Origin: a virus | UHGV virus genome: UHGV-1484817 | Direction: 5' to 3' (one strand) | Length of the DNA stretch: 64,000 nt | In this document: one piece after another, positions 1-64,000 of the stretch | Layout: every line of letters begins with the position of its first letter | Numbering within the stretch: the stretch's first letter is position 1 | Made by a program: the position numbers and the translations under genes | Notes under the pieces: generated by a model | What the model saw: only the letters and a program-made list of their open reading frames with translations | Told to the model about the DNA's origin: nothing | Databases searched by the model: none

Positions 1-982
1 TCACCGTGAAATACCCCGCGTTGATGTACTGCTGGAACGGCACATTTTTACGTCCACCGGACGCTATCAGGATGCCGTTCTCCCGTAACCAGGCAAACAG
101 CGCGTTTTGCTTAAGTCCAACAACCTTTGCAAAATTCCCAATCAGGATCCCTTTAGCTACTGATACCCGGTCGGCAAAATCGACCTTAGGAGCGGCGGCT
201 ACCAGCTGCTGATTTAGCTGGTGGGCTTTCTGTTCCAGAAGCTGCTTTTGTTCAGCCAGTTCGGCAGCCAGGCGTAGGGCTTCTGGTAATGTTTGGGGGA
301 TTGCAACCGGTTGCTGTTCTTTTTGCCGGAAGTAGCTGTCTTCCAGTTTTTCAAAGAATGCCCATGCTTCATTTGTGTCCACGATCTTAGACATGCGTGC
401 AGCGCCGCGCTCTGTCCAGAGTGTAAGGCTTCTGGCGTTCTTACCAACAGAGTAACTTCCGGTTACTCTGTTCTTAAATTCTCTTAATTTTAAACCAGTT
501 AGAAGAAAGTAATGCTTACCTTCTTCAAAGCGGTCAAGGTTGCGAGACAAATTGTTGCGAATATTGGCTTCATCGACCCCATACCCTCTAGCAAGAGTTT
601 CGGTTGTCACGACACGTACTCCCTGCCATTCCAGAACGGGAATTTCATCCGGCTGATTCTGAACAACCACCAGTTCCGATTCCTGAACTGAAGGTGCATA
701 AATTTTTTCTGATTTAACGTTAGTTGCTTTCATTCTGTGTGCCTCCTTGCGTGCTTCGGCTGCGACGGTTGCGTAATTCAGATGACCCTGTTCGAGCAGG
801 TATTCACGGATATCGGTTAGCAGAATGCGGTGAACCGCGTGTTTGTCCTTTCTCCGGTAAAGTTGTTTGGTGATCATGAAGTAGTTGGCAATAACGCCCG
901 GTATATCCCTGGTACTGATACAGGCAGTGTGCTGTTCAATTGCCTCGATCATCTCTTCACGGGTGACTAATGACGTTCTCAT
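1..982 (-). CDS. ant: Antirepressor (Ant-like, KilAC-type C-terminus) paralogue; 3-prime end cut by the window edge
   Basis: Minus-strand frame opens with ATG at 982-980 behind a GGAGG RBS and stays open to the window edge; the first residues (MRTSLVTR...) parallel the 345-aa Ant at 50130-51167. The listed plus-strand ORF 6..212 is its antisense shadow. Confidence 0.7.
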   Translation of the reverse strand, partial: MRTSLVTREEMIEAIEQHTACISTRDIPGVIANYFMITKQLYRRKDKHAVHRILLTDIREYLLEQGHLNYATVAAEARKEAHRMKATNVKSEKIYAPSVQESELVVVQNQPDEIPVLEWQGVRVVTTETLARGYGVDEANIRNNLSRNLDRFEEGKHYFLLTGLKLREFKNRVTGSYSVGKNARSLTLWTERGAARMSKIVDTNEAWAFFEKLEDSYFRQKEQQPVAIPQTLPEALRLAAELAEQKQLLEQKAHQLNQQLVAAAPKVDFADRVSVAKGILIGNFAKVVGLKQNALFAWLRENGILIASGGRKNVPFQQYINAGYFTV

Positions 983-1200
983 AGTCCCTCCTGAGCAGAA
1001 GCGTTAACAGGGAGGCACCAGTAACTGAGAGAATTGCGCGAATCGATAGAAAAGCGGGCAGAGAAAATACAGGGAGCATCCGGAAGCTGAGAACGTGCCT
1101 CATCTTCTGTCGGTGCAATAACGAAGTGATAGTGACGTTTTTGGCAGGAGTAAAAGCGCCAGATAAATTCAGAATGAGCAGGGGTAGGGATAGTAGCCAC
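979..1200 (-). CDS. icd: Icd-like small protein (73 aa) overlapping the ant start
   Basis: 73-aa ORF MATIPTPAHSEF...; its stop overlaps the ant ATG (ATGA); a near-identical paralogue lies at 51164-51385; arrangement matches the P1 immI module. Confidence 0.65.
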   Translation of the reverse strand: MATIPTPAHSEFIWRFYSCQKRHYHFVIAPTEDEARSQLPDAPCIFSARFSIDSRNSLSYWCLPVNASAQEGL

Positions 1201-1204
1201 AATG

Positions 1205-1345
1205 GCAGCCTCCTTTTGCTAATTTAAGGAGCTACCGCGTGAGGTTCCAATCTCAATGGCGGTAGCACTGACTGGGTTGGAACTACCGGCGCAAAAGGGA
1301 ACCGGCCTGCCTTTCGGCAGCCCAGCCAGCACTACCATTGATCTC
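1205..1345 (-). ncRNA. c4: c4-like antisense RNA / structured leader of the immI module (boundaries approximate)
   Basis: Non-coding stretch immediately upstream of icd, almost identical to 51390-51530, with short hairpins (CTGCC-GAAA-GGCAG) and internal repeats; position corresponds to c4 in P1 immI. Confidence 0.4.
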
Positions 1346-1385
1346 TGAGCTAAACGCTACGTATGGCTGTGCGATGGCATGACAC

Positions 1386-1408
1386 AAAAAAAGACGCTTT
1401 TGGCGTCT
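1386..1408 (-). terminator. Rho-independent terminator-like hairpin (minus strand)
   Basis: Minus-strand reading AGACGCCAAAAGCGTCT followed by seven T; lies between the pacB stop and the c4 region. Confidence 0.5.
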
Positions 1409-1540
1409 GTGTCGCCTTTTGCATTATCCGGGGTCTCAATCCCGGCACCCGTTTTAATGAGGTGCCTGATAAGCATAAACCGAAAATGCCTCAAGGCGCA
1501 AGAGGTCAGGTTCAATGTAACATCGGTAGTTAAAAAACAC

Positions 1541-1557
1541 AATTTATTAGAGCAAAT
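1541..1557. promoter_or_regulatory. C1-type operator (Op51-like)
   Basis: AATTTATTAGAGCAAAT, near-perfect reverse complement of the P1 C1 operator consensus ATTGCTCTAATAAATTT; abuts the pacB stop. Confidence 0.6.
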
Positions 1558-1559
1558 AT

Positions 1560-3044
1560 TCATTCGTTAAGCCATGCCAGAGCTTCATCAACCTGCGCTT
1601 CGTCTTCGACGCTAAGCACTTCATCCTGGGGAACATAATCCGCCAGCATAGCGAAACAATATGTATCCCAATGGTCTGGTGAGTGCAGGTTGAGTTTTTT
1701 CTTCATATCCTCCTTACTCATCACCTTCCATTGACCTGCGGAGTTAATCCCTACAGGGATTTTCGACGCTTCCTCAATAGTTTCATTACCCTTATCCAGT
1801 CTCATACGACCAGATTTTACGGCCTCTGCGGCTTGAACGTTGGCATAAGCACGTTTATCAAAGTACAGGCTCTTATCTTCACGGCTATGCATCTTTTTAC
1901 CCCAGCGTATACGCTGTACGGTAATACCATAATACTCGTACATCAGATCCGCCGTTGCTTTACCCAGGCCATCGCCGTCTATCGCTATGGTGATATTTGG
2001 GAATCGCTCAGGATTACATTCTGCGAAAATTTTGGCGGCAAGCTGCGTTTCTGTAACGTCTGTGTATTCCAGCATTCGATAGTTGATTACACGGCGTTTA
2101 TTTCGCTGGCCGGACACCATCATGATATTGATAACGGACTTATCCCGTCCCGTACCACCAGCAACGTCCACACATGCAAGCCAGCCCCATCCTTTTGCAA
2201 TCTTGACTTTCCGCCGCGTTGCACGTTCAACCTCATCACGTCCAAGAAGGAAGCCATCCTGTGATTTAGGGAATAGGCCGCGTACCTTAATCATGTACAT
2301 AGGGTTATCACGCCCGCCGTACTCCGCCAGCTTCATTTTGATAAATGCTGGCGTTACCAACGGTGATTCCTCACTGTTAAGCGTGATCGCCGTATAAACG
2401 CCATCAGGGTTACCAGGACGCTTGGCCAGTTTATGGTGTGTATCGTAGAAATAGCCGCTTGGGCGTGTAGGCTGTGACAGCAATAAGATGCGGTTATCCT
2501 GTCCGGTAAGAGCACCGGTGATGATACCGAAAGCTCTATCACTGACACCGGAGGCTTCATCGATAATATACAGAAGATGATCTGCGTGTTCACCGGCGAG
2601 AGCTTCTTCACTTCCCAGACGAAAGCCCTTCGGTACTACAGTCCATACACCTTTACCAGTAATCTCATAGAAAGCGGTTTCTGTCAGAACAAAATAATCA
2701 GCAAGCCATGGGAAACGGCTGGTGGCAGTAGCCCAGTTTATCTTGATGTACTTGAATATACCGGTCATTACCTGCTGAATTTTGTTCGCAACGATAATGG
2801 CACGGGCACCTGGATACATGATTATGAACAACATGATCATGATAGAAGTCATGTCTGATTTCCCGGTACCGTGACCAGACGAAACAGATGTCTTGCTACC
2901 CTGTTCCTGCACAGACTCAATAATCAGATCCTGCTGCCAGGTAGGTGTTTTGCCGAACAAAACATCAGCGGCAGCAATCCAGTCATAACGATATAGCGCC
3001 ACCAGCTCGCGCCAACGTGGATCCGTTACGCAACTTCTGGCCAT
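1560..3044 (-). CDS. pacB: Terminase large subunit PacB
   Basis: 494-aa ORF translationally coupled to the upstream pacA-like gene; length and gene order pacA-pacB as in P1. Confidence 0.85.
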
Positions 3045-4237
3045 TAATCATCATCCCCGTATAGCTTGCGGGTAACTTCTTCGTCTTCCTCCTCGTCTTC
3101 GTCCAGGTCTTGTTCCAGCCATGGGTCGTTTGATACACCTTCAGTATCAACATCTCCATAACCGCCTGTATCAACGATATCGGCGATTTCTTCCCTACGC
3201 TGCTCAATCCACAATGCGGCATCGGCGCGGCGGTTGGCGGCCCGTTCTCGCGCAACTTTGTCCAGATCTTCAAGAGAAGGGCCACCGACGGCTGTTTGCC
3301 TTTCCTCATCATCGGTATTGGTCTTAGGAGCACGCAGATCGGCTTTGATTTGCTCCAGCATCAGGGGCGGCACTTTTCCGCCATGCGCCTCGATGAATTC
3401 AGCTGCTTCCAGCACTGACCAGTTATTTTCACGCTTTCGTTCGTATGCCAGCTTAACAATGCCAGCTTGCCCCATAGATAAAGCGTGCTTTTCCGCCTCC
3501 CGGCTTTCTTTTCGATAGTTATTCCGGATGCTGTAAATGGTGTTGATCAGGCTGCTTATCTGCGCGGAACAGCTGTTTAGCATGCTCGCGATACGATATT
3601 CAGGCGGAGTCCCTTCATCATCGTCTTTTTGCTGATCGCGCATTTCCTGCACCAGACGAATACACGTATCCCTGGCATTCTCCAGCATAAGGAGATGAGA
3701 AAGAGACTTTTCCAGAAGAGTGGTTTCCAGAACATCGGCCCCGGACCGACGCAACATAGCGCGCGCAGCCTTCCGCGCTTCAACGTTATCTATCAGGTAA
3801 TCGCCAGCTTCGAATTCAAAGCGTTCACCATCATCATCCAGGGTGTCGCGTTCCAGGCGATCACGTAAGGTCCGGTGGGCGCGGGTGATCACGTCATGAT
3901 CATCAGAACGATCATTTATGCGCTTATTTTGGCGCTTCGCATTCTCGACTGCGGCACTGACAACGGCATTAACCCTTTGTTTTTCCGCTATTTCAGCCGC
4001 AATGTGATCACCTGCATGTTGATCATTAGAGTGATCAATGATCATGCTTTTTAGTGGCTTCCTGACTGGCTTATTTGGCTTGCGGCTGTCCGCTGTCCTG
4101 GTGTCTTCTTTGAAGGCACGGAGATAACGACGTGCAGTATTAGGGTTAAGATTAAACTCGGCGGCATACTGTGCGATGGTGTAACCACCATCTCGCGCCA
4201 GGCGAGCAAAATTCTTCTTGTGATCGTCCCAGGTCAC
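3044..4237 (-). CDS. pacA: Terminase small subunit / pac-recognition protein PacA
   Basis: 397-aa ORF, acidic C-terminus; contains the TGATCA hexamer clusters typical of a P1 pac site within its coding sequence. Confidence 0.85.
3886..4044. other. pac packaging site (two clusters of TGATCA hexamers)
   Basis: TGATCA at 3886, 3897 and at 4005, 4020, 4032, 4039, with a CGATCA at 3909; two clusters about 100 bp apart, the architecture described for P1 pac (Dam-methylatable hexamers). Confidence 0.6.
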
Positions 4238-4322
4238 TTATGCTTCCTTTCGTAAAAACTCTTTTTGACGCGAGGGTAACGAAAGTCACATGTCAAAAGG
4301 CCCGGAACGGGCAAGCAATCAA

Positions 4323-4775
4323 TCAGATACGTGCGGATGTGGCATTACCGTAATGACGGTGCTGACGGGCCACCTTATTGAAAAGTTGACGCGCCATTAC
4401 CCAAGGCTGGTGCTCCCGGCGTTCCTTTTCGTCCTGCGTCATATAGAGTTCGTTCTGGAGTTTTTCATCAAACCGGCGCGGAGCGCGGCTACGGCGAAAG
4501 AATTCAGGATTCAGAGAGTGGATCTGAAATCTACGTGGGCGTGTACTGTCATCAATCAAAACAGACGAATACTTAGACACAGCGATAGCCTTTAAGCGCA
4601 GATAAACATCGCGCTTATCGACATCCAGATGCGGGTATTCCTTTTCAAGAATTGCTGCGAGTTCTTTCGCTGATAGAAGAGATTTAGTGCGGATCATGTA
4701 ATCCGCAATCTCGTACGATGTTATTCGTGAGTGATTTATTTCCATGAAGTGGCGTCCCTGCCAGTTAAGTAACAT
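4323..4775 (-). CDS. lpa: Late promoter activator (Lpa-like)
   Basis: 150-aa ORF directly upstream of pacA with a C1 operator in front, the position of lpa in P1. Confidence 0.65.
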   Translation of the reverse strand: MLLNWQGRHFMEINHSRITSYEIADYMIRTKSLLSAKELAAILEKEYPHLDVDKRDVYLRLKAIAVSKYSSVLIDDSTRPRRFQIHSLNPEFFRRSRAPRRFDEKLQNELYMTQDEKERREHQPWVMARQLFNKVARQHRHYGNATSARI

Positions 4776-4845
4776 CCTGTCACCTACTGATTAGCCCATG
4801 TCAACTAATCAACGTGGAATATAATACCCTCGATTAAAGAAATAG

Positions 4846-4862
4846 CAATACATTAGAGCAAT
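4846..4862. promoter_or_regulatory. C1-type operator (Op88-like, partial match)
   Basis: ...ACATTAGAGCAAT...; right half TTAGAGCAAT matches the operator consensus exactly, left half is degenerate; sits upstream of lpa. Confidence 0.45.
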
Positions 4863-4863
4863 T

Positions 4864-5907
4864 TTATCTAACGCTCGACGAGTGACTTGTGATAGCGCCG
4901 ACTCCAAGCGCGTAATCAAAGAACAATCGTTGATGCATCGCCAGCCTACCGTGCGTCTTCTCCCAATTATCGCGGTCACGCTCAATATCACGCTGGCATG
5001 ACTGGCACAGAGGAATTGCGTAAATGTCATGCGCGCATAATCGACTATGACGAACGATATAAGGCGTAATGTGAGCGCCAGCTCCCGCCGCTCCACACCC
5101 ACAGCATGGACGGGAAGCAACAAAGTCCATGTACTCAGGTAATTTTAGCGATTGCAGTTTTGGTATTTTGAAATGCGCCATGCCAGGGTCGGAGTCAACA
5201 TCCACAGGGCATACTTTTGCACGCATCGGCGCGGCGCGTTCTTCCATCATCTGAACATATGCTGTAGCGCGATCGTCATACGGGCGAATATCCGCCTCTT
5301 TCAGAGGTCCGCTATCCTGCGTTGCGGCTTTCATCTTATTTATTGATATACGGCAAACTTCTTCCGGCATCAGGTGCATCATGTTGCGCATGAAAGCCCA
5401 CCAGCACAGTTCCTGAATACTTAAATCATGGCCATCTGAAAGCCCCATTTCCTGACGGGCGACATCCAGTATCCAGTTAACGCGATTATTATGCAGCGTT
5501 TCTTTCAGCTCATTAAAACCACGCATCCGGTAATGGTTATCGTGATGCCAGCACAACAACACCGCGCTATTGTCTCGTTCTGCGTGGACAATATGGTTGT
5601 CACACCAGCTACGATCTGCGGCCTGGCATTGCCCCTCTTTCCTGCGCAACCACGCCACCAGCGCGTCAATTCCACCAATACGGCGAAACAGTTCATCGCT
5701 GTTAAAAAACGGCTGCAACGCCTCATTTGTTGCCATAGTTTGCTCGGAAACAACGAGGCCGTCGTCCATGTGCTCGATTAACTCACGCGGCACCGGCTCC
5801 ATAATAAATTTACGGCCAGCCTCCACCAGCTTTCTGACTTCCTGATCCACTTTGAATGTGGCGACGCCAAGCTCTTTTTGTACAAAGGGAGTAATTATGG
5901 CTTTCAC
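4864..5907 (-). CDS. Hypothetical protein (position of P1 pdcB), Cys-rich C-terminus
   Basis: 347-aa ORF between doc and lpa; C-terminal CxxC...CxxC cluster. Confidence 0.55.
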
Positions 5908-5934
5908 ATCACACCTTTAATCACTGATTGGGCT

Positions 5935-6135
5935 TTATCTGCTGCCCGGCATTCTCTGTTTAAGCACAACCATTTCCTGACGGCATAACACAGCAATAGC
6001 GGTCCTGACTCCAATTTGCTTACCAACCAGGTATTGCTTTACCTTGCGGCGGCTCACGCCATCAAGAAGCATCTTTAACGCTTCACGGGACAACTTGTTG
6101 TATTTACGTGCCATTAATCTACTCCGCAGAACCAT
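5935..6135 (-). CDS. Small basic hypothetical protein (position of P1 pdcA)
   Basis: 66-aa ORF just downstream of doc; short and basic, true start uncertain. Confidence 0.3.
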
Positions 6136-6499
6136 ACAATCTACGTAACGTGTCGGCGACAGAAGATACAGATATCTCGCCAGTCGCAGCGCCTACGGTA
6201 AGGTCTGCCAGTTCAGGTGAATCAAATACCTGCACCCCGTTACGGCGTAGAAATAGCAGCGCACTGTTTAGCGCGGTACGCTTATTGGCATCATTGAATA
6301 TATGCCCTCTCGCTGTAGCCACCAGGTAGGTGGCGGAGACTTCGAAAAGGTCGGTGATCTCTTCGTAGGCAACTCTGGCCTGAACTCTCCCGATAATGGC
6401 CTCTGCCCTACCCGGATCAGACATTCCCGGCAGGCCGCCGTAGCGGCTTATATTCGCATCATGAAGCGCAACAAGTTCTTCCGGTGATATATGTCTCAT
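6119..6499 (-). CDS. doc: Doc toxin (Fic-family kinase)
   Basis: 126-aa [25 protein letters not shown]...; recognisable as P1 Doc; start overlaps the phd stop. Confidence 0.9.
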
Positions 6500-6720
6500 T
6501 ATCGGTTAACCAGTTCCTTGTTGGTGGAGTCCAGGGTGTCAAACAGGGATGCAAATTCAGCATCCAGCGCCGCTTTTTTGTAGGCTTCGAAAGTAGCCTT
6601 GCTGACAATTACTGCTGGCTCACGGCCTCTGCGGGTGATTTCAACCTCTTCCCCGGCTTCAACATTGTTGAGCACTTCAGAAAGGTTGCCGCGCGCGGTA
6701 CGGAAGTTAATGGATTGCAT
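6499..6720 (-). CDS. phd: Phd antitoxin
   Basis: 73 aa from [32 protein letters not shown]...; recognisable as P1 Phd (the ORF track adds two codons upstream). Confidence 0.9.
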
Positions 6721-6792
6721 AAACACCTCGTGTACTCGTTATGTGTACACAATTATAAACTTCACAGGCATAAAGCACCAGCACTTTGCAGC

Positions 6793-7182
6793 TTAAATAA
6801 CCGGACAATCATCAAATTCCCCACTTCGGGCATCATTGATGACATGAGTGATCACACCAAAAACAGCATTACTGCCCGTGTATCCATCGTCATCTACTGG
6901 TAACGCCTCTTTCTTCCCGGTGCTTAAGTCCTCCAGGTGCTGGCGCGGATACTTCCTGTATCTCTTTATGCGATATTCACCCTCCATAGCGCACACAAGC
7001 AGAGAACCATCAACCGGAGTAAGCGAGGAATCAACCACCAGCAAAGCTCCCTGCAATATTCCCTCACGGTGATGGCTATCAGCTGCCCGCATGAAGTAGG
7101 TCGCTGAAGGATGTCTAATTATCTGCTGATCAAGAGAAATTCGGCTTTCAACATAATCCGCCGCAGGAGAAGGGAAGCCCAT
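6793..7182 (-). CDS. humD: UmuD-like S24 peptidase (HumD)
   Basis: 129-aa ORF with LexA/UmuD-type peptidase fold features; LexA box immediately upstream. Confidence 0.8.
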   Translation of the reverse strand: MGFPSPAADYVESRISLDQQIIRHPSATYFMRAADSHHREGILQGALLVVDSSLTPVDGSLLVCAMEGEYRIKRYRKYPRQHLEDLSTGKKEALPVDDDGYTGSNAVFGVITHVINDARSGEFDDCPVI

Positions 7183-7200
7183 AGCGTTTTACCTCAATGA

Positions 7201-7220
7201 TACTGTTTATTCATACAGTA
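7201..7220. promoter_or_regulatory. LexA (SOS) box
   Basis: TACTGTTTATTCATACAGTA = CTGT-N8-ACAG palindrome, 19 bp upstream of the humD start. Confidence 0.6.
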
Positions 7221-7305
7221 TACATTGAAAAGGCATAGTTTGTGAAAGCGGGGTTTGTAGGCGCGCCACGCTGGGGGCTAATCACATTTCTCCCCCATCT
7301 TGCCG

Positions 7306-7557
7306 TTATTTTTTTGGTGCATCCTCGTTCTGATACACCGGATCGCTCCCTTTTGGCAACTGGAGGCTTAACTGCCGGTAGTGCCGTAGCCGTTCCATGA
7401 AATAGGCGCGCAGGTTTTCCGGTTGCTCACGGGCCACCTGCTCTGCAATCACAGGTATATTCAGCCGTTCTTTGTAAGCAACGCCGCTGGCGGCAAGGTC
7501 TACGTTCACCTTGTCTCGCTCTTCCTGGCTTTTAGCTGCTATATTTCGATCTGACAC
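7306..7557 (-). CDS. hot: DNA polymerase III theta-subunit homologue (Hot)
   Basis: 83-aa ORF with [21 protein letters not shown]...REQPE motif characteristic of HolE/theta. Confidence 0.8.
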
Positions 7558-7589
7558 AAGAAACCTCCAGGAGTTAGTGGATCAGGCAC

Positions 7590-7940
7590 ATGCACAATAA
7601 CGTTCTCAATGTTAGCCGTTCAATTCAGACAATCAGAGACTGCACCAGTGTGGTGGCATCAATCCCATTGCGAAACAGCATAGACGAACTGCAAATTCGT
7701 GTATTGAATCCGAATCAGGCTAATAAGCAATTGCGCTTTATTTTGACGCTGAAAAGTGAAACAGAGGGGATAAAGCACAGCGTAAAAGTGTTTTCTGAGG
7801 CCATTCTGCTTAATGGGAAGCTCCGGCATCTGGTAAGGCCAGAACGTCAATATCCTGACGTCCTGGCGCGTGAAAAAGACCTTCTTTCTGAAGTTCAGGA
7901 TAGGGTGATCGATTTCGTCAAATGCTATCCCCTGCATTGA
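7590..7940 (+). CDS. Hypothetical protein
   Basis: 116-aa plus-strand ORF in the gap between minus-strand genes; no recognisable motif. Confidence 0.3.
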   Translation: MHNNVLNVSRSIQTIRDCTSVVASIPLRNSIDELQIRVLNPNQANKQLRFILTLKSETEGIKHSVKVFSEAILLNGKLRHLVRPERQYPDVLAREKDLLSEVQDRVIDFVKCYPLH

Positions 7941-8209
7941 GGGCAGGTGTTCCCTTCCGCAAAGTAGGGAAAATTGCTATCAAGTTCATCACACCATCTG
8001 CGATGGTCGTAGCACCAAAACGCCTCCCACGGTGCACGGAAATACTTCATCCACCAGGACACTCGATCAGGTATATCTGCTGGTGGCAGTTCTTCTGGCA
8101 ATAATTTGCCTGATAATTCCCTTTCCGCCCGCGACAGCATTTTTTTGAGGCTCGCGTTCTCTTTTTCAAGCTCATCTACGCGCACCTGTAATTCAGCTTT
8201 CGTTGGCAT
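7925..8209 (-). CDS. Hypothetical protein with C-terminal CxxC
   Basis: ORF 7925-8290; start moved to the internal Met (MPTKAELQ...) to limit overlap with the upstream gene; coiled-coil segment. Confidence 0.4.
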   Translation of the reverse strand: MPTKAELQVRVDELEKENASLKKMLSRAERELSGKLLPEELPPADIPDRVSWWMKYFRAPWEAFWCYDHRRWCDELDSNFPYFAEGNTCPQCRG

Positions 8210-9275
8210 GGTCCACCTCATGCTTTTCAGCCACCAGCGGCAATAAAGCCCTGGCCATCTTATGAACCAATAGTGCATCAATAATGCCAAGCGTATGCCC
8301 CGGCTTAATGTTTAATGCCGCCTCAAGGCGACACCTTTCCAGGCCACTTTTCTCGGCTTGTTTATGATGATCTGGTGTAATAACGTCGCCCAAAACACGG
8401 CTAATTCTTTCTCGTAATTGCTGGGTGCCAGCACACTTGATCGCTGTATCGTGGAGACGGTTAACCAGTTCGCGATAAACATGCGGCTTAATTCGGATAC
8501 GTTCACCGGTGACGCCCTTTCCTGGTGCTGGCACCGAACTATCCGGAATATCCGGATAGTTGCCAGCCAGTCTACGCAAAACAGCCTTAACAGCCTCAAT
8601 ACGGTCATCATCGCAACTTTCCAGCGTATCTATGCGATCGAGCATGATGATGGCGTTATCAATATCAGGATTGCCGGTCCACTCATTACCGCGATTGGAT
8701 TCGGCAGTCTGGTTGCCGCGTACTGGTTGATTCTCGGCTTTACCCTGTCTGTCGTTGCTGCATGAATGCCCTTCCAGCCAGACCAGTGCTTGTCGCATGA
8801 AATACGCAATATGCTTGCCGTGGTAATCGTCTTCATCGATGTGAAAAGCGATACTGCGGATATATTCAATTGCGTTTTCAATGGCCTCTAACGCTATCGG
8901 TGCTGGCGGAGTGGTATATAGTTTTCGACATTTGTTTATCCAACCGGCATGGTCAGGCGTGTCTGTAAAGCGCAAATCGTCTTCGTAGCACTCACGACTT
9001 CGTTCTTTCCATTCCGTCCACGGAACACCGCTATTCCAGGTGGGACGAGTGCAGGACTGATACAGAACAGGCTCTGCTTCCAGTGATGCCAGTGCAATCC
9101 GTGCCAGCTCACGCACAACTTCCGGCGGCGCGTAACGGTCATTCAGGTCATCCCACAGGCGTAGCATGTTATCGCTACCAGGGTGAACATCCTCGTTAGT
9201 TCCGGCCAGCGCACTAATAACCTCATCGGCTGCTTCAATAATTTTCTGTGCCTGTTCTCTGGTAATAGTGGTCAT
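8193..9275 (-). CDS. Hypothetical protein, MTTIT paralogue family (360 aa)
   Basis: N-terminus MTTITREQAQKI... and motifs ELARIALA.LE, YxxPPAP shared with the ORFs at 9708-10103 and 10311-10775. Confidence 0.6.
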   Translation of the reverse strand: MTTITREQAQKIIEAADEVISALAGTNEDVHPGSDNMLRLWDDLNDRYAPPEVVRELARIALASLEAEPVLYQSCTRPTWNSGVPWTEWKERSRECYEDDLRFTDTPDHAGWINKCRKLYTTPPAPIALEAIENAIEYIRSIAFHIDEDDYHGKHIAYFMRQALVWLEGHSCSNDRQGKAENQPVRGNQTAESNRGNEWTGNPDIDNAIIMLDRIDTLESCDDDRIEAVKAVLRRLAGNYPDIPDSSVPAPGKGVTGERIRIKPHVYRELVNRLHDTAIKCAGTQQLRERISRVLGDVITPDHHKQAEKSGLERCRLEAALNIKPGHTLGIIDALLVHKMARALLPLVAEKHEVDHANES

Positions 9276-9285
9276 TTGTTATGCC

Positions 9286-9483
9286 TCAATACACGAAATC
9301 TGTTTTAAATTCATGGTTACATTCTGGACAGCATGTTTCGTAACCTTTTATTTCTTCACATGCCTGTTTAGCTCCAGAAAACTCCCAGAAATCAGCATCA
9401 CAAAGCAGATCGAAATTGTGACCGCATTTTGGGCATTCGGTATCAAGTGACAGATTCCAGTAAGCAGTGGTGTTTTTATCCAT
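9286..9483 (-). CDS. Small zinc-ribbon protein
   Basis: CPKCGH ... CCPECNH motifs; start set at internal MDKNTTAYW. Confidence 0.45.
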   Translation of the reverse strand: MDKNTTAYWNLSLDTECPKCGHNFDLLCDADFWEFSGAKQACEEIKGYETCCPECNHEFKTDFVY

Positions 9484-9484
9484 A

Positions 9485-9706
9485 TCAGTCTCCTTTACCC
9501 GCTGCTTTCTCCTGCTCTTTAGCAAGCCGCTCCGCTTCTCTGAAATCCCAGTCAACTCGACGTGCTATATCAATTGCAGAACGCACGGTACGTTCAATTA
9601 GCGTATCCAGATTATCGATTGTCATTGCCATATCTGGATTGCGAGATAAAATCTCCGCCCTCTGAATCTGCCAGTTGTTGCAGGTTTCAAGTAATGAGTT
9701 AGCCAT
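9485..9706 (-). CDS. Small hypothetical protein
   Basis: ORF 9485-9748 trimmed to the MANSLLETC... start, adjacent to the next gene stop. Confidence 0.4.
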   Translation of the reverse strand: MANSLLETCNNWQIQRAEILSRNPDMAMTIDNLDTLIERTVRSAIDIARRVDWDFREAERLAKEQEKAAGKGD

Positions 9707-9707
9707 A

Positions 9708-10103
9708 TCACTTTCCTTTCCCATGAAGCATAGCCGCGCGGCAGGCATTCCAGCCTCTCACCTCTGCAATAGCGGCAACAGCATCAACCGCGTACATGCT
9801 AAGAGGATTAGGCATTGGTTTTTCTTCCGGTACTACTGGCGCTGGAGGGGCGGCGTAAATACCCTCTATCACTAAATGTTTGCGCTCAAAATCATCTGGC
9901 TCTCGATGATATACGTAACTCCAATCACCAAGGTTATCATTGCGCCTGCAACGGAAACCTATCGGCTCGACTTCCAGCGCTGCCAGAGCAATTCGTGCCA
10001 GTTCTTCCGCTTCTTCTGCTGGCAGTACAACGTTGCTACCAGGTCCGTATGTTTCGCGCCACTGCTTGATTGTCAGCAGTCGCTCTTTGGTTATAGTGGT
10101 CAT
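9708..10103 (-). CDS. Hypothetical protein, MTTIT paralogue family (131 aa)
   Basis: MTTITKERLLTI..., EEAEELARIALAALEVEP, YAAPPAPVVPEE; paralogue of 8193-9275. Confidence 0.55.
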   Translation of the reverse strand: MTTITKERLLTIKQWRETYGPGSNVVLPAEEAEELARIALAALEVEPIGFRCRRNDNLGDWSYVYHREPDDFERKHLVIEGIYAAPPAPVVPEEKPMPNPLSMYAVDAVAAIAEVRGWNACRAAMLHGKGK

Positions 10104-10309
10104 TTGTTAATCCTCAAAACTTTATGCCCGGGCGCAAAAGCACGCGTTTTGTCTTTGCTTATTCGCCAGCCATCCTTGCGCGCCTCTTTTGCACAGCCAG
10201 CCCATGACGTACCGATATACTCACCGAAGTCTGGCACTGGATATACACCTTCCGTACACTGGCGGCAGTCACAATAGAGATGCATTGTGTAACTTGCGGC
10301 AATAGCCAT
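10100..10309 (-). CDS. Small Cys-rich hypothetical protein
   Basis: 69-aa ORF tightly packed between neighbours (4-nt overlap). Confidence 0.4.
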   Translation of the reverse strand: MAIAASYTMHLYCDCRQCTEGVYPVPDFGEYIGTSWAGCAKEARKDGWRISKDKTRAFAPGHKVLRINK

Positions 10310-10310
10310 A

Positions 10311-10775
10311 TCACCCTCCTTTACCCTGAAGCATGGCGTCGCTCCGCTCTATACTATCCAGCGCGATTCGCAGTGCCTGAATTGTGGTAGTGCTATCGTT
10401 TGGGGCTATTCCATATCGCTCGAATACAGCTAAATGGTTGCGCATAATCTCAGGCGTAAGCTCTTTGTAAGCATAAGCAAGAGGCTCTGATGCATTATCC
10501 GGCACAACCGACGCAGGCGCGGCAGCATAAACAGGAATAACGTCCGCTTGCTCTTTATTGCTTTCATCCGTTAAAGCCCAGAATAATTTCCCGGCCGGAT
10601 GTTTGAAAATATAAGCAACTGGTTCTGCACTATCAGCTTCGCGCCGCTTCTGTAGCTCTGCTGCCATTGCTCTCACGACTTCAACTGGTGCCCTTGCAGC
10701 AAACTCTATGTTGGTGATCAGCTCATTAAGATATTGCTCGCTGGGATACTGTTTCTTATTGGTAATAGTGATCAT
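10311..10775 (-). CDS. Hypothetical protein, MTTIT paralogue family (154 aa)
   Basis: MITITNKK..., YAAAPASVVPD, C-terminal AMLQGKGG resembling AMLHGKGK of 9708-10103. Confidence 0.55.
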   Translation of the reverse strand: MITITNKKQYPSEQYLNELITNIEFAARAPVEVVRAMAAELQKRREADSAEPVAYIFKHPAGKLFWALTDESNKEQADVIPVYAAAPASVVPDNASEPLAYAYKELTPEIMRNHLAVFERYGIAPNDSTTTIQALRIALDSIERSDAMLQGKGG

Positions 10776-11287
10776 GCCGCGTTTCCTTCTTTCTTATTAA
10801 CAATTACACCGTCATATATTTCATTAAGGTGCCCTCTCAACTCCATGCGCCTTAATGCAGATAACATGTAATCGCATTCAACCTGCTTATTTCCAGTAAA
10901 TGGCTTATCGTCAGGATTACCCCAACAGCAATTACCCTTGGGCCACCCATGTACTTTCCGTACTCTTCCGTTAACAACGTGAAGTAATCCCCAGCCAGGT
11001 GGTAAATCCTCAATTGAAATAATTCCCGGCTCACTAATAAAGAATCGCCAGTCGCCCATTCCAAGAGACGGATTTTTACGGAAACGCTTTTTTCTATCTG
11101 CCAACAAGTCAGCACGAGAACACTTCGCCTCTATCAAGCATGATGCTGAACTTCTGAATCCCATAGCATCTGGCTGTTCTCCGGTGCTGGTTACAGCTAT
11201 AAAGCGGTCATGAAAGCAAACCTTGAACCCGTTGCGCTTAAGGAACTTGTACGCAATCTGACAGAGTTCGCGGTGTGTTAACGCCAT
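10772..11287 (-). CDS. Putative PD-(D/E)xK-type nuclease-like protein
   Basis: ORF trimmed to MALTHREL...; contains D...IEAK-like motif; assignment tentative. Confidence 0.45.
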   Translation of the reverse strand: MALTHRELCQIAYKFLKRNGFKVCFHDRFIAVTSTGEQPDAMGFRSSASCLIEAKCSRADLLADRKKRFRKNPSLGMGDWRFFISEPGIISIEDLPPGWGLLHVVNGRVRKVHGWPKGNCCWGNPDDKPFTGNKQVECDYMLSALRRMELRGHLNEIYDGVIVNKKEGNAA

Positions 11288-11655
11288 CTCACTCTCCTTT
11301 AGTGCGCAGATAACAGTGGTTTTTCCAGCGGTTTTGCGCCGCGCTGGGCTTTTTGCAAAAACCACAATCCATCATCCCGTAATATTTCATCAACCCCATC
11401 CGTCGGTTGCTGAGTCTCACCCACTGCCAGACGCCAGGAGCGTTTCTACGAACTAACAGAATCTTTGCTTTACGGTTTTTCATCGCTTTGCTCTCCTGCG
11501 TCTCTTTGCTGCTCGTCGTGCCGCTGCAATACCGGTATGGCGGCGCTTTGGTGCCGGGATGATGTTGTCAGCCATCAGGACATGTGGCTTTGCAATTAGC
11601 GCAGAAGCCCAAAAACGAGTCGGGTACGGTAACAAGCCGATACATGCCACACGCA

Positions 11656-12408
11656 TTACTCACCTCCTTTGATGCGAATGCCTGCGGCGCGGATTGCAGC
11701 GATGACTTCAGAAACTTTGTATGCCATTACCGTTTGGTAATCATCGTGAAAATCTGTTCGATGAAGCATGCTGCTACGTTCCGGGAGCGATATTTCCCGA
11801 GCATCCAGTTCCTTAACGCGTTCCTCCAGTTCGTAGACCCTGCATTGTTCTCTATCATCAATCAGATATAACCCAAGACATTCGCTTTCTACCCAACCGC
11901 CAAAATCATGATCGTAACGCTCACATGAAAACTCACCGTCACCGTCCTTTGTTGGAATGGTGTAACTATCTAATGGGCCACCATATGTCGGCACATTTCC
12001 CAATGTTGGATGCTCAATCCACATGAAAAATGCACGTCCGGTTATTGGGCAAATATCTGGCCGCCATTGGTTACGAACAGCCTTGGTTTCGGATAATTCT
12101 TCAGCGTGTTGTTTTACTTCCTCAAGCTCAACTCTCAGCTTCCCTACCGTTAGCGCAATATCCTCGTTCTCCTGATCGCGGCGTTTTATGTATTGCTGGT
12201 TTCTTTCCCGTTCATCCAGCAGCGCCAGCACGGTTTCTGGTCCGGTCAGAAATTTGAAGGCGTTGAGCGCATCAATATCCACACCGTAATCTTTAAGTTC
12301 CTGTTCACTTAACAAATCATCATCAGCTGGCAACATTAACAGGCGTTCCATTGCTGGAATTGCACGTTCCGCCGCCTCACGCAGTGCCTGGTAATTAATT
12401 TCGCTCAC
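11656..12408 (-). CDS. Ead/Ea22-like family protein (250 aa)
   Basis: N-terminal INYQALREAAERA motif typical of Ead/Ea22-like prophage proteins; paralogue of the next gene. Confidence 0.6.
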   Translation of the reverse strand: MSEINYQALREAAERAIPAMERLLMLPADDDLLSEQELKDYGVDIDALNAFKFLTGPETVLALLDERERNQQYIKRRDQENEDIALTVGKLRVELEEVKQHAEELSETKAVRNQWRPDICPITGRAFFMWIEHPTLGNVPTYGGPLDSYTIPTKDGDGEFSCERYDHDFGGWVESECLGLYLIDDREQCRVYELEERVKELDAREISLPERSSMLHRTDFHDDYQTVMAYKVSEVIAAIRAAGIRIKGGE

Positions 12409-13070
12409 TGGTTGCCTCCTTTGCGAAGCTGGGCAGCAAAGTCAACTAACCACTCAGTCATTTCAACCTTCCCTACCAGGTCTGAACCAGGGTGCATACA
12501 GCAATCACTCTGCGCCGCTTTGAAATCCTTATACTCATATTCTTGGGCCACCAGATTTTTTGCAGCTTCTATAGCAGCATCCACCCCCTGCGCCCGCACT
12601 TCAGACAGGAAAGCATCGGTAGCTGGAGTTTCGCTGTGGTGCAGGGCATCGTTGATAATCATTGCAGCAACTCCGGCCTGCCCTGCATCCGTGACCGACA
12701 CATGCTCAAGAGTTACGGCCATTGCGTGTTTCAGCCCAGCGTTCTCCGCCACCAGCGCCGCGAGATTAGTCTCAAGCTCTGCAATTCGACACATAGCATC
12801 AATATTTGTGTCCTCCAGGCGCTTAATTTCATCCAGTAGAGCCAGCACAACTTTGGGTGGGATAGCCGCGATATAACGGGCATTGGCACCAGCGTTTCTC
12901 TGTCCATCAATGCCAGGCCAGTCAATAAAGTATCCGCAATGCCTACCCTCAGACGTATGCGCAGGATAAGTGCCGTTTTGCCCCGGCAAAATATATGCTA
13001 CCCATTCATCTTGCGTTGCCTGTTCCGCCGCCTCGCGCAGTACCTGATAGTCAATTGTCATTCTCGCCAT
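12405..13070 (-). CDS. Ead/Ea22-like family protein (221 aa)
   Basis: N-terminal IDYQVLREAAEQA motif; 4-nt overlap with its paralogue. Confidence 0.6.
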   Translation of the reverse strand: MARMTIDYQVLREAAEQATQDEWVAYILPGQNGTYPAHTSEGRHCGYFIDWPGIDGQRNAGANARYIAAIPPKVVLALLDEIKRLEDTNIDAMCRIAELETNLAALVAENAGLKHAMAVTLEHVSVTDAGQAGVAAMIINDALHHSETPATDAFLSEVRAQGVDAAIEAAKNLVAQEYEYKDFKAAQSDCCMHPGSDLVGKVEMTEWLVDFAAQLRKGGNQ

Positions 13071-13702
13071 CCTTCACAGTTGTAATCACTACAGCCTTCA
13101 AAATCATATGGGCTGTACTGCCAGGTGATTTTTCCGCAATGCGGACAATTCCAACGCACCTTCCCGCTTCGCGACTTCTTTCTTCTGTTCTGCTCTTTCA
13201 ACCAGTCAGGCATGACCAAACCTGCGCCCTGAACCATTGTTCTGCGGTTAAAGTTATTGATATTGAACGTCCGGCGCTTTGCTGCATCAGCAATGGAAAA
13301 TGGCAACCAAACTATTCCTGGTTCGTTTTTGTTGGCGACGCTAAAGATGGTCGCTTTACTGAAGTCATCTGTTGGCAATCCACCGTGTTGAAGCCAGTAA
13401 ACATCGTTGCCGTTCCAGCTACCTTTTTTGTAGGCCACATACGCAGTGCAATCTGACTCAATCAGGCTTTCTGTAGGGATGTACTGGCAATCAACGTGCC
13501 ACACAGCCATTGCATCCACACTATCGGCACAAACAGGCTGATCGATATCTCGCCCACAACTCCAGGCTTTTTGGGCTTCTTCCAGCGTGTAAACATGAGC
13601 GCGATCGATATCAGAACTGTAACCATTGCCGTTATGGCAATGGAATGAGGCGTTATTACCCACAGTTTCACGCAAGCACATCATGTAAAAGCGGTTATTC
13701 AC
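13058..13702 (-). CDS. Cys-rich hypothetical protein
   Basis: 214-aa ORF with many Cys/His and a C-terminal CPHCG ... CEGW cluster. Confidence 0.5.
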   Translation of the reverse strand: MNNRFYMMCLRETVGNNASFHCHNGNGYSSDIDRAHVYTLEEAQKAWSCGRDIDQPVCADSVDAMAVWHVDCQYIPTESLIESDCTAYVAYKKGSWNGNDVYWLQHGGLPTDDFSKATIFSVANKNEPGIVWLPFSIADAAKRRTFNINNFNRRTMVQGAGLVMPDWLKEQNRRKKSRSGKVRWNCPHCGKITWQYSPYDFEGCSDYNCEGWRE

Positions 13703-13979
13703 TGGTTGCCTCCGCTTCCCACGTTTTCAGACTTTCACCACAGAACGGGCAAAATGAAACTCGAATAGGCGATTTAGAAAATTCACCAGACCGCAGCATG
13801 ATCAGGTCTTGTGAATGAATTAATTCATGGTTATAGATTTTGTATTTCAGCAGACCTTTTCGCGTCGTGTATTCAGCGTCATGCTCCAGGGATTGTGCCA
13901 ACGCCGCGCACGGTTCTATCTTGTTGCCATTAATTTGGCATTTTGACTCACTCACTGGTTGCCCCCTGAATACGCTCAA
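13695..13979 (-). CDS. Small zinc-ribbon-like hypothetical protein
   Basis: 94-aa ORF with C-terminal CPFCG motif. Confidence 0.4.
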   Translation of the reverse strand: MSVFRGQPVSESKCQINGNKIEPCAALAQSLEHDAEYTTRKGLLKYKIYNHELIHSQDLIMLRSGEFSKSPIRVSFCPFCGESLKTWEAEATSE

Positions 13980-14688
13980 ACTCGATTACCCACACCCAGG
14001 GATTAGCGTTCCAGCTTTCTTCACCATAGATGGATTCCCACAGGCGCTGGAACGCAACCTTGGCCATTGCGAAATCTCCCTTGGGAGTTAGGAATGTTCC
14101 CGGGTGATCAGGAAGCAAACTTCCAGCAGGCTGAACGCCCTCATCCCTTGCATCGCATTCGCTGATATCGTTCAACCGCTCAACGCGCACGTTGGTAATT
14201 TCCAACAGAATGCGTGATGCCCATCGCGGCATGTGAATTGATGGACGCCACCCACCATCAAACTTTTCATTCACAGTGTGAGGTTTCCAGTCGGCATCAT
14301 CGGGTATCGACCATAAACCGTAATCACCAGGCTTTTGCTCACAACTGGCCCGATAAATCCTTGCTGCGTTCTTCTCATCGCCACGACAAAGGTTGTCGTT
14401 CCAGTCCACACTGCAACCATCTTCATTGCCTAATATCGCCCATGTTTCACGAACCCAAATTCGATCGCCGACGATACCAAAGGGGCAATTGAAAACACTG
14501 CTTACACCATCAGCCCCGTACCACTGAAAACCTGCACCAATTTTTCTAACCATCACTGGTGCTTCTGGACCAACTTCCGCAGGCTGATTTTTCATTATCC
14601 GCCGCGTCTGCGTTTTCCTTCCTTCGAGGATGGCCCGGACCATCTCATCGTTGAAAATCATGCCGCGCTCTTTCACTTCGCCTTTCAT
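13948..14688 (-). CDS. ASCH-domain-like prophage protein
   Basis: MIFNDEMVRAILEGRKTQTRR motif common to a widespread prophage protein family; start may be the internal MIFND. Confidence 0.6.
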   Translation of the reverse strand: MKGEVKERGMIFNDEMVRAILEGRKTQTRRIMKNQPAEVGPEAPVMVRKIGAGFQWYGADGVSSVFNCPFGIVGDRIWVRETWAILGNEDGCSVDWNDNLCRGDEKNAARIYRASCEQKPGDYGLWSIPDDADWKPHTVNEKFDGGWRPSIHMPRWASRILLEITNVRVERLNDISECDARDEGVQPAGSLLPDHPGTFLTPKGDFAMAKVAFQRLWESIYGEESWNANPWVWVIEFERIQGATSE

Positions 14689-14866
14689 GCATCCCCCTTA
14701 CCCATGCGCGACGATGCCGCCAAAAGTGATAGAGAACAGCCAGAAATAGATCGCGGCCATAATGATTTTGAATGCCGTGTTCATATTTTCAGCTCCTGTG
14801 ATTGATTGGATACATGCCGCGCCTTGCGGCATGTTTTTATTTTCACTTTCTCTGTTTTAAAAATCA

Positions 14867-14882
14867 AGATTTATTAGAGCAA
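14867..14882. promoter_or_regulatory. C1-type operator
   Basis: GATTTATTAGAGCAAT, reverse-orientation match to the operator consensus, upstream of the minus-strand block starting at 14688. Confidence 0.55.
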
Positions 14883-15389
14883 TTATTGTTGATGAAGAAG
14901 CGCATTTTCATATTCCCTGACCATTAACGTAAGTACGCCGTGACTCCTGAAAACACGCGCCACTTCAATCTTATCTTCCAGCGCGAACGCAATTTTACTT
15001 AGACCAATTTTCTTCAGGAGATCAATCTTTGCAGGGCCGTCATTTCTGTCATCGGTGGCAGGACGCATAGATAGCAAAGGCTCAGCCCCATTTGTTACGT
15101 GCTTACGCAACCAAGCTCGTGTTTTATCCCTGGCTATCTCACAGCGCCCGGTTACAAACCAGAGCGTGTAAATGCTGGACAACTGGCGCACCATATCAAT
15201 AACTGGAGTGATGGGAGCATCAGTGTCACAGGCAAGGTTAAACTCGTTCCAGTGCTCTGTTAATGCACCTTTGCCAGGTGGTGGAAGTAAATGCAGCCTG
15301 TCTTCCGTTGCCTCTGATATCGTCCCATCAATATCTACTATGACGATGTACGGACGTTCCTGGTGTGCGTGTTTATTGAAAATACTCAA
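14883..15389 (-). CDS. HAD-superfamily phosphatase-like protein
   Basis: 168-aa ORF with IVDIDGTI (DxDGT) motif near the N-terminus. Confidence 0.6.
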   Translation of the reverse strand: MSIFNKHAHQERPYIVIVDIDGTISEATEDRLHLLPPPGKGALTEHWNEFNLACDTDAPITPVIDMVRQLSSIYTLWFVTGRCEIARDKTRAWLRKHVTNGAEPLLSMRPATDDRNDGPAKIDLLKKIGLSKIAFALEDKIEVARVFRSHGVLTLMVREYENALLHQQ

Positions 15390-15461
15390 ATGCCCTCCTC
15401 ATTGGACGAAAAAAATGCTGGTGGGCGCACTCCACCAGCATTAAAAGTGACACTGTAACTA

Positions 15462-16724
15462 TCAGCGAACGTAAATAGTGCCGCCGTTCTCTTTTTCCCA
15501 TGCATCGCTACGTGCATAGCAAACATCGAGAAGTCTTCTTGCCGCAGTTTCCTCTAAACCCAATTCGACAACCAACTGCTCATGACGGCGGGTAACCACA
15601 TCAAACAGGGTATGCAGCCCTTTAGTTGCCAGATCATCAATGAATTCCGGTTCGAACGGCAGCTCTGCCTCTGCCAACATAACCTCTTGCGCCCACTCAA
15701 CTCGACGGACCAGTTCCGGGCGGCGGCTTTCCATCTCTTTACAGATCAATTCATGGAAGAACTCTACCCAACCTTCCGGCTGGAACTCGCGGAAAATGGC
15801 CAACGGCTGGAAGTTTGGCATCAACCATTCGTTGATCCGGATATCAATGGCATAGCCCATGTCGCAGCAGAACTGATAAGCAAAGTCCAGCTTAGAAACG
15901 ATATAAGGACGCTCGTTATTGAACTCTTTAGGCGATGAGATCCCATAAGCCAGGAGGCGCGGGAAGAAGGAGATTTGCCCTAACGTCGGATGAAGTTTTC
16001 TTGCAGGGAAACGGCGCTCAGTAATGCCATACATTTCCTTCTTGAGCGTCGCAAATTTGGCATTCTCATTAACCAGCGCGGTAACCTCTGCTTTTTTATT
16101 AGCAAATGCCACGCGCGCTTCGCTTGCATCTTTAATAGTTTTTTTGAGCTGTTGGTTAAGGTCGGCGACCTGCTTACGCAGTTCCTGTCGCTCGCTTTTA
16201 GCTTTGTTATAGCGTTTCTCAAGGTTAAAAGGATCAAGTTTCATGATCTCTTTATATTGAGATTTTAGCGTTGAAATCTGTGAGTTCCGCAGTTCAACCA
16301 TCGCGGTCATTTCATTGAGCTTTGTTTCCAGCTCAATGCTTATACGTTCGGCATTATCAGCACGCTGGTTGGCGTCATGCGTCGCATCGTCGATCGCGTC
16401 CTGTTGCTGGCGTTTCAAATGTTCAATTTGCAGCTGAAGCTCTTCAATTTCTTTACCCTTCAGACCGAGATCCAACTGCATATTTTCAGCTGCATCTACC
16501 AGGGAGTTATGGCTATCAGCTTCTGCGTTATAAACATCAATAAGCTGTGCGTGAAGCATCTCCGCTGACTGAACCGCATTATCAAAAAAACGCGCTGTGA
16601 GGTCATCACAAATAACGCGGCGTTGCGCGGCCCGGATGTTCTGGATAATGGCCGGGATACCGGCATTCAGGACGTCAGGGATAGATACATTTTCGATTGA
16701 TTGGTTTTGTGCTGAAGTGCTCAT
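15462..16724 (-). CDS. Coiled-coil hypothetical protein (420 aa)
   Basis: Long heptad-rich central region (residues about 90-220), globular C-terminus; no recognisable catalytic motif. Confidence 0.55.
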   Translation of the reverse strand: MSTSAQNQSIENVSIPDVLNAGIPAIIQNIRAAQRRVICDDLTARFFDNAVQSAEMLHAQLIDVYNAEADSHNSLVDAAENMQLDLGLKGKEIEELQLQIEHLKRQQQDAIDDATHDANQRADNAERISIELETKLNEMTAMVELRNSQISTLKSQYKEIMKLDPFNLEKRYNKAKSERQELRKQVADLNQQLKKTIKDASEARVAFANKKAEVTALVNENAKFATLKKEMYGITERRFPARKLHPTLGQISFFPRLLAYGISSPKEFNNERPYIVSKLDFAYQFCCDMGYAIDIRINEWLMPNFQPLAIFREFQPEGWVEFFHELICKEMESRRPELVRRVEWAQEVMLAEAELPFEPEFIDDLATKGLHTLFDVVTRRHEQLVVELGLEETAARRLLDVCYARSDAWEKENGGTIYVR

Positions 16725-16725
16725 T

Positions 16726-16944
16726 TCAAAGTTCCGTATTAGCTTGTGCTTCGGTCATTTTTCCTAAGTATGAAGGAGGAAGGACTACGCAATTTGTATC
16801 CAGTCCCTCACCTATGGCAGCCTGTAAAATTCTGGCTAAGGTGAGTCTCTTGTTGCGATACCTGGTGATGACATGCCTGATACCGCCGGTCGGCGTAACA
16901 AAGGCGATCAGCCAGTAGTGATATTTCCGTCGGAATGGCCACAT
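16726..16944 (-). CDS. Small basic hypothetical protein downstream of a double C1 operator
   Basis: ORF 16726-16995 trimmed to MWPFRRKYHY... because the longer form would contain the operator at 16958-16974. Confidence 0.4.
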   Translation of the reverse strand: MWPFRRKYHYWLIAFVTPTGGIRHVITRYRNKRLTLARILQAAIGEGLDTNCVVLPPSYLGKMTEAQANTEL

Positions 16945-16957
16945 AGTGCACCTTGTA

Positions 16958-16974
16958 GATTGCTCTAATAAAAA
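16958..16974. promoter_or_regulatory. C1-type operator (forward orientation)
   Basis: ATTGCTCTAATAAAAAA, 14/17 match to consensus. Confidence 0.5.
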
Positions 16975-17010
16975 AACGTGATGAGTGTACATCACGTTTT
17001 AAAAATATGG

Positions 17011-17027
17011 AATTATTAGAGCAATAT
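17011..17027. promoter_or_regulatory. C1-type operator (reverse orientation)
   Basis: AATTATTAGAGCAATAT; forms an inverted pair with the site at 16958-16974, about 53 bp apart. Confidence 0.5.
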
Positions 17028-17728
17028 TATTCTGATTCTTGCTCAAAAAATGAGCTGATAAGGGGAAGCCAATCCTCTGACACTTCGCGAGGTCGCGGTT
17101 TGCCGTGGAAAAAGATTATTCGGCAGTCTTTTGGTAATGCCCCATTCCCCCTGGAGTAACGCGCGCTCGCATATTTTGAACCAGGTTCCACAACATCGGC
17201 CTTGTAACTTACAAACCATCCTGGATACAGATCCTGAAATGCTGGTGTATCATCGCCCATAACCTTTCGTAAGAACCCCTGGTCACCCCAGCACTCAGTA
17301 GTGACACAACGAGAAATCCAACCTTCCGGATCTTGCCAGAATGAACTCCAGATATGCGCTTTAACACTATTTGGTATCCACAGGGCACCGCTGCCACGAT
17401 ATTGTGGATGGTAAAAATCCCTAAGCATGGTGAAGCTGGTTGGTGGATGCTCTAGGATTGGGCGTATATCACCGGCAATAACCGTGTCCAAATCCAGATA
17501 GAACAGATCATCGGTTATATCCGGTCGGAACAACTCTATTTTCGCCCACCAGCCACGGCACTTTTGCCACTGGTTGATCAATGGGACAACTTTGACGCCA
17601 GGTACATGTAAACGCTTCAGGTCTGTCAGGCAAATAATTTCATAGCCTTTTGGCAGTTGATTAACCAGCCACTGCACATCGGAAGCGTTATAGTCACCAC
17701 CAGAGCGAAAAACTAAAGCAATCTTCAT
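17027..17728 (-). CDS. Putative nucleotide-sugar glycosyltransferase-like protein
   Basis: 233-aa ORF with a DxD-like motif (YLDLDTVI); assignment tentative. Confidence 0.45.
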
Positions 17729-18417
17729 GCTGCACCATCACCTTTCACTTTCATCAATGTCAGGTTTCCGCAAAATACGGCACCAGTGTCGATATACTGC
17801 TGATTCCAGAATGTCTTCGGGCTTTTCACCGGAGTGTGACCAAAGATAAAACGATCTGCGCCCGAAATTTCGCCACCAATATCATCCATCGAATCACTGA
17901 TACGCTCGCGCGCCCAGACAACGTTGAAAAGCGGCACCTCCTTACCGAATTGGTATTCATTATCCGGATAGTCGGCATGGGCTATAACGATAGTTTCTTG
18001 CCCGGTGTTCAACTCAATGATATAGGGCAGACGCTTTACCAGCTCCACCAGCGCCCAGGCTAATATTTCCTGATCAGTGTCCAGCATGAAGAACCATTGT
18101 CCGCCATTCATTAGCCAGTTATTCACGTTGCCATCTGGACTTAACGCATCAATCATCAGCCGCTCATGGTTCCCCATCACTGCCCTGAACCAGGGCATCT
18201 GCAATAGTTCAAGACATTCGACATTTTCAGTACCGCGATCGATAAGGTCGCCGACCGATATCAGTAAATCCTGCGCCGGGTCAAAATCCACACGATGGAG
18301 TTCGGACATCACTCTGGTGTAGCAACCATGCAGATCACCAACAACCCAGACATTCCTGTATTTGGTACCGTCGATACGGTGATAAATTGTGGGTGCCATC
18401 ATGTATTCTTCAGCCAT
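17725..18417 (-). CDS. ppp: Ser/Thr protein phosphatase (lambda-phosphatase-like metallophosphoesterase)
   Basis: GDLHG and GNHE metallophosphatase motifs; 230 aa. Confidence 0.75.
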
Positions 18418-19025
18418 TCTTTAAGAGTCATCTGCGGAATACCTCCCATTTTCCCGCATGAAACAACGTCAATCCGTTCACGCGCAGACTGGAATAACAA
18501 AGGCAGGTGACTTAGATTTTTTGGCGTGCCGCCGGAGTGAACGCGTGGTTCTTGTGTAGCGTCAACGCCCACCAGGGCGACATGTTTGAATCCGATATGG
18601 AAAGCCAGGTTCAGAGCGCCATATGCACTATTGCCGCTGGCAATTTCATTCTCATCTTCGCAAAGTCCGAAATGTGCGGACCAGCGCCACGCCCACCACT
18701 CGGGAGAATTCGTATTTTTTGGCTCCATGCCACGTTCAGCCACACGACGGAAGCACAGAACGCCGTCTCTGACTTCACGTTCTTTAACATCGGGTAGTGC
18801 CATGCAATAACAAACACCACGGCGACGGCGGCCACGACCAACGCGCCGCATATTGTCTGGCGATGGATCAAGTGTGAAAAAATAAGAAGCGCGGTTCAGC
18901 CAGTCGATGGCCCCATTGACCGCTATAATCGGCACTCCGCGCGGCGCAACAAAGTTTGCGGCGCTTGGGCCACTGCCGACGATAATAACGCGATCACTGC
19001 CTCTAAATTTATTCTTGGGAAACAT
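18399..19025 (-). CDS. MptE/DUF115-like Rossmann-fold protein
   Basis: IVGSGPS...IIAVN...VGVD motifs; paralogue of the upstream gene. Confidence 0.5.
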
Positions 19026-19585
19026 TGAATTGCACTGCTCCTACTTGCATTCAAAATATGTAAATCTGCGTGTTTTTTGCGGGTATCCAGGAACTGCTGT
19101 TGCCATTTTGAAATAGAAACCTGCGTTGGATTCCGTAGGGCTTGAGGGTGCGCGCCATGCCAATGAAGGCCGTTTTGCAGAGAACAGTCATAGCCGACTA
19201 ATACCACTACTTCAGCCCCTGATTCAGCAGCCAGACTGATAGCCTGCGCGCCGCTATTTACCCCTTCCGCCGGTCCACAATATCGCCTGTACTCCAACGA
19301 AAATGATTTCGCCGCCGCCAGGTTGGCTGTCACTTTGCGGAATCTCCCTCCCGGTATGGTGGATCCGTATTGCTTCCACCATGACAAATCACCGGCGTAT
19401 AAGGCATAAATGTCATCGAACATCTGCCAGGAATTGTTAACCGCTATGATTGAACAGCCAGTTTTTTCTATAGCAGCACAGTCCTCACGAGTGAGTGACG
19501 GACCGCTACCGACACAAAAAACAGTCCTAGTCGCCCTGGGTGGTATGTTCATTCTCAGCTGCAAATTCAGCCTCCAGGCGAGCAT
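18923..19585 (-). CDS. MptE/DUF115-like Rossmann-fold protein (paralogue)
   Basis: CVGSGPS...IIAVN...VGYD motifs; its 3-prime end overlaps the downstream paralogue by about 100 nt. Confidence 0.5.
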   Translation of the reverse strand: MLAWRLNLQLRMNIPPRATRTVFCVGSGPSLTREDCAAIEKTGCSIIAVNNSWQMFDDIYALYAGDLSWWKQYGSTIPGGRFRKVTANLAAAKSFSLEYRRYCGPAEGVNSGAQAISLAAESGAEVVVLVGYDCSLQNGLHWHGAHPQALRNPTQVSISKWQQQFLDTRKKHADLHILNASRSSAIQCFPRINLEAVIALLSSAVAQAPQTLLRRAECRL

Positions 19586-19748
19586 TCATTTCAGCGATTA
19601 CAGGGTCCACTACAGCATCTGTTTCCTGTTCATTACGCGGCATGACCGATGCCAGCGACTCATAATTAACCTTGGATGACACGATTATTCTCCCGATGTT
19701 AAAGTGCGCTACCACAAAGAGCGTAAATGCACTAATTAATTTATTATT

Positions 19749-20327
19749 TTAAGCAGCATGCAACCACTTATCGCCGTTCAATACATGCTCAATAGCCTCA
19801 CCCTTTTTAAGACTTATGTATTCCAGGATGGCGGTAATCGCTTGTTCTGCACCATACGCAAGAACAACGTAGTAGCCTTCCTCTCTAAGCCTGCGCATCC
19901 AGGCGATCTGCTCTTTCGTCGGGGCTTTACCATTTGGTTCTTTAAGCTCAATTCGCATGCCGTGATAAATACCGCATGCTTTATCGAGACTCATGTCCGG
20001 ATAACCTTTTTTCTGCCCTTCAGCCTTCATTTTCCCGGCGGTTGCTTTTGAACGCTTCCCTCCGTTAGGCGTTGCATGCAACAGCTCATAGATGTCAGGG
20101 TGCTTGCGTTCGAAGTAATCAAAAATGAAAACCTGCTCGAAGTGCTCGCAATTTCCGTCGCGCAGGTCTGGGTTCTTTGCCAGTGCTGCAAGTGCCTTCG
20201 CATGTGGAGAAACTTCTTTTACCGGCGCAAGCGATAAGAATGGATCCTTTTTGGTTTTTGGCCTGGACCGCCCCTTATTTCGACGCTCACTAAAAGCCTG
20301 AAACTCTTCCTCAGTAAAGCGCAACAT
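19749..20327 (-). CDS. VRR-NUC domain nuclease-like protein
   Basis: 192-aa ORF with GYPDMSL ... IELKEPNG motifs (PD-(D/E)xK core). Confidence 0.55.
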   Translation of the reverse strand: MLRFTEEEFQAFSERRNKGRSRPKTKKDPFLSLAPVKEVSPHAKALAALAKNPDLRDGNCEHFEQVFIFDYFERKHPDIYELLHATPNGGKRSKATAGKMKAEGQKKGYPDMSLDKACGIYHGMRIELKEPNGKAPTKEQIAWMRRLREEGYYVVLAYGAEQAITAILEYISLKKGEAIEHVLNGDKWLHAA

Positions 20328-20329
20328 AA

Positions 20330-20575
20330 TCAGTCAAATCCTGCCGGTCGCATGCCATATTTACGCTGTTTTGCGGCCTGCTCTTCCCTGTGCCATTGCG
20401 CACACTCAGCGTCACAATAGATGCCTGATTCGATCGGTTCATTGCAGTAACGACACTTCCCTGTAAATACCTGGCTCACGACCTGTGCCTGCTTTCTGAT
20501 GTTATCGATGGCCATGTCTTTGAGAGCTTCTAATTGATTCATGCTCAGCTCTGCATCATCAACACGTTCTGCCAA
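20330..20575 (-). CDS. TraR/DksA-family C4 zinc-finger protein
   Basis: 81-aa ORF with CRYCNEPIE ... YCDAEC. Confidence 0.6.
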   Translation of the reverse strand: MAERVDDAELSMNQLEALKDMAIDNIRKQAQVVSQVFTGKCRYCNEPIESGIYCDAECAQWHREEQAAKQRKYGMRPAGFD

Positions 20576-20631
20576 TTTTGTTTCCTCGTGAAGAACCTAC
20601 TTAAGGGCAGAATGATACATTTCACAATCTA

Positions 20632-20648
20632 AATTGCACTAATAATTT
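20632..20648. promoter_or_regulatory. C1-type operator-like site in a divergent promoter region
   Basis: ATTGCACTAATAATTTT, 14/17 match to consensus, in the AT-rich gap between minus- and plus-strand gene blocks. Confidence 0.35.
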
Positions 20649-20721
20649 TCTTTTATTGAGTTAAATATTCAACAAATGACTAGCGATAGAATCACCATCA
20701 TCTATTTCTGGCAGGCTGACT

Positions 20722-21099
20722 ATGGCTACATCAATCACTACAACCCAAAGCACCCGGCAATATCCTCTGTCGCGGTATGACGACCGCAACATAGCCGATC
20801 CAATACTCAGGGCAGAGCTGCGCAAAGAGGTGATGCTTATGTGTGAATCGAACGACAAGAATCTGACGATTTATTACGTTCTTCCCGATGAGCAATATCG
20901 CCCGGATTTGCTGGCTTACCGTATGTGGGGCATAGCAGAGCTACGCTGGGTTGTGACGCTCGCCGCCGGGCTTGAGGATGAGTCTCAGGGTATGACTGTT
21001 GGCAAAAAATTAAAACCCCCCCCTGCCACATGGATCCGCGAAATGATTCGCCATTTCCAATATGACGGCCAGGTGATAGGGACATTATCCATTGCGTAA
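20722..21099 (+). CDS. Hypothetical (probable morphogenetic) protein
   Basis: 125-aa ORF, first gene of a plus-strand block ending in a baseplate-spike gene and a terminator. Confidence 0.45.
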   Translation: MATSITTTQSTRQYPLSRYDDRNIADPILRAELRKEVMLMCESNDKNLTIYYVLPDEQYRPDLLAYRMWGIAELRWVVTLAAGLEDESQGMTVGKKLKPPPATWIREMIRHFQYDGQVIGTLSIA

Positions 21100-21108
21100 G
21101 GGAAATGA

Positions 21109-22326
21109 ATGCCAACTGAATATGCTCGCGACAACCTTGGTCGCTATCAGACTGATGGATTAAGTGCAAAAGACTTTAACAAGGTCTTCGATCTTATCCG
21201 TAAACAGCAGCGTCAGAATCGGCGAAACGCGCGACGTACACTCACCCCAAGGATTATGGGGATGCGTAACCGCGAACTTGAGGCATTCCTCAGCCTTGGG
21301 AAAAAGAAAGATGGCACCTACTTTACGCCCGAAGATATACGCAGTTTCAACACCTCAAGGCAGGCTCATAAAACCAAATTCAAGAGCACGGTACCCGGCA
21401 TTACCTATGCTCAGCTGGTGGCGCAGTCCACCAGCATTGATATAAAACGCGCTAACAACAAGGTTTCTGATGGCACAGGGATCAAAGCCGCGACATTTCT
21501 CGGGCTAAAACACAACCTTGCATTGATATCTGTTAATGCCTCGGATGAGTCGGTCCACCAGCATCACCGTGTCAGAATTCGATTTGAGGAATGGGATAAA
21601 GCCGTTGAGGATATTGCTGAAGACGGTGCGAAAAAAGCTCGAATCGCTGCCGATCTCTGCAAGGGCCGGGTATCTTTCGACTGTGATTGTGGACGCCATC
21701 AATACTGGTATCGTTATATGGCCACGGCTGGTAACTATGCTGTCGCGCCGCCAAAAGAGTATGCATTCCCCAAAATCCGCAACCCTGATCTGACTGGTGT
21801 GGCTTGCAAACATGTTTTGCACGCTATGACGCGTTTTCAGTCTCCCACATGGCACAAGGCCATCATTATTGCCCTGGAAAAAGCAGCTGAACAGGTGGCC
21901 TTCGGCGATGACAAGCGGAAGACAACAACCTATTTCAAAGGCGAACTGGCTAAATCGCTCGCGCGCAACCGGACAACAACGACGGATCAGGCTAAAGCGG
22001 CGCGTGAGTATGAGTTATATCTGAAATCTCAGGATGCATTAGGCAAAAAACTACGCGCCAAAGATAGCGCCACGGACAACGTTCGCCGGTTGTTAAAAAA
22101 AGCTCGCACCACGGCAAACAGGAAGAATGCCGAACTAAAAGCCTCGCGGGTGAGGGAGGCCCAGGCTCGCGCTGAAGCCGACGCTCTCAAAAAAGCCCTG
22201 CAAACGCAGGCGAACAACCTCATAAAGTTTTTCATGAGTCAGGGAATGGACAAGGCCGCTGCCACCGCGCAGGCGCGAAGCATTCTTGAGACACAAATTA
22301 ACGAAGCCCGTAAACGGAAAGGATAA
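21109..22326 (+). CDS. SWIM-zinc-finger-containing protein with basic Ala/Lys-rich C-terminus
   Basis: DCDCGRHQYW...CKHVLH (CxC...CxH) motif; 405 aa. Confidence 0.5.
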   Translation: MPTEYARDNLGRYQTDGLSAKDFNKVFDLIRKQQRQNRRNARRTLTPRIMGMRNRELEAFLSLGKKKDGTYFTPEDIRSFNTSRQAHKTKFKSTVPGITYAQLVAQSTSIDIKRANNKVSDGTGIKAATFLGLKHNLALISVNASDESVHQHHRVRIRFEEWDKAVEDIAEDGAKKARIAADLCKGRVSFDCDCGRHQYWYRYMATAGNYAVAPPKEYAFPKIRNPDLTGVACKHVLHAMTRFQSPTWHKAIIIALEKAAEQVAFGDDKRKTTTYFKGELAKSLARNRTTTTDQAKAAREYELYLKSQDALGKKLRAKDSATDNVRRLLKKARTTANRKNAELKASRVREAQARAEADALKKALQTQANNLIKFFMSQGMDKAAATAQARSILETQINEARKRKG

Positions 22327-25473
<3,147 letters not shown>

Positions 25474-25474
25474 G

Positions 25475-25500
25475 AAAAGCCCGGCGTTCGGGCTTTTCTG
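25475..25500 (+). terminator. Rho-independent terminator (bidirectional hairpin)
   Basis: AAAAGCCCGGCGTTCGGGCTTTTCTG between convergent genes. Confidence 0.65.
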
Positions 25501-25519
25501 TTATGACGGGTTCAATTTT

Positions 25520-26518
25520 TTATCCGTTACCGCGCGACGGTTTCTGCGTGACAAACGTCTCAAGCATCTTTTCCGCAATTGCCGACCAGGTGTGACACTG
25601 GACCTTTTCAGCATTTTTCACGCGATCAACGCGAGCAATAACCTCATCCCAATCAATCCGCGACTTGATAACCATATGGTTCACCAAAGCCAGGCGATCT
25701 GGCGGAAGGCAATCGGGAGGCGTTAATACCAACGCCCCGCACATTGCCGCCTCAAGTACAGTTAATCCAAGGCTTTCGGGATGCGTAACGATAAACACGT
25801 CACTCTTACGCAATTCAGCTGCAAATTCGGTTGCTGGCACCGGCGTCCGTCTGTATGGAGTTACCGAAATATTCCCCGGATCAATGGTAACCAATCCGTC
25901 ATCAGTCAACGTTCTGGCCTCATACGGAACGGTCAGACGCTGAAGGTTCATAAGGATACTTAAGGAGTGATCAAAACCACTAACATCAAATGCAGCGTGG
26001 TCTACAAAAATACGCAGAACATCGTCTGTTTTGGTTTCCAGATGGAACAGATCCTGATTCGCTGCCCATCCAACATGTTTGTTAAAACGATTATGACGCT
26101 CTAACCTGCCTGGATTATCCAGGTACCGCCAGGTATCATCGCGGACAGTAAAAGTAATATCGACTGGTGCCGAATCCAGCATAGAACCGTCGTATACCTG
26201 GGCTACCCATCCAGTGAATCGACGACGCAGTTGCACGCCTATTTCCCTGGGCACCGTAGTAAAATACCGCAATCCTGGCGCTAAAATGGCTTTCGCAGAA
26301 CACGAGGTCGCAGCGGTCAACACAGCTTCAACATAATCCTCCGGGCTTTCGACGCCGGGGGAATATGGACGATGGTATTGCAATGTTACCCCTGCCTCAC
26401 TAAAGGCGCAGGCCAGGTTGTAAGCCCACATTTCCGTATATGTTTTCACATCACTGATAGCTTCAAATTTTCGCCCAATGATCAGGATGTTCATCGGCTT
26501 TTCCTCATTCCATTGCAT
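25520..26518 (-). CDS. Glycosyltransferase family-1-like protein
   Basis: C-terminal ESLGLTVLEAAMCGALVLTP motif (GT-B E-x7-E); start ATG overlaps the ban stop by 1 nt (TAATG). Confidence 0.55.
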   Translation of the reverse strand: MQWNEEKPMNILIIGRKFEAISDVKTYTEMWAYNLACAFSEAGVTLQYHRPYSPGVESPEDYVEAVLTAATSCSAKAILAPGLRYFTTVPREIGVQLRRRFTGWVAQVYDGSMLDSAPVDITFTVRDDTWRYLDNPGRLERHNRFNKHVGWAANQDLFHLETKTDDVLRIFVDHAAFDVSGFDHSLSILMNLQRLTVPYEARTLTDDGLVTIDPGNISVTPYRRTPVPATEFAAELRKSDVFIVTHPESLGLTVLEAAMCGALVLTPPDCLPPDRLALVNHMVIKSRIDWDEVIARVDRVKNAEKVQCHTWSAIAEKMLETFVTQKPSRGNG

Positions 26519-27888
26519 TAATAATCCTCTTGCCAGTCAGCACCAGCATAGTTATCAAACCGTGAGTATTGGCCGTTAAAAGCCAATCTCACCGTGCCAA
26601 TTGGGCCATTTCGTTGCTTTCCGATAATTACCTCGGCAATGCCCTTCATTTCGCTATCCGGGTGATAAACTTCGTCGCGATACAGAAACATGATCAGGTC
26701 TGCGTCCTGCTCAATTGCTCCTGATTCACGTAAATCTGAATTTACCGGTCGTTTGTCCGCACGCTGTTCAAGCGATCGATTAAGTTGTGACAATGCCACC
26801 ACCGGTACTTGTAATTCCTTCGCCAAAGCCTTCAGTGAGCGAGAAATCTCGGCAATTTCCAGCGTTCGGTTATCTTGCAGCTCGGGGACGCGCATAAGTT
26901 GCAGGTAGTCGATCATAATCATGCTCAAACCACCATTTTCTTTATAAACACGACGAGCGCGGGAACGAAGCTCTGTAGGTGTCAGGGCGCTTGAGTCATC
27001 AATAAAAATATTCTGCTTGTCCAACAGAATCCCCATTGCGCCAGAAACCCGCGCCCAATCCTCGTCGTTAAGTTGCCCTGTTCGAATACGAGTCTGATCA
27101 ACGCGTGCAAGAGAAGCCAGTGAGCGCATCATCAGCTGGTGGCTCGGCATCTCAAGGCTAAAAACCAATACGGGCTTATCGTTACGGACTGCGGCATTTT
27201 CGACGAGATTCATCGCAAACGTAGTCTTCCCCATCGATGGGCGGGCGGCGACAATAATGAGATCGGACGCCTGAAGTCCTGCCGTCTTCTTATTGAGATC
27301 GGTAAATCCGGTATCAAGCCCCGTTACACCATCATGCGGTCGCTGAAACAACTCTTCTATGCGAGATACCGTTGCATCGAGAATGCTGGCGATATCTTTT
27401 GGACCACTACCGCTCTTTTGTCGTTTTTCAGCTATTTCAAAAACGCGGCGCTCGGCCATATCCAGCAATTCATTGCTGCCCCTGCCATCCTGCGCATATC
27501 CAGCTTCAGCTATTTCATTTGCGACGGAAATCATTTCACGAACAACCGCGCGTTCACGAACGATATCCGCATAAGCACAAATATTTGCCGCGCTGGGCGT
27601 GTTCTTTGACATCTCCGCAAGGTACGCAAAACCACCGGCGCGTTCTAATTTACCGTTCTGTTCAAGTGCTTCAGCAAGTGTTATCAAATCAATCGGTTTG
27701 CCATGACTTAATAACCTCTCCATCTCACTGAAAATTTCACGATGAGCACTGGTATAAAAATCATCAGCAACTATACGATCTGCAACTTCATCCCAGCGGC
27801 AGTTATCAAGCATTAAGCCACCAAGTACAGCTTGTTCTGCACTAAGGGAATTTGGCATGGATTCAAGAGGGGATGCAGACATTAGCAC
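26518..27888 (-). CDS. ban: DnaB-family replicative helicase (Ban)
   Basis: 456-aa ORF with Walker A ARPSMGKTTFAMN and DnaB C-terminal motifs. Confidence 0.9.
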   Translation of the reverse strand: MLMSASPLESMPNSLSAEQAVLGGLMLDNCRWDEVADRIVADDFYTSAHREIFSEMERLLSHGKPIDLITLAEALEQNGKLERAGGFAYLAEMSKNTPSAANICAYADIVRERAVVREMISVANEIAEAGYAQDGRGSNELLDMAERRVFEIAEKRQKSGSGPKDIASILDATVSRIEELFQRPHDGVTGLDTGFTDLNKKTAGLQASDLIIVAARPSMGKTTFAMNLVENAAVRNDKPVLVFSLEMPSHQLMMRSLASLARVDQTRIRTGQLNDEDWARVSGAMGILLDKQNIFIDDSSALTPTELRSRARRVYKENGGLSMIMIDYLQLMRVPELQDNRTLEIAEISRSLKALAKELQVPVVALSQLNRSLEQRADKRPVNSDLRESGAIEQDADLIMFLYRDEVYHPDSEMKGIAEVIIGKQRNGPIGTVRLAFNGQYSRFDNYAGADWQEDY

Positions 27889-28167
27889 TCCACCCAGGCG
27901 TGCTGAATGTCAGATATAATCGGCATACTCAAATCACTCCTAACGATATGAGTCATCACCAGAAAATCAGGATTAATGCGCCGGACTCTTCCCGGCTGTC
28001 ACACCGAATCGCCAGGATGGTGAGTCCCTGTATCCGCTATCCCTCCAACGGTGACTTGCACATTTCGGCTACCTGGTTTGTTGCCTGAGCTAGGGGAAAA
28101 GGTAACCCCTTTAACGTCACCAGACCGCTAACGACGCATGTGCCAGACGCCGTGTTACAACCAAATA

Positions 28168-28243
28168 TGGTGGCCCCTACCGGACTTGAACCGGTGACCG
28201 TGCGATTATGAGTCGCCAGCTCTAACCACTGAGCTAAAGGGCC
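28168..28243 (-). tRNA. tRNA-Ile (anticodon CAU, lysidine type)
   Basis: 76 nt with cloverleaf, anticodon loop CTCATAA, T-loop GGTTCAAGTCC, encoded CCA; close to E. coli ileX-type tRNA as I recall it. Confidence 0.8.
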
Positions 28244-28270
28244 GGATTACTGCCAATTTTGCTTACGCTT

Positions 28271-29098
28271 TTATTTCACCGGAACAAACGGAACAGCGGT
28301 ATTACTGGTCATATACTGCGGTAATGTACCGTTCCATTTGTTGATCGCTTCCAACTCCATAACACCGGGGTTCTGGCGCAGAGCTTCACCACGTAAACGA
28401 ATGGCATCAGCTTCGGCCTGGGCTTTTGTGCGAATAGCATCAGCCTGTCCGGCAGCTTCCGCGCGCAGCATGTTGGCCTCTGCTTCACGTTGTTTGACCT
28501 CTTGCTCGCGTTGCAGGGTTTTTTGGTTTGCCGTGACTTTGGCGTTAATACTGTCAATAACTGTTGGCGGGTATTCTGGCTTACCTACATAAGAGAGGCT
28601 CATCACCTGAATGCCGATTGGCGTCATTTCTTCCTGAATGTCTTTAAGGGCTGCATCAAGCAATTCGGATTTGCCACCGTCGATAAATTTGTCGGTTGTC
28701 ATTTTGCTGGCTAACCGGTTCAGAGCATCTGCAACCTTCTGGCGTAGATCGGTATCAGTAATATCATCTACACCTTTGCGATAGGTCTGAAATACCGTTG
28801 TGACTTTTGCTGGATCAACCTTGTAGGCTACGCCGATGTGGTAACCAATGGTTGTTCCGTCGCTCATCTGGAAGCTGAACGGCTCATCGTATGTCTTCAT
28901 TTGCTTAAAGGTCGGGAAGATATAAACTTCAGTATTCAAGCCTGTCCAGTAGCGACCAACGCCAACTACTTCACCGATACCTTTATCATCCCCCAGCTTA
29001 TTTACTTTGATCCCTACGTTACCTGGCTCTACCCGATCGCATCCGGTCAGACATAAAGAACCCAAAATAATCGCTGCACTAATCAACGTTTTTTTCAT
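28271..29098 (-). CDS. SPFH/band-7-like lipoprotein
   Basis: Signal peptide with lipobox LTGC; prohibitin-like core and Ala/Glu-rich coiled coil. Confidence 0.65.
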   Translation of the reverse strand: MKKTLISAAIILGSLCLTGCDRVEPGNVGIKVNKLGDDKGIGEVVGVGRYWTGLNTEVYIFPTFKQMKTYDEPFSFQMSDGTTIGYHIGVAYKVDPAKVTTVFQTYRKGVDDITDTDLRQKVADALNRLASKMTTDKFIDGGKSELLDAALKDIQEEMTPIGIQVMSLSYVGKPEYPPTVIDSINAKVTANQKTLQREQEVKQREAEANMLRAEAAGQADAIRTKAQAEADAIRLRGEALRQNPGVMELEAINKWNGTLPQYMTSNTAVPFVPVK

Positions 29099-29315
29099 TA
29101 ATTAATTTCCTGGTTTTTTCACGAAAAAAGACTACTGCGAAAGCTGGGTAAATGAGCGCGAGAAGGACTCCCAACAATACAAGTATTGTGCTGTTAGATG
29201 AGATCATATTTGGCAAAAGCCAAACATACAGAACCAGTGACACAATCAAACAGAGGACGGCATAAATATATAACCGCACCCATAGCGTTCGACATTTGTT
29301 CGGATTGTTCTGCAT
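29079..29315 (-). CDS. Small two-TM membrane protein
   Basis: 78-aa hydrophobic ORF directly upstream of the lipoprotein gene. Confidence 0.45.
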   Translation of the reverse strand: MQNNPNKCRTLWVRLYIYAVLCLIVSLVLYVWLLPNMISSNSTILVLLGVLLALIYPAFAVVFFREKTRKLINEKNVD

Positions 29316-29477
29316 CCTCTCACTCCATTATTTAACGAATAAAAAAGCTGCGGTGCCGGGTGCCTCCCAGTGTCCTTTGGCTGGTTATCCACCGTGGACG
29401 GGGAAACAAGGAGAAATGAATGGACTGATATAACCATTTCCCCGCGTGCGCTTAGCCGCATTCACCGCAACGGAAAG

Positions 29478-30240
29478 AGCATTCTTGGTGGACCTGTAGA
29501 TTGGGATATGAACCCGTTACAGGAGAATGCTCTTACCTGTTACGTGCTCCGTTTCGTGGAGCTAACGGCGGGTGATCAGACCGCACCAGACTGGACTTAT
29601 TTCAGCGTTATGCTCATGCCAGAGAATCAAACTGTGATGGTCGGTGCTGAACTCCGACACAGGGTTGTAGCAAGCCCCGCAAAGCGCGCACTACTGTAGT
29701 TGCGGCACATCAGCCTGTGCATTCACCACAATGTTGAGAACACTGGTTGTCACGCTGCAACGCAACATTTATTCGTAGATTGGGATATGACCCCGTTACG
29801 CCAGTGTTCTCAACGTTATAGTGCCGGTTACGGTTCCGGCCAGGCCTCTTCCTCAACGGGGTGTTCTCCATACGGACTACCGTTTATTGGTCGTTCCTGC
29901 GGTTTATGTTGTGAAGCCAGATGCTTATCTTCTGGTTGCTTCAAAGAGCTGCACTTCATCACAACGGTAAGAGCACTCGATGCATTTAAGCCAAGCCCCA
30001 TAAGGGAGAATGCCCTTACCTGTTGTGTTGTGATGACCGGTGCTGATCTCCGGCTTGCGGTTATTTCAGACTCTCACGGGCGTTTAATTGCCCCGCCGAA
30101 CAGCTCTTTTCCGCAATAGCTGCAATGTCTTTCGCGCATCAGCCTGCGCATTCATCACAACGGTAAGGGTACTTCGTAGGGATTCGAACCCTCTGCCAAG
30201 CACGGCGATCTCCGACGTCGCAAAATACCCTTACCTGTTG
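29478..30240. repeat. Mosaic of tRNA-like stem-loop repeats
   Basis: Recurrent segments CATTCAYCACAAYGG, GTAGATTGGGATATGAMCCCGTTAC and CCCTTACCTGTTGTG in several copies; the listed ORFs 29370-29699 and 29700-30119 lie in this region and are probably not coding. Confidence 0.5.
30162..30235 (-). ncRNA. tRNA-like element (non-canonical): 10-bp closing stem plus T-arm
   Basis: Minus-strand reading GGTAAGGGTA...AGGG-TTCGAAT-CCCT...TACCCTTACC, 74 nt; canonical T-loop but no convincing D or anticodon arm. Confidence 0.3.
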
Positions 30241-30242
30241 TG

Positions 30243-30318
30243 TTGGTGCCGGTTAACGGACTCGAACCGCTGACATCCTGCTTACAAGGCAGGCGCTCTA
30301 CCAACTGAGCTAAACCGG
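30243..30318 (-). tRNA. tRNA-Thr (anticodon UGU)
   Basis: GCCGGTTTAGCTCAGTTGGTAGAGC...CTTGTAA...GGTTCGAGTCC...CACCA cloverleaf. Confidence 0.85.
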
Positions 30319-30320
30319 CA

Positions 30321-30395
30321 TTGGCGATGGTGGATGGATTCGAACCACCGACCAGTTGGTTAACAGCCAACTGCTCTACCGCTGAGCTACACCAT
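30321..30395 (-). tRNA. tRNA-Asn (anticodon GUU)
   Basis: GATGGTG/CACCATC acceptor stem, anticodon loop CTGTTAA, T-loop TTCGAAT, encoded CCA. Confidence 0.8.
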
Positions 30396-31050
30396 CACTT
30401 GCCGGGTACGTCTCCGGCGAGGGCTTCCACCTCCGTATGCTTTTCGGCGCACCGCGCCCTGGCTGCAATTCGGTAACAGGGGATGCACAACCCTGGCTTC
30501 CAGCGTGATTAGCGCCTTCAGCATGACGGGATATACCCGTAAATTCGTGGAACTGTACCCAAAGTGCTGTTAAGCACCGCTGTTACGCTGAAAAGAAAAC
30601 GCAACAGGAAAGGACGCTGACCAACAGATGGCCCCTTCTCGTTCATCTGGTTAATCACACCAGCGCCCTTACCTGTTGTGCCTCCCCGTTCCCTAATACA
30701 CAGACGGGGACACTCTGCGGTCGATTTTTTGACGGGGGACGACTCATACCCCGTGGCATCTGGCTTCTTAGGCCGCTACCATCATCAGATCATCGTTTGC
30801 ATTTACTTTAATGGTCAGTTTCTAAACCGCCGCAAAGTCGCTAACCATGACGAAAACCCTGAAAAAAACGCCCACCCGAAGATGGGCAAACTGGAAGCTC
30901 GTAACGCACTTCGGCGTTGCCACTTAGGCGCATGGTCAACCTGGCAACTCGGTGGTTTGTCTGGGAGGGCTAGGCCCAGCCATGCTTACCGCCGCGCCTG
31001 TCGCGGCTAACAGCTAAATCGCTCTATAAATCACGATTCATTGAGGCGAT

Positions 31051-31078
31051 ATTACACTAATAAATTTATTAGAGCAAT
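31051..31078. promoter_or_regulatory. Overlapping bipartite C1 operator around a perfect palindrome
   Basis: ATTACACTAATAAATTTATTAGAGCAAT: 15/17 forward match overlapping a 17/17 reverse match, centred on CTAATAAATTTATTAG; overlaps the dmt stop codon and precedes the tRNA leader. Confidence 0.65.
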
Positions 31079-33333
31079 ATACCTAAAACGTCATGAGCTA
31101 CACCTCGAGTGTCCCCCTTACAAGACACAGAACGTCTGGCAAAAAGAGGTTCCACTCTGAAGCCACTGTCATGATAAAGCTCTCTGATATTTGGCGCGCC
31201 ACTGTTAGTAATGAGAACCTTTGCACCTCGACGATGAGCATCCGTCAACAGAGACACCAGGCGTTTTTGCTCTTCAAACTTAAAGTCATGACCGGAATAG
31301 TTCGTGAATCCCTCTGTATTTGGAAGCGGTTCATACGGCGGATCGCAAAAGATGACATCTCCTTCTCCGGCAGCTTCAATCACCGCTGCAAAATCACCGC
31401 ATACAAACTCAGACCGCCCTTCCGCACCGAGGAAGGCTTCCATCTCCTGTAATGGGAAATACGGAGTTTTATACTTCCCATAACCGACATTGAACTCACC
31501 GGCCTGGTTGTAACGCGTCAATCCGTTAAAACAATGTCGGTTCAGGAACAAAAACGCCGCTGCGCGATGTAAATCATCATAGACTTGTTTGTTAAACGCA
31601 TTCCGTACTGCCAGGTATCCTTCCTGTGTGTTATAGTCCTGGAAGAAACGATGTGCCAGAGTGATAAGTGAATGCGCCTCGCGTTGCAGAGTCTTGTAAA
31701 AGTTAATCAGGTCAGCATTCACATCATTTAGCAGATTTTCCTGGTATCCGGCATTCATGAAGACAGCTCCGCCACCAACGAAAGGTTCAATCAGGCGCTT
31801 CCCTTCTGGCAAATAGCGAAAGATTTGTTCCAGAACACCAAATTTTCCACCAGCCCATTTGAATATGGACCGTTCGAATTCTGCCGCTGGTTTAACTTTT
31901 CGCTCTTTTGTTTCACTTCCTTCTTTCTGCCGACATACGGCCTTAGTAATCCGATCGCCAATCCAGCGCATTACTGGTATTGCCATACTATTGCCGATCG
32001 CTTTGTAACGCGGTCCGTCAGCTGCAAGCATCGCGGCCTCTTCTTCGCTTAAATCTGGATAGTGATTGCGAAGATATGCCAGTTCATCTGAATTAACTTT
32101 TTTACGCTTTTCCGTCGGGATCAACGTATGCCCATCAGGAAAACCTTGCAGCCTTTCACATTCGACAGGGGTAAGACGGCGGACAGCTACTTCTGCGTTT
32201 CTTACTTCATAGCAAACAGCTGTTGGATTTTTAGCCATTAGAGATGGTGAAGTATTCTTAGTTGCAGCATGTTGTGTACCGCTCATACGCTCAGGAAAAG
32301 CCAATGTAACAAGATGCTCATGGCTTTCTTGCTCACGTGCCCGCAATGTACCATGCCCTTCTGACCAAAAACCTGCTCCTGTGCTGCTAAAAACGGCAAG
32401 GTCAGTGGCATCTTTAAAATCTCTTGCCTTTACTGTCGATGCGGTTTCATCGTCAATATATTCCCCAAATGCTGCCATCCTGAAAGCGTTTACGGCTTTC
32501 GTCGATTTCATACCGGGTGGAATGTCAGCGTGTAGGCATGGATTTAGGCTTTCGCCACTGATTGCAGCGCCATTTGCAATAATGGCGGAAGCGATTTCCT
32601 TCTTTTTTCGGCTCGGCGCAATATCCCGGCGCACGCCTTCGAACTCAAAAAGTACCGTTGCGGGATCGAGGTCTGTTCGAGCACTTGCGACAACAAACAC
32701 GCGTCGGCGTCGTTGTGCCACTCCGAAGTATTGGGCATCAAGGATTCTCCAGGCCACTTTTCGCTGCGGTCCATAAATACAACCACACTGCGGCCACTTT
32801 GGAGCATGGCAACCGGTTTTGCCATCCCACCGCCAGAACGCGTTACTTTTTCCTGATTCAGGTCGATCACCTGGTTCAAATGGCGCATCTTCTCCAGCCA
32901 ATCCGGCAAGGAAACATCCGAAGGCGTTATCTGCCGATGACAGGACTCCTGGGACATTTTCCCAGACGATAACTGTCGGTTTGAGGAAGGACTCAGACCG
33001 TTTGTCGTCAATTGCATTTGCAAGCTCCACATACTTCAAAGTTAGCGCGCCGCGTTCATCATCAAGCCCACCACGTAAGCCCGCGATACTGAATGCCTGA
33101 CAAGGCGTACCCCCGACGAGCACATCAGGGGATTCGATTTCCCCAGCCAGGACTTTTTTGGCAAGTTTTGTCATGTCGCCAAGGTTGGCGACATGGGGCC
33201 AGCGGTGCGCAAGAACGGCAGATGGAAAAGGCTCGATTTCAGCAAACCACGCCGGACGCATACCCAACGGTTCCCAGGCAATACTCGCGGCTTCAATTCC
33301 ACTGCAAACAGATCCATAGCACAGCTCTTTCAC
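31069..33333 (-). CDS. dmt: Bifunctional DNA methyltransferase (C5-cytosine domain fused to N6-adenine domain)
   Basis: N-terminal [11 protein letters not shown] (PCQ) and ENVPG motifs; C-terminal DPPY motif; 754 aa. Confidence 0.85.
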
Positions 33334-43431: not shown

Positions 43432-43491
43432 TCAGGGGAAGTTCTCCGTTTAACATAGCGCCCCCGTGCGGGGCGCATAACAGGGAAAGTT

Positions 43492-45081
43492 ATGTCTCAA
43501 TATTCAATTCAACAGTCATTAGGTAATGCATCCGGCGTCGCTGTTAGCCCGATCAATGCCGATGCGACGTTATCTACCGGTGTTGCATTAAATAGCAGCT
43601 TGTGGGCTGGTATTGGCGTATTTGCGCGTGGCAAGCCGTTTACTGTTCTTGCGGTTACTGAGTCCAATTACGAAGATGTTCTCGGCGAACCGCTGAAGCC
43701 GTCTTCCGGCTCACAGTTCGAACCAATTCGTCATGTGTACGAAGCTATTCAGCAAACGTCTGGTTATGTTGTTCGTGCTGTTCCGGATGATGCGAAGTTC
43801 CCGATTATTATGTTCGATGAATCAGGCGAACCAGCTTACAGTGCGTTGCCATACGGTTCTGAAATTGAACTTGATAGCGGCGAAGCCTTTGCTATCTACG
43901 TTGATGATGGTGATCCGTGTATTTCACCTACCCGTGAGTTAACCATCGAAACGGCAACAGCGGACAGCGCGGGTAATGAACGCTTCCTCTTAAAACTGAC
44001 CCAGACGACTTCGCTCGGCGTGGTAACGACCCTGGAGACACACACTGTGTCTTTGGCGGAAGAAGCAAAAGATGACATGGGCCGCTTGTGTTATCTGCCT
44101 ACGGCTCTGGAAGTCCGTTCTAAATATCTGCGCGCGGTTGTTAATGAAGAGCTGATTTCGACGGCGAAAGTAACAAATAAAAAATCGCTGGCGTTCACTG
44201 GCGGTACCAACGGCGATCAGTCGAACATTTCCACTGCTGCTTACCTGCGTGCGGTGAAAGTGCTGAACAATGCGCCGTACATGTACACCGCTGTTCTCGG
44301 CCTGGGTTGCTATGACAATGCGGCGATCACTGCGTTAGGTAATATCTGTTCTGATCGCTTGATTGATGGCTTCTTTGATGTCAAACCGACATTGACGTAC
44401 ACGGAAGCGATCTCTGCTGTTGAAGATACCGGTTTACTTGGTACCGATTATGTAAGCTGTGCTGTCTATCATTTCCCGTTCTCCTGCAAAGACAAATGGA
44501 CCCAATCCCGCGTGGTCTTCGGTCTGTCTGGCGCGGCGTATGCGGCGAAAGCTCGTGGCGTCAAGAAAAACTCCGATGTCGGCGGTTGGCATTACTCACC
44601 GGCTGGTGAAGAACGTGCCGTCATTGCTCGTGCATCACTTCAACCGCTGTATCCGGAAGACACCCCGGACGAAGAAGCTATGGTCAAGGGCCGACTCAAT
44701 AAAGTATCTGTAGGTACTTCGGGCCAGATGATCATCGATGATGCTTTAACTTGCTGCACGCAGGACAACTATCTGCATTTCCAGCACGTCCCATCCCTGA
44801 TGAACGCAATCAGCCGTTTCTTTGTCCAGTTAGCCCGACAGATGAAGCATAACCCGGACGGCATTACTGAGTCTGGCCTGACTAAAGGGATGACCAAACT
44901 TTTGGATCGCTTTGTCGCCTCCGGCGCTCTGGTGGCTCCTCGTGATCCTGATGCTGACGGTACAGAACCGTATGTGCTGAAAGTTACGCAGGCGGAATTC
45001 GATAAATGGGAAGTAGTCTGGGCCTGCTGCCCGACTGGCGTAGCCCGTCGTATCCAGGGCGTACCGCTGCTTATTAAGTAA
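43492..45081 (+). CDS. Probable contractile tail sheath protein
   Basis: 529-aa ORF of sheath-like size and composition followed by tube-like genes; assignment from size and position. Confidence 0.5.
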   Translation: MSQYSIQQSLGNASGVAVSPINADATLSTGVALNSSLWAGIGVFARGKPFTVLAVTESNYEDVLGEPLKPSSGSQFEPIRHVYEAIQQTSGYVVRAVPDDAKFPIIMFDESGEPAYSALPYGSEIELDSGEAFAIYVDDGDPCISPTRELTIETATADSAGNERFLLKLTQTTSLGVVTTLETHTVSLAEEAKDDMGRLCYLPTALEVRSKYLRAVVNEELISTAKVTNKKSLAFTGGTNGDQSNISTAAYLRAVKVLNNAPYMYTAVLGLGCYDNAAITALGNICSDRLIDGFFDVKPTLTYTEAISAVEDTGLLGTDYVSCAVYHFPFSCKDKWTQSRVVFGLSGAAYAAKARGVKKNSDVGGWHYSPAGEERAVIARASLQPLYPEDTPDEEAMVKGRLNKVSVGTSGQMIIDDALTCCTQDNYLHFQHVPSLMNAISRFFVQLARQMKHNPDGITESGLTKGMTKLLDRFVASGALVAPRDPDADGTEPYVLKVTQAEFDKWEVVWACCPTGVARRIQGVPLLIK

Positions 45082-45090
45082 GGAAATACA

Positions 45091-45906
45091 ATGAGCAAAA
45101 ACTTTTTTCAATCCGGGGCATTTTTGGGGAATGGACTGTCCCGTTTCGCTTTGAACTCTGATCCTGTGCAGCTGATGGAGTCTGCCCGAGCAAGCGCTGA
45201 ACCGCCAACAGATCCGGTTATTAATAATAATCCGGAACCGGCGGCACAGACTAACGATAACGTTCCATCTGCCCCGGCTCCTGAGCAAATCCTGGAAGGG
45301 AAAGACGGTAAAGAATGGACCGTCGAACAGGCGCACCAGATGATTCTGGAAGCTGCAAATCGAAGTGCTATGCAGAATGCGTTGAGTGATGCGGCCGACG
45401 CCGTTTTCGCCTGGGCTGATAGCGGTGATCTGACTTTCGACTCCCTTGATGGTTTCGTTCAGGCTATCGCTGGTATCTCTGATGACGACGACTCCGAAGT
45501 TACAGAAGAACAGGACGATGCCTATAACGAAGCATGGGCAAATGTTGCTGACTTCCTCGCAGCATGCGGTGTAGATGATGACCTGATCGAAGCACTGGCT
45601 GACGATGAAGACGACGACGCAGCTGCTGATGTTGGTGCCTCTATCGCTGGTTTAGATAGCGACGACCGCGACGAACTGGAAGCGGCGTTTGTTGTTGCTG
45701 GCACTTCTGATGAAATGCTGACTGAAGCATTTAAGAAGGTTGTTCGTAATGGTGAGATCAAACTCATCCGTAAACGCCTGCGTAAAAAACGTCTGACTGC
45801 GGCTCAAAAATCGGCGCTGAAAAAAGCGCGTCGAAAAGCCCAGACCGGCGCGGCAAAACTTGCCCGCAAAAAGTCAATGAAACTGCGCCGTAAGCGCCTT
45901 GGCTAA
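45091..45906 (+). CDS. Acidic protein with strongly basic C-terminal tail
   Basis: About 200 acidic residues (Asp/Glu/Ala-rich) then a Lys/Arg-rich 50-aa C-terminus. Confidence 0.5.
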   Translation: MSKNFFQSGAFLGNGLSRFALNSDPVQLMESARASAEPPTDPVINNNPEPAAQTNDNVPSAPAPEQILEGKDGKEWTVEQAHQMILEAANRSAMQNALSDAADAVFAWADSGDLTFDSLDGFVQAIAGISDDDDSEVTEEQDDAYNEAWANVADFLAACGVDDDLIEALADDEDDDAAADVGASIAGLDSDDRDELEAAFVVAGTSDEMLTEAFKKVVRNGEIKLIRKRLRKKRLTAAQKSALKKARRKAQTGAAKLARKKSMKLRRKRLG

Positions 45907-45941
45907 AGGAGGAGGCCGGAGAACTCCGGCCTTTAACTTGA

Positions 45942-46523
45942 ATGGCACCTATACCTTATGGGGTTTACAGCCAGGCTGACGGTGTATCGCCATTTCTGAA
46001 AGTTACTTTAACGAACTCTCAGTATCAGGTTACCGGATATATCAGCCAGGGGGCGGCAATGAACATGGCCCAGAATTGGGAAGCACCGTTTACTGGTATG
46101 TCCATGGGGTCTGTTTCTGGCGCTCTGGGGGGGTTTGTGCAAGTAGGTACTGAAACAACGTCGGTTGCCCGTTGGAACAGCTTAATGGTTTGGGAAGGGG
46201 GGACACCGCCGACGTTCACGCTGCCCGTAACTTTCATTGCTTTGAACAATCCATTCATTGAAGTTTCAGGCGCTATCGCCGCGTTGACAGCCATGATTAG
46301 CCCGGAACTAAAAGCGGCCAATGTTGGTGGTCGAATCCCGGAACGTGTGACGCTAAACATTGGTCGCCGGATCAACATCACCGATGTCGCTATCCAGGAC
46401 TTAAGTTTTGATCTCGATGCGCCAAGGGACAGTAATGGATATTTCCTGAAAAACACCGTCAACCTCCAGTTGACCGGTTCTTCGATATATAACAGCTCCG
46501 ATATTGTTCGGGCGTTCCAGTAA
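45942..46523 (+). CDS. Tail structural protein (tube-like)
   Basis: 193-aa ORF in the tail block; assignment by position and size. Confidence 0.45.
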   Translation: MAPIPYGVYSQADGVSPFLKVTLTNSQYQVTGYISQGAAMNMAQNWEAPFTGMSMGSVSGALGGFVQVGTETTSVARWNSLMVWEGGTPPTFTLPVTFIALNNPFIEVSGAIAALTAMISPELKAANVGGRIPERVTLNIGRRINITDVAIQDLSFDLDAPRDSNGYFLKNTVNLQLTGSSIYNSSDIVRAFQ

Positions 46524-46534
46524 AAGGATTTTAT

Positions 46535-47044
46535 ATGGGGCACAATAACACTAAGGGAAACCGTAAATTTATTAAGGGCCGCTATACTGCCAACGCGGCC
46601 AAAGGCGAACGACTGGTATCTTCTGAATTCCAGCTCACTTTTGCAGGCCATGAAGATATCAGCGTACTGGTTCGCACGTCGCAAATTCCTGAAATGACCC
46701 GCGAGGATGTGGAGGACTATGGTCCGAATGGTGTGAAGTTCAACCAGCACGGACCAATTCGAAACTCTGGGGAAATCCAGGTCCAGTGCGTGGAGACTAT
46801 CGAAGGCGATATTCTTCAGTTCATCAAGGATCGCATTGCGGCGAAGGACTATGTTGATATCACGATGGCTGCTACCCCTGAATCCAAATCTTCCGGGGTT
46901 AACGCTGTAACAAAAGCTGCTACAACAATTGAAATGTTGGACTGCAAAATCTACAGTGATGCAATCGACTTTAGTACCGAAGATGTGACTGCCGCTGTGC
47001 GCCCGTCACTTCGTATCGTCTACAACTGGATTGAGTGGGATTAA
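46535..47044 (+). CDS. Tail structural protein (tube-like)
   Basis: 169-aa ORF, last gene before a strong terminator. Confidence 0.45.
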   Translation: MGHNNTKGNRKFIKGRYTANAAKGERLVSSEFQLTFAGHEDISVLVRTSQIPEMTREDVEDYGPNGVKFNQHGPIRNSGEIQVQCVETIEGDILQFIKDRIAAKDYVDITMAATPESKSSGVNAVTKAATTIEMLDCKIYSDAIDFSTEDVTAAVRPSLRIVYNWIEWD

Positions 47045-47063
47045 GAGTCATCCCTTGTATTTT

Positions 47064-47090
47064 AAAGCTCCTTCGGGAGCTTTTTTTATA
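47064..47090 (+). terminator. Rho-independent terminator
   Basis: AAAGCTCC-TTCG-GGAGCTTT followed by TTTTTT. Confidence 0.7.
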
Positions 47091-47215
47091 ACTATTTTAT
47101 ATAAACATGCATCGATAACATTGTCTGGAGTTTTATGTTAGATTATTAATGTTCTAATAAACTACAATTATTGAGGTAGATGTTTGTGCCTGTACTGTTA
47201 AAGGGGGACTCTAAA

Positions 47216-47812
47216 ATGGCTGTGATTCCAATGTCGTACTCCCCGGGTACTGTCGCTCGTCGATTTTCGATCCTGGACGGAGTTACCATCCAGGGTGTGC
47301 TTTACCAGGTTATATGGGATTCCAAAACCCCATTTGCAGCTGTAATAGAGGCTGCGCCTTCTGTTATCGATGGTGATATGCGGCATAAGGTTGTCGCTAC
47401 TCTTGAACTTCAACGTCGCCCGCAGCTTGAAGGCGTACTGGTAAGGAAGTTCTGGGAGGATAGCGATGTTGCCCAGATTGAAGGTATCGTGGTTGATGGA
47501 ACTGTCCGGGATGTCGGTTTAGCTACTTTTGTTTACGAAACCGTAGCCTCAAAAGCTGGTGTTGTTTTGCTCAGTGATAATGAGCAATACGAAGGTGGAA
47601 AAGCTCTTTGGCAACATATCGCCCGTCGCTCTTCCGAGCTAAAAGTGTTTATCCTCGACACCGATGCCGCTCAGTATTACCCGTTTGACGGCGAACGTGT
47701 TTGCTATGACGGGGTAAGTATTCCTGAATCCGAGATATGGAGTGAACACCCAGATCGAAGTAAGCATGGGGTTGTTCTGGTCGCTGAATCCATAATTGGA
47801 AATGCGGCATAG
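47216..47812 (+). CDS. Hypothetical protein
   Basis: Start at ATG 47216 behind AGGGGGA; ORF track gives the longer 47180 start. Confidence 0.45.
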   Translation: MAVIPMSYSPGTVARRFSILDGVTIQGVLYQVIWDSKTPFAAVIEAAPSVIDGDMRHKVVATLELQRRPQLEGVLVRKFWEDSDVAQIEGIVVDGTVRDVGLATFVYETVASKAGVVLLSDNEQYEGGKALWQHIARRSSELKVFILDTDAAQYYPFDGERVCYDGVSIPESEIWSEHPDRSKHGVVLVAESIIGNAA

Positions 47813-47994
47813 CAGTAAAAAATTCCTTGCTCCTTAAAATGGGAGAGGGTTAATCTACGTATGCTAAGCATAGATATGGCCTCAGATTAATGTTAAGCGT
47901 CTTGCAGGACGCGTAATGTTATCTGGGGCTTTCTTCTATCTGCTTTTCGGGTAATGCCTGAAGCAGATAGCCTCAAGCACCCGCAACGATTGTA

Positions 47995-48321
47995 TCAATG
48001 TCTGGCTTTTTTTCTATAGAAATCACCTGGAAGGGTGAATATCCACATCAGAAGAAATGTAGCAGCAAACATGATCCCTAATGGCCAGACCGCGCCAAAG
48101 AAAATCCATACTAAGATCTCCTCTGCTCGTTCTTTGCGGTCGATATCGACAAGCATTTTTCGGCTGATCATGTATACACAGAAGCCAATACAAACATATC
48201 CTGCAAAAGCGATCGCTAACTGTAAAAAATCAGATTGCATCTCCGACCTCAAACTGAAAACGCCAGGTGACTCCAGATTAGAGCAATCTATCACCCTCTG
48301 AATCCTGCCGGTATACCCCAT
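47995..48321 (-). CDS. Small membrane protein
   Basis: 108-aa ORF with 2-3 hydrophobic helices, downstream of repL. Confidence 0.4.
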   Translation of the reverse strand: MGYTGRIQRVIDCSNLESPGVFSLRSEMQSDFLQLAIAFAGYVCIGFCVYMISRKMLVDIDRKERAEEILVWIFFGAVWPLGIMFAATFLLMWIFTLPGDFYRKKARH

Positions 48322-49136
48322 TGTTCGTTATCTTTATTTTTGGCTAAAACCGCATTAAGAGCTTCGTTTACCGTCATGCAATGCGGCAGATTATCGAAGT
48401 TTGATACCCCGCCAATATCAGGAGAACGCTTGTTCTTCAGGTAAGCATATTTCCGCGCTGCCGCCTCTACTTTCTGCTTGAACTCATGTTTTTGAGCGCG
48501 TTTTTTGGATAACCGCAGATTGTCAGCCTTTGCTTTTGCCTCAGCGATCCATGAAGTCAATTTTTTGAGTCTGGTCGTTCCGGCACCGCCGGAAACTGAT
48601 CTTTTTGTTTTTTTAACTTGTGACTTCTTATTCTTTATTGCCACGTCATCCTGACAGGGGGAGGGGGTATCATTTTGACATGGGGGTGTGGATAAAAAAT
48701 TAAATAAAGCCAATGTCTTAGCGAGAACAGCTTTAACCTTGGTTGCCGCTGAAGAGATCTTTAATTTGCTTTCAATCAGCGCATTTTTGGCTTGTTGTGC
48801 GAAGGCCAAAAAGGATGGTGTAAACCGGTACAGGTTAGCACGACGTTCATGGTGATCGCCGATAACAATCTCTACAGACAGAATTCCTTTGTTTACAGCT
48901 TCACGGAATGCACGAACGACGGTTGATTGGCTATAACCAGTTTCTGCCGCGATCAGGCGGTGAGGCTTGTGAATGAAGTATTCACTGGTTGTTGCCGCTA
49001 GATTTGCACATTGCGACAGGATATGCCCGGCGCTACGAGATAGACCGGAGTGTGTTACAAAGCAGGCCAATTCATAGCCAGAAAAAGTAAAATCGCTCAT
49101 CGTTATACAGCTCAGGAAAGTGACTTTAGCCAGCAT
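48291..49136 (-). CDS. repL: Lytic replication initiator RepL
   Basis: Downstream of kilA in a C1-controlled operon as in P1; N-terminal helix-turn-helix-like region, basic C-terminus. Real start may be the internal MSDFTFSG. Confidence 0.7.
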   Translation of the reverse strand: MLAKVTFLSCITMSDFTFSGYELACFVTHSGLSRSAGHILSQCANLAATTSEYFIHKPHRLIAAETGYSQSTVVRAFREAVNKGILSVEIVIGDHHERRANLYRFTPSFLAFAQQAKNALIESKLKISSAATKVKAVLAKTLALFNFLSTPPCQNDTPSPCQDDVAIKNKKSQVKKTKRSVSGGAGTTRLKKLTSWIAEAKAKADNLRLSKKRAQKHEFKQKVEAAARKYAYLKNKRSPDIGGVSNFDNLPHCMTVNEALNAVLAKNKDNEQWGIPAGFRG

Positions 49137-49165
49137 TACAATGCTGGTGGTTCTTACTACGTCTG

Positions 49166-49966
49166 TTAGCGCGTTGCCGCGACAGGTACCAGCACACCAG
49201 CATCAAGCAATCGCTTCATCAGCCACTGCTGACCTTTGCCGGTTATACGAGTCGTGAAAGAAATCCTGCTTCCATTGCTTGTATCGATCACGGTTTCTTT
49301 AAGGGTGAAATACCCACGGGATATGTATTCTTGTTTGGGGACGTTCCTGCGTTCACCGGTTGCGATCAGAATTCCGTTATCACGCAACCAGGTGAAGAGA
49401 TAGTTTTGGCCCAGGCCGAGCACTTTGGCATAGTTGCCGATTAGAACCCCGCTGGCGGTAGCAACGCGTTCGGCGAATTCGACTTTAGGCGCATCCATAA
49501 GCATTTTTTGCTCCAGCCGTTGCTTTTGCTCTGCCAGGTCGGCAGCCAAACGGAGAGCTTCAGGGAGACTCTGCGGAATAGCAGGTTGTAATCTTCCGGC
49601 TCGATAGTCGATAAATGTCTGGTTTACCTTCAGCCGAAACGCGGGAGAAATCCAGCCTGCGTACTCCACAGCGAGCAATTCATGGGCAAACGTACCGCCG
49701 CCACGGCCTTCGAACGAAACTATGCAATTCTGCATAGTTTCTTTTTCAAGCTCTTCGATAAGCTGTTTGGCTGACAGCGTTCTTAGCCATTGAGCTGGCG
49801 CTTTATGGGCACCGAGTCCGCTCGCTCTGTGTAGAGCATTAAGGTTGTAACGGCCAGCGCGGTCGGTCGTAATTTCAACACCACAAATAACAGGCAGAGT
49901 GGTTGAAGGATCGACATTTTGATGAAGGTTTGATATATTCATATCCGCATTGAATGTTTGTTGCAT
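49166..49966 (-). CDS. kilA: KilA protein (KilAC-type C-terminus)
   Basis: 266-aa ORF; C-terminal block ...PEALRLAADLAEQKQRLEQK...PKVEFAERV... shared with the Ant proteins; C1 operator upstream. Confidence 0.75.
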   Translation of the reverse strand: MQQTFNADMNISNLHQNVDPSTTLPVICGVEITTDRAGRYNLNALHRASGLGAHKAPAQWLRTLSAKQLIEELEKETMQNCIVSFEGRGGGTFAHELLAVEYAGWISPAFRLKVNQTFIDYRAGRLQPAIPQSLPEALRLAADLAEQKQRLEQKMLMDAPKVEFAERVATASGVLIGNYAKVLGLGQNYLFTWLRDNGILIATGERRNVPKQEYISRGYFTLKETVIDTSNGSRISFTTRITGKGQQWLMKRLLDAGVLVPVAATR

Positions 49967-50034
49967 TTTTTCTCCAAATTTGCATCAACCTTCAATCACC
50001 AGCTCGAAAAGGTGATTCTTTGCACTTAGAAAAC

Positions 50035-50051
50035 GAAATTTATTAGAGCAA
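50035..50051. promoter_or_regulatory. C1-type operator (Op53-like) for the kilA-repL operon
   Basis: AAATTTATTAGAGCAAA, 16/17 reverse-orientation match. Confidence 0.6.
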
Positions 50052-50129
50052 ATTTTTCTGACCCGATCCAGATCGGGTTGGACGATCTGCTCAGAAACCT
50101 GCCAGTTTGCTGGCAGGTTTTTTCTTTTG

Positions 50130-51167
50130 TTAACCTATTGCTACTGGTTTTAACAAACCAGCATCAAGTAGCTTGCGAGTTAACCACTGCTGGCCTTTAC
50201 CCGTTAATTGGGGCGTCAGCCGTATCTGGTAGCCATTTTCATCATCCAGCACCACTTCTTTCACCGTGAAATACCCGGCGTTAATGTACTGCTGGCGCGG
50301 TACGTTTTTGCGCGCACCAAAAGCCATGAGAATGCCGTTCTGGCGCAACCATGAGAAAAGGGCGTTTTGCTTAAGTCCAACGACCTTTGCAAAGTTCCCG
50401 ATCAGGATTCCATTGGCCACTGATACCCGGTCGGCAAAATCGACTTTAGGGGCTGCGGCCACCAGCTGTTGTTCCAACTGCATTTTCTGTTCTGCTAACT
50501 CGGCAGCCAGGCGTAGGGCTTCTGGTAATGTCTGGGGGATCGATGGGGTAGGGGAGTTTGCCTGCTGTAATTCTTCCAGTTTGTCGATCAGCGAACGGCG
50601 GACCGCTTTTGACTCGCGCGCGGCGACTCGCAGGGCTTGTTTGAAAGTCATGGTTATGACAAGCATTGATGTTTTGTTCATTTTTTCCACTACACTTTTT
50701 GTGTAGTGCTCACCATCAAGCTCATCGAGTATTTTTTCGATGAATTTGTTGTTCCGAACCTCTGGTTCCCCACATAACTTACGCGCTTCATTGACCATCT
50801 TTAACAGTGTCTGGCTGTCGATTGTGTCTCCAGTGTTGGAGATAACATTCACAGCTGGTGATGGCGTAGCTGAAGCAACAGGTGCTGTTTTTTCAACATT
50901 TAAATTATTACCGGTCATTCTATGTGCCTCCTTTCTCATTTCTGCTGCCACTGTTGCGTAACGTAGACGTCCTTGTTCAATCAAATAATCCCTGATCTCG
51001 GCTATCAGTAGCCTGTTGATCACAGCCTTATCTGTTCGGGTATAAAAACGTCTGGTTATCATGAAATAGTTAGCAATTGCGCCGGGGATCTCCCGTGTCG
51101 GCATACAGGCAGTATGCAAGGCGATCGCTTCGGCTATTTCATTACGGGTGACGAGAGGTGTTTTCAT
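50130..51167 (-). CDS. ant: Antirepressor Ant
   Basis: 345-aa ORF with KilAC-type C-terminus; start overlaps the icd stop; c4-like leader upstream. Confidence 0.8.
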   Translation of the reverse strand: MKTPLVTRNEIAEAIALHTACMPTREIPGAIANYFMITRRFYTRTDKAVINRLLIAEIRDYLIEQGRLRYATVAAEMRKEAHRMTGNNLNVEKTAPVASATPSPAVNVISNTGDTIDSQTLLKMVNEARKLCGEPEVRNNKFIEKILDELDGEHYTKSVVEKMNKTSMLVITMTFKQALRVAARESKAVRRSLIDKLEELQQANSPTPSIPQTLPEALRLAAELAEQKMQLEQQLVAAAPKVDFADRVSVANGILIGNFAKVVGLKQNALFSWLRQNGILMAFGARKNVPRQQYINAGYFTVKEVVLDDENGYQIRLTPQLTGKGQQWLTRKLLDAGLLKPVAIG

Positions 51168-51385
51168 AAACCCCCCTGAACGTCGGCAGAGAAGGGGAGG
51201 CTCCAGTAACTAAGTGAATTGCGCGAGTTAGTTGAAAAACGGGCAGTAAAAATGCAGGGGCCATCAGGCAATTGAGAGCGTGCTTCGTCTTCTGTTGCTG
51301 CGATAACGAAGTGATAGTGGTGTTTTTGGCAGGAGTAAAAGCGCCAGATAAATTCAGGATGAGTAGGGGTAGGGATAGTAGCCAC
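51164..51385 (-). CDS. icd: Icd-like small protein (73 aa)
   Basis: MATIPTPTHPEFIWRFYSCQK...; overlaps the ant start. Confidence 0.65.
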   Translation of the reverse strand: MATIPTPTHPEFIWRFYSCQKHHYHFVIAATEDEARSQLPDGPCIFTARFSTNSRNSLSYWSLPFSADVQGGL

Positions 51386-51389
51386 AATG

Positions 51390-51530
51390 GCAGCCTCCTT
51401 TTGCTAATTTAAGGAGCTACCGCGTGAGGTTCCAATCTCAATGGCGGTAGCACTGACTGGGTTGGAACTACCGGCGCAAAAGGGAACCGGCCTGCCTTTC
51501 GGCAGCCCAGCCAGCACTACCATTGATCTC
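51390..51530 (-). ncRNA. c4: c4-like antisense RNA / structured leader (boundaries approximate)
   Basis: Near-identical to 1205-1345; same hairpins. Confidence 0.4.
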
Positions 51531-51568
51531 GGAGCTATGTGCTACGTATGGTTGTGCGATGGCATGAC

Positions 51569-51593
51569 ACAAAAAAAGACGCTTTTGGCGTCT
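51569..51593 (-). terminator. Rho-independent terminator-like hairpin (minus strand)
   Basis: Same AGACGCCAAAAGCGTCT plus T-run as at 1386-1408. Confidence 0.45.
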
Positions 51594-51882
51594 ATGTCGC
51601 CTTTTGCATTATCCGGGGTTCCAATCCCGGCATCCGTTTTACTAAGATGCCTGTTTAGGATAAACCGAAAATGCATTAGCACGCAAGCAAGTTAATGTAG
51701 CATATGAAGCTAAAAAAATAAAATAATTAGAGCAACTTGCAACCATGTAAATTATTTCTCTGGTAACTAAAATGTATGAGTTTAATTGATATGGGTCAAA
51801 GATTTTGACCATTGCATGGTGAAACTTTATGCTACAAAATGTTATTTTAAGGCGTTTTATCTGTGGCAGGAGATAGTTAATC

Positions 51883-52233
51883 ATGTCATCTGAACATGTT
51901 CGTAAAGGTGTAACAAATGCGAAATTCAATGAAGAGCAATCTAATATTCTCTTTATTGAAATAGGAATTCTGTCAATACTGATAGGTTTAATGTCTAAAT
52001 CATGGTGGGCCTTTGGCGGTTCTTTTCTTGGACTGATTTTTAGTTTAAGAATAAAATTTCTAGCAATACCATTGATGATTGTATTTAGCTTAGTATGGGG
52101 AGCTATTGGCTATAGTATTGGTACTTTGTTTGAATCAACAGCAGCAAGTATTGTTTTGGGGGTAATTGCTTTCCTGAGTGGTTTGGGTACTCATTTTGCT
52201 GCCGTGCAATGGGCAAATGATATTGCAGAATAA
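51883..52233 (+). CDS. Small polytopic membrane protein (AT-rich cassette gene 1)
   Basis: 116-aa ORF with 3-4 predicted TM helices; low GC; preceded by the palindrome GGTCAAAGATTTTGACC at 51794-51810. Confidence 0.5.
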   Translation: MSSEHVRKGVTNAKFNEEQSNILFIEIGILSILIGLMSKSWWAFGGSFLGLIFSLRIKFLAIPLMIVFSLVWGAIGYSIGTLFESTAASIVLGVIAFLSGLGTHFAAVQWANDIAE

Positions 52234-52255
52234 TTACAGATAAGAAGCGAAAAGA

Positions 52256-52732
52256 ATGAATATGAGATGGTTTTTATTATTTGTATCGTTAGTTTCAGCA
52301 GGAACATTTGCAAAAATTGATCCTCTACAATGGAATGTAATTGAAGAGAGAGGGGGGAGAGAATATACAATCCATAATCATAATGGTGATAAGATAAGTT
52401 TTTTATGTGATATGGGATTCATGTATGGTTCACCAGATAGTGCAGGTAGTTTAGGCTTGTTGCTAAGTTCGTCGAATAATAAAAAAGAGTATAATGCTGA
52501 CAAGAATAAAATAGTATTAACTATAGATGGTGATCAATATCCTTTTAGCAATCTTGGATCAATGGTTGGAGATTCTTGGTGGTATGCCTTTTGGCAAGAT
52601 GCAGCAGATTCAAATGCTAATATGATTGATGCTTATGTTGATAATGAAAAAATTGCTACATTCCCTCTTTCTGGGCTAAGTAAGTTGTATCAACAAGCCA
52701 AAATGGATGGATGTATTAAACGAGGCAAATGA
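52256..52732 (+). CDS. Secreted/periplasmic protein (AT-rich cassette gene 2)
   Basis: N-terminal signal peptide MNMRWFLLFVSLVSAGTFA; two Cys; low GC. Confidence 0.5.
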   Translation: MNMRWFLLFVSLVSAGTFAKIDPLQWNVIEERGGREYTIHNHNGDKISFLCDMGFMYGSPDSAGSLGLLLSSSNNKKEYNADKNKIVLTIDGDQYPFSNLGSMVGDSWWYAFWQDAADSNANMIDAYVDNEKIATFPLSGLSKLYQQAKMDGCIKRGK

Positions 52733-52806
52733 TCTTTCTGTGTTAAAGATTAACGCAATCAATAAAACATTGGTTGCGTAATATTCTATTATAGAAATGG
52801 AATAAT

Positions 52807-53841
52807 ATGACAAAAATTACTAATTCTAATGAGTTGAAGTTGCTGTATAAACAGTCAGTGCTCATTCCATCATACAAAGATCACGTAGCGATCTTGCAAA
52901 AACAATTAGGAATAGAAAAACATTCTTTTCAAAATATGCCAAGATTGAATAGACAAGCTGTAATTAGTAACTCTCTTCGAAAACAATTGGCTAGTATACC
53001 GAACTTGGCTGGAATAGGCAGCAAGTATCGTGAACATATCGCGATTTTACAGAAACAGACTCAGGCTCTTTTCCCTCATGATGCAAATAGATATATTCAA
53101 ATGCTAAGGAAACAGGCCGAAATAGCTATGCCATTACGAAAACAGCTTGAGGTGCTTAATAAGCAAGCTGGTTTAAATAACATGCAAGCGATACTTAAAG
53201 AATTACAACAAAGTGCAAGTTATAAAATAGATGTAAGCCAAGACATAAAGAAAGTACTAGATCACTATGCTAGAACAAGAAATGCTTCATTACATCAAAT
53301 AATAGAGCAGGGGATTTCATCTATTGCGCAGGCTTATGCTGAAGGTGCTACTGAAACATCACACACCAAAAGTAATGTTCAAAATAAAGGATTAAATAAA
53401 CCTAGCTCAAAGTTTGTTGATTCATTTAAAGAGCTTCCTTATCCACTGCAATGGTTACTAATGGTTATATTTTCTCAAGTTGTGTTTGGTGCTTTTATTG
53501 ATTACGGAAAAGAGAAAACCTTGCTGGGAATACACAAGGCAGAATCATATTTTATATCTCTGTTTGAGGATAAACCAATATCAAAACAACAATTAATTAA
53601 AGAAAACAAAGAAATTAGTTGGGAAGATCTCAATGGTTTTCGTTTTATAACTGGTGAGAACGTAAGATTACACGTCAGTCCTTCTATAAATAGTGAGGTG
53701 ATTGAATGCATTGGCAAAAATACTATAGTGGCTGTTTTAGATAAAAAAGATCGCCAATGGCTTTTCGTGCAGGTTAAATCAGGGGACGAGTTTATTACTG
53801 GATGGATTACACGAACATACACAAAGCCTCTTAAGGCTTGA
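52807..53841 (+). CDS. Membrane-anchored protein with C-terminal SH3b-like domain (AT-rich cassette gene 3)
   Basis: Repeated (H/A)ILQKQ and LRKQ motifs N-terminally, one TM helix (LQWLLMVIFSQVVFGAFI), C-terminal SH3b-like segment. Confidence 0.5.
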   Translation: MTKITNSNELKLLYKQSVLIPSYKDHVAILQKQLGIEKHSFQNMPRLNRQAVISNSLRKQLASIPNLAGIGSKYREHIAILQKQTQALFPHDANRYIQMLRKQAEIAMPLRKQLEVLNKQAGLNNMQAILKELQQSASYKIDVSQDIKKVLDHYARTRNASLHQIIEQGISSIAQAYAEGATETSHTKSNVQNKGLNKPSSKFVDSFKELPYPLQWLLMVIFSQVVFGAFIDYGKEKTLLGIHKAESYFISLFEDKPISKQQLIKENKEISWEDLNGFRFITGENVRLHVSPSINSEVIECIGKNTIVAVLDKKDRQWLFVQVKSGDEFITGWITRTYTKPLKA

Positions 53842-53970
53842 ATTTTATCACCGTATCTTGGGGCTGGGTGTTGATGACGATGTGCTACTTGAAGTACTTG
53901 GGTTTTTTAACGCAGCATCTGAAATGTGTAGACTGACCGGTAACAAATGACAACTCGTAGAATCGGGTAA

Positions 53971-54561
<591 letters not shown>

Positions 54562-54571
54562 GGGGGCTGAT

Positions 54572-55183
54572 ATGGGGCTTAATGTTGCTTCAGTAAAGTC
54601 TTATGTATCTTCGGCATTAACGACGACATTATTTGGCTCCGGCGTTGGTGAGCGGGAAGTTGGTAAGCTGACGTCAATCATCATGAACAAAATGCTGTTC
54701 GCGCAAGGATGGCAGTTCTCTGTCGAAGTTGATGGTCTGGAGGGGGCAGACTTCTTTGCTAAAGACATTACCTACCACGATTACAGCATCGAATATGAAA
54801 CGATTAAAATCGGCGGAGGGAATATCCTTCAGCCAACGGAGCGTTCGCCTGGGCAGATAACAATGATGGTCAGGGATACCGTTGATGGCCTCGTTTTGGA
54901 CTGGTTTAAGACGGCAAAAAGTCGGGTGATCAATCCGGACGGTACCGGGAATATACCGTCTAAATATTTGCTCAATGTGCGTATTTATCGGTTGCTGTCC
55001 TCCGGTTTAACCAAACTGGAAAATGAGATGACGGTATTCCCGGTCACTACCGGCGATGTCACCTATGCGCGGGATCAGGTTACGGAATTTAAGTCATTCC
55101 CAATGACCTTCGCATTGCACAGCACGTTTAACCAATCCTCAAGTTCTTTAGCTTCCCTTCTGGGCTTTAGTTTTTCGCTTTAA
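54572..55183 (+). CDS. Hypothetical tail-module protein
   Basis: 203-aa ORF tightly following the previous gene. Confidence 0.45.
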   Translation: MGLNVASVKSYVSSALTTTLFGSGVGEREVGKLTSIIMNKMLFAQGWQFSVEVDGLEGADFFAKDITYHDYSIEYETIKIGGGNILQPTERSPGQITMMVRDTVDGLVLDWFKTAKSRVINPDGTGNIPSKYLLNVRIYRLLSSGLTKLENEMTVFPVTTGDVTYARDQVTEFKSFPMTFALHSTFNQSSSSLASLLGFSFSL

Positions 55184-55197
55184 ATTAAGGAGCAAGG

Positions 55198-56079
55198 ATG
55201 CTTTTACCTCTTTTCCCGCTACCATCGCGGCCAACTGAATTGATCCAGTTCCGTCAGCCAAATATTGCTGATGCGATGCGTTTCAACTCGATAACACCGG
55301 AGGAACAAGAACAACAGACAACGGCGTATTTAAAAGCCTTGCTGGCTGAACCCGCGAAATATGATCCCCTGACATGGACGGCGCAGGACCGGATTACCGC
55401 GTTATGGTGGATATTTACTGGCTCCCGTGAAACACCGGTCGAGACATTCACCTACACCTGTAAACATTGCGGTAAAGAGCATTATTACGATTGCGATATG
55501 AATGCTCTGGCTGAAGATATCCAGGTCCTGGAAGTGGAACCGTTCATTGACGATATTGAGGTGTCTGTAGAGGGCGTGCCTTATCAATGGCGTATCGTGC
55601 CGCTTGATGGTTGGGCAATGGAAATGCTGGAGATGCGCCGTGCAGCATTGCCACCTGAAGACGACGCGGAATTCAAAGAAGCGATCGTTGATTTGCGTTT
55701 TTGGGAATTCGCTTATCAGTGTGAACTTTATAACGATGTTAGCGGTACTCGTGAAGAGCAGGCTGAGCGTCGTTATGAAACGATCAAACGGATGGCCATT
55801 GATACTGAATTTATGAAGCTGGCGGCACACATCCGGGTGGCTCATGAAAAGCTCGAACATGGTTTACCGTGCTACATCGATAAAGGCGAAATGCGTCTTC
55901 GTCTCCCGCCGCACAAATGCCCAAACCAGGATACAAAGGAGTCCACAGAGGGTGCGTATACCCGTCTGTGGGTGCCCTTTCGGGCTACCGACTTCATTCC
56001 ACAGGTGGGGATTGAAAAGCTATCAGACCTTAGTGTCCAACCTGGTTTTGTATGGGGGTATACCGATTCAGGACGCTGA
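55198..56079 (+). CDS. Hypothetical tail-module protein
   Basis: 293-aa ORF with a CxxC...CxxC cluster. Confidence 0.45.
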   Translation: MLLPLFPLPSRPTELIQFRQPNIADAMRFNSITPEEQEQQTTAYLKALLAEPAKYDPLTWTAQDRITALWWIFTGSRETPVETFTYTCKHCGKEHYYDCDMNALAEDIQVLEVEPFIDDIEVSVEGVPYQWRIVPLDGWAMEMLEMRRAALPPEDDAEFKEAIVDLRFWEFAYQCELYNDVSGTREEQAERRYETIKRMAIDTEFMKLAAHIRVAHEKLEHGLPCYIDKGEMRLRLPPHKCPNQDTKESTEGAYTRLWVPFRATDFIPQVGIEKLSDLSVQPGFVWGYTDSGR

Positions 56080-56160
56080 AAGGCTCACTGAATCCTATGC
56101 GTTTTTCCTGTTGGAGAAACTGGAAGAAAAACTTAAACCGAAGCGGTAGGCGATAAGATC

Positions 56161-59100
56161 ATGGAAAGAAAAAACGCCAACATTGACGATGTGATAAGGA
56201 CGGTTGAAACCGCCAGCGCAAAAGAGCTGGAAGAGCTTGCAGGTATCCGGGAAGCTGTTGAAGATTTGAAAGGGGGACGCGTTGCAACTGTTGATCCTGT
56301 CTCTCGCAGTGTGTCGGCATTAAATCGCACAATCGAAAATTCCCGGCCAGACTTTGTGGCCAATGCGCCATCAGTGGACCCTATTGTTGAGGCAATGAAA
56401 CGGCTTAATTTAGGGGACGTTTCTCGTGTAGTTCAGGAGGATGTTGCTCTACAGGAACCGCAGGCCAAATCAACTACGCGAAAGGGTAAAAAACGACGCA
56501 AGAAGGCTATAACAGAAGATGTAAAGGCGCAACGGACCGAAGCAGCCGAACACGCTCGCGAAATGTTCGGTCAAAAAGGCGGTGCGCAAAAAAGCCAAAA
56601 CCAACGCGATGCGCGTGGTCGTTTTATTGGAAAGCCAGGGAGTAAGGCCGCAGCGGAAGATGCCCGTGCTGAACGTGCTGAAAAGGCCAGGCGCAAAGAG
56701 GATGATGAGCGTCTAAATGCTGAATCAGGTTTATTAAAAAAACTGTCAAAAGTAGCTGAAGGCATAGGTAACCCTTCAGAGACTCGTGCCGTCGATGCGT
56801 TAGGTTATGCTGTTGCTGGTCCATTGTGGGCAGCAGGGAAGGAGCTTGGCGGGATATCAAAAGAAGTTGGTGGATCGCTTAATGGTGCCAGAAAGTCTAT
56901 TGCCGATGTGATTCGTGGCAATGACGATAACAGCCGTAGAAAAGGTTTTTTTAGGCGTAAATCGCAAAATAGTGCCGATGTCGTTCAGGTTAACACCCAA
57001 AAACGGACGGTTCAGGAACTTCAGGAGCAGACCAGCGAAATTAAAGAGGGCAATGACAAGATTCTCAGCGCCCTTGATCAGATAGCCAAAAACACCGGGA
57101 AAAAGAAGGGCGGCTTGCTGTCTAAACTATTTAGCCTGTTAGGGAAGGGGGCCGGTGGCGTCGCGTCGTTGTTAATGGGGCGTGGCATGCTGAAAAAAGC
57201 TGGAGCACTCGCTTTTGGCGCTCTGGGGGCAAAGAGACTCGTAGGAATGCTACGCGGTGGGGGCAAGAAGACTCTCGCCCATGAAGGCGGAGATTTGGCT
57301 GCCCGGGCAGCAGGTAAACTTGGATTAAAGGCAGTTGGTAAAGGGGCGTTACGCGCAATTCCCCTAGTCGGCACAGTGGCTGGAGGTATTTATGATGCGG
57401 TAACCGGTTGGAATGATACAGAAGCGCAACGTCGAGCGTTTGGGCTTAAATCAGGACAAGATCCATCATTCCAGCAAAAAGCCGCTTATACGTTAGCCAA
57501 TGTTCTTGATTTGGGGGGACTGGTATCTGGTATTAGCAGTGCTATTGGTGATGTTCTCAAATCACTTGGATTTGAGGATATCGGCAATATGTTGCAATCA
57601 TTTTCGACGGAAAGTATTGCCCAGGCCATTGATAGCGGGGTTACCAACTTAGAAACATATATTTCTAACCTTGGCGACACCATTTCTACCAAGTTCGATG
57701 ATTACACAGCAAAGATTGGTGATGCTGTTTCAGCATGGTTTAGCGATACATCTAATAAGTTGCTTGAAAAGCTGGATGCCATCAAAGACTTCTTTACTGT
57801 CGATAACCTGAAACAGGTTTTCAGTGATGCAATTGATAGTGCAATTGACTTCATTAAGAACCCAGGGAAACACATTAAAGAGGCGGCTGGTAATATTTGG
57901 GATGGGGTTAAAAATTTACCCGGTAAAGCATTAGATGCAGCGGTTGATGCCGTTAAAAATACCCCTGCGGCAATGATTGTATCAAAAATACCCAATCCGA
58001 TCGGCGAGGCTAATGCAAAAGAAATCACTCCAGAGTTAAAAGCTCCGGTTAATAGCCACCAGGAGACATCTGATTCTAAAACTGAATCCGATGCTAAACA
58101 GACTAATATTGCTACCCGCGTGATAAATGCGGCACTGGACACGGCGAAAGATAGCAATAAAACAGTTAAAGAAACTGCCAATCAGATTATCAATGCAAAT
58201 GCCGTAGAAATGGGCAATAGCGCGGTGCGGAAAATTGATTCAGCTATTGGACAAAATAGCTCGTCATCATCGTCGCGTAATACCACCGGCACTGGGAATG
58301 ACATTCAGAAAGCTGCTGATACCTACAATAATGGCAACTTAGATGTAAAAGTCGGAAGCCTTGGCGCTGAAGGTAAGGCAAATCTCGATAAGTTAGCTCC
58401 GTATTTTGCTGAACTAGAGAATAAATATGGTCTTCCTGAAGGCACTCTTTACGCGATTGCTGCAACTGAATCAGGAGGGGATCCTAACGCAAAGTCTCCG
58501 CTTACAAGATCACCAGATGGAAAGTTAAGTGGTGGCGCACTCGGGATGTTCCAGTTTACGCGCGTTGCTCGTGAGGAAACTGGATTATCCCGGGAAGATT
58601 CTTTTAATCCGGAAAAATCGGCAGAAGCTGCGGCTCTTCTCATGAGCAAGTATCTGAAGCAAGCCAATGGAGACTTAAACGAGGCCATCACTGCATATAA
58701 CGCTGGGTTTGGCACTATTAATAAGTGGAAAAAAGGCACCGGTGACTTATCGAAGGAAAACCGTGAGTACGCGATCAAGGTCAATACTCATCGTGCTCGC
58801 TATTTAGGTGGTGAAATCTATACACCTGGGGCAGGAGCACAGGGTGGGGCGCAATATGGAGTGAGGGAACCACTACCTGATAACGCCGTTATCGATCAGT
58901 CTACTGGTCTGGCGTTTACCCCTGGTGATAGCCCGTTTGAGAAAGGCGGTTTGGTAGACAAAATCGGCAATGCTGTTGGCGTTAACGATCTGGTCAACAA
59001 ATTCATGAATGGCCGGGGTATGCGTCGGGAAGTCGTTCAGGGAACGCTCGAAGAACGTGCACGAGGGAAGGGGACCGCAACAGCAGCTGGCAATGTGTAT

Positions 59101-59583
59101 GTTAATACTCCGATGCCAGTTGAAGAGGCGCGTCCGGTGGCCAGCAACTCAAGTTACTTTGACCAACTCGGCGCACAAATGGGGATTGATGGACTATTCG
59201 ATAAACTCCGCAACTCGCCGGGGATGCGGAAAAATAATGCGCCTGAACCAGCCTCCACGTCCCAGGTGACGACTGCCGCCAACGATTTGCAGCAACCAAC
59301 CGGTCGTATGCAGATAGACGGGCAGGTTATTAGTGACCTTGGCGGTTCCGGTGCCAAGCCGACAATGCAGTTGGCTGATAATACCGTTTCACTTGATGGT
59401 GAAACGAAGCGGCTGTTTGCGCAGATGACCTCATTGCTTGCCAGGATTGAAGAGCACACCAAAGACTCGGCGAAAGGCCAGGGAACTGTCGTAAAGGTCA
59501 GCACGCCTCAGCCGGGCGTTATGCGCACGGTACCACTGTCAATTGATGATCCGTTGATGAATGACTACGCGAGAGTTGATTGA
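56161..59583 (+). CDS. sit: Tail tape-measure-like protein with lytic transglycosylase domain (Sit)
   Basis: 1140-aa ORF, Gly/Ala/Lys-rich, with SLT-domain block GALGMFQFTRVAREETGL ... AYNAGFGTINKWKKG. Confidence 0.85.
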   Translation: MERKNANIDDVIRTVETASAKELEELAGIREAVEDLKGGRVATVDPVSRSVSALNRTIENSRPDFVANAPSVDPIVEAMKRLNLGDVSRVVQEDVALQEPQAKSTTRKGKKRRKKAITEDVKAQRTEAAEHAREMFGQKGGAQKSQNQRDARGRFIGKPGSKAAAEDARAERAEKARRKEDDERLNAESGLLKKLSKVAEGIGNPSETRAVDALGYAVAGPLWAAGKELGGISKEVGGSLNGARKSIADVIRGNDDNSRRKGFFRRKSQNSADVVQVNTQKRTVQELQEQTSEIKEGNDKILSALDQIAKNTGKKKGGLLSKLFSLLGKGAGGVASLLMGRGMLKKAGALAFGALGAKRLVGMLRGGGKKTLAHEGGDLAARAAGKLGLKAVGKGALRAIPLVGTVAGGIYDAVTGWNDTEAQRRAFGLKSGQDPSFQQKAAYTLANVLDLGGLVSGISSAIGDVLKSLGFEDIGNMLQSFSTESIAQAIDSGVTNLETYISNLGDTISTKFDDYTAKIGDAVSAWFSDTSNKLLEKLDAIKDFFTVDNLKQVFSDAIDSAIDFIKNPGKHIKEAAGNIWDGVKNLPGKALDAAVDAVKNTPAAMIVSKIPNPIGEANAKEITPELKAPVNSHQETSDSKTESDAKQTNIATRVINAALDTAKDSNKTVKETANQIINANAVEMGNSAVRKIDSAIGQNSSSSSSRNTTGTGNDIQKAADTYNNGNLDVKVGSLGAEGKANLDKLAPYFAELENKYGLPEGTLYAIAATESGGDPNAKSPLTRSPDGKLSGGALGMFQFTRVAREETGLSREDSFNPEKSAEAAALLMSKYLKQANGDLNEAITAYNAGFGTINKWKKGTGDLSKENREYAIKVNTHRARYLGGEIYTPGAGAQGGAQYGVREPLPDNAVIDQSTGLAFTPGDSPFEKGGLVDKIGNAVGVNDLVNKFMNGRGMRREVVQGTLEERARGKGTATAAGNVYVNTPMPVEEARPVASNSSYFDQLGAQMGIDGLFDKLRNSPGMRKNNAPEPASTSQVTTAANDLQQPTGRMQIDGQVISDLGGSGAKPTMQLADNTVSLDGETKRLFAQMTSLLARIEEHTKDSAKGQGTVVKVSTPQPGVMRTVPLSIDDPLMNDYARVD

Positions 59584-59939
59584 TGGCCAACAATAATGAA
59601 ATTGATCCTTTGCTGACGCTGGAGTTATCCGGCGTAAAAACGTATGAGTCCCAGGAGGAGGCCTGGGGCGCTCGTTTATATGAGTGGCTAAACACTTATC
59701 AGGGTGAGGTATACGGAGATCCGTCATGGGGCAATGTTTTACCGCAGTTTAAACACGAACCGACCAACTTGTCGCATGTTCAAATTGCGGTTGAGGCAAT
59801 GCTGTTGCAAAAACTGACGGTAGATTTACCTGACATACCGATTTCTGGCTTGTCAGTAGCCGAGGGAGATGCTTTTGATAAGTTGAAAATATCCATTCGT
59901 ATCAGGGATATAACTATCACACAGGACGTGGTGCTATGA
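59580..59939 (+). CDS. Hypothetical baseplate-module protein
   Basis: 119-aa ORF overlapping the sit stop by 4 nt. Confidence 0.5.
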   Translation: MMANNNEIDPLLTLELSGVKTYESQEEAWGARLYEWLNTYQGEVYGDPSWGNVLPQFKHEPTNLSHVQIAVEAMLLQKLTVDLPDIPISGLSVAEGDAFDKLKISIRIRDITITQDVVL

Positions 59940-61369
59940 GTAAAACAACACCGACTAAAGACAGTATTCGTGCAGAGTTTGAAGAGCTTGTCGAGAAAGA
60001 TTCATTCTGGTCGAAGTTTGTCGGCTCTCAATTTGTCTCGATGCTGACATTGTTTATTACCCAGATTGTCTACAGGTGCTTTCAGTATGCCGATGCGGCG
60101 CTGGCTGAAGGCTTTATATCGACCGCGACGCGGCGTTCCTCTATCCTGGCAGCGGCAGAAACGAATAGTTACGTTGGTACCAAGCCAACACCGTCATCCG
60201 GGATGGTTGAGATCACAGCCACAAGTGAAGATGCTCCAGCGGTAATCCCCAAAAACACGCCTTTAATATCTGACGACCAGTACCCTTACATGACTATGGA
60301 TGTATGCAGGTTGGTTGACGGCACCGGTACGGTAGAAGTGGCACAGTTGGAAATCCAGGAGGTGACATATACCGTTACGGCAGCCAAAGAATTTCTGGAA
60401 GTCGTGTTATCAAAGGCTCTCACTGCTGTCTGCTATAAGCTGGAAGTATTCGTGACGACCGATGGTAAGACCACGCAGTGGTCTTCCAGCACTATGTTCC
60501 GGTTAGCCGGTAGTAAAAGCCAGGTCTACGTTGAGTTTTATAAGCCATCCGAGCAGTTGGGGGTTCGATTCGGTGATGGGCTAATTGGGCAAATACCGCC
60601 AGAAGGCTCGACCATTACACTTAAGGTATGGTGCACCAACGGAGATATAACCCTGGTTGCTGGCCAAAACCTGACTCCTGTCGATTCTGCGGCTAATTTA
60701 GCTAATTTGATTTCAGTTAAGACAACGACACCCATAACCGCAGGTACCGATGCCGAAACAACGGAGATCACACGTAATCGTGCACAATATTACCTTGCCT
60801 ATGATGATCAGGTCGTATGGGGCGGGGACTATACGTATTTTCTGGTGCGTAACATCCCGGGACTGTCCTGGGTAAAGGCATGGGGCGAAGGCCAGCAAGA
60901 GAAATTAGATGGTGCTTATAATGTTCGGAATATCAATAAGATATTTATTTCAGGATGGCATCCAAACAAAAGCCAGTCAGAGCTTGAAGAAATGATCCTG
61001 GCTGCCTTTAAGAAGGTGCCGAATGAGTTGAACAAGAAATTCTCGTATAAAGAGGTCAGAAAACTACCCTTTAAGATCACCATCACTGGGCGGATATCGG
61101 CAAGCCTGACCATTGAGAACGTGACTGATGAGCTGAAGTCGGCACTGGAAACAAAATTTGGGCGTGACTCAACTTTCTTTGATCCGAACCGTGTCGGCAA
61201 GTACATCCTAATCAAGAAAAAAGACGTTTGGGCATTTATCGAAACGCTGGGTTATTTCCGCGACTTTTATCTGGAATTTGTCGAGTGGAATGAGTCCAAC
61301 GGCTTTTACGATTTCGTTTATCTGGATACAGAAAACTCCACCTTTAATATTTCGTATGAGGAGGAGTGA
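59936..61369 (+). CDS. Probable baseplate protein
   Basis: 477-aa ORF in the coupled tail gene chain. Confidence 0.5.
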   Translation: MSKTTPTKDSIRAEFEELVEKDSFWSKFVGSQFVSMLTLFITQIVYRCFQYADAALAEGFISTATRRSSILAAAETNSYVGTKPTPSSGMVEITATSEDAPAVIPKNTPLISDDQYPYMTMDVCRLVDGTGTVEVAQLEIQEVTYTVTAAKEFLEVVLSKALTAVCYKLEVFVTTDGKTTQWSSSTMFRLAGSKSQVYVEFYKPSEQLGVRFGDGLIGQIPPEGSTITLKVWCTNGDITLVAGQNLTPVDSAANLANLISVKTTTPITAGTDAETTEITRNRAQYYLAYDDQVVWGGDYTYFLVRNIPGLSWVKAWGEGQQEKLDGAYNVRNINKIFISGWHPNKSQSELEEMILAAFKKVPNELNKKFSYKEVRKLPFKITITGRISASLTIENVTDELKSALETKFGRDSTFFDPNRVGKYILIKKKDVWAFIETLGYFRDFYLEFVEWNESNGFYDFVYLDTENSTFNISYEEE

Positions 61370-62205
61370 TGCAGCGTTCCTGGTTTAATAACCGGCTTAC
61401 ATCAGCTAAGCAAAAGTCATTACTTTATAAATCATTGGCTGATTTGGTTCAGTCAATGATGGACACCTTTGTTGACCCATGGTTGGAGCGAATTACCAAC
61501 CGGAAGTCTATTTTCTCCATGAGCAAGGAGGATCTGGAGACTAGGACAAATGAACTTGGCCAGTTTTTTACTATCAGGACGTCGAATTCATCTTCCGTTC
61601 CGATGTTGTTACAACAGCGGTTTGATGAGATCCATTTTAAGGGTACTGAACGCCCTATAAACCAGACAATTTATCGCGAATTTAACGGTATATCGGTTTT
61701 ATGGGATCCCATATATGCTCCGGTGGACTTTGAACGTCATCCCTATGGCACGGTCCTGATTCCAGAAAGCACACTGGAAACCACCGGCGGCACATTCGGC
61801 GAGATGTTTCTGACTTCCAGAGGAATGATCAGTATTCCCATAAACGACCTGGCCCGGACAATGGGTATTACTGGAACGATAGATCAGTCCGCAATTACAG
61901 AAGAAATTCTCAGAAAGTTTAATCAGTTCGTAAAGCCTCTACTGCCACTGCATATAGTGTTTGATGGGCTTACGCTCTATTTGTCGGTTGTTGTAAATGA
62001 ACAGGCCGACATGATCACTTTGAATGAGATTTCTGATACCGAAAAAGCATTCTGCTGGTTTGAAACTTCGGATACAACTTCGCTTACTGAAGTTACGTCG
62101 ATTAACGCCCCGATCACTGCAACGCCGGGCGGCACTATTGTGAAAGCAACGCCTACGTTTGATCGCACCCGCGCAGATGATTTGCTGTTGGATAGCGATG
62201 CGTGA
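61366..62205 (+). CDS. Hypothetical tail protein
   Basis: 279-aa ORF with 4-nt overlap with the upstream gene. Confidence 0.5.
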   Translation: MMQRSWFNNRLTSAKQKSLLYKSLADLVQSMMDTFVDPWLERITNRKSIFSMSKEDLETRTNELGQFFTIRTSNSSSVPMLLQQRFDEIHFKGTERPINQTIYREFNGISVLWDPIYAPVDFERHPYGTVLIPESTLETTGGTFGEMFLTSRGMISIPINDLARTMGITGTIDQSAITEEILRKFNQFVKPLLPLHIVFDGLTLYLSVVVNEQADMITLNEISDTEKAFCWFETSDTTSLTEVTSINAPITATPGGTIVKATPTFDRTRADDLLLDSDA

Positions 62206-62283
62206 CAATCACCCCGTCCGCAGGGCGGGGTGACAAGTTACTTATCTTACAATGAGGCTTCACAACATTGATTAGGGAAAATC

Positions 62284-62718
62284 ATGTCTGACGTCTCAAC
62301 AAACCTCTATAAGAGTCAGTTGTTGGACTATTACTATCAGCGGCGCGCTGAATCGTCCATTAACAAAGGCTCTCGATTTTTAATCAGCAAGGCCGTTTTC
62401 GGTACCAGTTCACTGGTTACTAAGAAAGGAGATGGCACTTATGAGATTGGAGAACTGCCAAAGGCTTTCGATCTGGCAGAACTGACCAGTCAATTTTGCA
62501 CCATCAACCTCGTCCCAACCTACTCAGGCGGGATAATTACTGTCCGAATGGACCTTGATCAAAGTCAGTTGCAGGAAGGGAAAAACTACCCATTCAACAC
62601 TCTGGTTGTTCTGGATAACGAGAATAAGCCAATCGCCATTATTTGTGTCCAAGAAGACTCGCTGTATGTGGGCAAAACATATACCGCAGTTATGGCCATA
62701 AACTCGACTACAGCATAA
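62284..62718 (+). CDS. Hypothetical tail protein preceding the tail fibre gene
   Basis: 144-aa ORF directly upstream of the fibre gene. Confidence 0.5.
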   Translation: MSDVSTNLYKSQLLDYYYQRRAESSINKGSRFLISKAVFGTSSLVTKKGDGTYEIGELPKAFDLAELTSQFCTINLVPTYSGGIITVRMDLDQSQLQEGKNYPFNTLVVLDNENKPIAIICVQEDSLYVGKTYTAVMAINSTTA

Positions 62719-62729
62719 GGATATGCTTG

Positions 62730-64000
62730 ATGAATGACGTTACAGTTGTTACATCGGTTACTTACCCATCACCCGAGTCGTTGGCTCTGGTGGCTGATGT
62801 GCAATACCACGAACCATATCTGTCAGCCGCTCTAAACCGAAAATTCAGGGGAATTGTTGACCCGGGATTTTATGCTGGTTTCTTGCCTAAGCCTGGCGGT
62901 GGAATGAACCTGTTAATCACCTCAGTGGATGGAGATAAAACCGCTGGCGCGGCGTCAGTGGATATTGGTGAATTCTACCAGGTAACTATTCAGCATCGTA
63001 AGGATATCTCTCTTGCACTTAACGCAGGCAAGAAATATGCAATTGTGCTGAAGGGAAGATACCTTCTTGGAGAAGATACCTATCAGGTGAATACCGCGTC
63101 ACATATTCATGCAGCTGAATTTGTTGCCAGAACCTATACCGATTCATATCAGTTAGGTGATGGGGAACTGCTGGTTTGTACGGTGAATATCCCTGCTGGC
63201 GTATCTACCATTACTCAAGAGATGATTGATACATCCGAGCGTATCAACCGCACGATCGGCATTGATATTTCAGACTCTGTAACCAGTACCAGAAGTGATG
63301 TTGCTGCGAGTTCGCTGGCAGTTAAAAAAGCCTACGATCTGGCGAAAAGCAAGTATACGGCGCAGGATGCAAGCACAACGCAAAAGGGATTAGTTCAGCT
63401 CAGTAGTGCCACTAACAGCACGTCCGAAGTGCTGGCCGCCACACCGAAAGCTGTCAAGGCTGCATATGACCTGGCTAACGGGAAGTATACAGCCCAGGAT
63501 GCAACCACGACACAAAAAGGGATAGTTCAGCTCAGTAGCGACACCAACAGCACTTCTGAAACATTAGCTGCAACTCCAAAAGCGGTTAAAGCTGCATACG
63601 ATCTAGCAGCCGGAAAGGCACCATCCAGTCATACACATCCCTGGAATCAGATCACTGGTGTGCCAACAGCTTCATTGACAGCGAAAGGCATCACTCAGCT
63701 CAGTAGTGCCACTAACAGCACGTCCGAAGTGCTGGCCGCCACACCGAAAGCTGTCAAGGCTGCATATGATTTGGCTAATGGAAAGCAAGCGGCAGACGCT
63801 ACGCTCACTGCTCTAGCGGCACTAGCTACAGCAGCAGATAAACTCCCTTATTTCACAGGTGTTGATCGTGCCGCGTTAACTGCATTGACAAGTGTTGGAC
63901 GCGCCATTCTTGGTAAGACCAGTATTCAGAGCGTTCTTGATTACCTTGGTTTGGGAGAAGGCTCGGCGCTGCCCGTTGGTGTACCTGTTCCATGGCCCTC
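62730..64000 (+). CDS. Tail fibre protein (5-prime part; continues beyond the window)
   Basis: Frame open from ATG 62730 (MNDVTVVTSV...) to the window end; three tandem repeats TQKG.VQLSS.TNSTSE.LAATPKAVKAAYDLA typical of enterobacterial phage tail fibres. Confidence 0.75.
   Translation, partial: MNDVTVVTSVTYPSPESLALVADVQYHEPYLSAALNRKFRGIVDPGFYAGFLPKPGGGMNLLITSVDGDKTAGAASVDIGEFYQVTIQHRKDISLALNAGKKYAIVLKGRYLLGEDTYQVNTASHIHAAEFVARTYTDSYQLGDGELLVCTVNIPAGVSTITQEMIDTSERINRTIGIDISDSVTSTRSDVAASSLAVKKAYDLAKSKYTAQDASTTQKGLVQLSSATNSTSEVLAATPKAVKAAYDLANGKYTAQDATTTQKGIVQLSSDTNSTSETLAATPKAVKAAYDLAAGKAPSSHTHPWNQITGVPTASLTAKGITQLSSATNSTSEVLAATPKAVKAAYDLANGKQAADATLTALAALATAADKLPYFTGVDRAALTALTSVGRAILGKTSIQSVLDYLGLGEGSALPVGVPVPWP

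Follow-up and report, generated by a model that had tools for sequence, protein, structure and literature searches.

The left edge of the window, meaning the whole analysed stretch of 64,000 nucleotides of the viral genome UHGV-1484817, carries a complete immI-type cassette on the minus strand (positions 1–1560) directly after pacB, in addition to the canonical immI cassette of the same sequence (Table 1). As read from sequence comparison and with a probability of roughly 0.6, this is a functional-looking second immI cassette of a P1-like phage-plasmid of the RCS47/JL22 lineage, which received a short patch from the main cassette.

Parts of the left and main cassettes

The left cassette comprises a C1 operator-like site, an IsrK-like leader, a C4 antisense RNA, icd and ant1/ant2, the last being truncated at the 5' side of the window, where the frame runs off the edge at position 1. 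A preliminary description had already placed a second c4-icd-ant module here, and all the elements that it listed were found with small corrections; its C1 operator at 1541–1557 is present but lies one position lower. The operator-like site is 3 nt from the pacB stop codon and is one of 12 such sites in the window, against a chance expectation of 0.29; its orientation and position relative to the cassette match Oc4/Op51 of P1, and C1 binding is predicted by this analogy. The -35 element of the putative promoter overlaps the operator-like site, in a layout that appears to resemble P2c4/P51a of P1, and its TGnTACATT motif is also kept in the main cassette (51694–51699), while a consensus promoter scan returned no minus-strand promoter in 1–1800.

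Table 1. Positions of the two immI-type cassettes, their predicted control elements and their neighbours in the window.
Feature	Position	Strand	Details
pacB (terminase large subunit), upstream neighbour of left cassette	1560–3044	-	494-aa ORF
C1 operator-like site, left	1540–1556	-	TTTGCTCTAATAAATTG; 2 mismatches to the P1 consensus ATTGCTCTAATAAATTT
Putative promoter, left	1514–1542	-	-35 TTGTGT 1537–1542; 17-nt spacer; TGn and -10 TACATT 1514–1519; read by eye
IsrK-like leader RNA, left	1387–1465	-	Rfam RF01394, 59 bits (gathering 50); a1 TTGAGAC 1433–1439; b1 GCAAAAGG 1415–1422; terminator-like hairpin, stem 1392–1408 plus U-run
C4 antisense RNA gene, left	1255–1342	-	Rfam RF01695, 76.7 bits (gathering 45), full length; b' CCUUUUGC 1291–1298; a' GUUCCAA 1277–1283
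C4 target region, left	1209–1250	-	a2 UUGGAAC 1244–1250; b2 GCAAAAGG 1212–1219
icd, left	979–1200	-	73 aa, GTG start; Shine-Dalgarno AAGGAGG 1209–1215; NCBIfam NF033153 phage_ICD_like, 49.6 bits
ant1/ant2, left	1–982	-	open frame, first 327 of ~370 codons; ant1 ATG 980–982; in-frame ant2 ATG 731–733
Proposed conversion tract	1180–1345	.	largest 166 nt; smallest 1246–1281 (36 nt)
Main (canonical) immI cassette	50130–51736	-	same parts as left copy
Operator-like site, main	51720–51736	-	operator site search
IsrK-like leader, main	51572–51650	-	Rfam RF01394; a1 51618–51624; b1 51600–51607
C4 RNA, main	51440–51527	-	Rfam RF01695, 76.7 bits; a2 51429–51435; b2 51397–51404
icd, main	51164–51385	-	
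ant, main	50130–51167	-	
Op53-like operator before kilA/repL	50036–50052	-	1 mismatch
kilA	49166–49966	-	ORF; KilA-N and ANT domains
repL	48291–49136	-	ORF

In the minimum free energy fold of the left C4 RNA, b' occupies a hairpin loop and a' a single-stranded junction, and a2 and b2 are their perfect complements, arranged as in the annotated a2/b2 of P1, with b2 overlapping the Shine-Dalgarno sequence of icd. In the leader, b1 likewise fits perfectly, and a1 has two mismatches to the a' of its own cassette. The left Icd shares 79% identity with P1 Icd over residues 11–73; NCBIfam was needed to name it, as Pfam gave no match for Icd, for the 68-aa ORF at 1357–1563 or for C1. The icd stop codon overlaps the ant1 start (ATGA, 979–982), which points to translational coupling, and the nested ant2 start stands behind GGAGG. 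The full-length orthologue of the left Ant in JL22 contains an ORF6N domain (PF10543, 2.5e-18) and a KilAC/ANT domain (PF03374, 1.5e-31).

The genes kilA and repL, ordered as in P1, identify the main immI locus; neither of them follows the left cassette. The two C4 copies are identical at 88 of 88 positions, and the identical core extends over 1180–1345, equal to 51365–51530, which is the longest exact shared substring (166 nt). The near identity proposed earlier for the whole leader/c4/icd part is accurate for this perfect core; between 1195–1500 and 51380–51690 the overall identity is 92.6% (288 of 311 positions, 5 gap positions counted) and is not uniform. The ant coding sequences are diverged, as had been described, the left and main Ant proteins being 57% identical, with about 90% identity in the C-terminal KilAC domain and a swapped central domain, which is of the ORF6N type in the left copy and of the P1 type in the main copy; the left centre does not align with that of the main Ant, which is 94% identical to P1 Ant1.

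On the model of P1, the promoter overlapped by the C1 operator would drive a single transcript of the left cassette, beginning with the IsrK-like leader, its decoy sites a1/b1 and a leaky terminator. From this transcript the C4 RNA would be processed, and its a' and b' would bind a2/b2, which span the ribosome-binding site of icd. Translation of icd would thereby be blocked and with it, by translational coupling and polarity, the synthesis of Ant1/Ant2, which would otherwise inactivate C1. For the left cassette, C1 binding, C4 processing and Rho-dependent polarity are taken over from P1, as is the presumed action of the ORF6N-type Ant on C1.

The left cassette has the part order of P1 immI (NC_005856.1: Oc4/Op51, a1 b1, c4, a2 b2, icd, ant1/ant2), with which it shares the operator over the promoter, the C4 RNA, a2/b2 over the icd ribosome-binding site, the 73-aa Icd with its stop codon overlapping the start of ant, the nested ant starts and KilAC. 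Unlike P1 immI, it is located between pacB and c1 rather than before kilA-repL, its C4 is built on a different scaffold (W-type), its leader scores as IsrK and not as the c4-a1b1 family, the Ant centre is ORF6N rather than P1 type, and a1 is mismatched. The Gifsy-1 switch of Salmonella (IsrK, orf45/STnc1160, AnrP) likewise combines an IsrK leader and terminator with a C4-family RNA and an antirepressor (PMC4825925); it differs in belonging to a lambdoid prophage and in lacking C1 control and a P1-type 73-aa Icd. Gifsy-1 IsrK is complementary to the downstream RNA and acts in trans to activate antirepressor translation, and leader trans-activation has been demonstrated in that system only (PMC4825925). 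The immI region of P22 (sar, ant) shares the principle of a small antisense RNA restraining an antirepressor, but sar is an unrelated RNA with true cis-antisense overlap, no icd and no loop-to-target recognition code.

Insertion between pacB and c1

The preliminary description noted that no c1-sized ORF is visible in 1–1560, which the ORFs confirm, and concluded that the immI-like module takes the c1 slot, which relatives contradict. In JL22, in RCS47 and in nine complete plasmids, c1 is found in convergent orientation about 32 nt to the left of the ant stop codon, and for this arrangement the adjacency rules out replacement of c1 by the left cassette; over 1–3100 the window is 99.5% identical to JL22 and 96.7% to RCS47. 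In P1 and SJ46 the same place holds merely a 24-nt pacB-c1 spacer, and similarity of the window to cassette-free records stops at 1562, its pacB being 99.7% identical to that of phiW39/SJ46 and 81.5% to that of P1. Among 60 pacB- or c1-linked loci from IMG/VR, 50 contain c1 over its full length (852 nt) at that offset; of the remaining ten, one is truncated by the end of the locus and nine give no c1 match. From these alignments, the left cassette is evidently an insertion into the short pacB-c1 spacer, with no apparent loss of c1, and the c1 gene of the source element should lie just left of the window; the order predicted there is about 131 nt of further ant sequence, a spacer of roughly 32 nt containing a hairpin, convergent c1, coi, imcB/A and lox-cre.

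Two such modules in one element had been considered unusual, which does not agree with their occurrence: among 5,426 complete E. coli genomes at least 236 (range 236–275) carry the left cassette, as do 248 PLSDB plasmids, and it is mentioned in the literature. Venturini 2019 refers in passing to an 'ant' insertion between pacB and c1 in RCS47, pTZ20_1P and JL22 (PMC6906374). This is the insertion of the window, in the identical place (FO818745, ON018986), and it is labelled only as 'two short hypothetical orfs and ant' or 'roi' in the records and the paper. Its C4 RNA, targets and specificity are unannotated in FO818745, ON018986 and PMC6906374, the JL22 paper makes no mention of ant, icd or immunity, and no analysis of the C4 of the second cassette was found in the literature. 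The second cassette itself is already known, and unusual in the window is only the short patch that makes the control RNAs identical.

Origin of the identical core

Within the module (c4 to icd), the left copy differs from its closest relatives (JL22, p1919D3-2, pS51_2 and pP136-6) at positions 1246, 1247, 1280 and 1281 only. These four bases form the a2 dinucleotide (1246–1247) and the a' dinucleotide (1280–1281), they are compensatory, and all of them equal the main copy, while the left a1 keeps the TCTC-fitting allele of the JL22-type relatives. In JL22 and RCS47 the left C4 has a' TCTC (RCS47 also b' TTTGAC) and differs from the P-type main C4 of the same element, in contrast to the two identical copies of the window. 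The best match to 1175–1530 in two large collections has 98.9% identity, equal to four mismatches, and the exact left allele has no other record among the complete E. coli genomes, PLSDB and the IMG/VR loci, collections that do not contain the source record.

This four-base pattern with an unconverted a1 fits a short gene-conversion patch, as had been suggested earlier, better than a collapsed-repeat assembly error. With the main cassette as donor, a patch of between 36 and 166 nt would have rewritten a' and a2 of the left one. Mosaic exchange between cassettes is common in nature: T05-type left copies include segments like those of the main copy, and the middle domains of Ant are exchanged between sites. 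Since the C4 RNAs and both a2/b2 targets are identical in the two cassettes, a single C4 species should, after the patch, repress both antirepressors, in line with the earlier proposal of one c4-type RNA for two antirepressors; the a1 decoy of the left leader, being unconverted, no longer matches. A point against the conversion model is that the 2-nt a' difference alone may leave the C4 RNAs non-orthogonal. The computed duplex energy of the TTCC C4 on a GAGA target is -3.4 kcal/mol, compared with -9.4 kcal/mol when matched; the TCTC C4 reaches -9.7 kcal/mol on a GGAA-type target in a shifted UUGAGA register, a value that is ambiguous as a test of orthogonality by a' only and suggests that TCTC-type C4 could pair with the GGAA-type target region in that register.

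A repeat-collapsing or polishing error could give the same four-base homogenisation, and the strongest competing explanation, which we regard as unlikely but still to be reckoned with, is that the cassette is real and the C4 identity is an artefact of assembly or polishing. The true state would then be that of pP136-6 (left TCTC/GAGA, main TTCC/GGAA), and, with equally limited probability, a four-base bubble in an otherwise identical repeat would have been popped or mis-polished to one variant. Such a parental configuration is known in two complete plasmids, the left allele of the window is a singleton among the 279 genomes and 322 plasmids carrying the left leader, and its a1 is mismatched, against 27 of 27 other W-type left leaders in which a1 follows a'. 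In addition, the one other homogenised case, the reciprocal metagenome contig 3300045988_157941, breaks off precisely at the edge of the shared repeat, as a collapsed de Bruijn node would. Against an artefact, the shared flanks of the parental copies measure only about 64 nt (1282–1345) and 66 nt (1180–1245), so that k ≥77 or long reads separate the copies, and mis-mapping of reads with four mismatches is not normal. Both copies also stand within one window sequence, which means that the repeat was resolved.

It is improbable that the identical core was kept or fixed by selection for co-regulation of both antirepressors, even though both cassettes are intact, the identical stretch coincides exactly with the functional RNA plus its targets, and two of five elements with two W-scaffold cassettes are fully homogenised. 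Random pairing at the observed allele frequencies gives about 24% identical W/W pairs, so the two of five show no excess; moreover, the allele occurs only once, a1 has stayed unconverted, which speaks for an event that is recent and still unpolished, and in each of the 24 IMG/VR groups from one genome or one contig the co-resident C4 RNAs differ. Hardly credible is a chimeric or collapsed-repeat misassembly of the whole left module, raised in the preliminary description as its possible refutation, or a replacement of immC/c1, for which, beyond that prior, only the invisibility of c1 in the window speaks: the order pacB-cassette-c1 recurs with identical junctions in complete plasmids from hundreds of independent assemblies and in the isolated phages JL22 and RCS47, and a duplicated read pile-up is excluded by the differences from the main copy in Ant, leader and promoter.

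C4 specificities and immunity of P1-like phage-plasmids

Across the relatives, about 15 C4 specificities were observed over three scaffolds (W, P and T), all of which score as Rfam C4. The 86 W- and P-scaffold modules from IMG/VR all have an a2 perfectly complementary to a' and, with one exception (L106), a b2 perfectly complementary to b', while the 26 T-scaffold modules represent one allele with G-U wobble pairing at both sites. The leader site a1 follows a' in 43 of 46 W-type modules, the 27 W-type left leaders mentioned above being a second sample. By this covariation, the RNA contacts are evidently under selection. Co-resident cassettes of the relatives, two and sometimes three in number, normally have distinct recognition loops and matching targets, such as left W-TCTC and P-type main in JL22, left TCTC and main TTCC in pP136-6 and pNADC1036IncYphage, and left and main copies that differ in b' in pIDPH14614-2. 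Avoidance of identical specificities within one element is not supported: at the observed allele and scaffold frequencies, identical pairs are expected in only about 3% of random pairings, and their absence from the 24 groups is therefore no evidence of avoidance.

The W-type alleles differ from one another much as the C4 RNAs of the classical heteroimmune phages P1 and P7 do: by a 2-nt swap at the homologous a' position with compensating a1/a2 changes, and by 2-nt changes in b' accompanied by b1/b2. P1 and P7 carry alleles of one locus in separate phages; in the elements considered here, the window included, the alleles are distributed over two or three loci of one element, and in the window they have come to coincide. 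In the relatives, a C4 specificity of its own for each co-resident cassette would place separate RNA locks on separate antirepressors. We tentatively extend this to a general picture, which has the odds against it as a whole, in which a P1-like phage-plasmid has as many as three C4/Icd/Ant cassettes, each a separate RNA lock taken from a combinatorial loop/target code of at least 15 specificities on three scaffolds, short conversion patches rewire the pairing of antirepressors and RNAs, and the window and contig 3300045988_157941 were caught just after rewiring. If the rewiring is true, the window, with a' and a2 converted and a1 of the old specificity, would be a natural experiment on the role of a1/b1.

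For the window itself, the insertion is a known one, c1 is not missing, and the identical core stems either from an assembly error or from a local event of a rare sort; no new control principle is involved, the system being of a type already known. In E. coli, resistance genes are commonly carried by P1-like phage-plasmids, and the immI antisense-RNA/antirepressor circuit decides superinfection, induction and coexistence among them. The presence of two or three cassettes with different RNA specificities would explain part of their immunity diversity, and the natural allele combinations offer a ready set for testing the minimal bases of C4 orthogonality and the role of the a1/b1 (IsrK-like) leader.

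Organization and genomic setting of the left cassette

The window derives from a phage-plasmid of the P1 type. Over positions 1-3100, its identity is 99.5% to Escherichia phage JL22, 96.7% to phage RCS47 and 99.6% to several complete E. coli plasmids; the match to P1, P7, SJ46 and phiW39 breaks off at 1562, coinciding with the stop codon of pacB. A sok antitoxin RNA (Rfam, 97 bits) was observed at 47808-47982(-), just downstream of repL and adjoined by small ORFs, and presumably marks a post-segregational killing locus of the hok/sok type. Near the right edge, 63330-63761 contains a 132-nt sequence in three direct copies (66-76% identical); no complete ORF of at least 80 aa is listed there, and the repeats probably belong to a gene running off the window.

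The existence and nature of a second C4-icd-ant module at the left edge are near certain, and every part named in the preliminary description was recovered. In the sense direction, the parts follow the order operator-like site, putative promoter, IsrK-like leader, C4, a2/b2, icd and ant1/ant2. In the C4 fold, recognition element b' lies in a hairpin loop and a' in a single-stranded junction; a2 and b2 are their targets at the icd ribosome-binding site, and a1 and b1 are copies in the leader. The icd stop codon overlaps the ant start, and the ant frame remains open for 327 codons up to the window edge, with its stop about 131 nt outside. The C1 operator proposed earlier is present, one base away from its first placement, and C1 operator-like sites number 12 in the window versus 0.29 expected. 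An extended -10 promoter with its -35 overlapping the operator, as P2c4/P51a in P1, is likely when read by eye; the consensus promoter scan made no call there.

Features of the left and main cassettes and of other genes in the window
Feature	Position	Strand	Remarks
Operator-like site TTTGCTCTAATAAATTG	1540-1556	-	Two mismatches vs P1 consensus
IsrK-like leader, left	1387-1465	-	Rfam; directly upstream of left C4
a1, left leader	1433-1439	-	GAGA type
b1, left leader	1415-1422	-	
Terminator-like hairpin, left leader	1392-1408	-	
C4 antisense RNA, left	1255-1342	-	Rfam 76.7 bits (gathering score 45)
a2, left	1244-1250	-	
b2, left	1212-1219	-	Overlaps icd Shine-Dalgarno sequence
icd, left (73 aa)	979-1200	-	NCBIfam phage_ICD_like, 49.6 bits; downstream of left C4
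Nested ant2 start	731-733	-	
pacB	1560-3044	-	ORF
pacA	3044-4237	-	ORF
IsrK-like leader, main	51572-51650	-	Rfam; directly upstream of main C4
C4 antisense RNA, main	51440-51527	-	Rfam 76.7 bits; same 88 nt as left C4
tRNA genes (three)	28171-28243, 30247-30319, 30325-30396	-	Usual in P1-like genomes

A 39-aa 'ash family protein' CDS, annotated by RefSeq/PGAP in relatives, corresponds to window 1219-1338(-) and 51404-51523(-); the C4 RNA gene encloses it in the same orientation, so the protein call is probably spurious. Its accession follows the C4 allele (WP_071527722.1 for TCTC, WP_001396852.1 for TTCC-TTTTGC and WP_071526433.1 for TTCC-TTTGAC), and an NCBIfam search with the window's translation of this ORF gave no match.

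The module had been thought to occupy the slot of c1; instead, the order pacA-pacB-cassette, then a convergent c1 about 32 nt past the ant stop, was observed in JL22, RCS47 and nine plasmids (pS51_2, pP136-6, pEC13-3, p1919D3-2, pGCUET01-1, pNADC1036IncYphage, pMTY10828_p0111, pIDPH14614-2 and p08_4347-1). Of 60 pacB- or c1-linked IMG/VR loci, 50 match c1 over its full length at this offset, one further match is cut at the locus end and nine loci have none. P1 and SJ46 are without the cassette, which stands in place of their 24-nt pacB-c1 spacer, and no flanking direct repeats were seen at the insertion. Judged by gene order, the left cassette is thus an insertion that leaves c1 undisplaced. 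The region is common, with at least 236 of 5,426 complete E. coli genomes covering at least 80% of 1-3100, 275 covering 1-1700, and 248 PLSDB plasmids carrying it; an assembly artefact producing the whole left module is ruled out, since the same arrangement recurs in JL22, RCS47, many complete genomes and plasmids, and IMG/VR loci. A few matches to pacB and the cassette (17-28 places, including NZ_CP135649.1 at 4.07 Mb and NZ_CP097001.1 at 0.43 Mb) are chromosomal, suggesting that P1-like elements have integrated there.

The shared C4 core

Rfam gives only two C4 matches in the whole window. The near-identity described for leader, c4 and icd holds for a perfect 166-nt core (1180-1345 = 51365-51530), whereas 1195-1500 as a whole is 92.6% identical to 51380-51690, and the operator and promoter region has diverged. 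The divergence claimed for ant was borne out, left and main Ant being 57% identical: they share the Ant1-specific N-terminus and the KilAC C-terminus, with an ORF6N domain between these in the left copy and a P1-type centre in the main copy, whose Ant is 94% identical to P1 Ant1. P1-like centres were also seen in pacB-c1 cassettes of IMG/VR loci L003 and L050, and ORF6N-like centres in the kilA-linked L034, L082 and L117; Ant centres are therefore not site-bound, and the domains shuffle between cassettes.

Both cassettes carry the C4 allele W-TTCC-TTTTGC (scaffold, a', b'). The nearest left copies (JL22, p1919D3-2, pGCUET01-1, pS51_2, pP136-6 and pNADC1036IncYphage) have a' TCTC with a2 and a1 GAGA, and from leader to icd the window's left copy differs from them at 1280-81 and 1246-47, all four bases being those of its main copy, with a1 still GAGA. 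In pP136-6 and pNADC1036IncYphage, TCTC on the left and TTCC in the main cassette are found on one W scaffold, just as a parent would be expected to show. We consider a short gene-conversion patch from main to left, a possibility raised in the preliminary description, the best reading of these bases (probability about 0.6 for the patch together with the regulatory outcome given below); informative sites bound the tract between at least 1246-1281 and at most 1180-1345. One C4 species would then be predicted to serve two antirepressors, as had been proposed from the leaders, with the left a1 decoy unmatched.

The main rival, homogenisation of the four bases by repeat collapse or polishing, is less likely but keeps an appreciable probability. 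A mirror case, metagenome contig 3300045988_157941 (L157 + L090, 62.8 kb), has a'/a2 TCTC/GAGA in both cassettes and a mismatched a1 (GGAA) in the main copy, and its end falls within the left icd, exactly on the final base of the shared repeat, as a collapse would favour; no record in complete E. coli genomes and PLSDB exceeds 98.9% identity to 1175-1530, the shortfall being those four bases. Against this rival, a parental sequence would offer only about 65 nt of identical flank to either side of the four bases, both copies lie within the window, and cassettes are evidently mosaic in nature: main-copy-like segments turn up in certain left copies, and the middle domains of Ant move from one site to another. 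Selection for co-regulation of both antirepressors is unlikely, as the window's left allele is a singleton and its a1 is unconverted.

In predicted duplexes, TTCC C4 reaches -3.4 kcal/mol on a GAGA site versus -9.4 on its matched target. TCTC C4 is predicted to pair with a GGAA-type target in a shifted register at -9.7 kcal/mol, because UUGAGA lies just 5' of a2 in all W-type cassettes (window 1244-1256); the TCTC-allele target is a tandem UUGAGA-UUGAGA. On these models, cross-repression between a' alleles might be one-directional.

C4 specificities among relatives

Across 123 Icd-anchored IMG/VR loci, 42 further left-leader loci and a set of complete records, three scaffolds were observed, W (the window's), P (P1/P7) and T, each scoring as Rfam C4. 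Specificity varies at few loop bases in W (a' TTCC or TCTC; b' TTTTGC or TTTGAC) and P (a' CT or TC; six b' variants), and T has a single allele with G-U wobble pairing. The targets a2/b2 co-vary with a'/b' in 86 W- and P-scaffold modules, with L106 b2 as the sole exception, and a1 tracks a' in 43 of 46 W modules and in all 27 W-type left leaders of the second sample. At the level of sequence, the heteroimmune pair P1 (P-TC-ACTAAC) and P7 (P-CT-ACAATC) is distinguished by a 2-nt swap in each loop, the same kind of change as between the relatives' alleles. L106 (2565956613_000015) is the only module whose b' (ATTCGT) is unmatched to its own b2 (ACTAAC type), which might reflect natural derepression of the cassette, recombination or chimeric joining of a short contig.

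Cassettes occupy three sites: pacB-c1 (T/W), before kilA (P/W) and, in some elements, about 6 kb beyond c1 (P). Co-resident cassettes were unlike in specificity in 24 of 24 within-genome or within-contig groups. JL22 (left W-TCTC-TTTTGC, main P-type) and RCS47 (left W-TCTC-TTTGAC, main the P7 allele) also have unlike pairs. Avoidance of identical specificities is not taken as proven: scaffolds largely sort by site, so chance pairing would yield the same specificity in only about 3% of pairs. The cassette at the third site, which has a P scaffold and a leader of the c4-a1b1 type and lies about 6 kb past the pacB-c1 cassette, was seen in L066-L081, for example L074 with L016 on contig 2648501186_000003, and probably corresponds to what is called 'RD-1' in pSvP1, a region with icd-ant homologues; a single genome was found with four Icd loci. 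L088 (2778261639_000014) is a hybrid of pacB, left-type leader (a1 GAGA), main-type C4, icd, ant and kilA, produced either by recombination that fused both cassettes and deleted or inverted about 50 kb, or by chimeric assembly through the repeat.

Relation to the P1 immI system

The P1 record annotates the same parts, with C4 acting on a2/b2 to repress icd-ant translation, ant expression requiring icd, and Ant1/Ant2 antagonising C1. By this analogy, left C4 would pair with a2/b2 and block icd-ant translation, icd would be needed for ant, and Ant1/Ant2 would antagonise C1. IsrK of Gifsy-1 activates translation of the antirepressor in trans and is complementary to the C4-like processed RNA STnc1160 (PMC4825925). 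The left cassette has most defining sequence features of P1 immI, and would resemble it in function by analogy, but it has neither an Ant centre of the P1 type nor kilA-repL as neighbours, and its a1 carries two mismatches to its own a', b1 being perfect. RCS47, pTZ20_1P and JL22 were already on record as carrying this insertion, which Venturini et al. 2019 mentioned in passing, naming RCS47 (PMC6906374). In the searchable literature, no description was found of its own C4 and IsrK-like leader, of different recognition codes in co-resident cassettes, or of short patches equalising them; such points extend a well-understood system and do not make it a new kind.

Follow-up and report, generated by a model that had tools for sequence, protein, structure and literature searches.

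An IsrK-family RNA with a putative leaky terminator in the immI-type leaders of a P1/D6-like plasmid prophage

The closest described counterpart of the locus analysed here is the IsrK RNA of Gifsy-1 (Rfam isrK, RF01394), a lambdoid prophage of Salmonella (Hershko-Shalev et al. 2016, PMC4825925). Gifsy-1 IsrK is a discrete, Hfq-binding RNA of ~77 nt with three hairpins that is closed by a Rho-independent terminator; some transcripts run past it into the isrK-orf45-anrP mRNA, and the downstream order of elements is a C4-like RNA (STnc1160), a small ORF and a translationally coupled antirepressor. STnc1160, a stable RNA in the C4 position, is lost upon deletion of the isrK promoter, and the short IsrK, working in trans on the long RNA, turns on translation of the small ORF and of the coupled antirepressor (PMC4825925). 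The immI leader of phages P1 and P7 (Rfam c4-a1b1, RF03163) displays the same order of elements as the locus described below. According to the P1 GenBank annotation, on which our statements about P1 rest, this order is Op51, P51a, P51b, a1, b1, c4, a2, b2, icd and ant; the hairpin equivalent to ours is preceded by both mapped promoters and a1/b1 and followed by c4, and a U-run and an outer helix accompany the P1 hairpin between b1 and c4. In the satellite phage P4, a processed antisense RNA pairs with repeats up- and downstream of itself, seqA being the structural counterpart of IsrK and CI that of C4 (PMC3632133, PMC4825925); its outcome is the premature termination of a replication operon as opposed to antirepressor control. 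The phage-plasmid N15 uses a processed CB RNA to control an icd-like/antirepressor operon in its anti-immunity locus (PMC3632133). We draw the likeness to P4 and N15 from the literature, where Barquist et al. equate IsrK-C4 with the seqA-CI pair of P4 and describe the systems of P1, P7 and N15 as structurally similar (PMC3632133). The isrK-c4 arrangement is a known one and not a new element or system: the RNA family is catalogued, and experiments have characterised a homologue's terminator. The literature implies a link from isrK to the P1-type immI leader that the annotations of P1-like phages do not show.

Here we report on a stretch of 64,000 nt from the viral genome UHGV-1484817 (henceforth the window), a P1/D6-like plasmid prophage that differs from Gifsy-1 in having a C1 operator over the upstream promoter and in harbouring two modules in one genome, known here from sequence alone. 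Module 1 resides between pacB and c1, an arrangement shared with phages JL22 and RCS47; in P1 itself the convergent c1 comes immediately after pacB, with no annotated terminator. Module 2 is a D6-like immI module. Two modules per genome are not unusual, since some phiP27-like viral contigs carry two or three isrK-C4 modules in close proximity (L015 at 9813-9898, 10467-10554 and 11125-11210; also L052, L022 and L071), each with its own a/b sequences. Elsewhere in the window, a full-length match to the sok antitoxin RNA (RF01794, 97 bits; 47808-47982, minus strand) suggests a hok/sok-type plasmid addiction locus, and three minus-strand tRNA genes (28171-28243, 30247-30319 and 30325-30396; Rfam tRNA, 65-75 bits) are typical of P1-like genomes. 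One related viral contig carries a match to the type II hammerhead ribozyme (L076, 8171-8237; 61.7 bits, gathering threshold 37).

The feature under study is a short hairpin on the minus strand that is composed of a six-base-pair stem and a five-nucleotide loop (AGACGC/CAAAA/GCGUCU) followed by a U-tract. Its first copy occupies positions 1386-1408 and its second, located by terminator scan and by exact string match, positions 51571-51593. An exact search of the whole window finds the 23-nt string AGACGCCAAAAGCGTCTTTTTTT at these two sites and nowhere else, each time on the minus strand, against none expected from 100 shuffles; the original prediction of a hairpin plus T-run at two minus-strand sites is thereby confirmed, save that the interval it gave for the second site, 51569-51593, extended 2 nt too far at the low end. 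Both hairpins were called by a consensus terminator scan (6-bp stem with four G-C pairs, 5-nt loop, seven T's), a result that is not significant by itself, with two sites against 0.8-0.9 expected per region. The predicted fold has an energy of -7.4 kcal/mol (z = -4.0) that was equalled by 1 of 200 shuffles. On the plus strand an A-run precedes the hairpin and no T-run comes after it, so the hairpin is a one-directional signal facing the immunity genes. A G+C-rich stem of 5-10 bp, a short loop and an adjoining U-tract on the transcribed strand are the sequence hallmarks of an intrinsic (Rho-independent) terminator. Hairpin and U-tract probably constitute a Rho-independent terminator that closes an ~80-nt IsrK-family RNA, and the weakness of the hairpin (-7.4 kcal/mol) fits a terminator that is leaky.

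The identity of that RNA emerged from an Rfam scan of the whole window, in which the hairpin is the last stem-loop of a full-length isrK match at both sites. The matches span 1387..1465 in module 1 (59 bits) and 51572..51650 in module 2 (58.3 bits), both on the minus strand and both covering model positions 1-77 of 77 with scores above the RF01394 gathering score of 50. The terminator stem and U-tail of the isrK model align onto the hairpin at 1386-1408, and the module 1 RNA scores 113 bits with our own covariance model (R1, see below). From 5' to 3' the RNA is laid out as stem 1, a hairpin presenting a1 in its loop, a single-stranded linker with b1, and the terminator; model alignment, minimum-energy folds and covariation in stem 1 and the terminator stem agree on three stem-loops, the last of which is a G+C-rich hairpin with a U-tail. 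The genomic context is likewise that of isrK, with a C4-type RNA, a 73-aa ORF and an ANT-domain antirepressor gene directly downstream in both modules. The hairpin hence does not stand alone: it forms the 3' terminus of Rfam isrK, a catalogued small RNA that is at the same time the a1/b1 leader module of c4. Between the two stem 1 copies (1445-1465 and 51630-51650) there is a compensatory change from C-G to U-A, GGCACC...GGGUGCC in the one and GGCAUC...GGAUGCC in the other.

The c4-a1b1 model reaches 22.3 bits in the window, at 1425-1478, below its gathering threshold of 46.7, while P1 itself is reversed, with 51.0 bits for c4-a1b1 and 35 bits for isrK, below the isrK gathering threshold. In three relatives (L074 at 746-836, L037 at 2889-2976 and L050 at 1232-1321) both families score above their gathering thresholds on one and the same stretch. 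Because the scores of the window and P1 mirror each other and relatives match both families, 'IsrK' and 'a1/b1 leader of c4' turn out to be labels for two parts of one element that overlap. Rfam does not link the two families, c4-a1b1 belonging to clan CL00128 and isrK to none. P1 is a distant member: its immI leader is too diverged from the window for BLAST, and model R1 found no match in P1's own module even at E values up to 1.

A protein-coding reading of the region was considered and rejected. The ORFs at 1357-1563 (minus strand), 1363-1533 (plus) and 1379-1570 (plus) are absent from copy 2, the phage records that do annotate the region do so on opposite strands, and in most relatives it is unannotated. 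JL22 gp120 and D6 orf84 are hypothetical proteins annotated across the operator-promoter-isrK region, one on each strand; like the window ORF 1357-1563 (minus), they probably represent false gene predictions at a locus that encodes a non-coding RNA.

Upstream of the RNA, each module carries a match to the P1 C1-operator consensus. In module 1 this is an Op51-like operator at 1540..1556 (minus strand, TTTGCTCTAATAAATTG, two mismatches) in the position of Op51 in P1, and in module 2 it is found at 51720..51736 (minus strand, GTTGCTCTAATTATTTT, three mismatches). The window holds 12 consensus matches in all against 0.29 expected, and one of the others (50036-50052, minus strand, one mismatch) lies just downstream of the module 2 antirepressor gene and ahead of a KilA-N/ANT gene (49166-49966). 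Two promoters are suggested by positional homology with P1. A P51a-like promoter (TTGTGT N17 TACATT; 1514..1542, minus strand) would correspond to P2c4/P51a, and its -35 element overlaps the C1 operator by 3 nt, as in P1. A P51b-like promoter (TTGCGC N18 TATGCT; 1472..1501, minus strand) has a -10 element that ends 7 nt before the start of the isrK model, again as in P1, where the corresponding positions are 2024 for the end of the P51b -10 and 2031 for the start of the model (L003); the block around this -10 is conserved in both copies. Both candidate promoters are poor matches to the consensus that fall below the threshold of the promoter scan, and they are placed by their position. Judged by position, then, the hairpin would lie inside the immI leader, downstream of both candidate promoters and upstream of c4. 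The C1-operator and C4 RNA matches that flank each copy uphold the earlier claim that the hairpin sits between operator and c4 at both sites, and its placement within the leader, which the original prediction made conditional on an immI promoter at the operator, holds as a positional match to P51a and P51b. A separate c4 promoter between hairpin and c4 is unlikely, as this interval comprises only 44 nt in which the scan finds nothing; in Gifsy-1, moreover, the C4-like RNA depends on the isrK promoter (PMC4825925).

The C4 antisense RNA genes begin 44 nt downstream of the isrK match at both sites and are identical in sequence (1255..1342 and 51440..51527, minus strand; RF01695, 76.7 bits each, gathering threshold 45). 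The IsrK-like RNA contains copies, a1 and b1, of the target sites of c4, and these recur as a2 and b2 just after c4. In module 1, a1 (UUGAGAC, 1433..1439) is presented in the loop of the second hairpin, b1 (GCAAAAGG, 1415..1422) is the same as b2 and complementary to the c4 loop CCUUUUGC, and the a2/b2 region (1212..1250) comprises a2 (UUGGAAC, 1244-1250) and a second GCAAAAGG as b2 (1212-1219), which overlaps the Shine-Dalgarno sequence of the small ORF; all are on the minus strand. In module 2, a1 (UUGGAAC, 51618-51624) and b1 (GCAAAAGG, 51600-51607), also on the minus strand, are perfect matches to their c4. The small ORF of module 1 (979..1200, minus strand, GTG start) encodes 73 amino acids and has no Pfam match; its D6 homologue is annotated as Icd-like. 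Its stop codon overlaps the start of the next gene (ATGA), an antirepressor-type gene with ORF6N and ANT/KilAC domains (1..982, minus strand) that runs off the start of the window and whose homologues in RCS47 and JL22 are annotated as ant and roi. Module 2 encodes the corresponding 73-aa Icd-like ORF at 51164-51385 and an ANT-domain antirepressor at 50130-51167, both on the minus strand within 50130..51385.

The repetition of a2/b2 by a1/b1, and their complementarity to a'/b' of c4, is complete in module 2; in module 1 b1 is matched but a1 is not fully, the pairing of a1 with a' of its own c4 (GUUCCAA) involving one mismatch and one wobble. Of 39 related modules, module 1 is the exception and the other 38 have a1 equal to a2 and b1 equal to b2, and across many specificity types a1/b1 are identical to a2/b2 and complementary to a'/b' of the adjacent c4. 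This is the pattern expected if a short RNA and an mRNA leader compete for the same c4. The mismatch in module 1 sets a1 (UUGAGAC, 1433-1439) against a' of c4 (GUUCCAA, 1280-1281) and a2 (UUGGAAC, 1246-1247), which are of the other type; in a comparison with JL22 across ~1345-1180, only four bases of module 1 are in the state of copy 2, and these are exactly those of a' and a2. The a'/a2 state of module 1 suggests gene conversion of a short patch from module 2, which would have made the two c4 genes identical, or else an assembly artefact. Among P1/D6-like plasmid contigs (L006, L014, L024, L028, L054 and others) there are four combinations of two a-types (UUGGAAC or UUGAGAC) with two b-types (GCAAAAGG or GUCAAAGG); a1, a' and a2 change together, as do b1, b' and b2, which suggests a small repertoire of combinable c4 specificities, or immunity types.

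The original prediction took the strict conservation of the hairpin in both copies as an argument for function. This argument does not hold, given that the two modules are near-identical from ~1500 to ~1100 (~400 bp, spacer included), the hairpin is no better conserved between them than the surrounding sequence, and the two copies are not independent. Agreement between the window copies is uninformative on its own; the real support comes from covariation across distant relatives. Related modules were collected by a pattern scan of viral contigs and phage records, and a covariance model built from an in-register seed of six sequences (R1) aligned 55 of them, 49 of which are distinct. In this alignment, itself fitted to the structure, pairing in the terminator stem reaches 98.3% over the 49 distinct relatives, with five of its six pairs changed on both sides, and the structure as a whole is 96.2% paired compared with 36-51% when partners are slid by 1-3 columns. 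The relatives contain 21 different hairpin sequences with a median energy of -7.3 kcal/mol (range -5.1 to -11.7), and all 49 have at least five T's in the 8 nt after the stem. Pair counts were not taken from a sequence-only MAFFT alignment of 23 relatives, in which the terminator region was out of register, and automatic parsing of hairpins from minimum-energy folds was superseded after several sequences were mis-parsed. An Rfam scan of 15 divergent loci located isrK just upstream of C4 in all but the modules of L040 and L068, which have C4 only. The same order, isrK then C4, is annotated in the Stx2 phage F039, and the unit of isrK, terminator and C4 recurs in unrelated contexts, including Stx phages and phiP27-like prophages.

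We propose that both modules employ a leaky terminator, a reading to which we assign a probability of roughly 0.8. In this model the 5' leader of the immI-type operon would be the ~80-nt IsrK-family RNA, with a1 in a hairpin loop and b1 in the single-stranded linker; the two would duplicate a2 and b2, to which c4 RNA binds at the ribosome-binding site in front of the Icd-like ORF. Initiation would occur upstream, at the P51b-like promoter and at the P51a-like promoter that overlaps the operator, and the polymerase would either stop at the hairpin and release a short a1/b1 RNA or read through it, as is to be expected of a hairpin this weak. The read-through RNA would serve as the precursor of c4 and subsequently as the mRNA of the Icd-like protein and the antirepressor. 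The leaky terminator, or attenuator in this broad sense, would thus apportion transcripts between a short RNA able to pair with c4 and a long one from which c4 as well as its target derive. The present analysis contributes the assignment to an RNA family, the structure with its covariation and U-tract, the placement between operator and c4, and the three-way agreement among a1/b1, a'/b' of c4 and a2/b2; by homology with Gifsy-1 we infer that termination with partial read-through, production of the C4 RNA from the isrK promoter only, and action of the short RNA in trans to activate antirepressor translation would extend to these two modules.

That the short RNA would act as a competitor for c4 in these modules is a further step that we infer from the matching sites. 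Even in Gifsy-1 competition is not established as the mechanism, since a co-expressed or constitutive C4-like RNA (STnc1160) did not counteract IsrK (PMC4825925), and a simple decoy role is weakened for copy 1 because its a1 does not fully match its own c4. Two features of P1 also speak against the leaky-terminator model: the GenBank annotation lists no terminator at the equivalent position, and the P1 hairpin is weaker (ACCGCA, a 12-nt loop and UGCGGU, followed by AUUUUU).

A second, outer helix surrounds the terminator. It joins the 5-8 nt directly preceding the stem to the nucleotides directly following the U-tract, and it occurs in nearly every relative. In module 1 the arms are GACAC (1409..1413) and, downstream of the U-tract, GUGUC (1381..1385), both on the minus strand; in module 2 (51566..51598, minus strand) GACAU at 51594-51598 faces GUGUC at 51566-51570, and the C-to-U change relative to copy 1 leaves a G-U wobble. 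As this change preserves pairing in RNA, an RNA helix is a better fit than a DNA palindrome. Other types have the arms GAUAC/GUAUC, CGAUA/UAUCG, GCGCACA/UGUGCGC and GCGGACAC/GUGUCCGC, with GGACA/UGUCC in P1. All six pairs of this outer helix are changed on both sides among the relatives, and minimum-energy folding of read-through RNA includes it in almost all of them. In an arm-swap permutation, native arms were more stable than swapped ones (-7.75 versus -4.91 kcal/mol, p ~2e-4); the pairing tested is not imposed by the model, arm positions being read from the inner-stem columns of its alignment, and the sequence types entering this p value are not phylogenetically independent. The helix is covered by neither Rfam model, isrK ending at the U-tail and c4-a1b1 before the hairpin, and it is apparently so far undescribed. 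Since its 3' arm lies beyond the U-tract, the outer helix can exist only in the read-through RNA, which argues that read-through is itself a selected outcome. We consider the odds about even that hairpin and U-tract are enclosed in this second covarying helix such that the read-through RNA folds as one long bulged stem. If so, the read-through RNA at the hairpin itself would be under selection, and the fold might act as a signal for how the c4 precursor is processed or stabilised, or as a lock through which a1/b1 behave differently in the long and the short RNA. Part of the conservation of the hairpin could then serve structure and not termination.

How the hairpin might be regulated leads to the strongest of the alternatives, a c4-responsive attenuator of the kind found in P4, in which mature c4 would pair with nascent a1/b1 and alter stopping at the hairpin, so that the synthesis of c4 and of the antirepressor would be subject to feedback. 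A conceivable route is an antiterminator-like pairing of GGCG (1413-1416) with CGCC (1402-1405), the latter lying in the terminator 5' arm and the first loop base, so that c4 bound at b1 would favour the terminator. The geometry is suitable, with the end of b1 lying 6 nt ahead of the terminator stem; GGCG can pair with CGCC in 90% of cells across the relatives, and several short isoforms adopt this pairing in their minimum-energy folds. There is also precedent, in that CI RNA of P4 pairs with seqA and seqC to bring about premature termination, and the authors of the IsrK study raise the same idea for STnc1160 (PMC4825925). The two segments are, however, nearly invariant, with only four cells changed on both sides, and a slide of +2 still leaves 88% paired, which amounts to no real covariation support; the alternative hairpin is weaker than the terminator, and constitutive STnc1160 left the effect of IsrK undiminished in Gifsy-1 (PMC4825925). 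We view c4-responsive control as a minority possibility. With respect to the original prediction, the terminator-type hairpin on the transcribed strand is retained, and the attenuator role that it offered most likely takes the form of a partial terminator.

The outer helix invites another, improbable reading, namely that hairpin, U-run and outer helix are purely structural and make up a bulged stem that guides the processing or stability of the c4 precursor with little or no termination. The covariation of all six outer pairs, the arm-swap result and the near-universal presence of the helix in minimum-energy folds count in favour of this reading. An internal loop, on the other hand, needs no U-only sequence, whereas a G+C-rich stem with at least five U's in all 49 relatives is the signature of intrinsic termination, and the Salmonella homologue accumulates as an RNA of ~77 nt that ends at the terminator (PMC4825925). 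Structural and termination roles are compatible with one another.

That the hairpin would chiefly insulate the antirepressor module from transcription of upstream operons and so keep read-through from activating it, which the original prediction had offered for pacAB, is improbable too and at best describes a side effect at copy 1, where the hairpin is the first terminator-like site on the same strand after the late pacAB operon (pacB stop at 1560) and where P1 manages without an annotated terminator between pacB and the convergent c1, because at copy 2 the next upstream gene (at 51883) runs the opposite way and leaves no co-directional operon to be blocked, the isrK-terminator-C4 unit is kept in other prophages, Stx and phiP27-like ones among them, transcripts from the module's own promoters, which lie upstream of the hairpin, would meet it as well, and a hairpin of -7.4 kcal/mol makes a poor insulator.

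The leaky-terminator reading has implications for how these prophages are annotated and how their immunity is understood. In P1/D6-like plasmid prophages the ~200 bp between the C1 operator and c4 are best annotated as an IsrK-family RNA with its own terminator and not as a protein gene. Both the outer helix and the matching of a/b specificity types lend themselves to simple tests. The classical a1/b1 leader of P1 immI is tied to the experimentally dissected IsrK switch of Gifsy-1, and the implication is that antirepressor control of the P1 type would include a short, terminated RNA able to pair with c4, a component that is absent from the standard P1 model.

Follow-up and report, generated by a model that had tools for sequence, protein, structure and literature searches.

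The closest described system is that of P1, for which 22 operators of the repressor C1 have been reported, with a consensus that is exactly ATTGCTCTAATAAATTT (PMC8546580), and an insertion carrying ant between pacB and c1 has been noted in P1-like phage-plasmids (PMC6906374). Judged from its sequence, the stretch analysed here (64,000 nucleotides, called the window) is a P1-like phage-plasmid (Punavirus) and covers ~60% of the element. Its orientation is reversed with respect to the P1 reference, window positions 1562-63476 corresponding to P1 93204-37095, and over most of the window the aligned DNA is 93-99% identical to P1. The dispersed network of C1 operators is already known P1 biology and not a new inference; its recovery here has little weight as a discovery, the network being the textbook one and its sites having been inherited almost unchanged. 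In one respect only does the window add to P1, namely in a second immI module headed by an operator of its own, which is common in P1-like plasmids.

C1-type operators of the window

The sequence-only reading of this DNA had proposed at least ten C1-type sites. Scanning for the 17-base motif ATTGCTCTAATAAATTT with up to 3 mismatches returned 12 sites in the window versus 0.29 expected (100 dinucleotide-preserving shuffles, none of which reached 12), and 11 of these coincide in position with operators that the P1 reference AF234172 lists under "phage repressor C1" (Table 1). The coordinates given in that reading were correct to within 1-3 bases, and a weaker site that it had placed at about 51723 is real and corresponds to the Oc4-position operator; its list held for the sites named and missed Oppp. 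The concern that such matches might occur at chance frequency is not borne out by a scan with a position-weight matrix made from 17 annotated P1 operators, in which all 12 sites score at least 18.6 bits and the next best match in the window 13.6 bits; at 18 bits or more, 12 sites were seen versus 0.05 expected per window from first-order Markov shuffles. A 50-kb control from the E. coli chromosome contained no match at up to 3 mismatches and none at 14 bits or more, and the complete relative JL22, which also carries c1, coi, and lxc, has 22 sites at 14 bits or more, the second-module site included. A consensus derived from the 12 window sites is the same as the published one (PMC8546580), with positions 3, 5, and 7-11 invariant. 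The core 9-mer TGCWCTAAT occurs 13 times in the window versus 1.29 expected, with 11 copies in intact operators, one in a truncated operator (48277-48285), and one at 29075, which we attribute to chance, as it falls within the coding part of an SPFH lipoprotein gene and has flanks unlike those of an operator. Weaker matrix matches at 26512 (13.6 bits, ban/dbn junction), 47148 (13.4 bits, with a C-to-T change in the core and 16 bp ahead of a pmgF-like ORF), and 51770 (11.3 bits) were rejected as additional operators, since their number is within chance: beyond the real set, 2 matches reached 12 bits, whereas a shuffle is expected to give 3.1.

Nine of the 11 sites at P1 positions are identical in sequence to their P1 counterparts, Oppp differs by one substitution, and Oc4 has diverged. 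At 10 of them the flanks (±60 bp) are 97-100% identical to P1, and the eleventh, Oc4, was assigned by aligning the immI leader. Each of the 12 sites falls within a control region, and where the neighbour is a protein-coding gene, the site precedes its start codon by 15-180 bp. A generic σ70 consensus scan of the window gave fewer matches than shuffled sequence and was uninformative, so annotated P1 promoters were transferred instead; as sequence matches only, the promoter and operator blocks of Plpa, P1pmgT, P2pmgT, PpmgR, P1ban, Pdmt, and PkilA are base-for-base those of P1.

The window resembles P1 (AF234172/NC_005856) in its asymmetric 17-bp consensus, in 11 genomic positions, and in mostly identical overlapping promoters, as well as in the targets, which are lpa, pmgT, pmgR, pmgN-ppp, pmgL/26, ban, dmt, kilA-repL, and c4-icd-ant. 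The bivalent arrangement at ban is also that of P1, two inverted 17-mers offset by 11 bp having a palindromic AAATTT in common (Obanab, former Op72ab, 31051-31078; identical to P1 Obanab) and overlapping both P1ban (31077-31049) and the 3' end of dmt. The sequence-only reading had rightly assigned sites to lpa, the dmt operon, kilA-repL, and two immI modules, whereas its "blocks of unknown genes" are actually the named P1 operons pmgT, pmgR-pmgS-pap, pmgN-ppp-pmgQ, pmgL/26, and ban. Unlike in P1, Orlf (Op55) is truncated, the site at the Oc4 position has diverged, and one extra operator precedes the second immI module. The affinity of C1 for the Oc4-position site is uncertain because of its 3 mismatches and a G at position 1.

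Table 1. C1-type operators and associated features, in window coordinates (mismatches are relative to the consensus)
Feature	Position	Strand	Remarks
Second immI module body	1-1465	-	
Second-module ant-like ORF	from 982, off left edge	-	start overlaps icd stop; ORF6N and KilAC (ANT) domains; cut by window edge
Second-module icd-like ORF	1200-979	-	80% identical to P1 Icd
Second-module C4 target b2	1219-1212		GCAAAAGG, complementary to CCUUUUGC in C4
Second-module C4 target a2	1250-1244		TTGGAAC, complementary to GUUCCAA in C4
Second-module C4 antisense RNA	1342-1255	-	Rfam RF01695, 76.7 bits vs gathering score 45, full-length match
Second-module isrK-like leader	1465-1387	-	isrK, 59 bits (Rfam)
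Extra C1-type operator	1540-1556	-	TTTGCTCTAATAAATTG, 2 mismatches; without counterpart in P1
lpa	4775-4323		downstream of Olpa; encodes late-promoter activator
Olpa (former Op94)	4846-4862	-	3 mismatches; overlaps -35 of Plpa (4848-4821); operator and promoter block identical to P1
pmgT-like gene	14688-13948		downstream of OpmgT; then co-directional ORF chain to about 7306
OpmgT (former Op88)	14867-14883	-	1 mismatch; overlaps P1pmgT and P2pmgT
OpmgRb (former Op86b)	16959-16975	+	3 mismatches; between PpmgR and pmgR start codon (16944)
OpmgRa (former Op86a)	17009-17025	-	3 mismatches; overlaps -35 of PpmgR (17024-16996); unit pmgR-pmgS-pap
Oppp (former Op83)	19726-19742	+	AATGCACTAATTAATTT, 3 mismatches, one substitution vs P1; upstream of pmgN (start 19682) and the pmgO-pmgP-ppp-pmgQ genes
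O26 (former Op82)	20633-20649	+	2 mismatches; divergent control region of pmgL (start 20575, -) and gene 26 (start 20722, +)
ban operon under Obanab	ban 27882-26521		tRNAs, accessory genes, ban, dbn
Obanb	31051-31067	+	2 mismatches
Obana	31062-31078	-	0 mismatches
uhr-hrdC-dmt operon	34512-31069		under Odmt
Odmt (former Op68)	34584-34600	-	1 mismatch; abuts -35 of Pdmt (34584-34555)
Orlf relic (former Op55)	48271-48287	-	ATTGCTCTAAT, then unrelated ctggag
OrepL-controlled genes	kilA 49966-49166; repL/oriL 49136-48291		
OrepL (former Op53)	50036-50052	-	1 mismatch; overlaps -10 of PkilA (50070-50042)
Canonical immI, downstream parts	isrK-like leader 51650-51572; C4 RNA 51527-51440; icd 51385-51164; ant1/2 51167-50130		
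Oc4-position operator (former Op51)	51720-51736	-	GTTGCTCTAATTATTTT, 3 mismatches, diverged from P1

Predicted repression by C1

The motif copies, asymmetric 17-bp sites dispersed over the window, are very probably the operators through which C1, the immC repressor of P1, acts by promoter occlusion in the lysogen, and we infer from the sequence that C1 binds and represses in this particular element. In the lysogen, C1, whose gene is predicted to lie just beyond the left end of the window, would bind each operator with the help of the corepressor Lxc, also encoded outside the window, and because the operators overlap or abut σ70 promoters, bound C1 would block transcription by promoter occlusion. 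The units held silent in this way would be lpa (and, through lpa, all late genes), kilA-repL (the lytic replicon), the ban helicase operon, uhr-hrdC-dmt, several early "pmg" operons, and the C1-sensitive promoter of each immI (c4-icd-ant) module, and if Coi or Ant proteins inactivated C1, every site would be freed from repression at the same time. At P2pmgT, PpmgR, and P1ban, the operator contains the annotated -35 hexamer TTGCTC, as would be expected if the 17-mer were mainly a shared early-promoter element (a TTGCTC-type -35 with an A/T-rich spacer) read by RNA polymerase and not by a repressor. We regard this as extremely unlikely, however, as the position and orientation of the motif vary, covering the -35 at Plpa, PpmgR, and P1ban but the -10 at PkilA, and OpmgRb and Oppp lie downstream of the -10 on the opposite strand; furthermore, the P1 record annotates these sequences as C1 protein-binding sites, in agreement with the reported binding of C1 to the 22 operators (PMC8546580).

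The sequence-only reading had seen no repressor-sized gene in the window, and tblastn with P1 and RCS47 proteins likewise found no homologue of C1 or Coi there (best E-values 5 and 0.6). The pacB-ant junction recurs in five relatives (RCS47, JL22, and three plasmids), all of which have beside it an annotated c1 that stops 164 bp past window position 1 and is intact in four of them; the C1 protein of RCS47 differs from P1 c1.100 at 2 of 283 residues. Because c1, coi, and lxc lie outside the window, it is only by synteny that an intact repressor is predicted for this element. In the plasmid and complete E. coli genome collections, matches extending over most of the query were at best 96-98.5% identical and none reached 99%, so that the place of c1 too is predicted from synteny. 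The lack of c1 in the window would also suit a defective P1-derived plasmid without a working C1, in which the sites would be inherited relics, kept because divergence from P1 is recent and not through use. Defective P1 derivatives are known (PMC6906374), and with flanks that match P1 at 97-100% identity, the fact that ten sites are the same as in P1 or nearly so does not by itself prove constraint. On the other hand, lpa, pacAB, repL, kilA, ban, and the structural genes are intact in the window, the two operators in diverged sequence retain the core TGCTCTAAT despite flanks with only 68-73% identity between the two, and the c1 genes of the five relatives also speak against such decay, which makes it very unlikely that the sites are relics. 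Read as C1 operators, the sites are of use for annotation in that they settle the identity and orientation of the element and predict c1 immediately to the left of the window.

A second immI module between pacB and c1

The extra operator belongs to a second immI-type module, complete with operator, promoters, C4 RNA, icd, and ant, which has been inserted between pacB and c1. The last three bases of this operator are also the first of a promoter-like TTGTGT-17-TACATT pair that aligns with P51a of P1, and the operator is conserved in RCS47, JL22, p25-07233_3, and other relatives. Both modules of the window are organized like immI of P1, with the operator over a P51a-like -35, a P51b-like promoter, a C4 RNA (RF01695, 76.7 bits), a2 and b2 sequences complementary to two elements of C4, b2 lying over the icd ribosome-binding site, and an icd ORF of 73 codons that overlaps the start of ant. 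In the second module, b2 overlaps the GGAGG that precedes the GTG start of icd, and the upstream a1 copy is degenerate (TTGAGAC). The recognition elements of C4 are GUUCCAA and CCUUUUGC here, whereas they are CUGUCAA and UCACUAAC in P1, and the C4 RNA is similar to the one in phage D6, with 94% identity across the c4 region.

P1 and P7 both lack the second immI module, whereas RCS47, JL22, and pTZ20_1P show the same pacB-operator-c4-icd-ant-c1 arrangement; at the DNA level, window positions 1-1640 are 94.5% identical to RCS47 and 99.3% identical to JL22, and about 300 plasmid records in PLSDB carry the module. The published descriptions that we found give the insertion as "two short hypothetical orfs and ant"; we found none of its C1 operator or C4 RNA and, in the literature examined, no functional characterization of the module. 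The C4 RNA is identical in the second and canonical modules, ~300 bp around c4 being 95-100% identical and the flanks 50-73%, and the second-module Ant is only about 52-55% identical to Ant1. We tentatively propose that the operator at 1540-1556 could mark a functional second immunity-I circuit next to c1, with its own C1-sensitive promoter and a divergent ORF6N-KilAC antirepressor, such that one antisense-RNA specificity would gate two antirepressors and c4 would be kept identical by gene conversion or selection. With the second module, the element may respond to a wider range of signals or repressors. If true, this would be an undescribed variant of the P1 immunity wiring in a large subgroup of P1-like plasmids, namely those behind the PLSDB records above.

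Cargo in C1-controlled units

Three units under C1-type operators differ from P1 in their cargo, which lies downstream of pmgT, in the tci slot of the ban operon, and in the rlf slot, and here the operators help annotation by revealing as non-P1 content a 6.7-kb chain of Ead/Ea22-type genes after OpmgT and a pair of SPFH lipoprotein genes in the ban operon. For the cargo 3' of OpmgT, Pfam and PHROG gave only Ead/Ea22-like families and families of "unknown function". In the rlf slot, rlfA and rlfB are replaced by a 108-amino acid ORF, a sok RNA, and a pmgF-like ORF, and homology to P1 stops inside the Orlf operator, at a recombination junction.

Operators shared with phage P1

By megablast, the window groups with the Punavirus members P1, P7, RCS47, JL22, and SJ46. 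Positions 1562-63476 correspond, in reversed orientation, to 93204-37095 of the P1 reference AF234172 (93-99% identity), and a tblastn search using 51 P1 proteins reproduces the P1 gene order from pacB to R but finds no lxr, pmgV, tciA, rlfA/B, or simB/C in the window. Five segments are replaced relative to P1 (7235-13994, 28252-29341, 36923-39183, 47086-48277, and 51358-53942). Because RepA is only 42% identical to that of P1, the plasmid replicon differs from the P1 one; segment 36923-39183 encodes this Rep protein (37130-38014; weak Rep3 domain matches) and, between rep and parA, an ORF with a T5orf172 domain (38307-39116). Where P1 has its sim (superimmunity) genes, the window has an AT-rich block (51883-53841; 35% GC over 52001-54000) with three plus-strand ORFs of 116, 158, and 344 amino acids, the last with a weak SH3_3 match.

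Scanning both strands for the C1 operator motif ATTGCTCTAATAAATTT with up to three mismatches gave 12 matches, against a mean of 0.29 in 100 dinucleotide-preserving shuffles, none of which reached 12; only the match at 31062-31078 is perfect. Scored with a position-weight matrix built from 17 annotated operators in the P1 regions examined, these sites reach 18.6-27 bits and the next-best window match 13.6 bits; in first-order Markov shuffles of the window, sites scoring 18 bits or above average 0.05. A 50-kb E. coli chromosome control contained no match, whether at up to three mismatches or at a matrix score of 14 bits or above, and the core 9-mer TGCWCTAAT occurs 13 times in the window against 1.29 expected. 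Shuffles, control, and 9-mer counts together rule out a chance frequency of such matches in ordinary DNA, the outcome that would have refuted the sequence-only reading, which had proposed a dispersed operator network, by its own terms. The sites listed there were recovered to within 1-3 bases, including one near 51723 considered weaker, which is real and lies at 51720-51736; the site at 19726-19742 had been overlooked.

AF234172 carries C1 protein-binding-site annotations, and each annotated operator was aligned to the window with 60 bp of flank on either side (see table); flanks of the operators mapped in this way are 97-100% identical to P1. The syntenic P1 interval has 12 annotated operators, 11 of them intact here, and on these alignments 11 of the 12 window sites each have a named P1 operator as orthologue. 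Plpa, P1pmgT, P2pmgT, PpmgR, P1ban, Pdmt, and PkilA match P1 base for base, as do their operators. The downstream genes are also P1-like (lpa; a pmgT-like gene; pmgR-pmgS-pap; pmgN-pmgO-pmgP-ppp-pmgQ; pmgL-pmgM, divergent from gene 26; the ban operon; uhr-hrdC-dmt; kilA-repL; and c4-icd-ant), so that the supposed blocks of unknown genes turn out to be named P1 operons. For P1, 22 operators with this asymmetric consensus have been reported (PMC8546580). The C1 operator network is already known, and the twelfth site lies in a module recorded in the literature. Oppp is annotated as monovalent in P1, whereas here a degenerate partner in inverted orientation accompanies it at 19737-19753 (CTTAAAATAATAAATTA, 11 bits); because this partner shows the 11-bp offset (19726-19753) of the bivalent Oban and Oc1ab operators and is similar to the weak P1 Oc1b (ACGAAAATAATAGATTT), Oppp may be bivalent.

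C1-type operators of the window and features of the second immI module
Feature	Position	Strand	Basis or remark
Olpa (Op94)	4846		P1 operator and flank alignment
OpmgT (Op88)	14867		P1 operator and flank alignment
OpmgRb (Op86b)	16959		P1 operator and flank alignment
OpmgRa (Op86a)	17009		P1 operator and flank alignment
Oppp (Op83)	19726		P1 operator and flank alignment; one substitution
O26 (Op82)	20633		P1 operator and flank alignment
Obana / Obanb (Op72ab), bivalent	31062 / 31051		P1 operator and flank alignment
Odmt (Op68)	34584		P1 operator and flank alignment
OrepL (Op53)	50036		P1 operator and flank alignment
Oc4 (Op51)	51720		alignment of diverged immI leader
C1-type operator TTTGCTCTAATAAATTG	1556-1540	-	only site without P1 counterpart
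Promoter-like pair TTGTGT-17-TACATT	second immI module	-	aligns with C1-sensitive P51a of P1
Promoter-like pair TTGCGC-17-TATGCT	second immI module	-	aligns with P51b of P1
isrK-like leader	1465-1387	-	Rfam isrK
C4 antisense RNA, full-length	1342-1255	-	Rfam 76.7 bits, gathering score 45
C4-complementary site TTGGAAC	1250-1244	-	complementarity to C4 element
C4-complementary site GCAAAAGG	1219-1212	-	covers icd ribosome-binding site
icd-like ORF, 73 codons	1200-979	-	second immI module
ant ORF	start 982, past window edge	-	second immI module

Probable repression by promoter occlusion

In P1, C1 occupies dispersed operators and represses lytic functions, repL and lpa included; Lxc strengthens its binding, its inactivators are Coi and the Ant1/Ant2 complex, and C4 RNA blocks Ant synthesis (PMC8546580). 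In the window the DNA side of this circuit is intact: operators overlap the -35 element of Plpa, PpmgR, P1ban, and the P51a-like promoter or the -10 element of PkilA, and OpmgRb and Oppp lie just downstream of a promoter. This placement makes promoter occlusion the best-supported mechanism, in which C1 would bind these operators and repress the adjoining units. That the 17-mer is instead a shared promoter element is unlikely, as where it lies relative to the promoter, and in which orientation, differs from site to site. It is also unlikely that the sites are inherited relics in a defective element, given that the two operators located in diverged sequence still keep the core and that the lytic genes are intact.

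A second immI module, probably beside c1

Window 1-1561 has no match to P1 at that position but matches RCS47 and JL22. Followed along the minus strand from the pacB stop (1560), it forms a complete second immI-type module from operator to ant, bearing out an earlier suspicion. Its C4 RNA has the same sequence as that of the canonical module (51527-51440), and the a2/b2 targets are identical. Some 300 bp around c4 (1147-1446 versus 51332-51631) are 95-100% identical between modules, against 50-73% for the operator/promoter parts and ant genes, a pattern that points to gene conversion or to selection favouring a single C4 specificity common to both. The C4 recognition elements (GUUCCAA/CCUUUUGC) are unlike those of P1, and the C4 RNA resembles that of phage D6. 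The second Ant has ORF6N and KilAC domains and is ~52% identical to P1 Ant1. The Rfam isrK family of Hfq-binding sRNAs matches both leaders, here at 59 bits and at 51572-51650 at 58 bits (gathering score 50).

In the plasmid collection, 300 records carry the module (coverage of at least 80% of window 1-1640), and every relative inspected retains the operator core TTGCTCTAAT and a 3' AATTG. For pTZ20_1P and RCS47, one paper mentions that 'ant' is inserted between pacB and c1 (PMC6906374); our literature search found no description of the module's operator or C4 RNA.

In agreement with the sequence-only reading, which saw no repressor-sized gene in the window, tblastn searches using Coi and the C1 proteins of P1 and RCS47 found no homologue there (best E-values 5 for C1 and 0.6 for Coi). 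The same pacB-module junction is present in RCS47, JL22, p25-07233_3, an E. fergusonii plasmid, and p6CP1-IncY-mcr-3.5, in all of which c1 and the second ant converge, c1 ending 164 bp past the equivalent of window base 1; in a sixth relative, vB_EcoM-673R5, c1 is annotated at that place in fragments. Between RCS47 C1 and the P1 c1.100 protein, 2 of the 283 residues differ. In JL22 (99.6 kb), a matrix scan of the whole replicon found 22 sites scoring 14 bits or above, among them the second-module operator and the cluster around c1/coi and cre; JL22 also carries lxc. We tentatively consider that this second operator-headed module beside c1 could be a working variation on the P1 immunity circuit, with a single C4 specificity that would gate two different antirepressors.

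Orlf loss and non-P1 genes downstream of C1-type operators

Orlf (Op55), the twelfth P1 operator of the syntenic interval, is cut, P1 homology stopping within it and leaving ATTGCTCTAAT followed by unrelated sequence (48287-48271); the recombination junction falls after base 11 of the operator. In place of rlfA/rlfB (47086-48287) are a 108-amino-acid ORF, a sok antitoxin RNA (47982-47808; Rfam 97 bits), and a plus-strand pmgF-like ORF of 210 amino acids whose N terminus is 45% identical to PmgF.

Downstream of OpmgT, where P1 has its pmgU/pmgV-upf-lxr region, the window has ~16 co-directional, mostly overlapping ORFs (7306-14688, minus strand), two of them Ead/Ea22-like and the others matching PHROGs of unknown function; this chain would be under C1 control if it contains no internal terminator. 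In the ban operon, P1 carries tciA/B/C, whereas the window encodes a 78-amino-acid membrane protein and a 275-amino-acid lipoprotein (28271-29315, minus strand), the latter containing an SPFH/Band 7 domain (E = 1e-30). The two genes lie on the ban strand, downstream of the bivalent Oban operator.

Follow-up and report, generated by a model that had tools for sequence, protein, structure and literature searches.

An inverted pair of predicted C1 operators, already annotated in phage P1, in front of pmgR and pmgS of a P1-like plasmid prophage

The stretch of viral DNA analysed here (64,000 nucleotides, referred to below as the window) is, by its sequence, a phage P1-like plasmid prophage genome. 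Positions 14800-18500 are 98.4% identical to phage P1 (AF234172, NC_005856) and P7, and are matched most closely by P1-like genomes such as MH422554, with 99.2% identity over 100% coverage. On the minus strand of this segment lie pmgQ (17027-17728), the last gene of an upstream unit pmgN-pmgO-pmgP-ppp-pmgQ, followed by pmgR (16726-16944), pmgS (15462-16724) and the phosphatase gene pap (14883-15389). Two sites in opposite orientation separate pmgQ from pmgR and match the operator consensus of the phage repressor C1. OpmgRa (formerly Op86a; ATTGCTCTAATAATTCC, 17009-17025, minus strand) begins 1 nt past the pmgQ stop codon and is identical to the corresponding site in AF234172, and OpmgRb (formerly Op86b; ATTGCTCTAATAAAAAA, 16959-16975, plus strand), inverted relative to OpmgRa, sits 14 nt upstream of the pmgR ATG. 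A third C1 operator, OpmgT (formerly Op88; ATTGCTCTAATAAATCT, 14867-14883, minus strand), recognised by consensus match and P1 annotation, overlaps the pap stop codon. Because OpmgT begins the next C1-controlled unit, it bounds the pmgR-pmgS-pap unit; an OpmgT/Op88-like site is also found directly 3′ of the HAD phosphatase gene in two diverged lineages, JK004 and L125, whose PmgS proteins share 69% and 52% identity, respectively, with that of the window.

Left of about position 14800, the sequence diverges from reference P1 and is instead similar to RCS47 and JL22, in a region listed as variable among P1-like phage-plasmids (PMC9603915). P1-type phages cover only 59-71% of window positions 1-14800, left of Op88, parts of which match lambdoid and Stx phages; this stretch corresponds to the known hypervariable region of P1-like phage-plasmids, from pmgT to humD. 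The window starts within pacB, directly beyond which c1 is found in the P1 gene order, and this position of its edge accounts for the lack of any match to P1 C1 in a tblastn search of the 64,000 nt. The repressor gene probably lies just beyond the window edge. Several further elements of the genome were noted. Two copies of C4 antisense RNA plus isrK-like RNA (Rfam RF01695 and RF01394; 1255-1465 and 51440-51650), each adjoining a C1-operator match (1540-1556 and 51720-51736), suggest two immI-type antirepressor control modules, one of them near the pacB end, where RCS47 annotates an 'ant' gene in the matching region. A sok antitoxin RNA on the minus strand at 47808-47982 (RF01794, 97 bits) implies that this P1-like element carries an addiction module of the hok/sok type. 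Downstream of Op88, a strong GC-rich hairpin of 9-10 bp in the leader (14812-14834) overlaps the start of a 44-aa ORF (14698-14832); its T-tract lies on the plus strand only, and no gene is transcribed towards that tract there.

The operator pair was recovered by a scan of the whole window with the asymmetric 17-bp C1 consensus, ATTGCTCTAATAAATTT, allowing up to three mismatches. The consensus and 22 dispersed C1 operators in P1 have been described previously (PMC8546580). Twelve matches were obtained against 0.29 expected, a count reached in none of 100 shuffles, and the exact 12-mer core TTGCTCTAATAA occurs seven times against an expectation of 0.00. The two inverted matches reported in an earlier note on this DNA are, therefore, real and far above chance. 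That note placed them at 16958-16974 and 17011-17027, about 53 bp apart; the sites themselves stand, with positions corrected by 1-2 bp and a spacing of 50 bp centre to centre or 33 bp edge to edge. Each site carries three mismatches to the 17-mer consensus, all confined to positions 14-17, leaving a perfect 13-nt core, and together the two form a perfect 13-nt inverted repeat. The A-run of OpmgRb is the complement of the T-tract that follows a hairpin lying between the operators. Elsewhere in the window, at 31051-31078, two operator matches of opposite orientation overlap at an 11-bp offset, one of them a perfect 17-mer, in the layout of a P1 'bivalent' operator such as Oc1ab.

Assignment of the pair to C1, also proposed in the earlier note, is corroborated by the P1 record AF234172, which annotates C1 protein_bind features at the same position and in base-for-base alignment with OpmgRa and OpmgRb of the window. 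The record describes OpmgRa as 'former Op86a', with control of pmgR and pmgS, and OpmgRb as 'former Op86b'. Since exactly these sites are annotated in the P1 GenBank entry, the finding is an already described feature: the inverted operator pair and its target genes are those known as Op86a/Op86b from the 2004 P1 annotation, and in the window the two sites are predicted C1 operators on the strength of this match. The older name Op86 hints at earlier mapping; a full-text literature search on Op86, OpmgR and Op88 returned unrelated matches only.

The window differs from P1 at this locus by one extra T in the T-tract. The A/T-run at the junction of OpmgRb and the hairpin (16970-16976) has seven residues here versus six in reference P1, and the operator centres lie 50 bp apart versus 49 in P1. 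This variant is rare. A pattern scan of IMG/VR recovered at least 120 contigs with the same operator-hairpin-operator block. Of 123 sequences, 119 have a core-to-core span of 64 nt, and the other four, the window included, one of 65 nt. OpmgRa is conserved in JK004 and L125, both of which also retain the OpmgRb core, ATTAGAGCAA. Three diverged lineages (JK004, an L070-type group and L125) retain the arrangement of operator, hairpin and inverted operator, with differing stem sequences.

The 33-bp inter-operator stretch is occupied by a hairpin with a perfect 11-bp stem, AAAACGTGATG-TACACT-CATCACGTTTT, followed by a T-tract (16966-17000, minus strand; stem-loop at 16973-17000), identified by terminator scan and by folding (-13.4 kcal/mol, z = -5.2). 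Its 7-bp core stem is 100% paired in four lineages, with compensatory changes in three of the seven pairs; an Rfam scan of 14800-17100 found no RNA family. The hairpin starts 26 nt beyond the pmgQ stop codon and thus resembles a terminator of the upstream pmgN-pmgQ unit. The U-tract 3′ of it is absent in L125, such that termination may not be its sole role. A second hairpin, AATGCTGGTGG-AGTGCGC-CCACCAGCATT followed by TTTTT (15405-15442, minus strand; hairpin at 15414-15442), lies in the 72 bp that separate pmgS from pap and has a folding energy of -18.1 kcal/mol. Both structures were classed by the terminator scan as predicted Rho-independent terminators, having a stable stem-loop and a U-tract, and termination would be expected at each.

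In the P1 record, PpmgR is a predicted sigma-70 promoter, TTGCTC-17-TAAAAC, with a score of 7/12. Its -35 hexamer, TTGCTC (17024-17019), falls inside OpmgRa, and its -10 hexamer, TAAAAC, maps by alignment to 16996-17001 on the minus strand. A promoter scan of the window did not call this annotated promoter. The hairpin loop, TACACT (16984-16989), is itself a conserved -10-like hexamer with the form TAnnnT in all lineages, and the scan selected promoters with the loop as -10 in both JK004 (TTTACT-16-TATCAT, 9/12) and L125 (TTGATT-16-TATTAT, 9/12). These two calls share one homologous position, with the -35 just past the OpmgRa core; the homologous P1 hexamers, TCCATA-16-TACACT, score 7/12. The comparative data mildly favour, therefore, a PpmgR -10 in the hairpin loop over the annotated TAAAAC. 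Given the annotated -10, OpmgRa would extend from about -36 to -20 and OpmgRb from about +17 to +33, with the start inside the hairpin; given the loop -10, the corresponding spans would be about -48 to -32 and +5 to +21, with the start at the hairpin end. In either model, PpmgR transcripts would lack the full stem-loop, and RNA polymerase would be bracketed by the two C1 sites.

Other promoters were considered and set aside. A late promoter for pmgR was rejected because a minus-strand scan upstream of the gene, modelled on P1 LPhot, LPpmgL and LP26, was negative for Lpa-type late promoter boxes. A plus-strand promoter with the TTGCTC of OpmgRb as its -35 was likewise discarded: inspection by eye found no -10-like hexamer 16-18 bp downstream, nothing coding lies downstream except pmgQ antisense, and the promoter scan of 14700-17900 yielded no plus-strand promoter.

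Expression data bearing on the unit come from RNA-seq of P1vir infection compared with a no-phage control in wild-type cells (Table S1 of PMC8201110). At 10 min, the logFC values, possibly unnormalised for gene length, are 6.95 for ppp and 7.05 for pmgQ, and rise to 9.02 for pmgR, 9.99 for pmgS, 8.45 for pap and 9.72 for pmgT (PMC8201110). Known C1-controlled early genes (ant1, kilA, ref and dmt) reach 8.3-10.0 at the same time point, and late genes reach 2.8-5.5, with 23, sit, pacA and pmgC at 3.1-5.4 (PMC8201110). The values for pmgR, pmgS and pap lie near those of the early genes and above those of the late structural genes, placing the unit in the early class. The earlier note had offered two possibilities for such an operon, of which early induction agrees with these data and expression in lysogeny contradicts control by the lysogenic repressor. 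The step from pmgQ to pmgR argues for a promoter and transcript boundary exactly at the operators, on the basis of P1vir infection rather than a comparison of lysogen with induced lysogen. The locus thereby bears on the small question of why the head-completion gene pmgR runs early under direct C1 control and not from a late promoter.

The first gene of the unit, recognised as an ORF, by P1 annotation and as phrog_3177, has an AAGGTG Shine-Dalgarno sequence and a stop codon 1 nt before the pmgS ATG. Its product is basic (pI 10.1), as the earlier note stated, and is 72 rather than 73 aa long. The AF2 model of PmgR (pLDDT 89) has a beta-beta-alpha-beta-alpha topology, for which a structure search returned no significant fold match. 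Deletion mutants of pmgR form no infectious virions but do produce tails and incomplete heads, and complementation in trans restores plaque formation (PMC9024508). The gene is essential for head completion, and the suggestion of an accessory operon of unknown function does not fit it. A PmgR homologue with 32% identity (E = 2e-7) is encoded directly upstream of a PmgS homologue on the Leclercia plasmid pE1_003, and this adjacency in so distant a plasmid marks the pair as a conserved module; the two genes occupy positions 4572-6293 of that phage-plasmid locus (L124). Distant PmgR homologues, of about 97 aa, possess an extra C-terminal hydrophobic segment, CCLIPFLVLGLVVWL, that is absent from P1 PmgR. 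The 21 'extremely conserved' genes of 77 P1-like phage-plasmids include both pmgR and pmgS (PMC9603915).

The pmgS gene, an ORF also annotated in P1, encodes a protein of 420 aa and is, like pap, non-essential by deletion and CRISPRi (PMC10695390). The AF2 model of PmgS (pLDDT 70) shows two long helices, spanning residues 41-160 and 168-232, plus a small beta domain, and its C-terminus is helical. The N-terminal region is a coiled coil, in keeping with the earlier description of a 420-aa coiled-coil protein. The homology and structure searches that had been recommended for this protein were run and point to its C-terminus. PmgS alone has no match in Pfam, and single-sequence searches of Pfam, NCBIfam and PDB gave coiled-coil noise only. 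A profile of the family, which comprises at least 121 clusters at 50% identity, matches the RAD51 N-terminal domain (E = 6.8e-8) and the RNA polymerase alpha-CTD (E = 5.6e-7). Among 52 family members compared with Pfam, 15 match HHH_5 and 12 match RNA_pol_A_CTD, and PLSDB, in which PmgS is present in 734 records, labels distant homologues 'RNA polymerase alpha CTD domain-containing'. Foldseek with the whole model aligned only the C-terminal ~60 residues, with weak E-values; the sole fold match of the C-terminus is the RAD51C N-terminal domain, at a TM score of 0.78 but with E = 0.04. Profile and model together nominate the C-terminus as a candidate (HhH)2-like domain. The P1 annotation of PmgS, 'putative morphogenetic function', does not mention an (HhH)2 domain.

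The third gene, pap, starts with TTG and encodes a 168-aa PNKP-type HAD phosphatase, identified by Pfam and P1 annotation. The HAD-type phosphatase that the earlier note placed after a short gap is confirmed by a match to HAD_PNKP (PF25109; 45.3 bits against a gathering score of 27.6) and by a DIDGT motif at residues 19-23. Several database records call pap '3'-phosphatase, 5'-polynucleotide kinase'. Pap has no kinase domain, and PHROG polynucleotide-kinase profiles match in its phosphatase part only; the kinase label is unsupported, as the protein consists of a HAD phosphatase domain only.

Taken together, the locus is very probably the Op86a/Op86b (OpmgRa/OpmgRb) pair repressing PpmgR in a P1-like plasmid prophage. 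Direct support comes from the sites, their identity with annotated P1 operators, the conserved architecture and the early expression of the genes. In the lysogen, a C1 monomer would sit on each of the two asymmetric 17-bp sites, on either side of the core of a weak sigma-70 promoter. OpmgRa would cover the -35 region, and OpmgRb, 14 nt before the pmgR start codon, would cover the start or the early transcribed region; both could exclude or trap RNA polymerase and so keep pmgR and pmgS silent. The exact start of transcription and the share of each operator in this repression we infer from the sequence. The co-repressor Lxc/Bof may aid C1 binding. Upon inactivation of C1 by Coi or Ant, the unit would be transcribed early, with pap most likely co-transcribed via read-through of a leaky terminator. 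The hairpin and T-tract in the 33-bp inter-operator stretch would end the upstream pmgN-pmgQ transcript. Transcripts from PpmgR would escape this hairpin, because the -10 and the start lie inside or after it and the whole hairpin would never be present in their RNA.

How the two operators act can be read in other ways. The earlier note proposed that their spacing allows DNA looping, and a loop or a cooperative C1-C1 contact between the bound sites would suit both their inverted orientation and a near-constant span (64 nt in 119 of the 123 sequences). For the Op99 operators of c1, which are widely spaced, looping by C1 has been reported, and this lends the idea a precedent. The Op86 sites, by contrast, are 33 bp apart, far below the spacers of documented repressor loops, and their fixed spacing is explained equally well by the promoter core and hairpin packed between them. 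Moreover, the +1 variant (50 versus 49 bp) of the window and three other sequences means that both 64-nt and 65-nt spans occur, which suggests that no strict helical phasing applies. Looping is quite improbable on these grounds, and repression would need no more than the occlusion of RNA polymerase from both sides. The overlap of OpmgRb with the T-tract immediately downstream of the hairpin, together with the weakness of PpmgR by sequence, could point to operators that mainly form a roadblock to polymerases reading through from pmgN-pmgQ, or insulate against them, instead of occluding a promoter. Op83, a C1 operator belonging to the upstream operon, would keep that operon off in a lysogen anyway, and the jump in 10-min RNA at pmgR requires a promoter here; this role is accordingly improbable as the principal one. 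That the sites are chance matches or decayed, functionless relics might be argued from the three mismatches that each has to the 17-mer consensus. These fall entirely within the last four, variable positions and leave the 13-nt core perfect in both, zero such matches are expected by chance, and the sites are conserved down to 52% PmgS identity and are annotated operators in P1, by which this explanation is effectively refuted.

The extent of the unit downstream bears on the simple three-gene operon of the earlier note. Control of pmgR and pmgS by one repressor-regulated promoter is very probable; membership of pap is uncertain, given a conserved terminator-like hairpin in front of it, yet no other promoter to transcribe it. 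The hairpin past pmgS could end the unit, leaving pap outside operator control with an unrecognised promoter of its own. Consistent with such an end, the structure at 15405-15442 is strong and has a T-tract, its stem is retained in 25 of 25 sequence variants of the loci compared, and in JK004 a hairpin of other sequence, also with a T-tract, takes the same place between pmgS and pap. The P1 annotation lists pmgR and pmgS only as controlled, and the raw 10-min logFC falls from 9.99 for pmgS to 8.45 for pap. Against separation, pap is expressed early, and its level, once corrected simply for gene length, is about that of pmgS. Neither the P1 annotation nor the scan places a promoter or operator in the 25 nt that separate the hairpin from the start of pap, or within the 3′ end of pmgS. 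A TTTAAT just before the hairpin was rejected as a pap promoter: a usable -35 is lacking, JK004 does not conserve the hexamer, and the scan did not call it. In L125, the interval between pmgS and the HAD gene encodes an additional protein of 101 aa, and the unit extends to the Op88-like site with no canonical terminator in this interval. An independent pap is thus possible but rather unlikely. With the second terminator-like hairpin in its path, pap most likely belongs to the same C1-controlled unit by way of read-through, perhaps at an attenuated level.

A broader, joint reading of the locus is tentative and, as a whole, unlikely. In it, the operator-hairpin-operator block would be a compact dual-purpose switch: a single stretch of 28 bp would hold both the upstream terminator and the -10 and start of PpmgR, with the loop serving as the -10 in place of the annotated TAAAAC, and two C1 monomers would strengthen termination as well as occlude the promoter. 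The genes under its control would form an early-expressed pmgR-pmgS module, conserved beyond P1, that functions in packaging or head completion without being part of the virion; PmgS, as an (HhH)2 coiled-coil protein that presumably binds DNA, would act there with the small essential PmgR. Irrespective of this possibility, the region occurs in hundreds of sequenced P1-like plasmids, and the operator pair, the repressor and the target genes are already annotated, so that the locus has little importance alone. The accompanying observations could refine the P1 annotation, namely the probable loop -10, the two conserved delimiting hairpins, the phosphatase-only Pap, the candidate (HhH)2 domain of PmgS and the conserved pmgR-pmgS pair.

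Among known systems, the closest is the OpmgRa/OpmgRb pair with PpmgR in P1 itself (AF234172/NC_005856). This is the same locus, with identical operators, orientation and hairpin and the same flanking order of pmgQ, then pmgR, pmgS and pap, then Op88; the centres are 49 bp apart in AF234172 versus 50 in the window, owing to the extra T in the T-tract. The P1 operators Oc1a-e (formerly Op99a-e) share the repressor and the 17-bp asymmetric consensus and also place several sites at one promoter region. Among them is a bivalent pair whose sites overlap, and the set extends over ~570 bp, which is compatible with looping, whereas the Op86 pair consists of two monovalent sites 33 bp apart around a single promoter core. 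Bivalent P1 operators, exemplified by Oc1ab and by 31051-31078 of the window, likewise contain two inverted C1 sites, but these overlap at an 11-bp offset, in contrast to the separated Op86 sites with a hairpin and promoter between them. Outside P1, gal OE/OI and lac O1/O3 provide examples of two repressor sites that flank a promoter core, as the Op86 pair does. Those systems rely on dimeric or tetrameric repressors, spacers of ~90-115 bp and demonstrated looping; the C1 sites of the Op86 pair are asymmetric, and the spacer between them is 33 bp only.

Follow-up and report, generated by a model that had tools for sequence, protein, structure and literature searches.

A four-gene late operon in a P1-like phage-plasmid

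The window, the whole stretch of 64,000 nucleotides of UHGV virus genome UHGV-1484817 that we analyzed, is a P1-like phage-plasmid that is 98.8% identical to P1. We confirmed the minus-strand cluster of four genes reported in the preliminary description and identified its members as P1 pmgO (18923..19585, 220 aa), pmgP (18399..19025, 208 aa), ppp (17725..18417), and pmgQ (17027..17728, 233 aa); their lengths equal those in the P1 record, and together they span 2.56 kb. The 3′ end of pmgO and the 5′ end of pmgP overlap by 103 nt (18923..19025, minus strand), with pmgP in the −1 frame, and this overlap is identical in the window and the P1 record. Reading the sequence, we located a Shine-Dalgarno-like AGGAG (19038..19042, minus strand) within pmgO, 12 nt upstream of the pmgP ATG (19025-19023). 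On the same strand, a terminator-like hairpin (16973..17000), consisting of an 11-bp stem and then a T run, lies 27 nt past the pmgQ stop codon and likely marks the end of the pmgO-pmgQ transcription unit. The next features after the end of pmgQ in P1 are the C1 operators and the pmgR promoter, and the P1 pmgO-pmgQ operon is late and C1-repressed.

P1 is a standard laboratory phage and a mainstay of E. coli genetics. Each of pmgO, pmgP, ppp, and pmgQ is dispensable for P1 plaque formation, with mutants plating normally, and the four genes have been labeled “putative morphogenetic function” ever since P1 was annotated. Searching the literature for these gene names, for phage DUF115/MptE, and for capsid glycosylation, we found no functional study of pmgO, pmgP, ppp, or pmgQ. 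The family assignments previously made from the letters all held: one protein is glycosyltransferase-like with a DxD motif, one is a lambda-type phosphatase, and two are MptE/DUF115-like and paralogous to each other.

The pmgO-pmgP overlap is inherited

The overlap between the paralogues had been ascribed to a genuine long overlap, an internal start, or a frameshift. The evidence supports the first of these: the overlap is present in P1, and 23 of 29 independent pmgO-pmgP junctions overlap by 37-133 nt, with pmgP in the −1 frame every time. Codon-position conservation indicates dual coding over the first ~40 nt; in the remainder, the unconstrained PmgO tail coincides with the GSGPS motif of PmgP. 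The pmgP ATG sits on the Cys codon of the conserved CFPR motif of PmgO, an arrangement in which translation of the two paralogues would probably be coupled. An internal start is unlikely, as no in-frame ATG, GTG, or TTG occurs from the annotated pmgP ATG to the GSGPS motif.

A programmed −1 frameshift within the 103 nt would instead yield a PmgO-PmgP fusion protein. In line with this, 27 of 29 junctions with adjacent genes have pmgP in the −1 frame, an O-P fusion occurs naturally in frame (P0171), and P1 carries in-phase TTTCCCA and AAATTTA heptamers, the latter 16 nt into the overlap. However, the −1 frame follows from an ATG built on xxA-TGY, pmgP has its own ATG and AGGAG, and PHROG 2111 members align starting at residue 1. 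We searched eight junctions for in-phase X XXY YYZ heptamers and found no slippery heptamer conserved across them; none is present in the C. rodentium homologue, whose overlap is 94 nt, and the other loci differ or lack one. By our estimate, there is a ~12% chance of one in-phase heptamer in ~31 codons. Frameshifting is thus highly improbable, and the overlap is ancestral and inherited, being neither an error nor a programmed frameshift.

PmgO and PmgP resemble Maf, MptE, and CstI

PmgP is a distant paralogue of PmgO (hhalign E 1.5e-12) and differs from it by a ~70-aa insertion. Residues 1-17 of PmgO are unconserved, making M12 a possible alternative start, and its last ~19 residues form an unconserved tail. 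Both families conserve an N-terminal GxGPS, then AVN, and then NSG/A and L-x-G-x-D (alignments A1, A3, A5), and in their core the GxD strand is followed by an invariant His. Against PF01973 MptE-like (DUF115), PmgP and PmgO scored 21.0 and 23.4 bits, below the gathering threshold of 34.6 bits; the fusion P0171 passes with 44.6 bits, and several PmgO/PmgP homologues have a precomputed PF01973 match. MAFFT places PmgO homologues on the PmgP half of this fusion.

We performed structure prediction on PmgO and PmgP separately, each as the window protein. The best structural matches of both models were Maf flagellin glycosyltransferase (top), archaeal MptE, and CstI (third), and model comparison revealed a Rossmann-like fold common to all of these proteins. 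Maf enzymes are flagellin nonulosonic-acid O-glycosyltransferases (Magnetospirillum Maf, PDB 5MU5) of ~630 aa with extra N- and C-terminal domains, whereas the PmgO/PmgP cores are ~200 aa; sequence identity is only 16-17%, and the pmgO/pmgP loci, unlike Maf systems, have no flagellin or nonulosonate-synthesis genes nearby. The likeness to CstI, which with CstII represents the Campylobacter lipooligosaccharide sialyltransferases (CAZy GT42), is structural; at the sequence level, E-values are not significant (CstII, E 0.36-0.73). The candidate catalytic His presumably occupies a different position in PmgO/PmgP than in CstII. E. coli K-12, the laboratory host of P1, is not known to produce CMP-sialic acid.

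WaaZ (CAZy GT73), which acts as Kdo III transferase on the E. coli LPS core, itself matches Pfam MptE-like (E 6.9e-7). Its model, TIGR04437, is weakly matched by 10 of 63 PmgO/PmgP-family proteins via the N-terminal GxGPS/AVN region; the best of these matches has E 2.9e-4 and 20 bits, far short of the cut-off of 200. We rejected direct homology, since both family profiles aligned to E. coli WaaZ with an hhalign probability of only ~15%, and we kept WaaZ as a superfamily-level link because it belongs to the MptE-like superfamily. Neither PmgO nor PmgP significantly matched the curated models for WaaZ (TIGR04437), PseD/Maf (NF050051), or CstII. WaaZ is a chromosomal LPS-operon gene, unlike phage pmgO and pmgP; its donor, CMP-Kdo, is present in every host of the genes studied here.

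These comparisons suggest that PmgO and PmgP are glycosyltransferases rather than diphosphokinases. From motifs and models, their putative activity is transfer of an ulosonic acid from a CMP-activated donor, and we describe pmgO as encoding a putative CMP-ulosonic-acid glycosyltransferase (MptE-like/Maf-like/GT42-like). Alternatively, they could be diphosphokinases akin to archaeal MptE (6-hydroxymethyl-7,8-dihydropterin diphosphokinase, the namesake of PF01973; PDB 8SD5) and thiamine pyrophosphokinases, or other nucleotide-dependent enzymes; a small molecule or hydroxymethyl group would then be activated and processed by PmgQ and accessory enzymes in metabolite, cofactor, or nucleic-acid modification. 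We consider this improbable, as Maf is the best match for both proteins, their constant partner is a GT8-like glycosyltransferase that is sometimes fused to PmgP, and the accessory genes encode typical glycan-tailoring enzymes. The genomic context is one of glycosyltransferases and sugar-tailoring enzymes, not of pterin or thiamine metabolism: no pterin, thiamine, or hydroxymethyl-pyrimidine genes lie nearby, and across ~60 loci we saw no folate or methanopterin genes, the neighbors being glycosyltransferases, methyltransferases, and phage structural or lysis genes. We found nothing pointing to pterin chemistry or to modification of DNA. DNA glycosylation was also discarded: the described phage enzymes are JGT-like GT-A or T4 BGT-like GT-B proteins tied to 5mYOX/ThyS, and none was noted beside the examined loci. 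To our knowledge, P1 DNA carries ordinary methylation only.

A GT8-like protein, PmgQ, and a lambda-type phosphatase, Ppp

PmgQ belongs to PHROG 1962 (E 3.7e-128). A GT-A type DxD motif (D79-L-D81-T) is invariant across 33 sequences, and the family invariants comprise W60-W61, K63, D79-L-D-T82, G148-D149, S174, K176, H208-G209, P211, and P213. Searched as a single sequence, PmgQ had no match to Pfam Glyco_transf_8 at E ≤ 1. Its family profile matched GT8 structures in the PDB, including Gat1 (6mw5, E 8.3e-7), GlyE (5gvv, E 0.009), and glycogenin (E ~0.05), with matches covering the region from the DxD to the C-terminus. Among GT8 enzymes (the Skp1 alpha-galactosyltransferase Gat1, S. pneumoniae GlyE, glycogenin, and WaaJ/WaaO), the H-x-x-G-x-x-K-P-W motif is resembled by FHG-x-P-[RK]-P in PmgQ; typical members are longer than PmgQ, however, and the invariant WW-x-K is distinctive to PmgQ. 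Judging from these motifs and profiles, PmgQ is a putative retaining hexosyltransferase (GT8-like, GT-A fold) that may add a hexose from a UDP-sugar.

Ppp, encoded between pmgP and pmgQ, is a lambda/NinI-type Ser/Thr metallophosphatase. Residues 22-197 match Pfam PF00149 Metallophos (57.9 bits, threshold 21.5), the protein falls in PHROG 246 “NinI-like” (E 1.5e-111), and its identity to lambda phosphatase is given as 64% in the P1 record. It scored 270.8 bits against the NCBIfam model PRK11439, under the equivalog cut-off of 326 (E 1e-80 and 1e-70 for PRK11439 and PRK09968). Ppp is similar to lambda phosphatase (NinI) and E. coli PrpA/PrpB, but P1 ppp lies within a putative glycosylation module and not in a nin region. 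It was seen only in P1-type loci of the P1/P7 lineage and is absent from otherwise P1-like contigs of ~90-100 kb in which pmgO, pmgP, and pmgQ are contiguous. We conclude that ppp is a P1/P7-lineage insertion between pmgP and pmgQ, outside the conserved module. As a separate candidate, Pap was considered as a sugar-phosphate phosphatase feeding the pathway and was ruled out, being a HAD_PNKP-type phosphatase.

pmgO, pmgP, and pmgQ form a mobile module

To define the module, we looked for PmgP-like and PmgQ-like genes within ~1.5 kb of each other, usually with a PmgO-like gene, in a comparison set of ~60 loci. The IMG/VR scan was seeded with a distant homologue, as another scan gave only near-identical P1 copies. 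PmgQ was found within 1.5 kb of PmgP in all 25 diverse viral contigs, 21 of which also had PmgO; in the genome loci, the three genes co-occur wherever the contig is long enough, and PmgP is the most conserved member. Natural fusions, P0171, P0220, and P0269 among them, include O-P, P-Q, Q-P, and Q-P-methyltransferase proteins, and some variants of the module carry additional glycosyltransferases, methyltransferases, or an acyltransferase. Usually the module either comes immediately behind the major capsid gene or separates the lysis genes from terminase. It follows the capsid gene in Citrobacter phage phiNP and in the Pseudomonas prophage of locus L110. In most prophages the module lies inside head-gene clusters, and some copies are in or beside lysis cassettes (L098, L109, L002, L106). 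It is found in phages as different as lambdoid prophages and jumbo phages, its synteny holding over unrelated phage types and over phyla; every identified host is an LPS-bearing diderm. Thus, pmgO, pmgP, and pmgQ are a mobile module conserved across many unrelated phages.

The synteny that the preliminary description had proposed to check is therefore kept across unrelated phage types. The idea of a single modification pathway stands for pmgO, pmgP, and pmgQ, which co-occur and even fuse across these phages, and fails for ppp, which is limited to P1/P7. A more skeptical view is that these are four unrelated neighbors in a late operon and that the overlap is an annotation or sequencing artifact. 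Consistent with that view, each of the four genes is dispensable, and Ppp bears no relation to the remaining three. It is nonetheless almost certainly wrong, given the O/P/Q synteny across unrelated phage types and phyla, the multiple independent fusions, and the recurrence of the overlap in independent genomes under dual-coding constraint.

Two chromosomal islands interleave module genes with genes for adhesin-like Big_1 proteins, not with LPS genes; in Serratia plymuthica and Pseudescherichia, a pmgO-like gene neighbors the Big_1 genes. A Big_1 (Ig-like) acceptor in phages was rejected: phmmer with the Serratia and Pseudescherichia Big_1 proteins detected homologues neither in the window nor in the phage loci. 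The adjacent capsid protein of locus L093, the one that we checked, has no extension past the capsid domain, so the idea of a C-terminal capsid extension finds no support there.

Discussion

Starting from the observed gene identities, folds, paralogy, synteny, fusions, genomic contexts, and overlap conservation, we propose that pmgO, pmgP, and pmgQ are a self-contained, late-expressed glycan-building module that acts in lytic growth and probably decorates virion proteins. With donors and acceptor inferred, we give this reading slightly less than even confidence. PmgO and PmgP would be minimal Maf/CstI/WaaZ-type catalytic domains, each a Rossmann core with GSGPS, AVN, and NSG/GxD, using a CMP-activated ulosonic acid supplied by the host. 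CMP-Kdo would be the likeliest donor, as no other donor of this type is made by all of these Gram-negative hosts and the module has no sugar-synthesis genes. The natural O-P fusion suggests that PmgO and PmgP probably act as a pair, possibly a heterodimer. PmgQ would add a hexose from a UDP-sugar, creating a short oligosaccharide together with PmgO and PmgP, which accessory enzymes of the same module in other phages may methylate, acylate, or extend. Since the module sits repeatedly inside head-gene clusters, the acceptor would most likely be a virion (head) protein.

A different target, which we regard as unlikely, is a glycolipid of the host envelope, for example the inner or outer core of LPS. 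PmgO and PmgP would then act on a lipid-linked glycan as WaaZ and CstII do, and PmgQ would act like the GT8 glucosyl- and galactosyltransferases of the LPS core; the modification could mask the P1 receptor (LPS core) against superinfection or loss of progeny on debris. In E. coli, the hexosyltransferases of the LPS outer core belong to GT8. The place of WaaZ in the MptE-like superfamily and its weak model matches, the third rank of CstI, a lipooligosaccharide sialyltransferase, among structural matches, the small single-domain build of PmgO, PmgP, and PmgQ (as in LPS enzymes), the copies at lysis cassettes, and the restriction of identified hosts to LPS-bearing diderms are all consistent with an envelope target. 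However, known phage LPS-conversion genes are lysogen-expressed and lie near attachment or immunity regions, whereas this module is inside head-gene clusters in most prophages. The P1 operon is late and C1-repressed, and LPS made only at that stage would be a small share of the outer membrane. The pairing with Big_1 proteins on the two chromosomal islands and the normal plating of the P1 mutants also argue against it.

Glycosylation of virion proteins by phage enzymes has a parallel in mycobacteriophages, where glycosyltransferase genes are taken to indicate capsid glycosylation (PMC11256854). The concept is alike, with phage glycosyltransferases, with or without methyltransferases, decorating virion proteins; the mycobacteriophage enzyme families and actinobacterial hosts differ from those of O-P-Q, for which we infer virion glycosylation solely from gene position. 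In its broadest form, this would be a widespread unrecognized system in which Gram-negative phages O-glycosylate their own virion proteins with a Kdo-containing glycan, drawing on host CMP-Kdo and UDP-hexose, while chromosomal copies glycosylate Big_1 (invasin/intimin-like) proteins. We offer this extension as a distinctly doubtful conjecture. We know of no description of protein-linked Kdo.

The analysis corrects two misleading automated names, “alpha-2,3-sialyltransferase” and “norphogenetic protein,” and pmgO/pmgP provide a clear example of a long gene overlap that is both ancient and conserved and is under dual-coding constraint. It also turns an orphan cluster of P1 into a concrete, testable hypothesis of virion or envelope glycosylation in Gram-negative phages. 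If the virion-glycosylation reading is true, P1, with its existing knockouts, is a ready model. Glycosylation of this kind could bear on immune recognition of the particles, on their stability and adsorption, and on evasion of host defenses, with relevance to phage therapy, to vectors derived from P1, and to phage-plasmids by which resistance genes spread.

Identity and layout of the gene cluster

The window belongs to a P1-like phage-plasmid; full-length matches over 16500-20500 show 98.8% identity to phage P1 and 99.2% to Salmonella phage SJ46. On the minus strand lie the P1 genes pmgO (18923-19585, 220 aa), pmgP (18399-19025, 208 aa), ppp (17725-18417, 230 aa), and pmgQ (17027-17728, 233 aa), named hdmB, hdmC, ppp, and hdmD in phage P7. 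The preliminary description had picked out these four genes and a ~100-nt overlap between two of them. The P1 record has identical lengths for all four and the identical 103-nt pmgO/pmgP overlap, confirming that these features are real and already recorded. The cluster is known from P1 without an assigned function, and three of its four genes carry only the label "putative morphogenetic function." Packing is tight (ppp/pmgP overlap by 19 nt and pmgQ/ppp by 4 nt), and a terminator-like hairpin follows pmgQ (16973-17000, minus strand). In the P1 record the cluster is preceded by C1 operators and a late promoter, so the four genes are expressed in lytic growth. Among P1 single-gene knockouts, a plaquing or antirestriction defect was reported only for five named essential genes, which exclude these four (PMC9024508), and CRISPRi knockdown of pmgO, pmgP, ppp, and pmgQ had no effect (PMC10695390). 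Searching the literature on the gene names, DUF115/MptE in phages, and capsid glycosylation, we found no functional study of these genes; the phage DNA glycosyltransferases that have been described come from other families and have other gene partners.

The first 17 residues of PmgO show no conservation and are modelled poorly (pLDDT < 50 at residues 1-13), so the true pmgO start may be M12 at 19552 rather than 19585. Many database entries begin pmgO far downstream (166-174 aa) and lose the GSGPS motif. The small ORF pmgN (region 19527-19715), scored essential by CRISPRi and non-essential in a knockout study, overlaps the pmgO 5' end. Upstream in the same operon, pmgM (19749-20327) encodes a protein with a VRR-NUC nuclease domain (a Pfam match slightly under threshold, E = 3e-4) and is unrelated to the glycosylation genes. 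Elsewhere, just 43% of 51000-55500 has a counterpart in any P1-like phage record; simC, icd, pmgC, and tub are annotated where there is a match. Inside that stretch, a low-GC segment (52000-54000, 35% versus ~48%) looks like a strain-specific accessory insertion; its ORFs encode a 158-aa product with a signal-peptide-like N-terminus (52256-52732) and a 344-aa product of unknown function (52807-53841).

Family assignments

Among calcineurin-like metallophosphatases, Ppp belongs to the lambda/NinI type (Pfam 57.9 bits; PHROG 246, E = 1.5e-111); it also matches PrpA/PrpB-type models (E = 1e-80 and 1e-70). PmgQ had no Pfam match, and a profile of 33 homologues matched the GT8 structures of Gat1 (Skp1 galactosyltransferase, E = 8.3e-7), GlyE (E = 0.009), and glycogenin (E ~0.05); DLDT is invariant in the family, which also keeps an FHG-x-P-[RK]-P motif at the C-terminal end. 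PmgO and PmgP gave only sub-threshold matches to Pfam MptE-like. BLASTP aligned 36 residues between the two, and their family profiles aligned end to end (97.7% probability, E = 1.5e-12), indicating old paralogues, with a ~70-residue insertion in PmgP relative to PmgO. WaaZ, the E. coli Kdo III transferase, matches Pfam MptE-like (E = 6.9e-7); matches to a WaaZ model were weak and found in 10 of 63 family members, and direct comparison with WaaZ was also weak. The module enzymes probably belong to the Maf/CstI/WaaZ and GT8 lineages. Some database names are misleading: "norphogenetic protein," which many PmgO/PmgP homologues bear, goes back to a misspelling in the P1 record note for pmgM, and "Alpha-2,3-sialyltransferase" was given to homologues without experimental basis.

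Near the cluster, the product of pap (14883-15389) matches PF25109, the HAD-type phosphatase domain found in polynucleotide kinase-phosphatase (E = 1.3e-11), and Ppp weakly matches bacterial Pnkp (TIGR04075, E = 5e-10). Within 3 kb, P1 thus has a pair of phosphatases that recall RNA/DNA end-healing enzymes; we found no sugar-metabolism link for either.

PmgO, PmgP, and PmgQ form a mobile module

We searched HMMs of the three families against prophage and phage loci drawn from one genome per species, IMG/VR, named phages, and homologue-encoding contigs. The three genes co-occur nearly wherever the contig is long enough, in hosts including Enterobacteriaceae, Pseudomonas, Zhongshania, Microbulbifer, Methylophilaceae, Commensalibacter, Brevundimonas, Ochrobactrum, Rhizobiales, and one Bacteroidota genome. 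Synteny holds in relatives: all 25 of the diverse viral contigs examined have pmgQ no more than 1.5 kb from pmgP, and 21 of them also carry pmgO. They are consecutive in a C. rodentium lambdoid prophage (38-58% identity to P1) and are also found in E. coli myophage IME392 and Xanthomonas jumbo phage XacN1. Gene fusions that arose independently link the partners: O-P (P0171), P-Q (P0220, P0287), Q-P (P0308), Q-P-SAM methyltransferase (P0269, 616 aa, from metagenomes), methyltransferase-P (P0303), and methyltransferase-Q (XacN1 ORF373, locus L191 5630-6946). The multi-domain fusions XacN1 ORF373, P0269, P0220, and P0308 would be useful single-chain targets for biochemistry or structure prediction.

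Ppp was confined to the P1/P7 lineage among the loci searched, and other ~90-100 kb P1-like contigs have contiguous O-P-Q without it; ppp is a lineage-specific insertion outside the module. The earlier reading of all four genes as one linked pathway is therefore partly supported, holding for the three that co-occur and fuse and failing for Ppp.

Module variants add class I, Methyltransf_24, and FkbM methyltransferases, a hexapeptide acyltransferase, and additional Nucleotid_trans-like GT-A enzymes; IME392 has a further 285-aa ORF, GT4-like by eye only. Accessory enzymes of these kinds typically serve glycan assembly and tailoring, and they favor glycosyltransferase over diphosphokinase chemistry, either of which the fold would permit. 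We hold with considerable confidence that PmgO, PmgP, and PmgQ constitute one glycan-building module.

The pmgO/pmgP overlap is conserved

A genuine long overlap, an internal start, and a frameshift had all been entertained. We compared 29 junctions between adjacent O and P genes. The genes share 37-133 nt in 23 of them and 4-13 nt in five, and a gap separates them in one; beyond these, the two genes are fused in locus L106. In all but two of the 29 junctions pmgP is read in the -1 frame, and in most long overlaps its ATG is formed by an A-ending codon plus the TGY Cys codon of the conserved C-F-P-R motif of PmgO. An AGGAG lies 12 nt 5' of this ATG. No other in-frame ATG, GTG, or TTG occurs between it and the GSGPS motif 16 codons on, which speaks against an internal start. 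Comparing 23 distinct sequences by codon position, we found third positions relaxed in the O-only (0.47) and P-only (0.50) parts. In the first 40 nt of the overlap they are not relaxed (0.64-0.71 at all three positions), the signature of dual coding. The other ~60 nt of the P1 overlap are constrained in the P frame only, and the PmgO tail encoded there is unconserved and shorter in close relatives. Programmed frameshifting was rejected because slippery heptamers are not conserved across junctions. We judged an in-phase AAATTTA heptamer 16 nt into the overlap (18985-18991, minus strand), absent as a conserved feature in relatives, to be coincidental. Given its conservation, the separate ATG, the dual coding, and the lack of a conserved heptamer, the overlap is authentic and old, and translation of PmgO and PmgP is probably coupled through it.

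Genomic neighborhood and proposed function

The module is tied to phage head genes. It lies immediately 3' of the major capsid gene in HK97-like prophages (L093, L110, L111, L112, L113, L116, L121, L124, L126) and after large terminase, portal, or MuF genes in others (L094, L099, L101-L105). In lambdoid or podovirus-like genomes it has the lysis cassette on one side and terminase or other late genes on the other (L002, L120, L122, L106), and in two loci Q-P is flanked by holin and endolysin (L098, L109). In Rhizobiales-type prophages (L104 4188-5378, L102 4617-5672, L103 4482-5357), the pmgO-like gene is preceded, directly or with one short ORF between, by a gene for a collagen-repeat protein (Enterovirga) or for a protein with a weak CBM_5_12 match (Mesorhizobium, Rhizobium). 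Such proteins are candidates for glycosylated head decorations or fibres.

Two chromosomal, non-prophage islands, in Pseudescherichia (L108 5366-15359) and Serratia plymuthica (L109 2674-10603), have a pmgO-like gene in what look like operons, in the same orientation as nearby, tightly packed genes for Big_1 (invasin/intimin-like) proteins, and P/Q-like genes a few kb off. Several of these Big_1 proteins have no obvious signal peptide, and they are possible acceptors; no Big_1 homologue was found in the phage loci.

The analysis establishes what the genes are, their folds, the paralogy of PmgO and PmgP, the fusions, the genomic contexts, and the conservation of both module and overlap. Going beyond this, we propose that PmgO and PmgP would act as inverting CMP-ulosonic-acid transferases and that PmgQ would transfer a hexose from a UDP-sugar. 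As donor for PmgO and PmgP we favor CMP-Kdo: every identified host is an LPS-bearing diderm, no other CMP-sugar is made by all of them, and the module has no sugar-synthesis genes. Virion proteins are the likelier acceptor, given how often the module sits among head genes and given that the nearest relatives of its enzymes act on proteins (Maf; Gat1, GlyE, glycogenin). LPS or another envelope glycolipid is a serious rival acceptor, consistent with the small, single-domain enzymes, their links to WaaZ, CstI, and LPS-type GT8 enzymes, and the lysis-cassette placements of some copies. The full proposal, virion-protein acceptor and ulosonic-acid donors together, is tentative, with slightly less than an even chance of being right.

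This analysis adds to the P1 cluster a widespread mobile O-P-Q glycosylation module, the recognition of ppp as an insertion, a conserved dual-coding overlap, and a probable placement of the enzymes in the Maf/CstI/WaaZ and GT8 lineages. Virion glycosylation, especially with Kdo, would be a finding of high interest if demonstrated, and P1 mutants already in existence allow the hypothesis to be tested directly.

Follow-up and report, generated by a model that had tools for sequence, protein, structure and literature searches.

Two tRNA genes of a P1-like phage lie within a minus-strand array of conserved RNA hairpins and tRNA-like elements

The tRNA-Asn and tRNA-Thr genes of the virus genome UHGV-1484817, analyzed here over a stretch of 64,000 nucleotides (the window), are embedded in a minus-strand array of two kinds of module: long hairpins (U0-U4) that alternate with cloverleaf-like tRNA-like elements (TLEs) (Table 1). 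The ban operon of this P1-like phage, which C1 controls, has the minus strand as its sense strand, and the modules of the array are real, selected for pairing, oriented with transcription and common to lambda-like and other enterobacterial phages. Most of these building blocks had not been described before. With moderate confidence, we interpret the region as the untranslated, structured middle of the ban operon transcript, where the two tRNAs sit among modules for processing and stability.

Table 1. Features of the array and its surroundings in the window. R1 and R2 are the covariance models built in the present analysis for the TLEs and the hairpins, respectively.
Feature	Position	Strand	Evidence or remark
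C4 (two copies)	1255-1342 and 51440-51527		Rfam search
tRNA-Met/CAU	28168-28243		Further downstream of the array; tRNA search
TLE-C, STnc100-like	29343-29470	minus	RF02076 32.7 bits, E 7e-5; R1 23.6 bits, E 0.01; fold -53.3 kcal/mol, z -3.6
U4	29460-29548	minus	R2 70.5 bits, E 9e-19; fold z -4.4; tip with ACGGGUUCAUAUCCCAAUC
CACAACAGGTAAGGG copies	29530-29544, 30013-30027, 30228-30242, 30666-30680	minus	At most 2 mismatches
Two-hairpin module GGUGCGG...CCCGCC + GCUCC-ACGAAAC-GGAGC	29549-29626	minus	Precedes hairpins in P1-like and lambdoid phages
TLE-B	29627-29731	minus	R1 79.6 bits, E 2e-16; minimum-energy cloverleaf with an extra arm
U3	29721-29825	minus	R2 47 bits; fold -47.7 kcal/mol, z -5.9; tip with ACGGGGUCAUAUCCCAAUC
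Possible miniature TLE, GUGAUGAAG...CCAGA-AGAUAAGCA-UCUGG-CUUCACAAC	29893-29962	minus	Read from sequence; weak
U2	29954-30031	minus	R2 61.7 bits; same hairpin after tR' in lambdoid prophages (L005, L006)
TLE-A	30023-30160	minus	R1 93.3 bits, E 1e-19; cloverleaf-like minimum-energy fold
U1	30150-30246	minus	R2 60.1 bits; fold -43.1 kcal/mol, z -4.3; tip contains the perfect T-arm AGGG-UUCGAAU-CCCU
tRNA-Thr (UGU)	30244-30319	minus	ARAGORN; Rfam tRNA 74.9 bits
tRNA-Asn (GUU)	30322-30396	minus	ARAGORN; Rfam tRNA 73.9 bits
U0	30594-30684	minus	R2 47.2 bits, E 1e-11; fold -46.3 kcal/mol, z -5.7; upstream of tRNA-Asn
Conserved RNA with start-less tmRNA-like tag frame	30684-30860	minus	GCA..TAA at 30800-30768, ANDDLMMVAA-stop
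Intrinsic terminator, 'dicF-like region' downstream of Pban	30862-30888	minus	Terminator scan; P1 annotation

The original prediction, made from the letters of the sequence, had described a mosaic of tRNA-like repeats downstream of two tRNAs; our results confirm this observation and support its interpretation in part. Both tRNAs were confirmed, and the three repeated blocks that it listed are all present as plus-strand views of minus-strand elements. Its count of at least four copies of CCCTTACCTGTTGTG, the reverse complement of CACAACAGGTAAGGG, was borne out by four minus-strand copies, compared with 0.16 expected from shuffles, of which 0 of 100 contained four. A repeat search recovered these families as D1-D7, together with the inverted repeats I1, I2 and I7, and a promoter scan found no promoter-like site within the array. 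The flank provided by the two-hairpin module occurs at many loci and its stems covary (GCGG/CCGC versus CCAG/CUGG); the fold of this module by itself is not significant relative to shuffles. Among P1-like phages, cassettes vary in number and content (P1 itself is without TLE-A and U2), and modules are reshuffled between phages, with tRNA-Ser or tRNA-Tyr occupying the equivalent slots in D6 and Ro157c2YLVW. Two features had been overlooked, namely that the 'spacers' between hairpins are themselves cloverleaf-like and that the repeat families extend far outside P1.

The five hairpins share a 20-bp stem, CACAAC-A-GGUAAGAGCAUUG / CAGUGCUCUUUCC-GUUGUG, beneath a hypervariable tip. This stem is irregular, carrying a bulged A on its 5' strand (paired in U0), a U-U mismatch and G-U pairs, and in U3 its sequence differs while pairing is kept. 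Folded individually, all five hairpins strongly outperform shuffled sequences (z -4.2 to -5.9), and R2 matches the 64-kb window at these five sites only. Across 93 distinct copies of the family, 98.3% of cells are paired, and compensatory double changes occur in 8 of 18 modelled pairs. None of 500 shuffles reached the observed pairing and slid controls gave 39-58%, although the shuffle controls overstate significance because sequence diversity is low and the copies are kin by descent and recombination; in addition, one alignment (A4) had been fitted to the structure of the model. At least 30 unrelated tip families are mounted on this single stem, and Ro157c2YLVW shows a precise deletion of a conserved tip motif. 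The hairpins directly adjoin tRNA 3' ends, tRNA 5' ends and intrinsic terminators; tRNAs that share a locus with a hairpin lie on the same strand in every case (73/73), and where an ORF of 150 aa or more flanks the hairpin, the two point the same way in 93 of 118 cases upstream and 79 of 111 downstream.

U1 contains the 74-nt unit (30162-30235, minus strand) that had been singled out as exactly tRNA-sized. The unit is indeed closed by a stem and encloses a perfect T-arm, and its fold has no convincing D or anticodon arm, as had been noted; the stem, however, measures about 21 bp rather than 10. U1 is one variable-tip version of the general hairpin scaffold and not the tRNA-like module proper. 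Several other identities considered for the hairpins were rejected. The tips are not captured fragments of other phage genes, as in 1.1 Mb of phage DNA they match other hairpins only. The 3' strand reads UGCUCUUU, resembling the rrn boxA (NusB/E) site, but the stem sequesters it, and Q-controlled leaders contain it as well. An integron attC-like site gave a partial match to the R-box consensus with no integrase, and an antiterminator of the HK022 put type was dismissed as no hairpin match was found in the HK022 immunity region.

The tRNA-like character of the array resides in the TLEs. Each of three such elements combines a 7-bp acceptor stem with D-like and T-like arms, and the D and T loops are Watson-Crick complementary and change together. 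In TLE-A, the acceptor UGUGAUG/CAUCACA is combined with the D-like arm GCGC-AGGCUGAU-GCGC and the T-like arm GCCGG-AGAUCAGCA-CCGGU; in TLE-B, the acceptor is UGUGGUG/CAUCACA, the D stem GCAC/GUGC and the T stem GUCGG/CCGAC. Lambdoid phages carry copies of TLE-A at about 98% identity, with matches in mEp460 and Stx phages. The minimum-energy folds of TLE-A and TLE-B do not beat shuffles (z -0.7 to -1.6), and their support is comparative only. That comparative support comprises 21 distinct copies in which 98.6% of positions are paired, individual helices reach 96-100% and every helix contains a compensatory pair. The helix between D and T loops is 99% paired, with two compensatory pairs (GCUGA:UCAGC to GUCGA:UCGAC). 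The centres are variable, with more than 15 different versions of 35-95 nt. The possible miniature TLE folds no better than shuffles (z 0.3) and has no R1 match.

Compared with genuine tRNA genes (RF00005), the TLEs share a T-like stem of 5 bp that is coaxial with the 7-bp acceptor, a D-like stem of 4 bp, a contact between D and T loops, NCC(A) at the 3' end of many copies, and the strand and operon of the real tRNAs. They differ in having the variable centre between the D and T arms in place of an anticodon arm and its 7-nt loop, and in a T-like loop of 9 nt rather than 7. The loop contact is also of the Watson-Crick type and not the canonical G18-G19/psi55-C56 interaction, such that the elbow would rest on five Watson-Crick pairs. 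The TLEs can be viewed as a natural tRNA scaffold in which the cargo is exchangeable and the elbow has been re-engineered.

The third element, TLE-C, is a relative of the Rfam family STnc100 and a homologue of the spacer between dicF and dicB in the Qin prophage, which R1 also matches (26.5 bits). Its match to RF02076 falls below the gathering score of 47 and covers model positions 31-147 only, and this model detects neither TLE-A nor TLE-B. TLE-C is assembled from the acceptor UGCGGUG/CACCGCA, the D-like arm GCG-GCUAAG-CGC and the T-like arm CUGGG-AGGCA-CCCGG, followed by GCUUUUUU. It has the same 7-bp closing stem as STnc100/PasD and the Qin spacer; in all of them a linker of 3-4 nt leads into the first hairpin, and the final hairpin stacks on that stem. 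In contrast, complementary D and T loops belong to TLE-A and TLE-B. We found no description of the STnc100 fold as tRNA-like. STnc100 and PasD are sRNAs that bind Hfq and whose targets have been mapped (bioRxiv 10.64898/2026.05.13.724894).

Outside the window, R2 detected the hairpin in over 100 viral contigs. One copy, with an identical stem sequence, follows directly on tR' in phage lambda (44783-44868; R2, 69.7 bits). The lambda late-operon leader resembles the array in being a long untranslated phage operon leader with the same hairpin family, but holds one copy rather than five, with an unrelated tip. The late transcript of lambda is reported to contain RNase III processing sites (Daniels, Subbarao, Blattner and Lozeron, Virology 1988, as cited in PMC7547250), and this hairpin may be a candidate location for them. 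When 612 nt of the lambda leader were folded, the hairpin was not in the global minimum-energy structure. The hairpin family as such is not in Rfam, and even the lambda late leader carries members of RNA families that are uncatalogued there. A literature search for the stem, the TLE sequences and the tag peptides described below returned no relevant papers. The M3 RNA of phi80, a classical phage RNase P substrate, was discounted as a homologue: it is annotated as an oop homologue, and neither R1 nor R2 has a phi80 match.

The most likely function of the modules, judging from their sequences, would be RNase III and RNase P processing together with transcript stability. The long spacer hairpins would be cut by RNase III, for which stems of about 20-30 bp in a transcribed region supply the roughly 20 bp or more of double-stranded RNA needed in a substrate; conservation of the 20-nt stem sequence exceeds known RNase III needs and counts against this explanation. 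In the TLEs, the acceptor stem would stack on the T-like arm and the D-like loop would kiss the T-like loop, imitating the tRNA elbow. The tRNAs and TLEs would then be released by RNase P, recognizing U at -1 and the acceptor/T minihelix, and their 3' ends trimmed. Both substrate features are present in the TLEs; of 21 copies, 12 have NCC at the 3' end and 6 have NCCA, but neither TLE-A nor TLE-B has a terminal CCA, which counts against the proposal. The long leader would in this way yield tRNAs, small stable RNAs and a stabilized downstream mRNA, while its dense structure could keep Rho off RNA uncovered by ribosomes. The conserved stems also serve as homology patches for cassette exchange between phages. 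The TLEs offer a concrete model, open to testing, of the way in which long untranslated operon leaders of temperate phages are processed and give rise to small RNAs.

Repeated imperfect palindromes that fold into long hairpins within transcripts are known from the Neisseria Correia elements, which are cut by RNase III, and from ERIC/REP; in those cases the repeats are mobile or chromosomal and their interiors are conserved, whereas the array hairpins conserve the stem only, are phage-borne and are oriented. The C4 RNA of P1/P7, the CI RNA of P4, plant-virus TLS and mascRNA are cases in which the tRNA-processing machinery makes the ends of non-tRNA RNAs. None has a sequence relationship to the TLEs, for which RNase P cleavage is putative, although C4 belongs to the same phage family. 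The C4 RNA of P1 is a known RNase P substrate (Hartmann 1995, as cited in PMC11143913). The window's two C4/IsrK copies were ruled out as a wrap-around of its ends.

That the units are instead decayed tRNA duplicates, i.e., pseudogenes without present function that are kept alike by recent ancestry and recombination, had been raised in the original prediction and appears improbable. It would account for the tRNA-like pieces scattered among the units, including the U1 T-arm, a second T-arm-like hairpin in L012, another P1-like phage, and, in the copy from mEp460, an anticodon stem-loop core resembling that of initiator tRNA, CGGGCUCAUAACCC. It would also fit the real tRNAs in equivalent slots of D6 and Ro157c2YLVW and the TLE T-stem GCCGG/CCGGC, which recurs unchanged in canonical-looking tRNA-like genes of L112 (a gene with no match in the phage collection). 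However, ARAGORN and the Rfam tRNA model, at E up to 10, matched none of U0-U4 or the TLEs and called only tRNA-Asn and tRNA-Thr in the region, and the sole sequence shared with 44 co-resident phage tRNAs is the universal T-loop core GGTTCGAATCC; recent duplication of the neighbouring tRNAs was rejected on this ground. All four TLE helices and the loop-loop pairing are maintained by compensatory changes, the D and T loops are replaced jointly by another complementary pair without drift, and the elements span Escherichia, Klebsiella, Citrobacter, Serratia, Pantoea, Brenneria and others. The apparent degenerate tRNA-Thr 3' end is actually the T-like arm and acceptor 3' strand of a TLE. What survives is the tRNA-like label and the option of a small RNA family or processing signals, in agreement with conserved structured RNAs that lie on the tRNA strand and change in compensatory fashion. 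Nor does the region encode proteins in any likely sense: the two plus-strand ORFs, which bear the names upl and plp in the P1 annotation, are very likely artefacts, as had been suspected. Open frames of 109 and 139 aa are present and annotated in NC_005856, but neither matches a Pfam family, P1 plp overlaps tRNA-Thr on the opposite strand, and homologous units vary in length by non-multiples of three (62, 70, 73, 76, 81 and so on). With modules shuffled between phages and opposite-strand RNA structures fully accounting for the sequence, genuine Upl and Plp proteins are extremely unlikely, and two long-standing P1 annotations give way to structured RNAs.

A different emphasis would make the modules trans-acting sRNAs, in which the stem or tRNA-like frame displays variable cargo that pairs with host or phage RNAs, as in DicF, PasD and STnc100. 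This is compatible with processing, placing function in the variable parts. The diversity of tips and TLE centres, the grouping of TLE-C with Hfq-bound sRNAs, the presence of DicF at the same operon position in Qin, and several TLE and tag-RNA loci with their own promoters all point this way. We nevertheless consider it rather unlikely, as no target complementarity was found, the tips have no matches except other hairpins in 1.1 Mb of phage DNA, a conserved tip motif is precisely deleted in Ro157c2YLVW, and the unconstrained loops of a processing hairpin would look equally variable. Still less probable is that the modules act as DNA, either as miniature inverted-repeat mobile elements or as recombination linkers at the module boundaries of mosaic genomes, with the RNA fold incidental. 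The inverted-repeat architecture around a variable centre, cassette numbers that vary among P1-like phages with breakpoints at stems, and the same hairpin in a PL leader, a late leader, structural operons and an N4-like phage are in keeping with such elements. In contrast, flanks show no target-site duplications and no transposase is associated, orientation is fixed relative to transcription as seen with the tRNAs, and the interiors that mobile-element copies normally share are here unrelated. Moreover, asymmetric stem features raise the sense-strand R2 score at the window sites 18-43 bits (median about 28) above its antisense mirror match, as expected for RNA and not for DNA cruciforms. Processing within the ban transcript remains our preferred reading.

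Just upstream of the array lies a widely conserved phage RNA with a conserved 5' end, GUUUUCGUC (30857-30849), and a start-less frame resembling the tmRNA message. The frame begins with an Ala codon, has about 10 codons with small hydrophobic end residues, and is preceded by UA at -5/-4, as read from the sequences; in E. coli tmRNA the corresponding U-5/A-4 role belongs to U85/A86. The tRNA-like domain of tmRNA (G3-U70 acceptor, T-arm and CCA) is absent, with no tmRNA call by ARAGORN and only 24 bits for tmRNA_permuted in Rfam, and completion by a tRNA-like domain in cis was rejected as the downstream partners of the tag RNA differ between lineages. Speculatively, and with low probability in our view, this operon's leader, together with the tRNA regions of hundreds of enterobacterial phages, could encode a phage-borne kit that manipulates tRNA-dependent host machinery, pairing tRNA mimics, with a loop-loop-helix elbow and variable cargo in place of the anticodon domain, with a tmRNA-like message RNA. 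The tag RNA would contribute a resume-type Ala codon, the UA dinucleotide and a degron-like tag of 10 codons. Because codons 3-6 in the tag of host tmRNA are matched in antisense by the conserved 5' end of this RNA, and its frame is of the resume type, it could block or re-programme host ribosome rescue during infection; if it truly joins trans-translation, this would be a new viral route of interference with rescue. The tag occurs in at least nine variants across at least seven phage lineages, all of 10 codons, with third-position variation dominating, all three stop codons in use and a covarying hairpin surrounding the stop.

The window, with 98.9% identity to phage RCS47 across the region, is a P1-like phage-plasmid. 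The P1 annotation places the region between Pban, a promoter under C1 control, and ban, making the minus strand its sense strand. Annotated there are a 'dicF-like region', trnA (Asn), trnT (Thr) and the plus-strand ORFs upl and plp. Read in the sense direction, the region is an array made up of real tRNAs, cloverleaf-shaped tRNA-like RNAs and spacer hairpins, from families that are widespread in enterobacterial phages. ARAGORN and Rfam called both tRNAs and no further tRNA-like gene in the region, and the repeats gave no tRNA match in ARAGORN or, with E values up to 10 allowed, in Rfam. No promoter-like site was found inside the array, and the untranslated leader has a single terminator-like site on the sense strand, the upstream dicF-like one. 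Downstream, the real genes on the minus strand comprise a membrane-like ORF of 78 aa and an SPFH/Band-7 lipoprotein.

The three repeated sequence blocks of the original prediction proved real in a repeat search, and the 15-mer CACAACAGGTAAGRG has four copies with at most two mismatches against 0.16 expected. On the minus strand the blocks form five long hairpins, U0 to U4, each folding at -34 to -48 kcal/mol (z -4.2 to -5.9). Within the stem, CACAAC-A-GGUAAGAGCAUUG pairs with CAGUGCUCUUUCC-GUUGUG, with the A bulged and usually one U-U mismatch, and the tip measures 25-85 nt. The 74-nt 'T-arm unit' forms the tip of U1; overall, the observation is confirmed and its interpretation was right in part.

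Features of the array and its surroundings (window coordinates unless a phage locus is named; R1, covariance model of the tRNA-like elements, TLEs)
Feature	Position	Strand	Basis or description
Tag frame	30800-30768	-	GCA AAC GAT GAT CTG ATG ATG GTA GCG GCC TAA = ANDDLMMVAA*
U0	30684-30594	-	fold
tRNA-Asn	30322-30396	-	ARAGORN + Rfam
tRNA-Thr	30244-30319	-	ARAGORN + Rfam
U1	30246-30150	-	fold; tip is the T-arm unit
TLE-A	30160-30023	-	R1 93 bits
U2	30031-29954	-	fold
U3	29825-29721	-	fold
TLE-B	29731-29627	-	R1 80 bits
U4	29548-29460	-	fold
TLE-C	29470-29343	-	R1 24 bits, E 0.01; just upstream of 78-aa ORF
Plus-strand ORFs	29370-29699, 29700-30119	+	antisense of RNA array; P1 NC_005856 upl, plp
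EC6 tRNA-like element	L173 ~1373-1447		acceptor CGGGGCG/CGCCUCG, G3-U70, A73, CCA; UCU anticodon-like loop; no D-arm
Cba120 mini tRNA-like element	L172 ~1395-1480		T-arm + CCCA

A covariance model of the hairpin family (R2) matched exactly the five sites U0-U4 in the 64-kb window and gave 173 matches within 0.9 Mb of related loci, with the sense strand scoring above the mirror match by 18-43 bits (median ~28). Across 93 distinct hairpins, in an alignment that was itself fitted to the model, 98.3% of cells are paired, as against 39-58% in slid controls, with compensatory double changes at 8 of 18 pairs. An exact-pattern scan of IMG/VR yielded at least 120 hairpin loci; the matches listed include at least 156 copies and at least 72 distinct sequences, with lengths of 60-103 nt that are not multiples of three and interiors belonging to at least 30 unrelated families. 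The hairpins lie directly 3' of a tRNA, directly after intrinsic terminators or directly 5' of a tRNA; in the loci listed, 73 of 73 tRNAs share the orientation of the hairpin, and long flanking ORFs are mostly co-oriented. Contexts include the PL leader of mEp460, the Q-to-holin late leader, structural operons and an N4-like virulent phage, and a scan in which a single genome represented each species traced the family to Escherichia, Klebsiella, Citrobacter, Enterobacter, Kluyvera, Serratia, Pantoea, Brenneria, Rouxiella and other Enterobacterales.

The tips of U4 (29496-29516), U3 (29775-29795) and the mEp460 hairpin (locus L004, ~2395-2415), all on the minus strand, have ACGGG-NUCAUAN-CCCAAUC in common, a motif precisely deleted in one phage. 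We take CGGGCUCAUAACCC in the mEp460 copy to resemble the anticodon stem-loop core of the E. coli initiator tRNA. The 3' strand of the stem (e.g. 29965-29975, minus) reads UGCUCUUU/UGCUCUUA, presumably akin to the core of boxA, the NusB/S10 site, and the flanking CAUCACAAC and GUUGUGAUG are presumably similar to the R1 seed of GcvB and its targets.

Most hairpins are followed by GUUGUG(R)UG-AAU-GCGC-AGGCUGAU-GCGC and many are preceded by GCCGG-AGAUCAGCA-CCGG(Y)-CA(Y)CACA. These blocks are the two halves of one TLE. Its acceptor stem has 7 bp (UGUGGUG/CACCACA), and stacked on it is a T-like stem of 5 bp with a loop of 9 nt; the D-like stem has 4 bp and a loop of 8 nt, and the centre is variable, at 35-95 nt. 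A tail of NCC occurs in 12 and one of NCCA in 6 of the 21 copies. Complementary sequences, GCUGA and UCAGC, occupy the D-loop and the T-loop, and in two phages the loops have changed jointly, to GUCGA and UCGAC. Pairing extends to 98.6% of cells in 21 distinct TLEs (slid controls, 26-50%), with a compensatory pair in each of the four helices and two in the loop-loop helix. The minimum-energy folds are cloverleaf-like but no better than those of shuffles, and the case for the TLEs is therefore comparative. TLE-C matches Rfam STnc100 as well, below threshold, and its homologue in the Qin prophage, the dicF-dicB spacer, matches the STnc100 model in full; the tie of the families to STnc100 is a distant one. 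The same slot of two IMG/VR loci holds tRNA-like genes (L112 ~606-712 and L089 ~2768-2878, both plus strand) with canonical D and T arms, an ACCA end and an aberrant anticodon region, in which the normal anticodon loop is replaced by one of 11 nt, UUGCCAWUGCU, with covarying stems that close it; ARAGORN did not call them, and they had no match in the phage collection.

In phage lambda (NC_001416), a hairpin of the family (44783-44868) directly follows tR', the terminator of 6S RNA (R2 69.7 bits; -34.3 kcal/mol, z -4.1), and right after this hairpin in the late leader comes a TLE-like element (44857-44941; 1058-1142 of extracted locus L171) with a 9-bp closing stem, GUUGUGCUG/CAGCACAAC, two internal hairpins and then CCC. 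The late transcript of lambda is reported to be processed by RNase III (Daniels et al. 1988, as cited in PMC7547250), and a tie of the families to the lambda RNase III site is probable. Apart from this tie and that to STnc100, the module families have not been described as such. The same 70-nt hairpin match occurs on many contigs of unrelated taxa (Pseudomonas, Shewanella, Oceanobacillus and Neobacillus assemblies), several of which (among L132, L144, L150, L153, L161 and others) are ~48.4-48.5 kb and/or at ~1x coverage, and on short contigs of further taxa; these contigs look like lambda (48,502 bp) contamination of public assemblies.

Directly upstream of the array, just 3' of the 'dicF-like region', lies a conserved RNA (~30860-30684, minus), unannotated in P1, with a tmRNA-like tag frame that has no start codon and UA at -5/-4. 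The frame reads ANDDLMMVAA*, where E. coli SsrA has ANDENYALAA. The module occurs in 687 of 50,697 phage records, in temperate and virulent families including Ackermannviridae and Felix-O1-like, Erwinia, N4-like and T1-like phages. Without exception the frame has 10 codons; its variants (among them ANDNTFLAVA, ANDNVFLAVA, ANDAQFLAVA, ANDDVVLMAA, ANDEQFLAVA and ANEEMYLAVA) reflect mostly third-position, conservative or synonymous changes, and all three stop codons occur. A hairpin around the stop codon covaries, and a promoter of their own serves several copies. At the conserved 5' end, (UA)GUUUUCGU(C) (30849-30857, minus) is a perfect complement of nucleotides 96-106 of E. coli tmRNA, the stretch with tag codons 3-6, GACGAAAACUA. 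This run spans 8-11 nt by lineage (window; L006 ~3077-3087; L174; L175) and is the longest complementary to tmRNA in lineages with that 5' end extracted; for EC6 and Prophecy, where extraction began downstream of the motif, complementarity was read by eye. ARAGORN detected no tRNA-like domain, and neither ARAGORN nor Rfam recognised a tmRNA, the lone Rfam match being a weak one to tmRNA_permuted (24 bits). According to an exhaustive 2014 survey (PMC4131195), mycobacteriophages and Bacillus phage G are the only phages reported with ssrA, and our literature search on the tag peptides found no paper with these tags. In EC6 and Cba120, uncalled tRNA-like elements lie 100-170 nt 3' of the tag RNA.

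P1 itself lacks TLE-A and U2, other P1-like phages have two to five hairpins, the hairpin type directly 3' of tRNA-Thr differs between them, and D6 and Ro157c2YLVW carry tRNA-Ser or tRNA-Tyr in the corresponding slots. Because cassette content varies in this way, the conserved stems mark the joints of exchanged cassettes.

The modules are RNA-level structures under selection, sense-oriented in long untranslated operon leaders beside tRNAs and sRNAs. The ~20-bp hairpins may be RNase III sites, and the TLEs, with their acceptor/T minihelix and U at -1, candidate RNase P substrates; according to work cited in PMC11143913, RNase P cuts tRNAs and the C4 RNA of P1. The likely outcome is that tRNAs and small stable RNAs would be set free, the leader shielded from Rho and exonucleases, and the downstream mRNA given a defined 5' end. 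In the main rival reading, which is compatible with such processing, the function would lie in the variable cargo of the modules, a parallel to the Hfq-bound sRNAs PasD and STnc100. Decayed tRNA pseudogenes and mobile elements both fit the data poorly, as does protein coding: upl and plp lack a Pfam match and are composed entirely of array modules, whose length differences break any frame, and in the P1 annotation plp overlaps trnT on the opposite strand. Both ORFs are probably artefacts, as originally predicted, and not genes. The annotation of phage Pollock likewise has a 'hypothetical protein' CDS (L174 871-1110) over a hairpin (846-936).

Elsewhere in the window, a C4 antisense RNA and IsrK pair occurs twice on the minus strand (1255-1465 and 51440-51650, spaced 50,185 nt), as a local repeat and not a wrap-around of the window, and a sok antitoxin RNA lies at 47808-47982 (minus).
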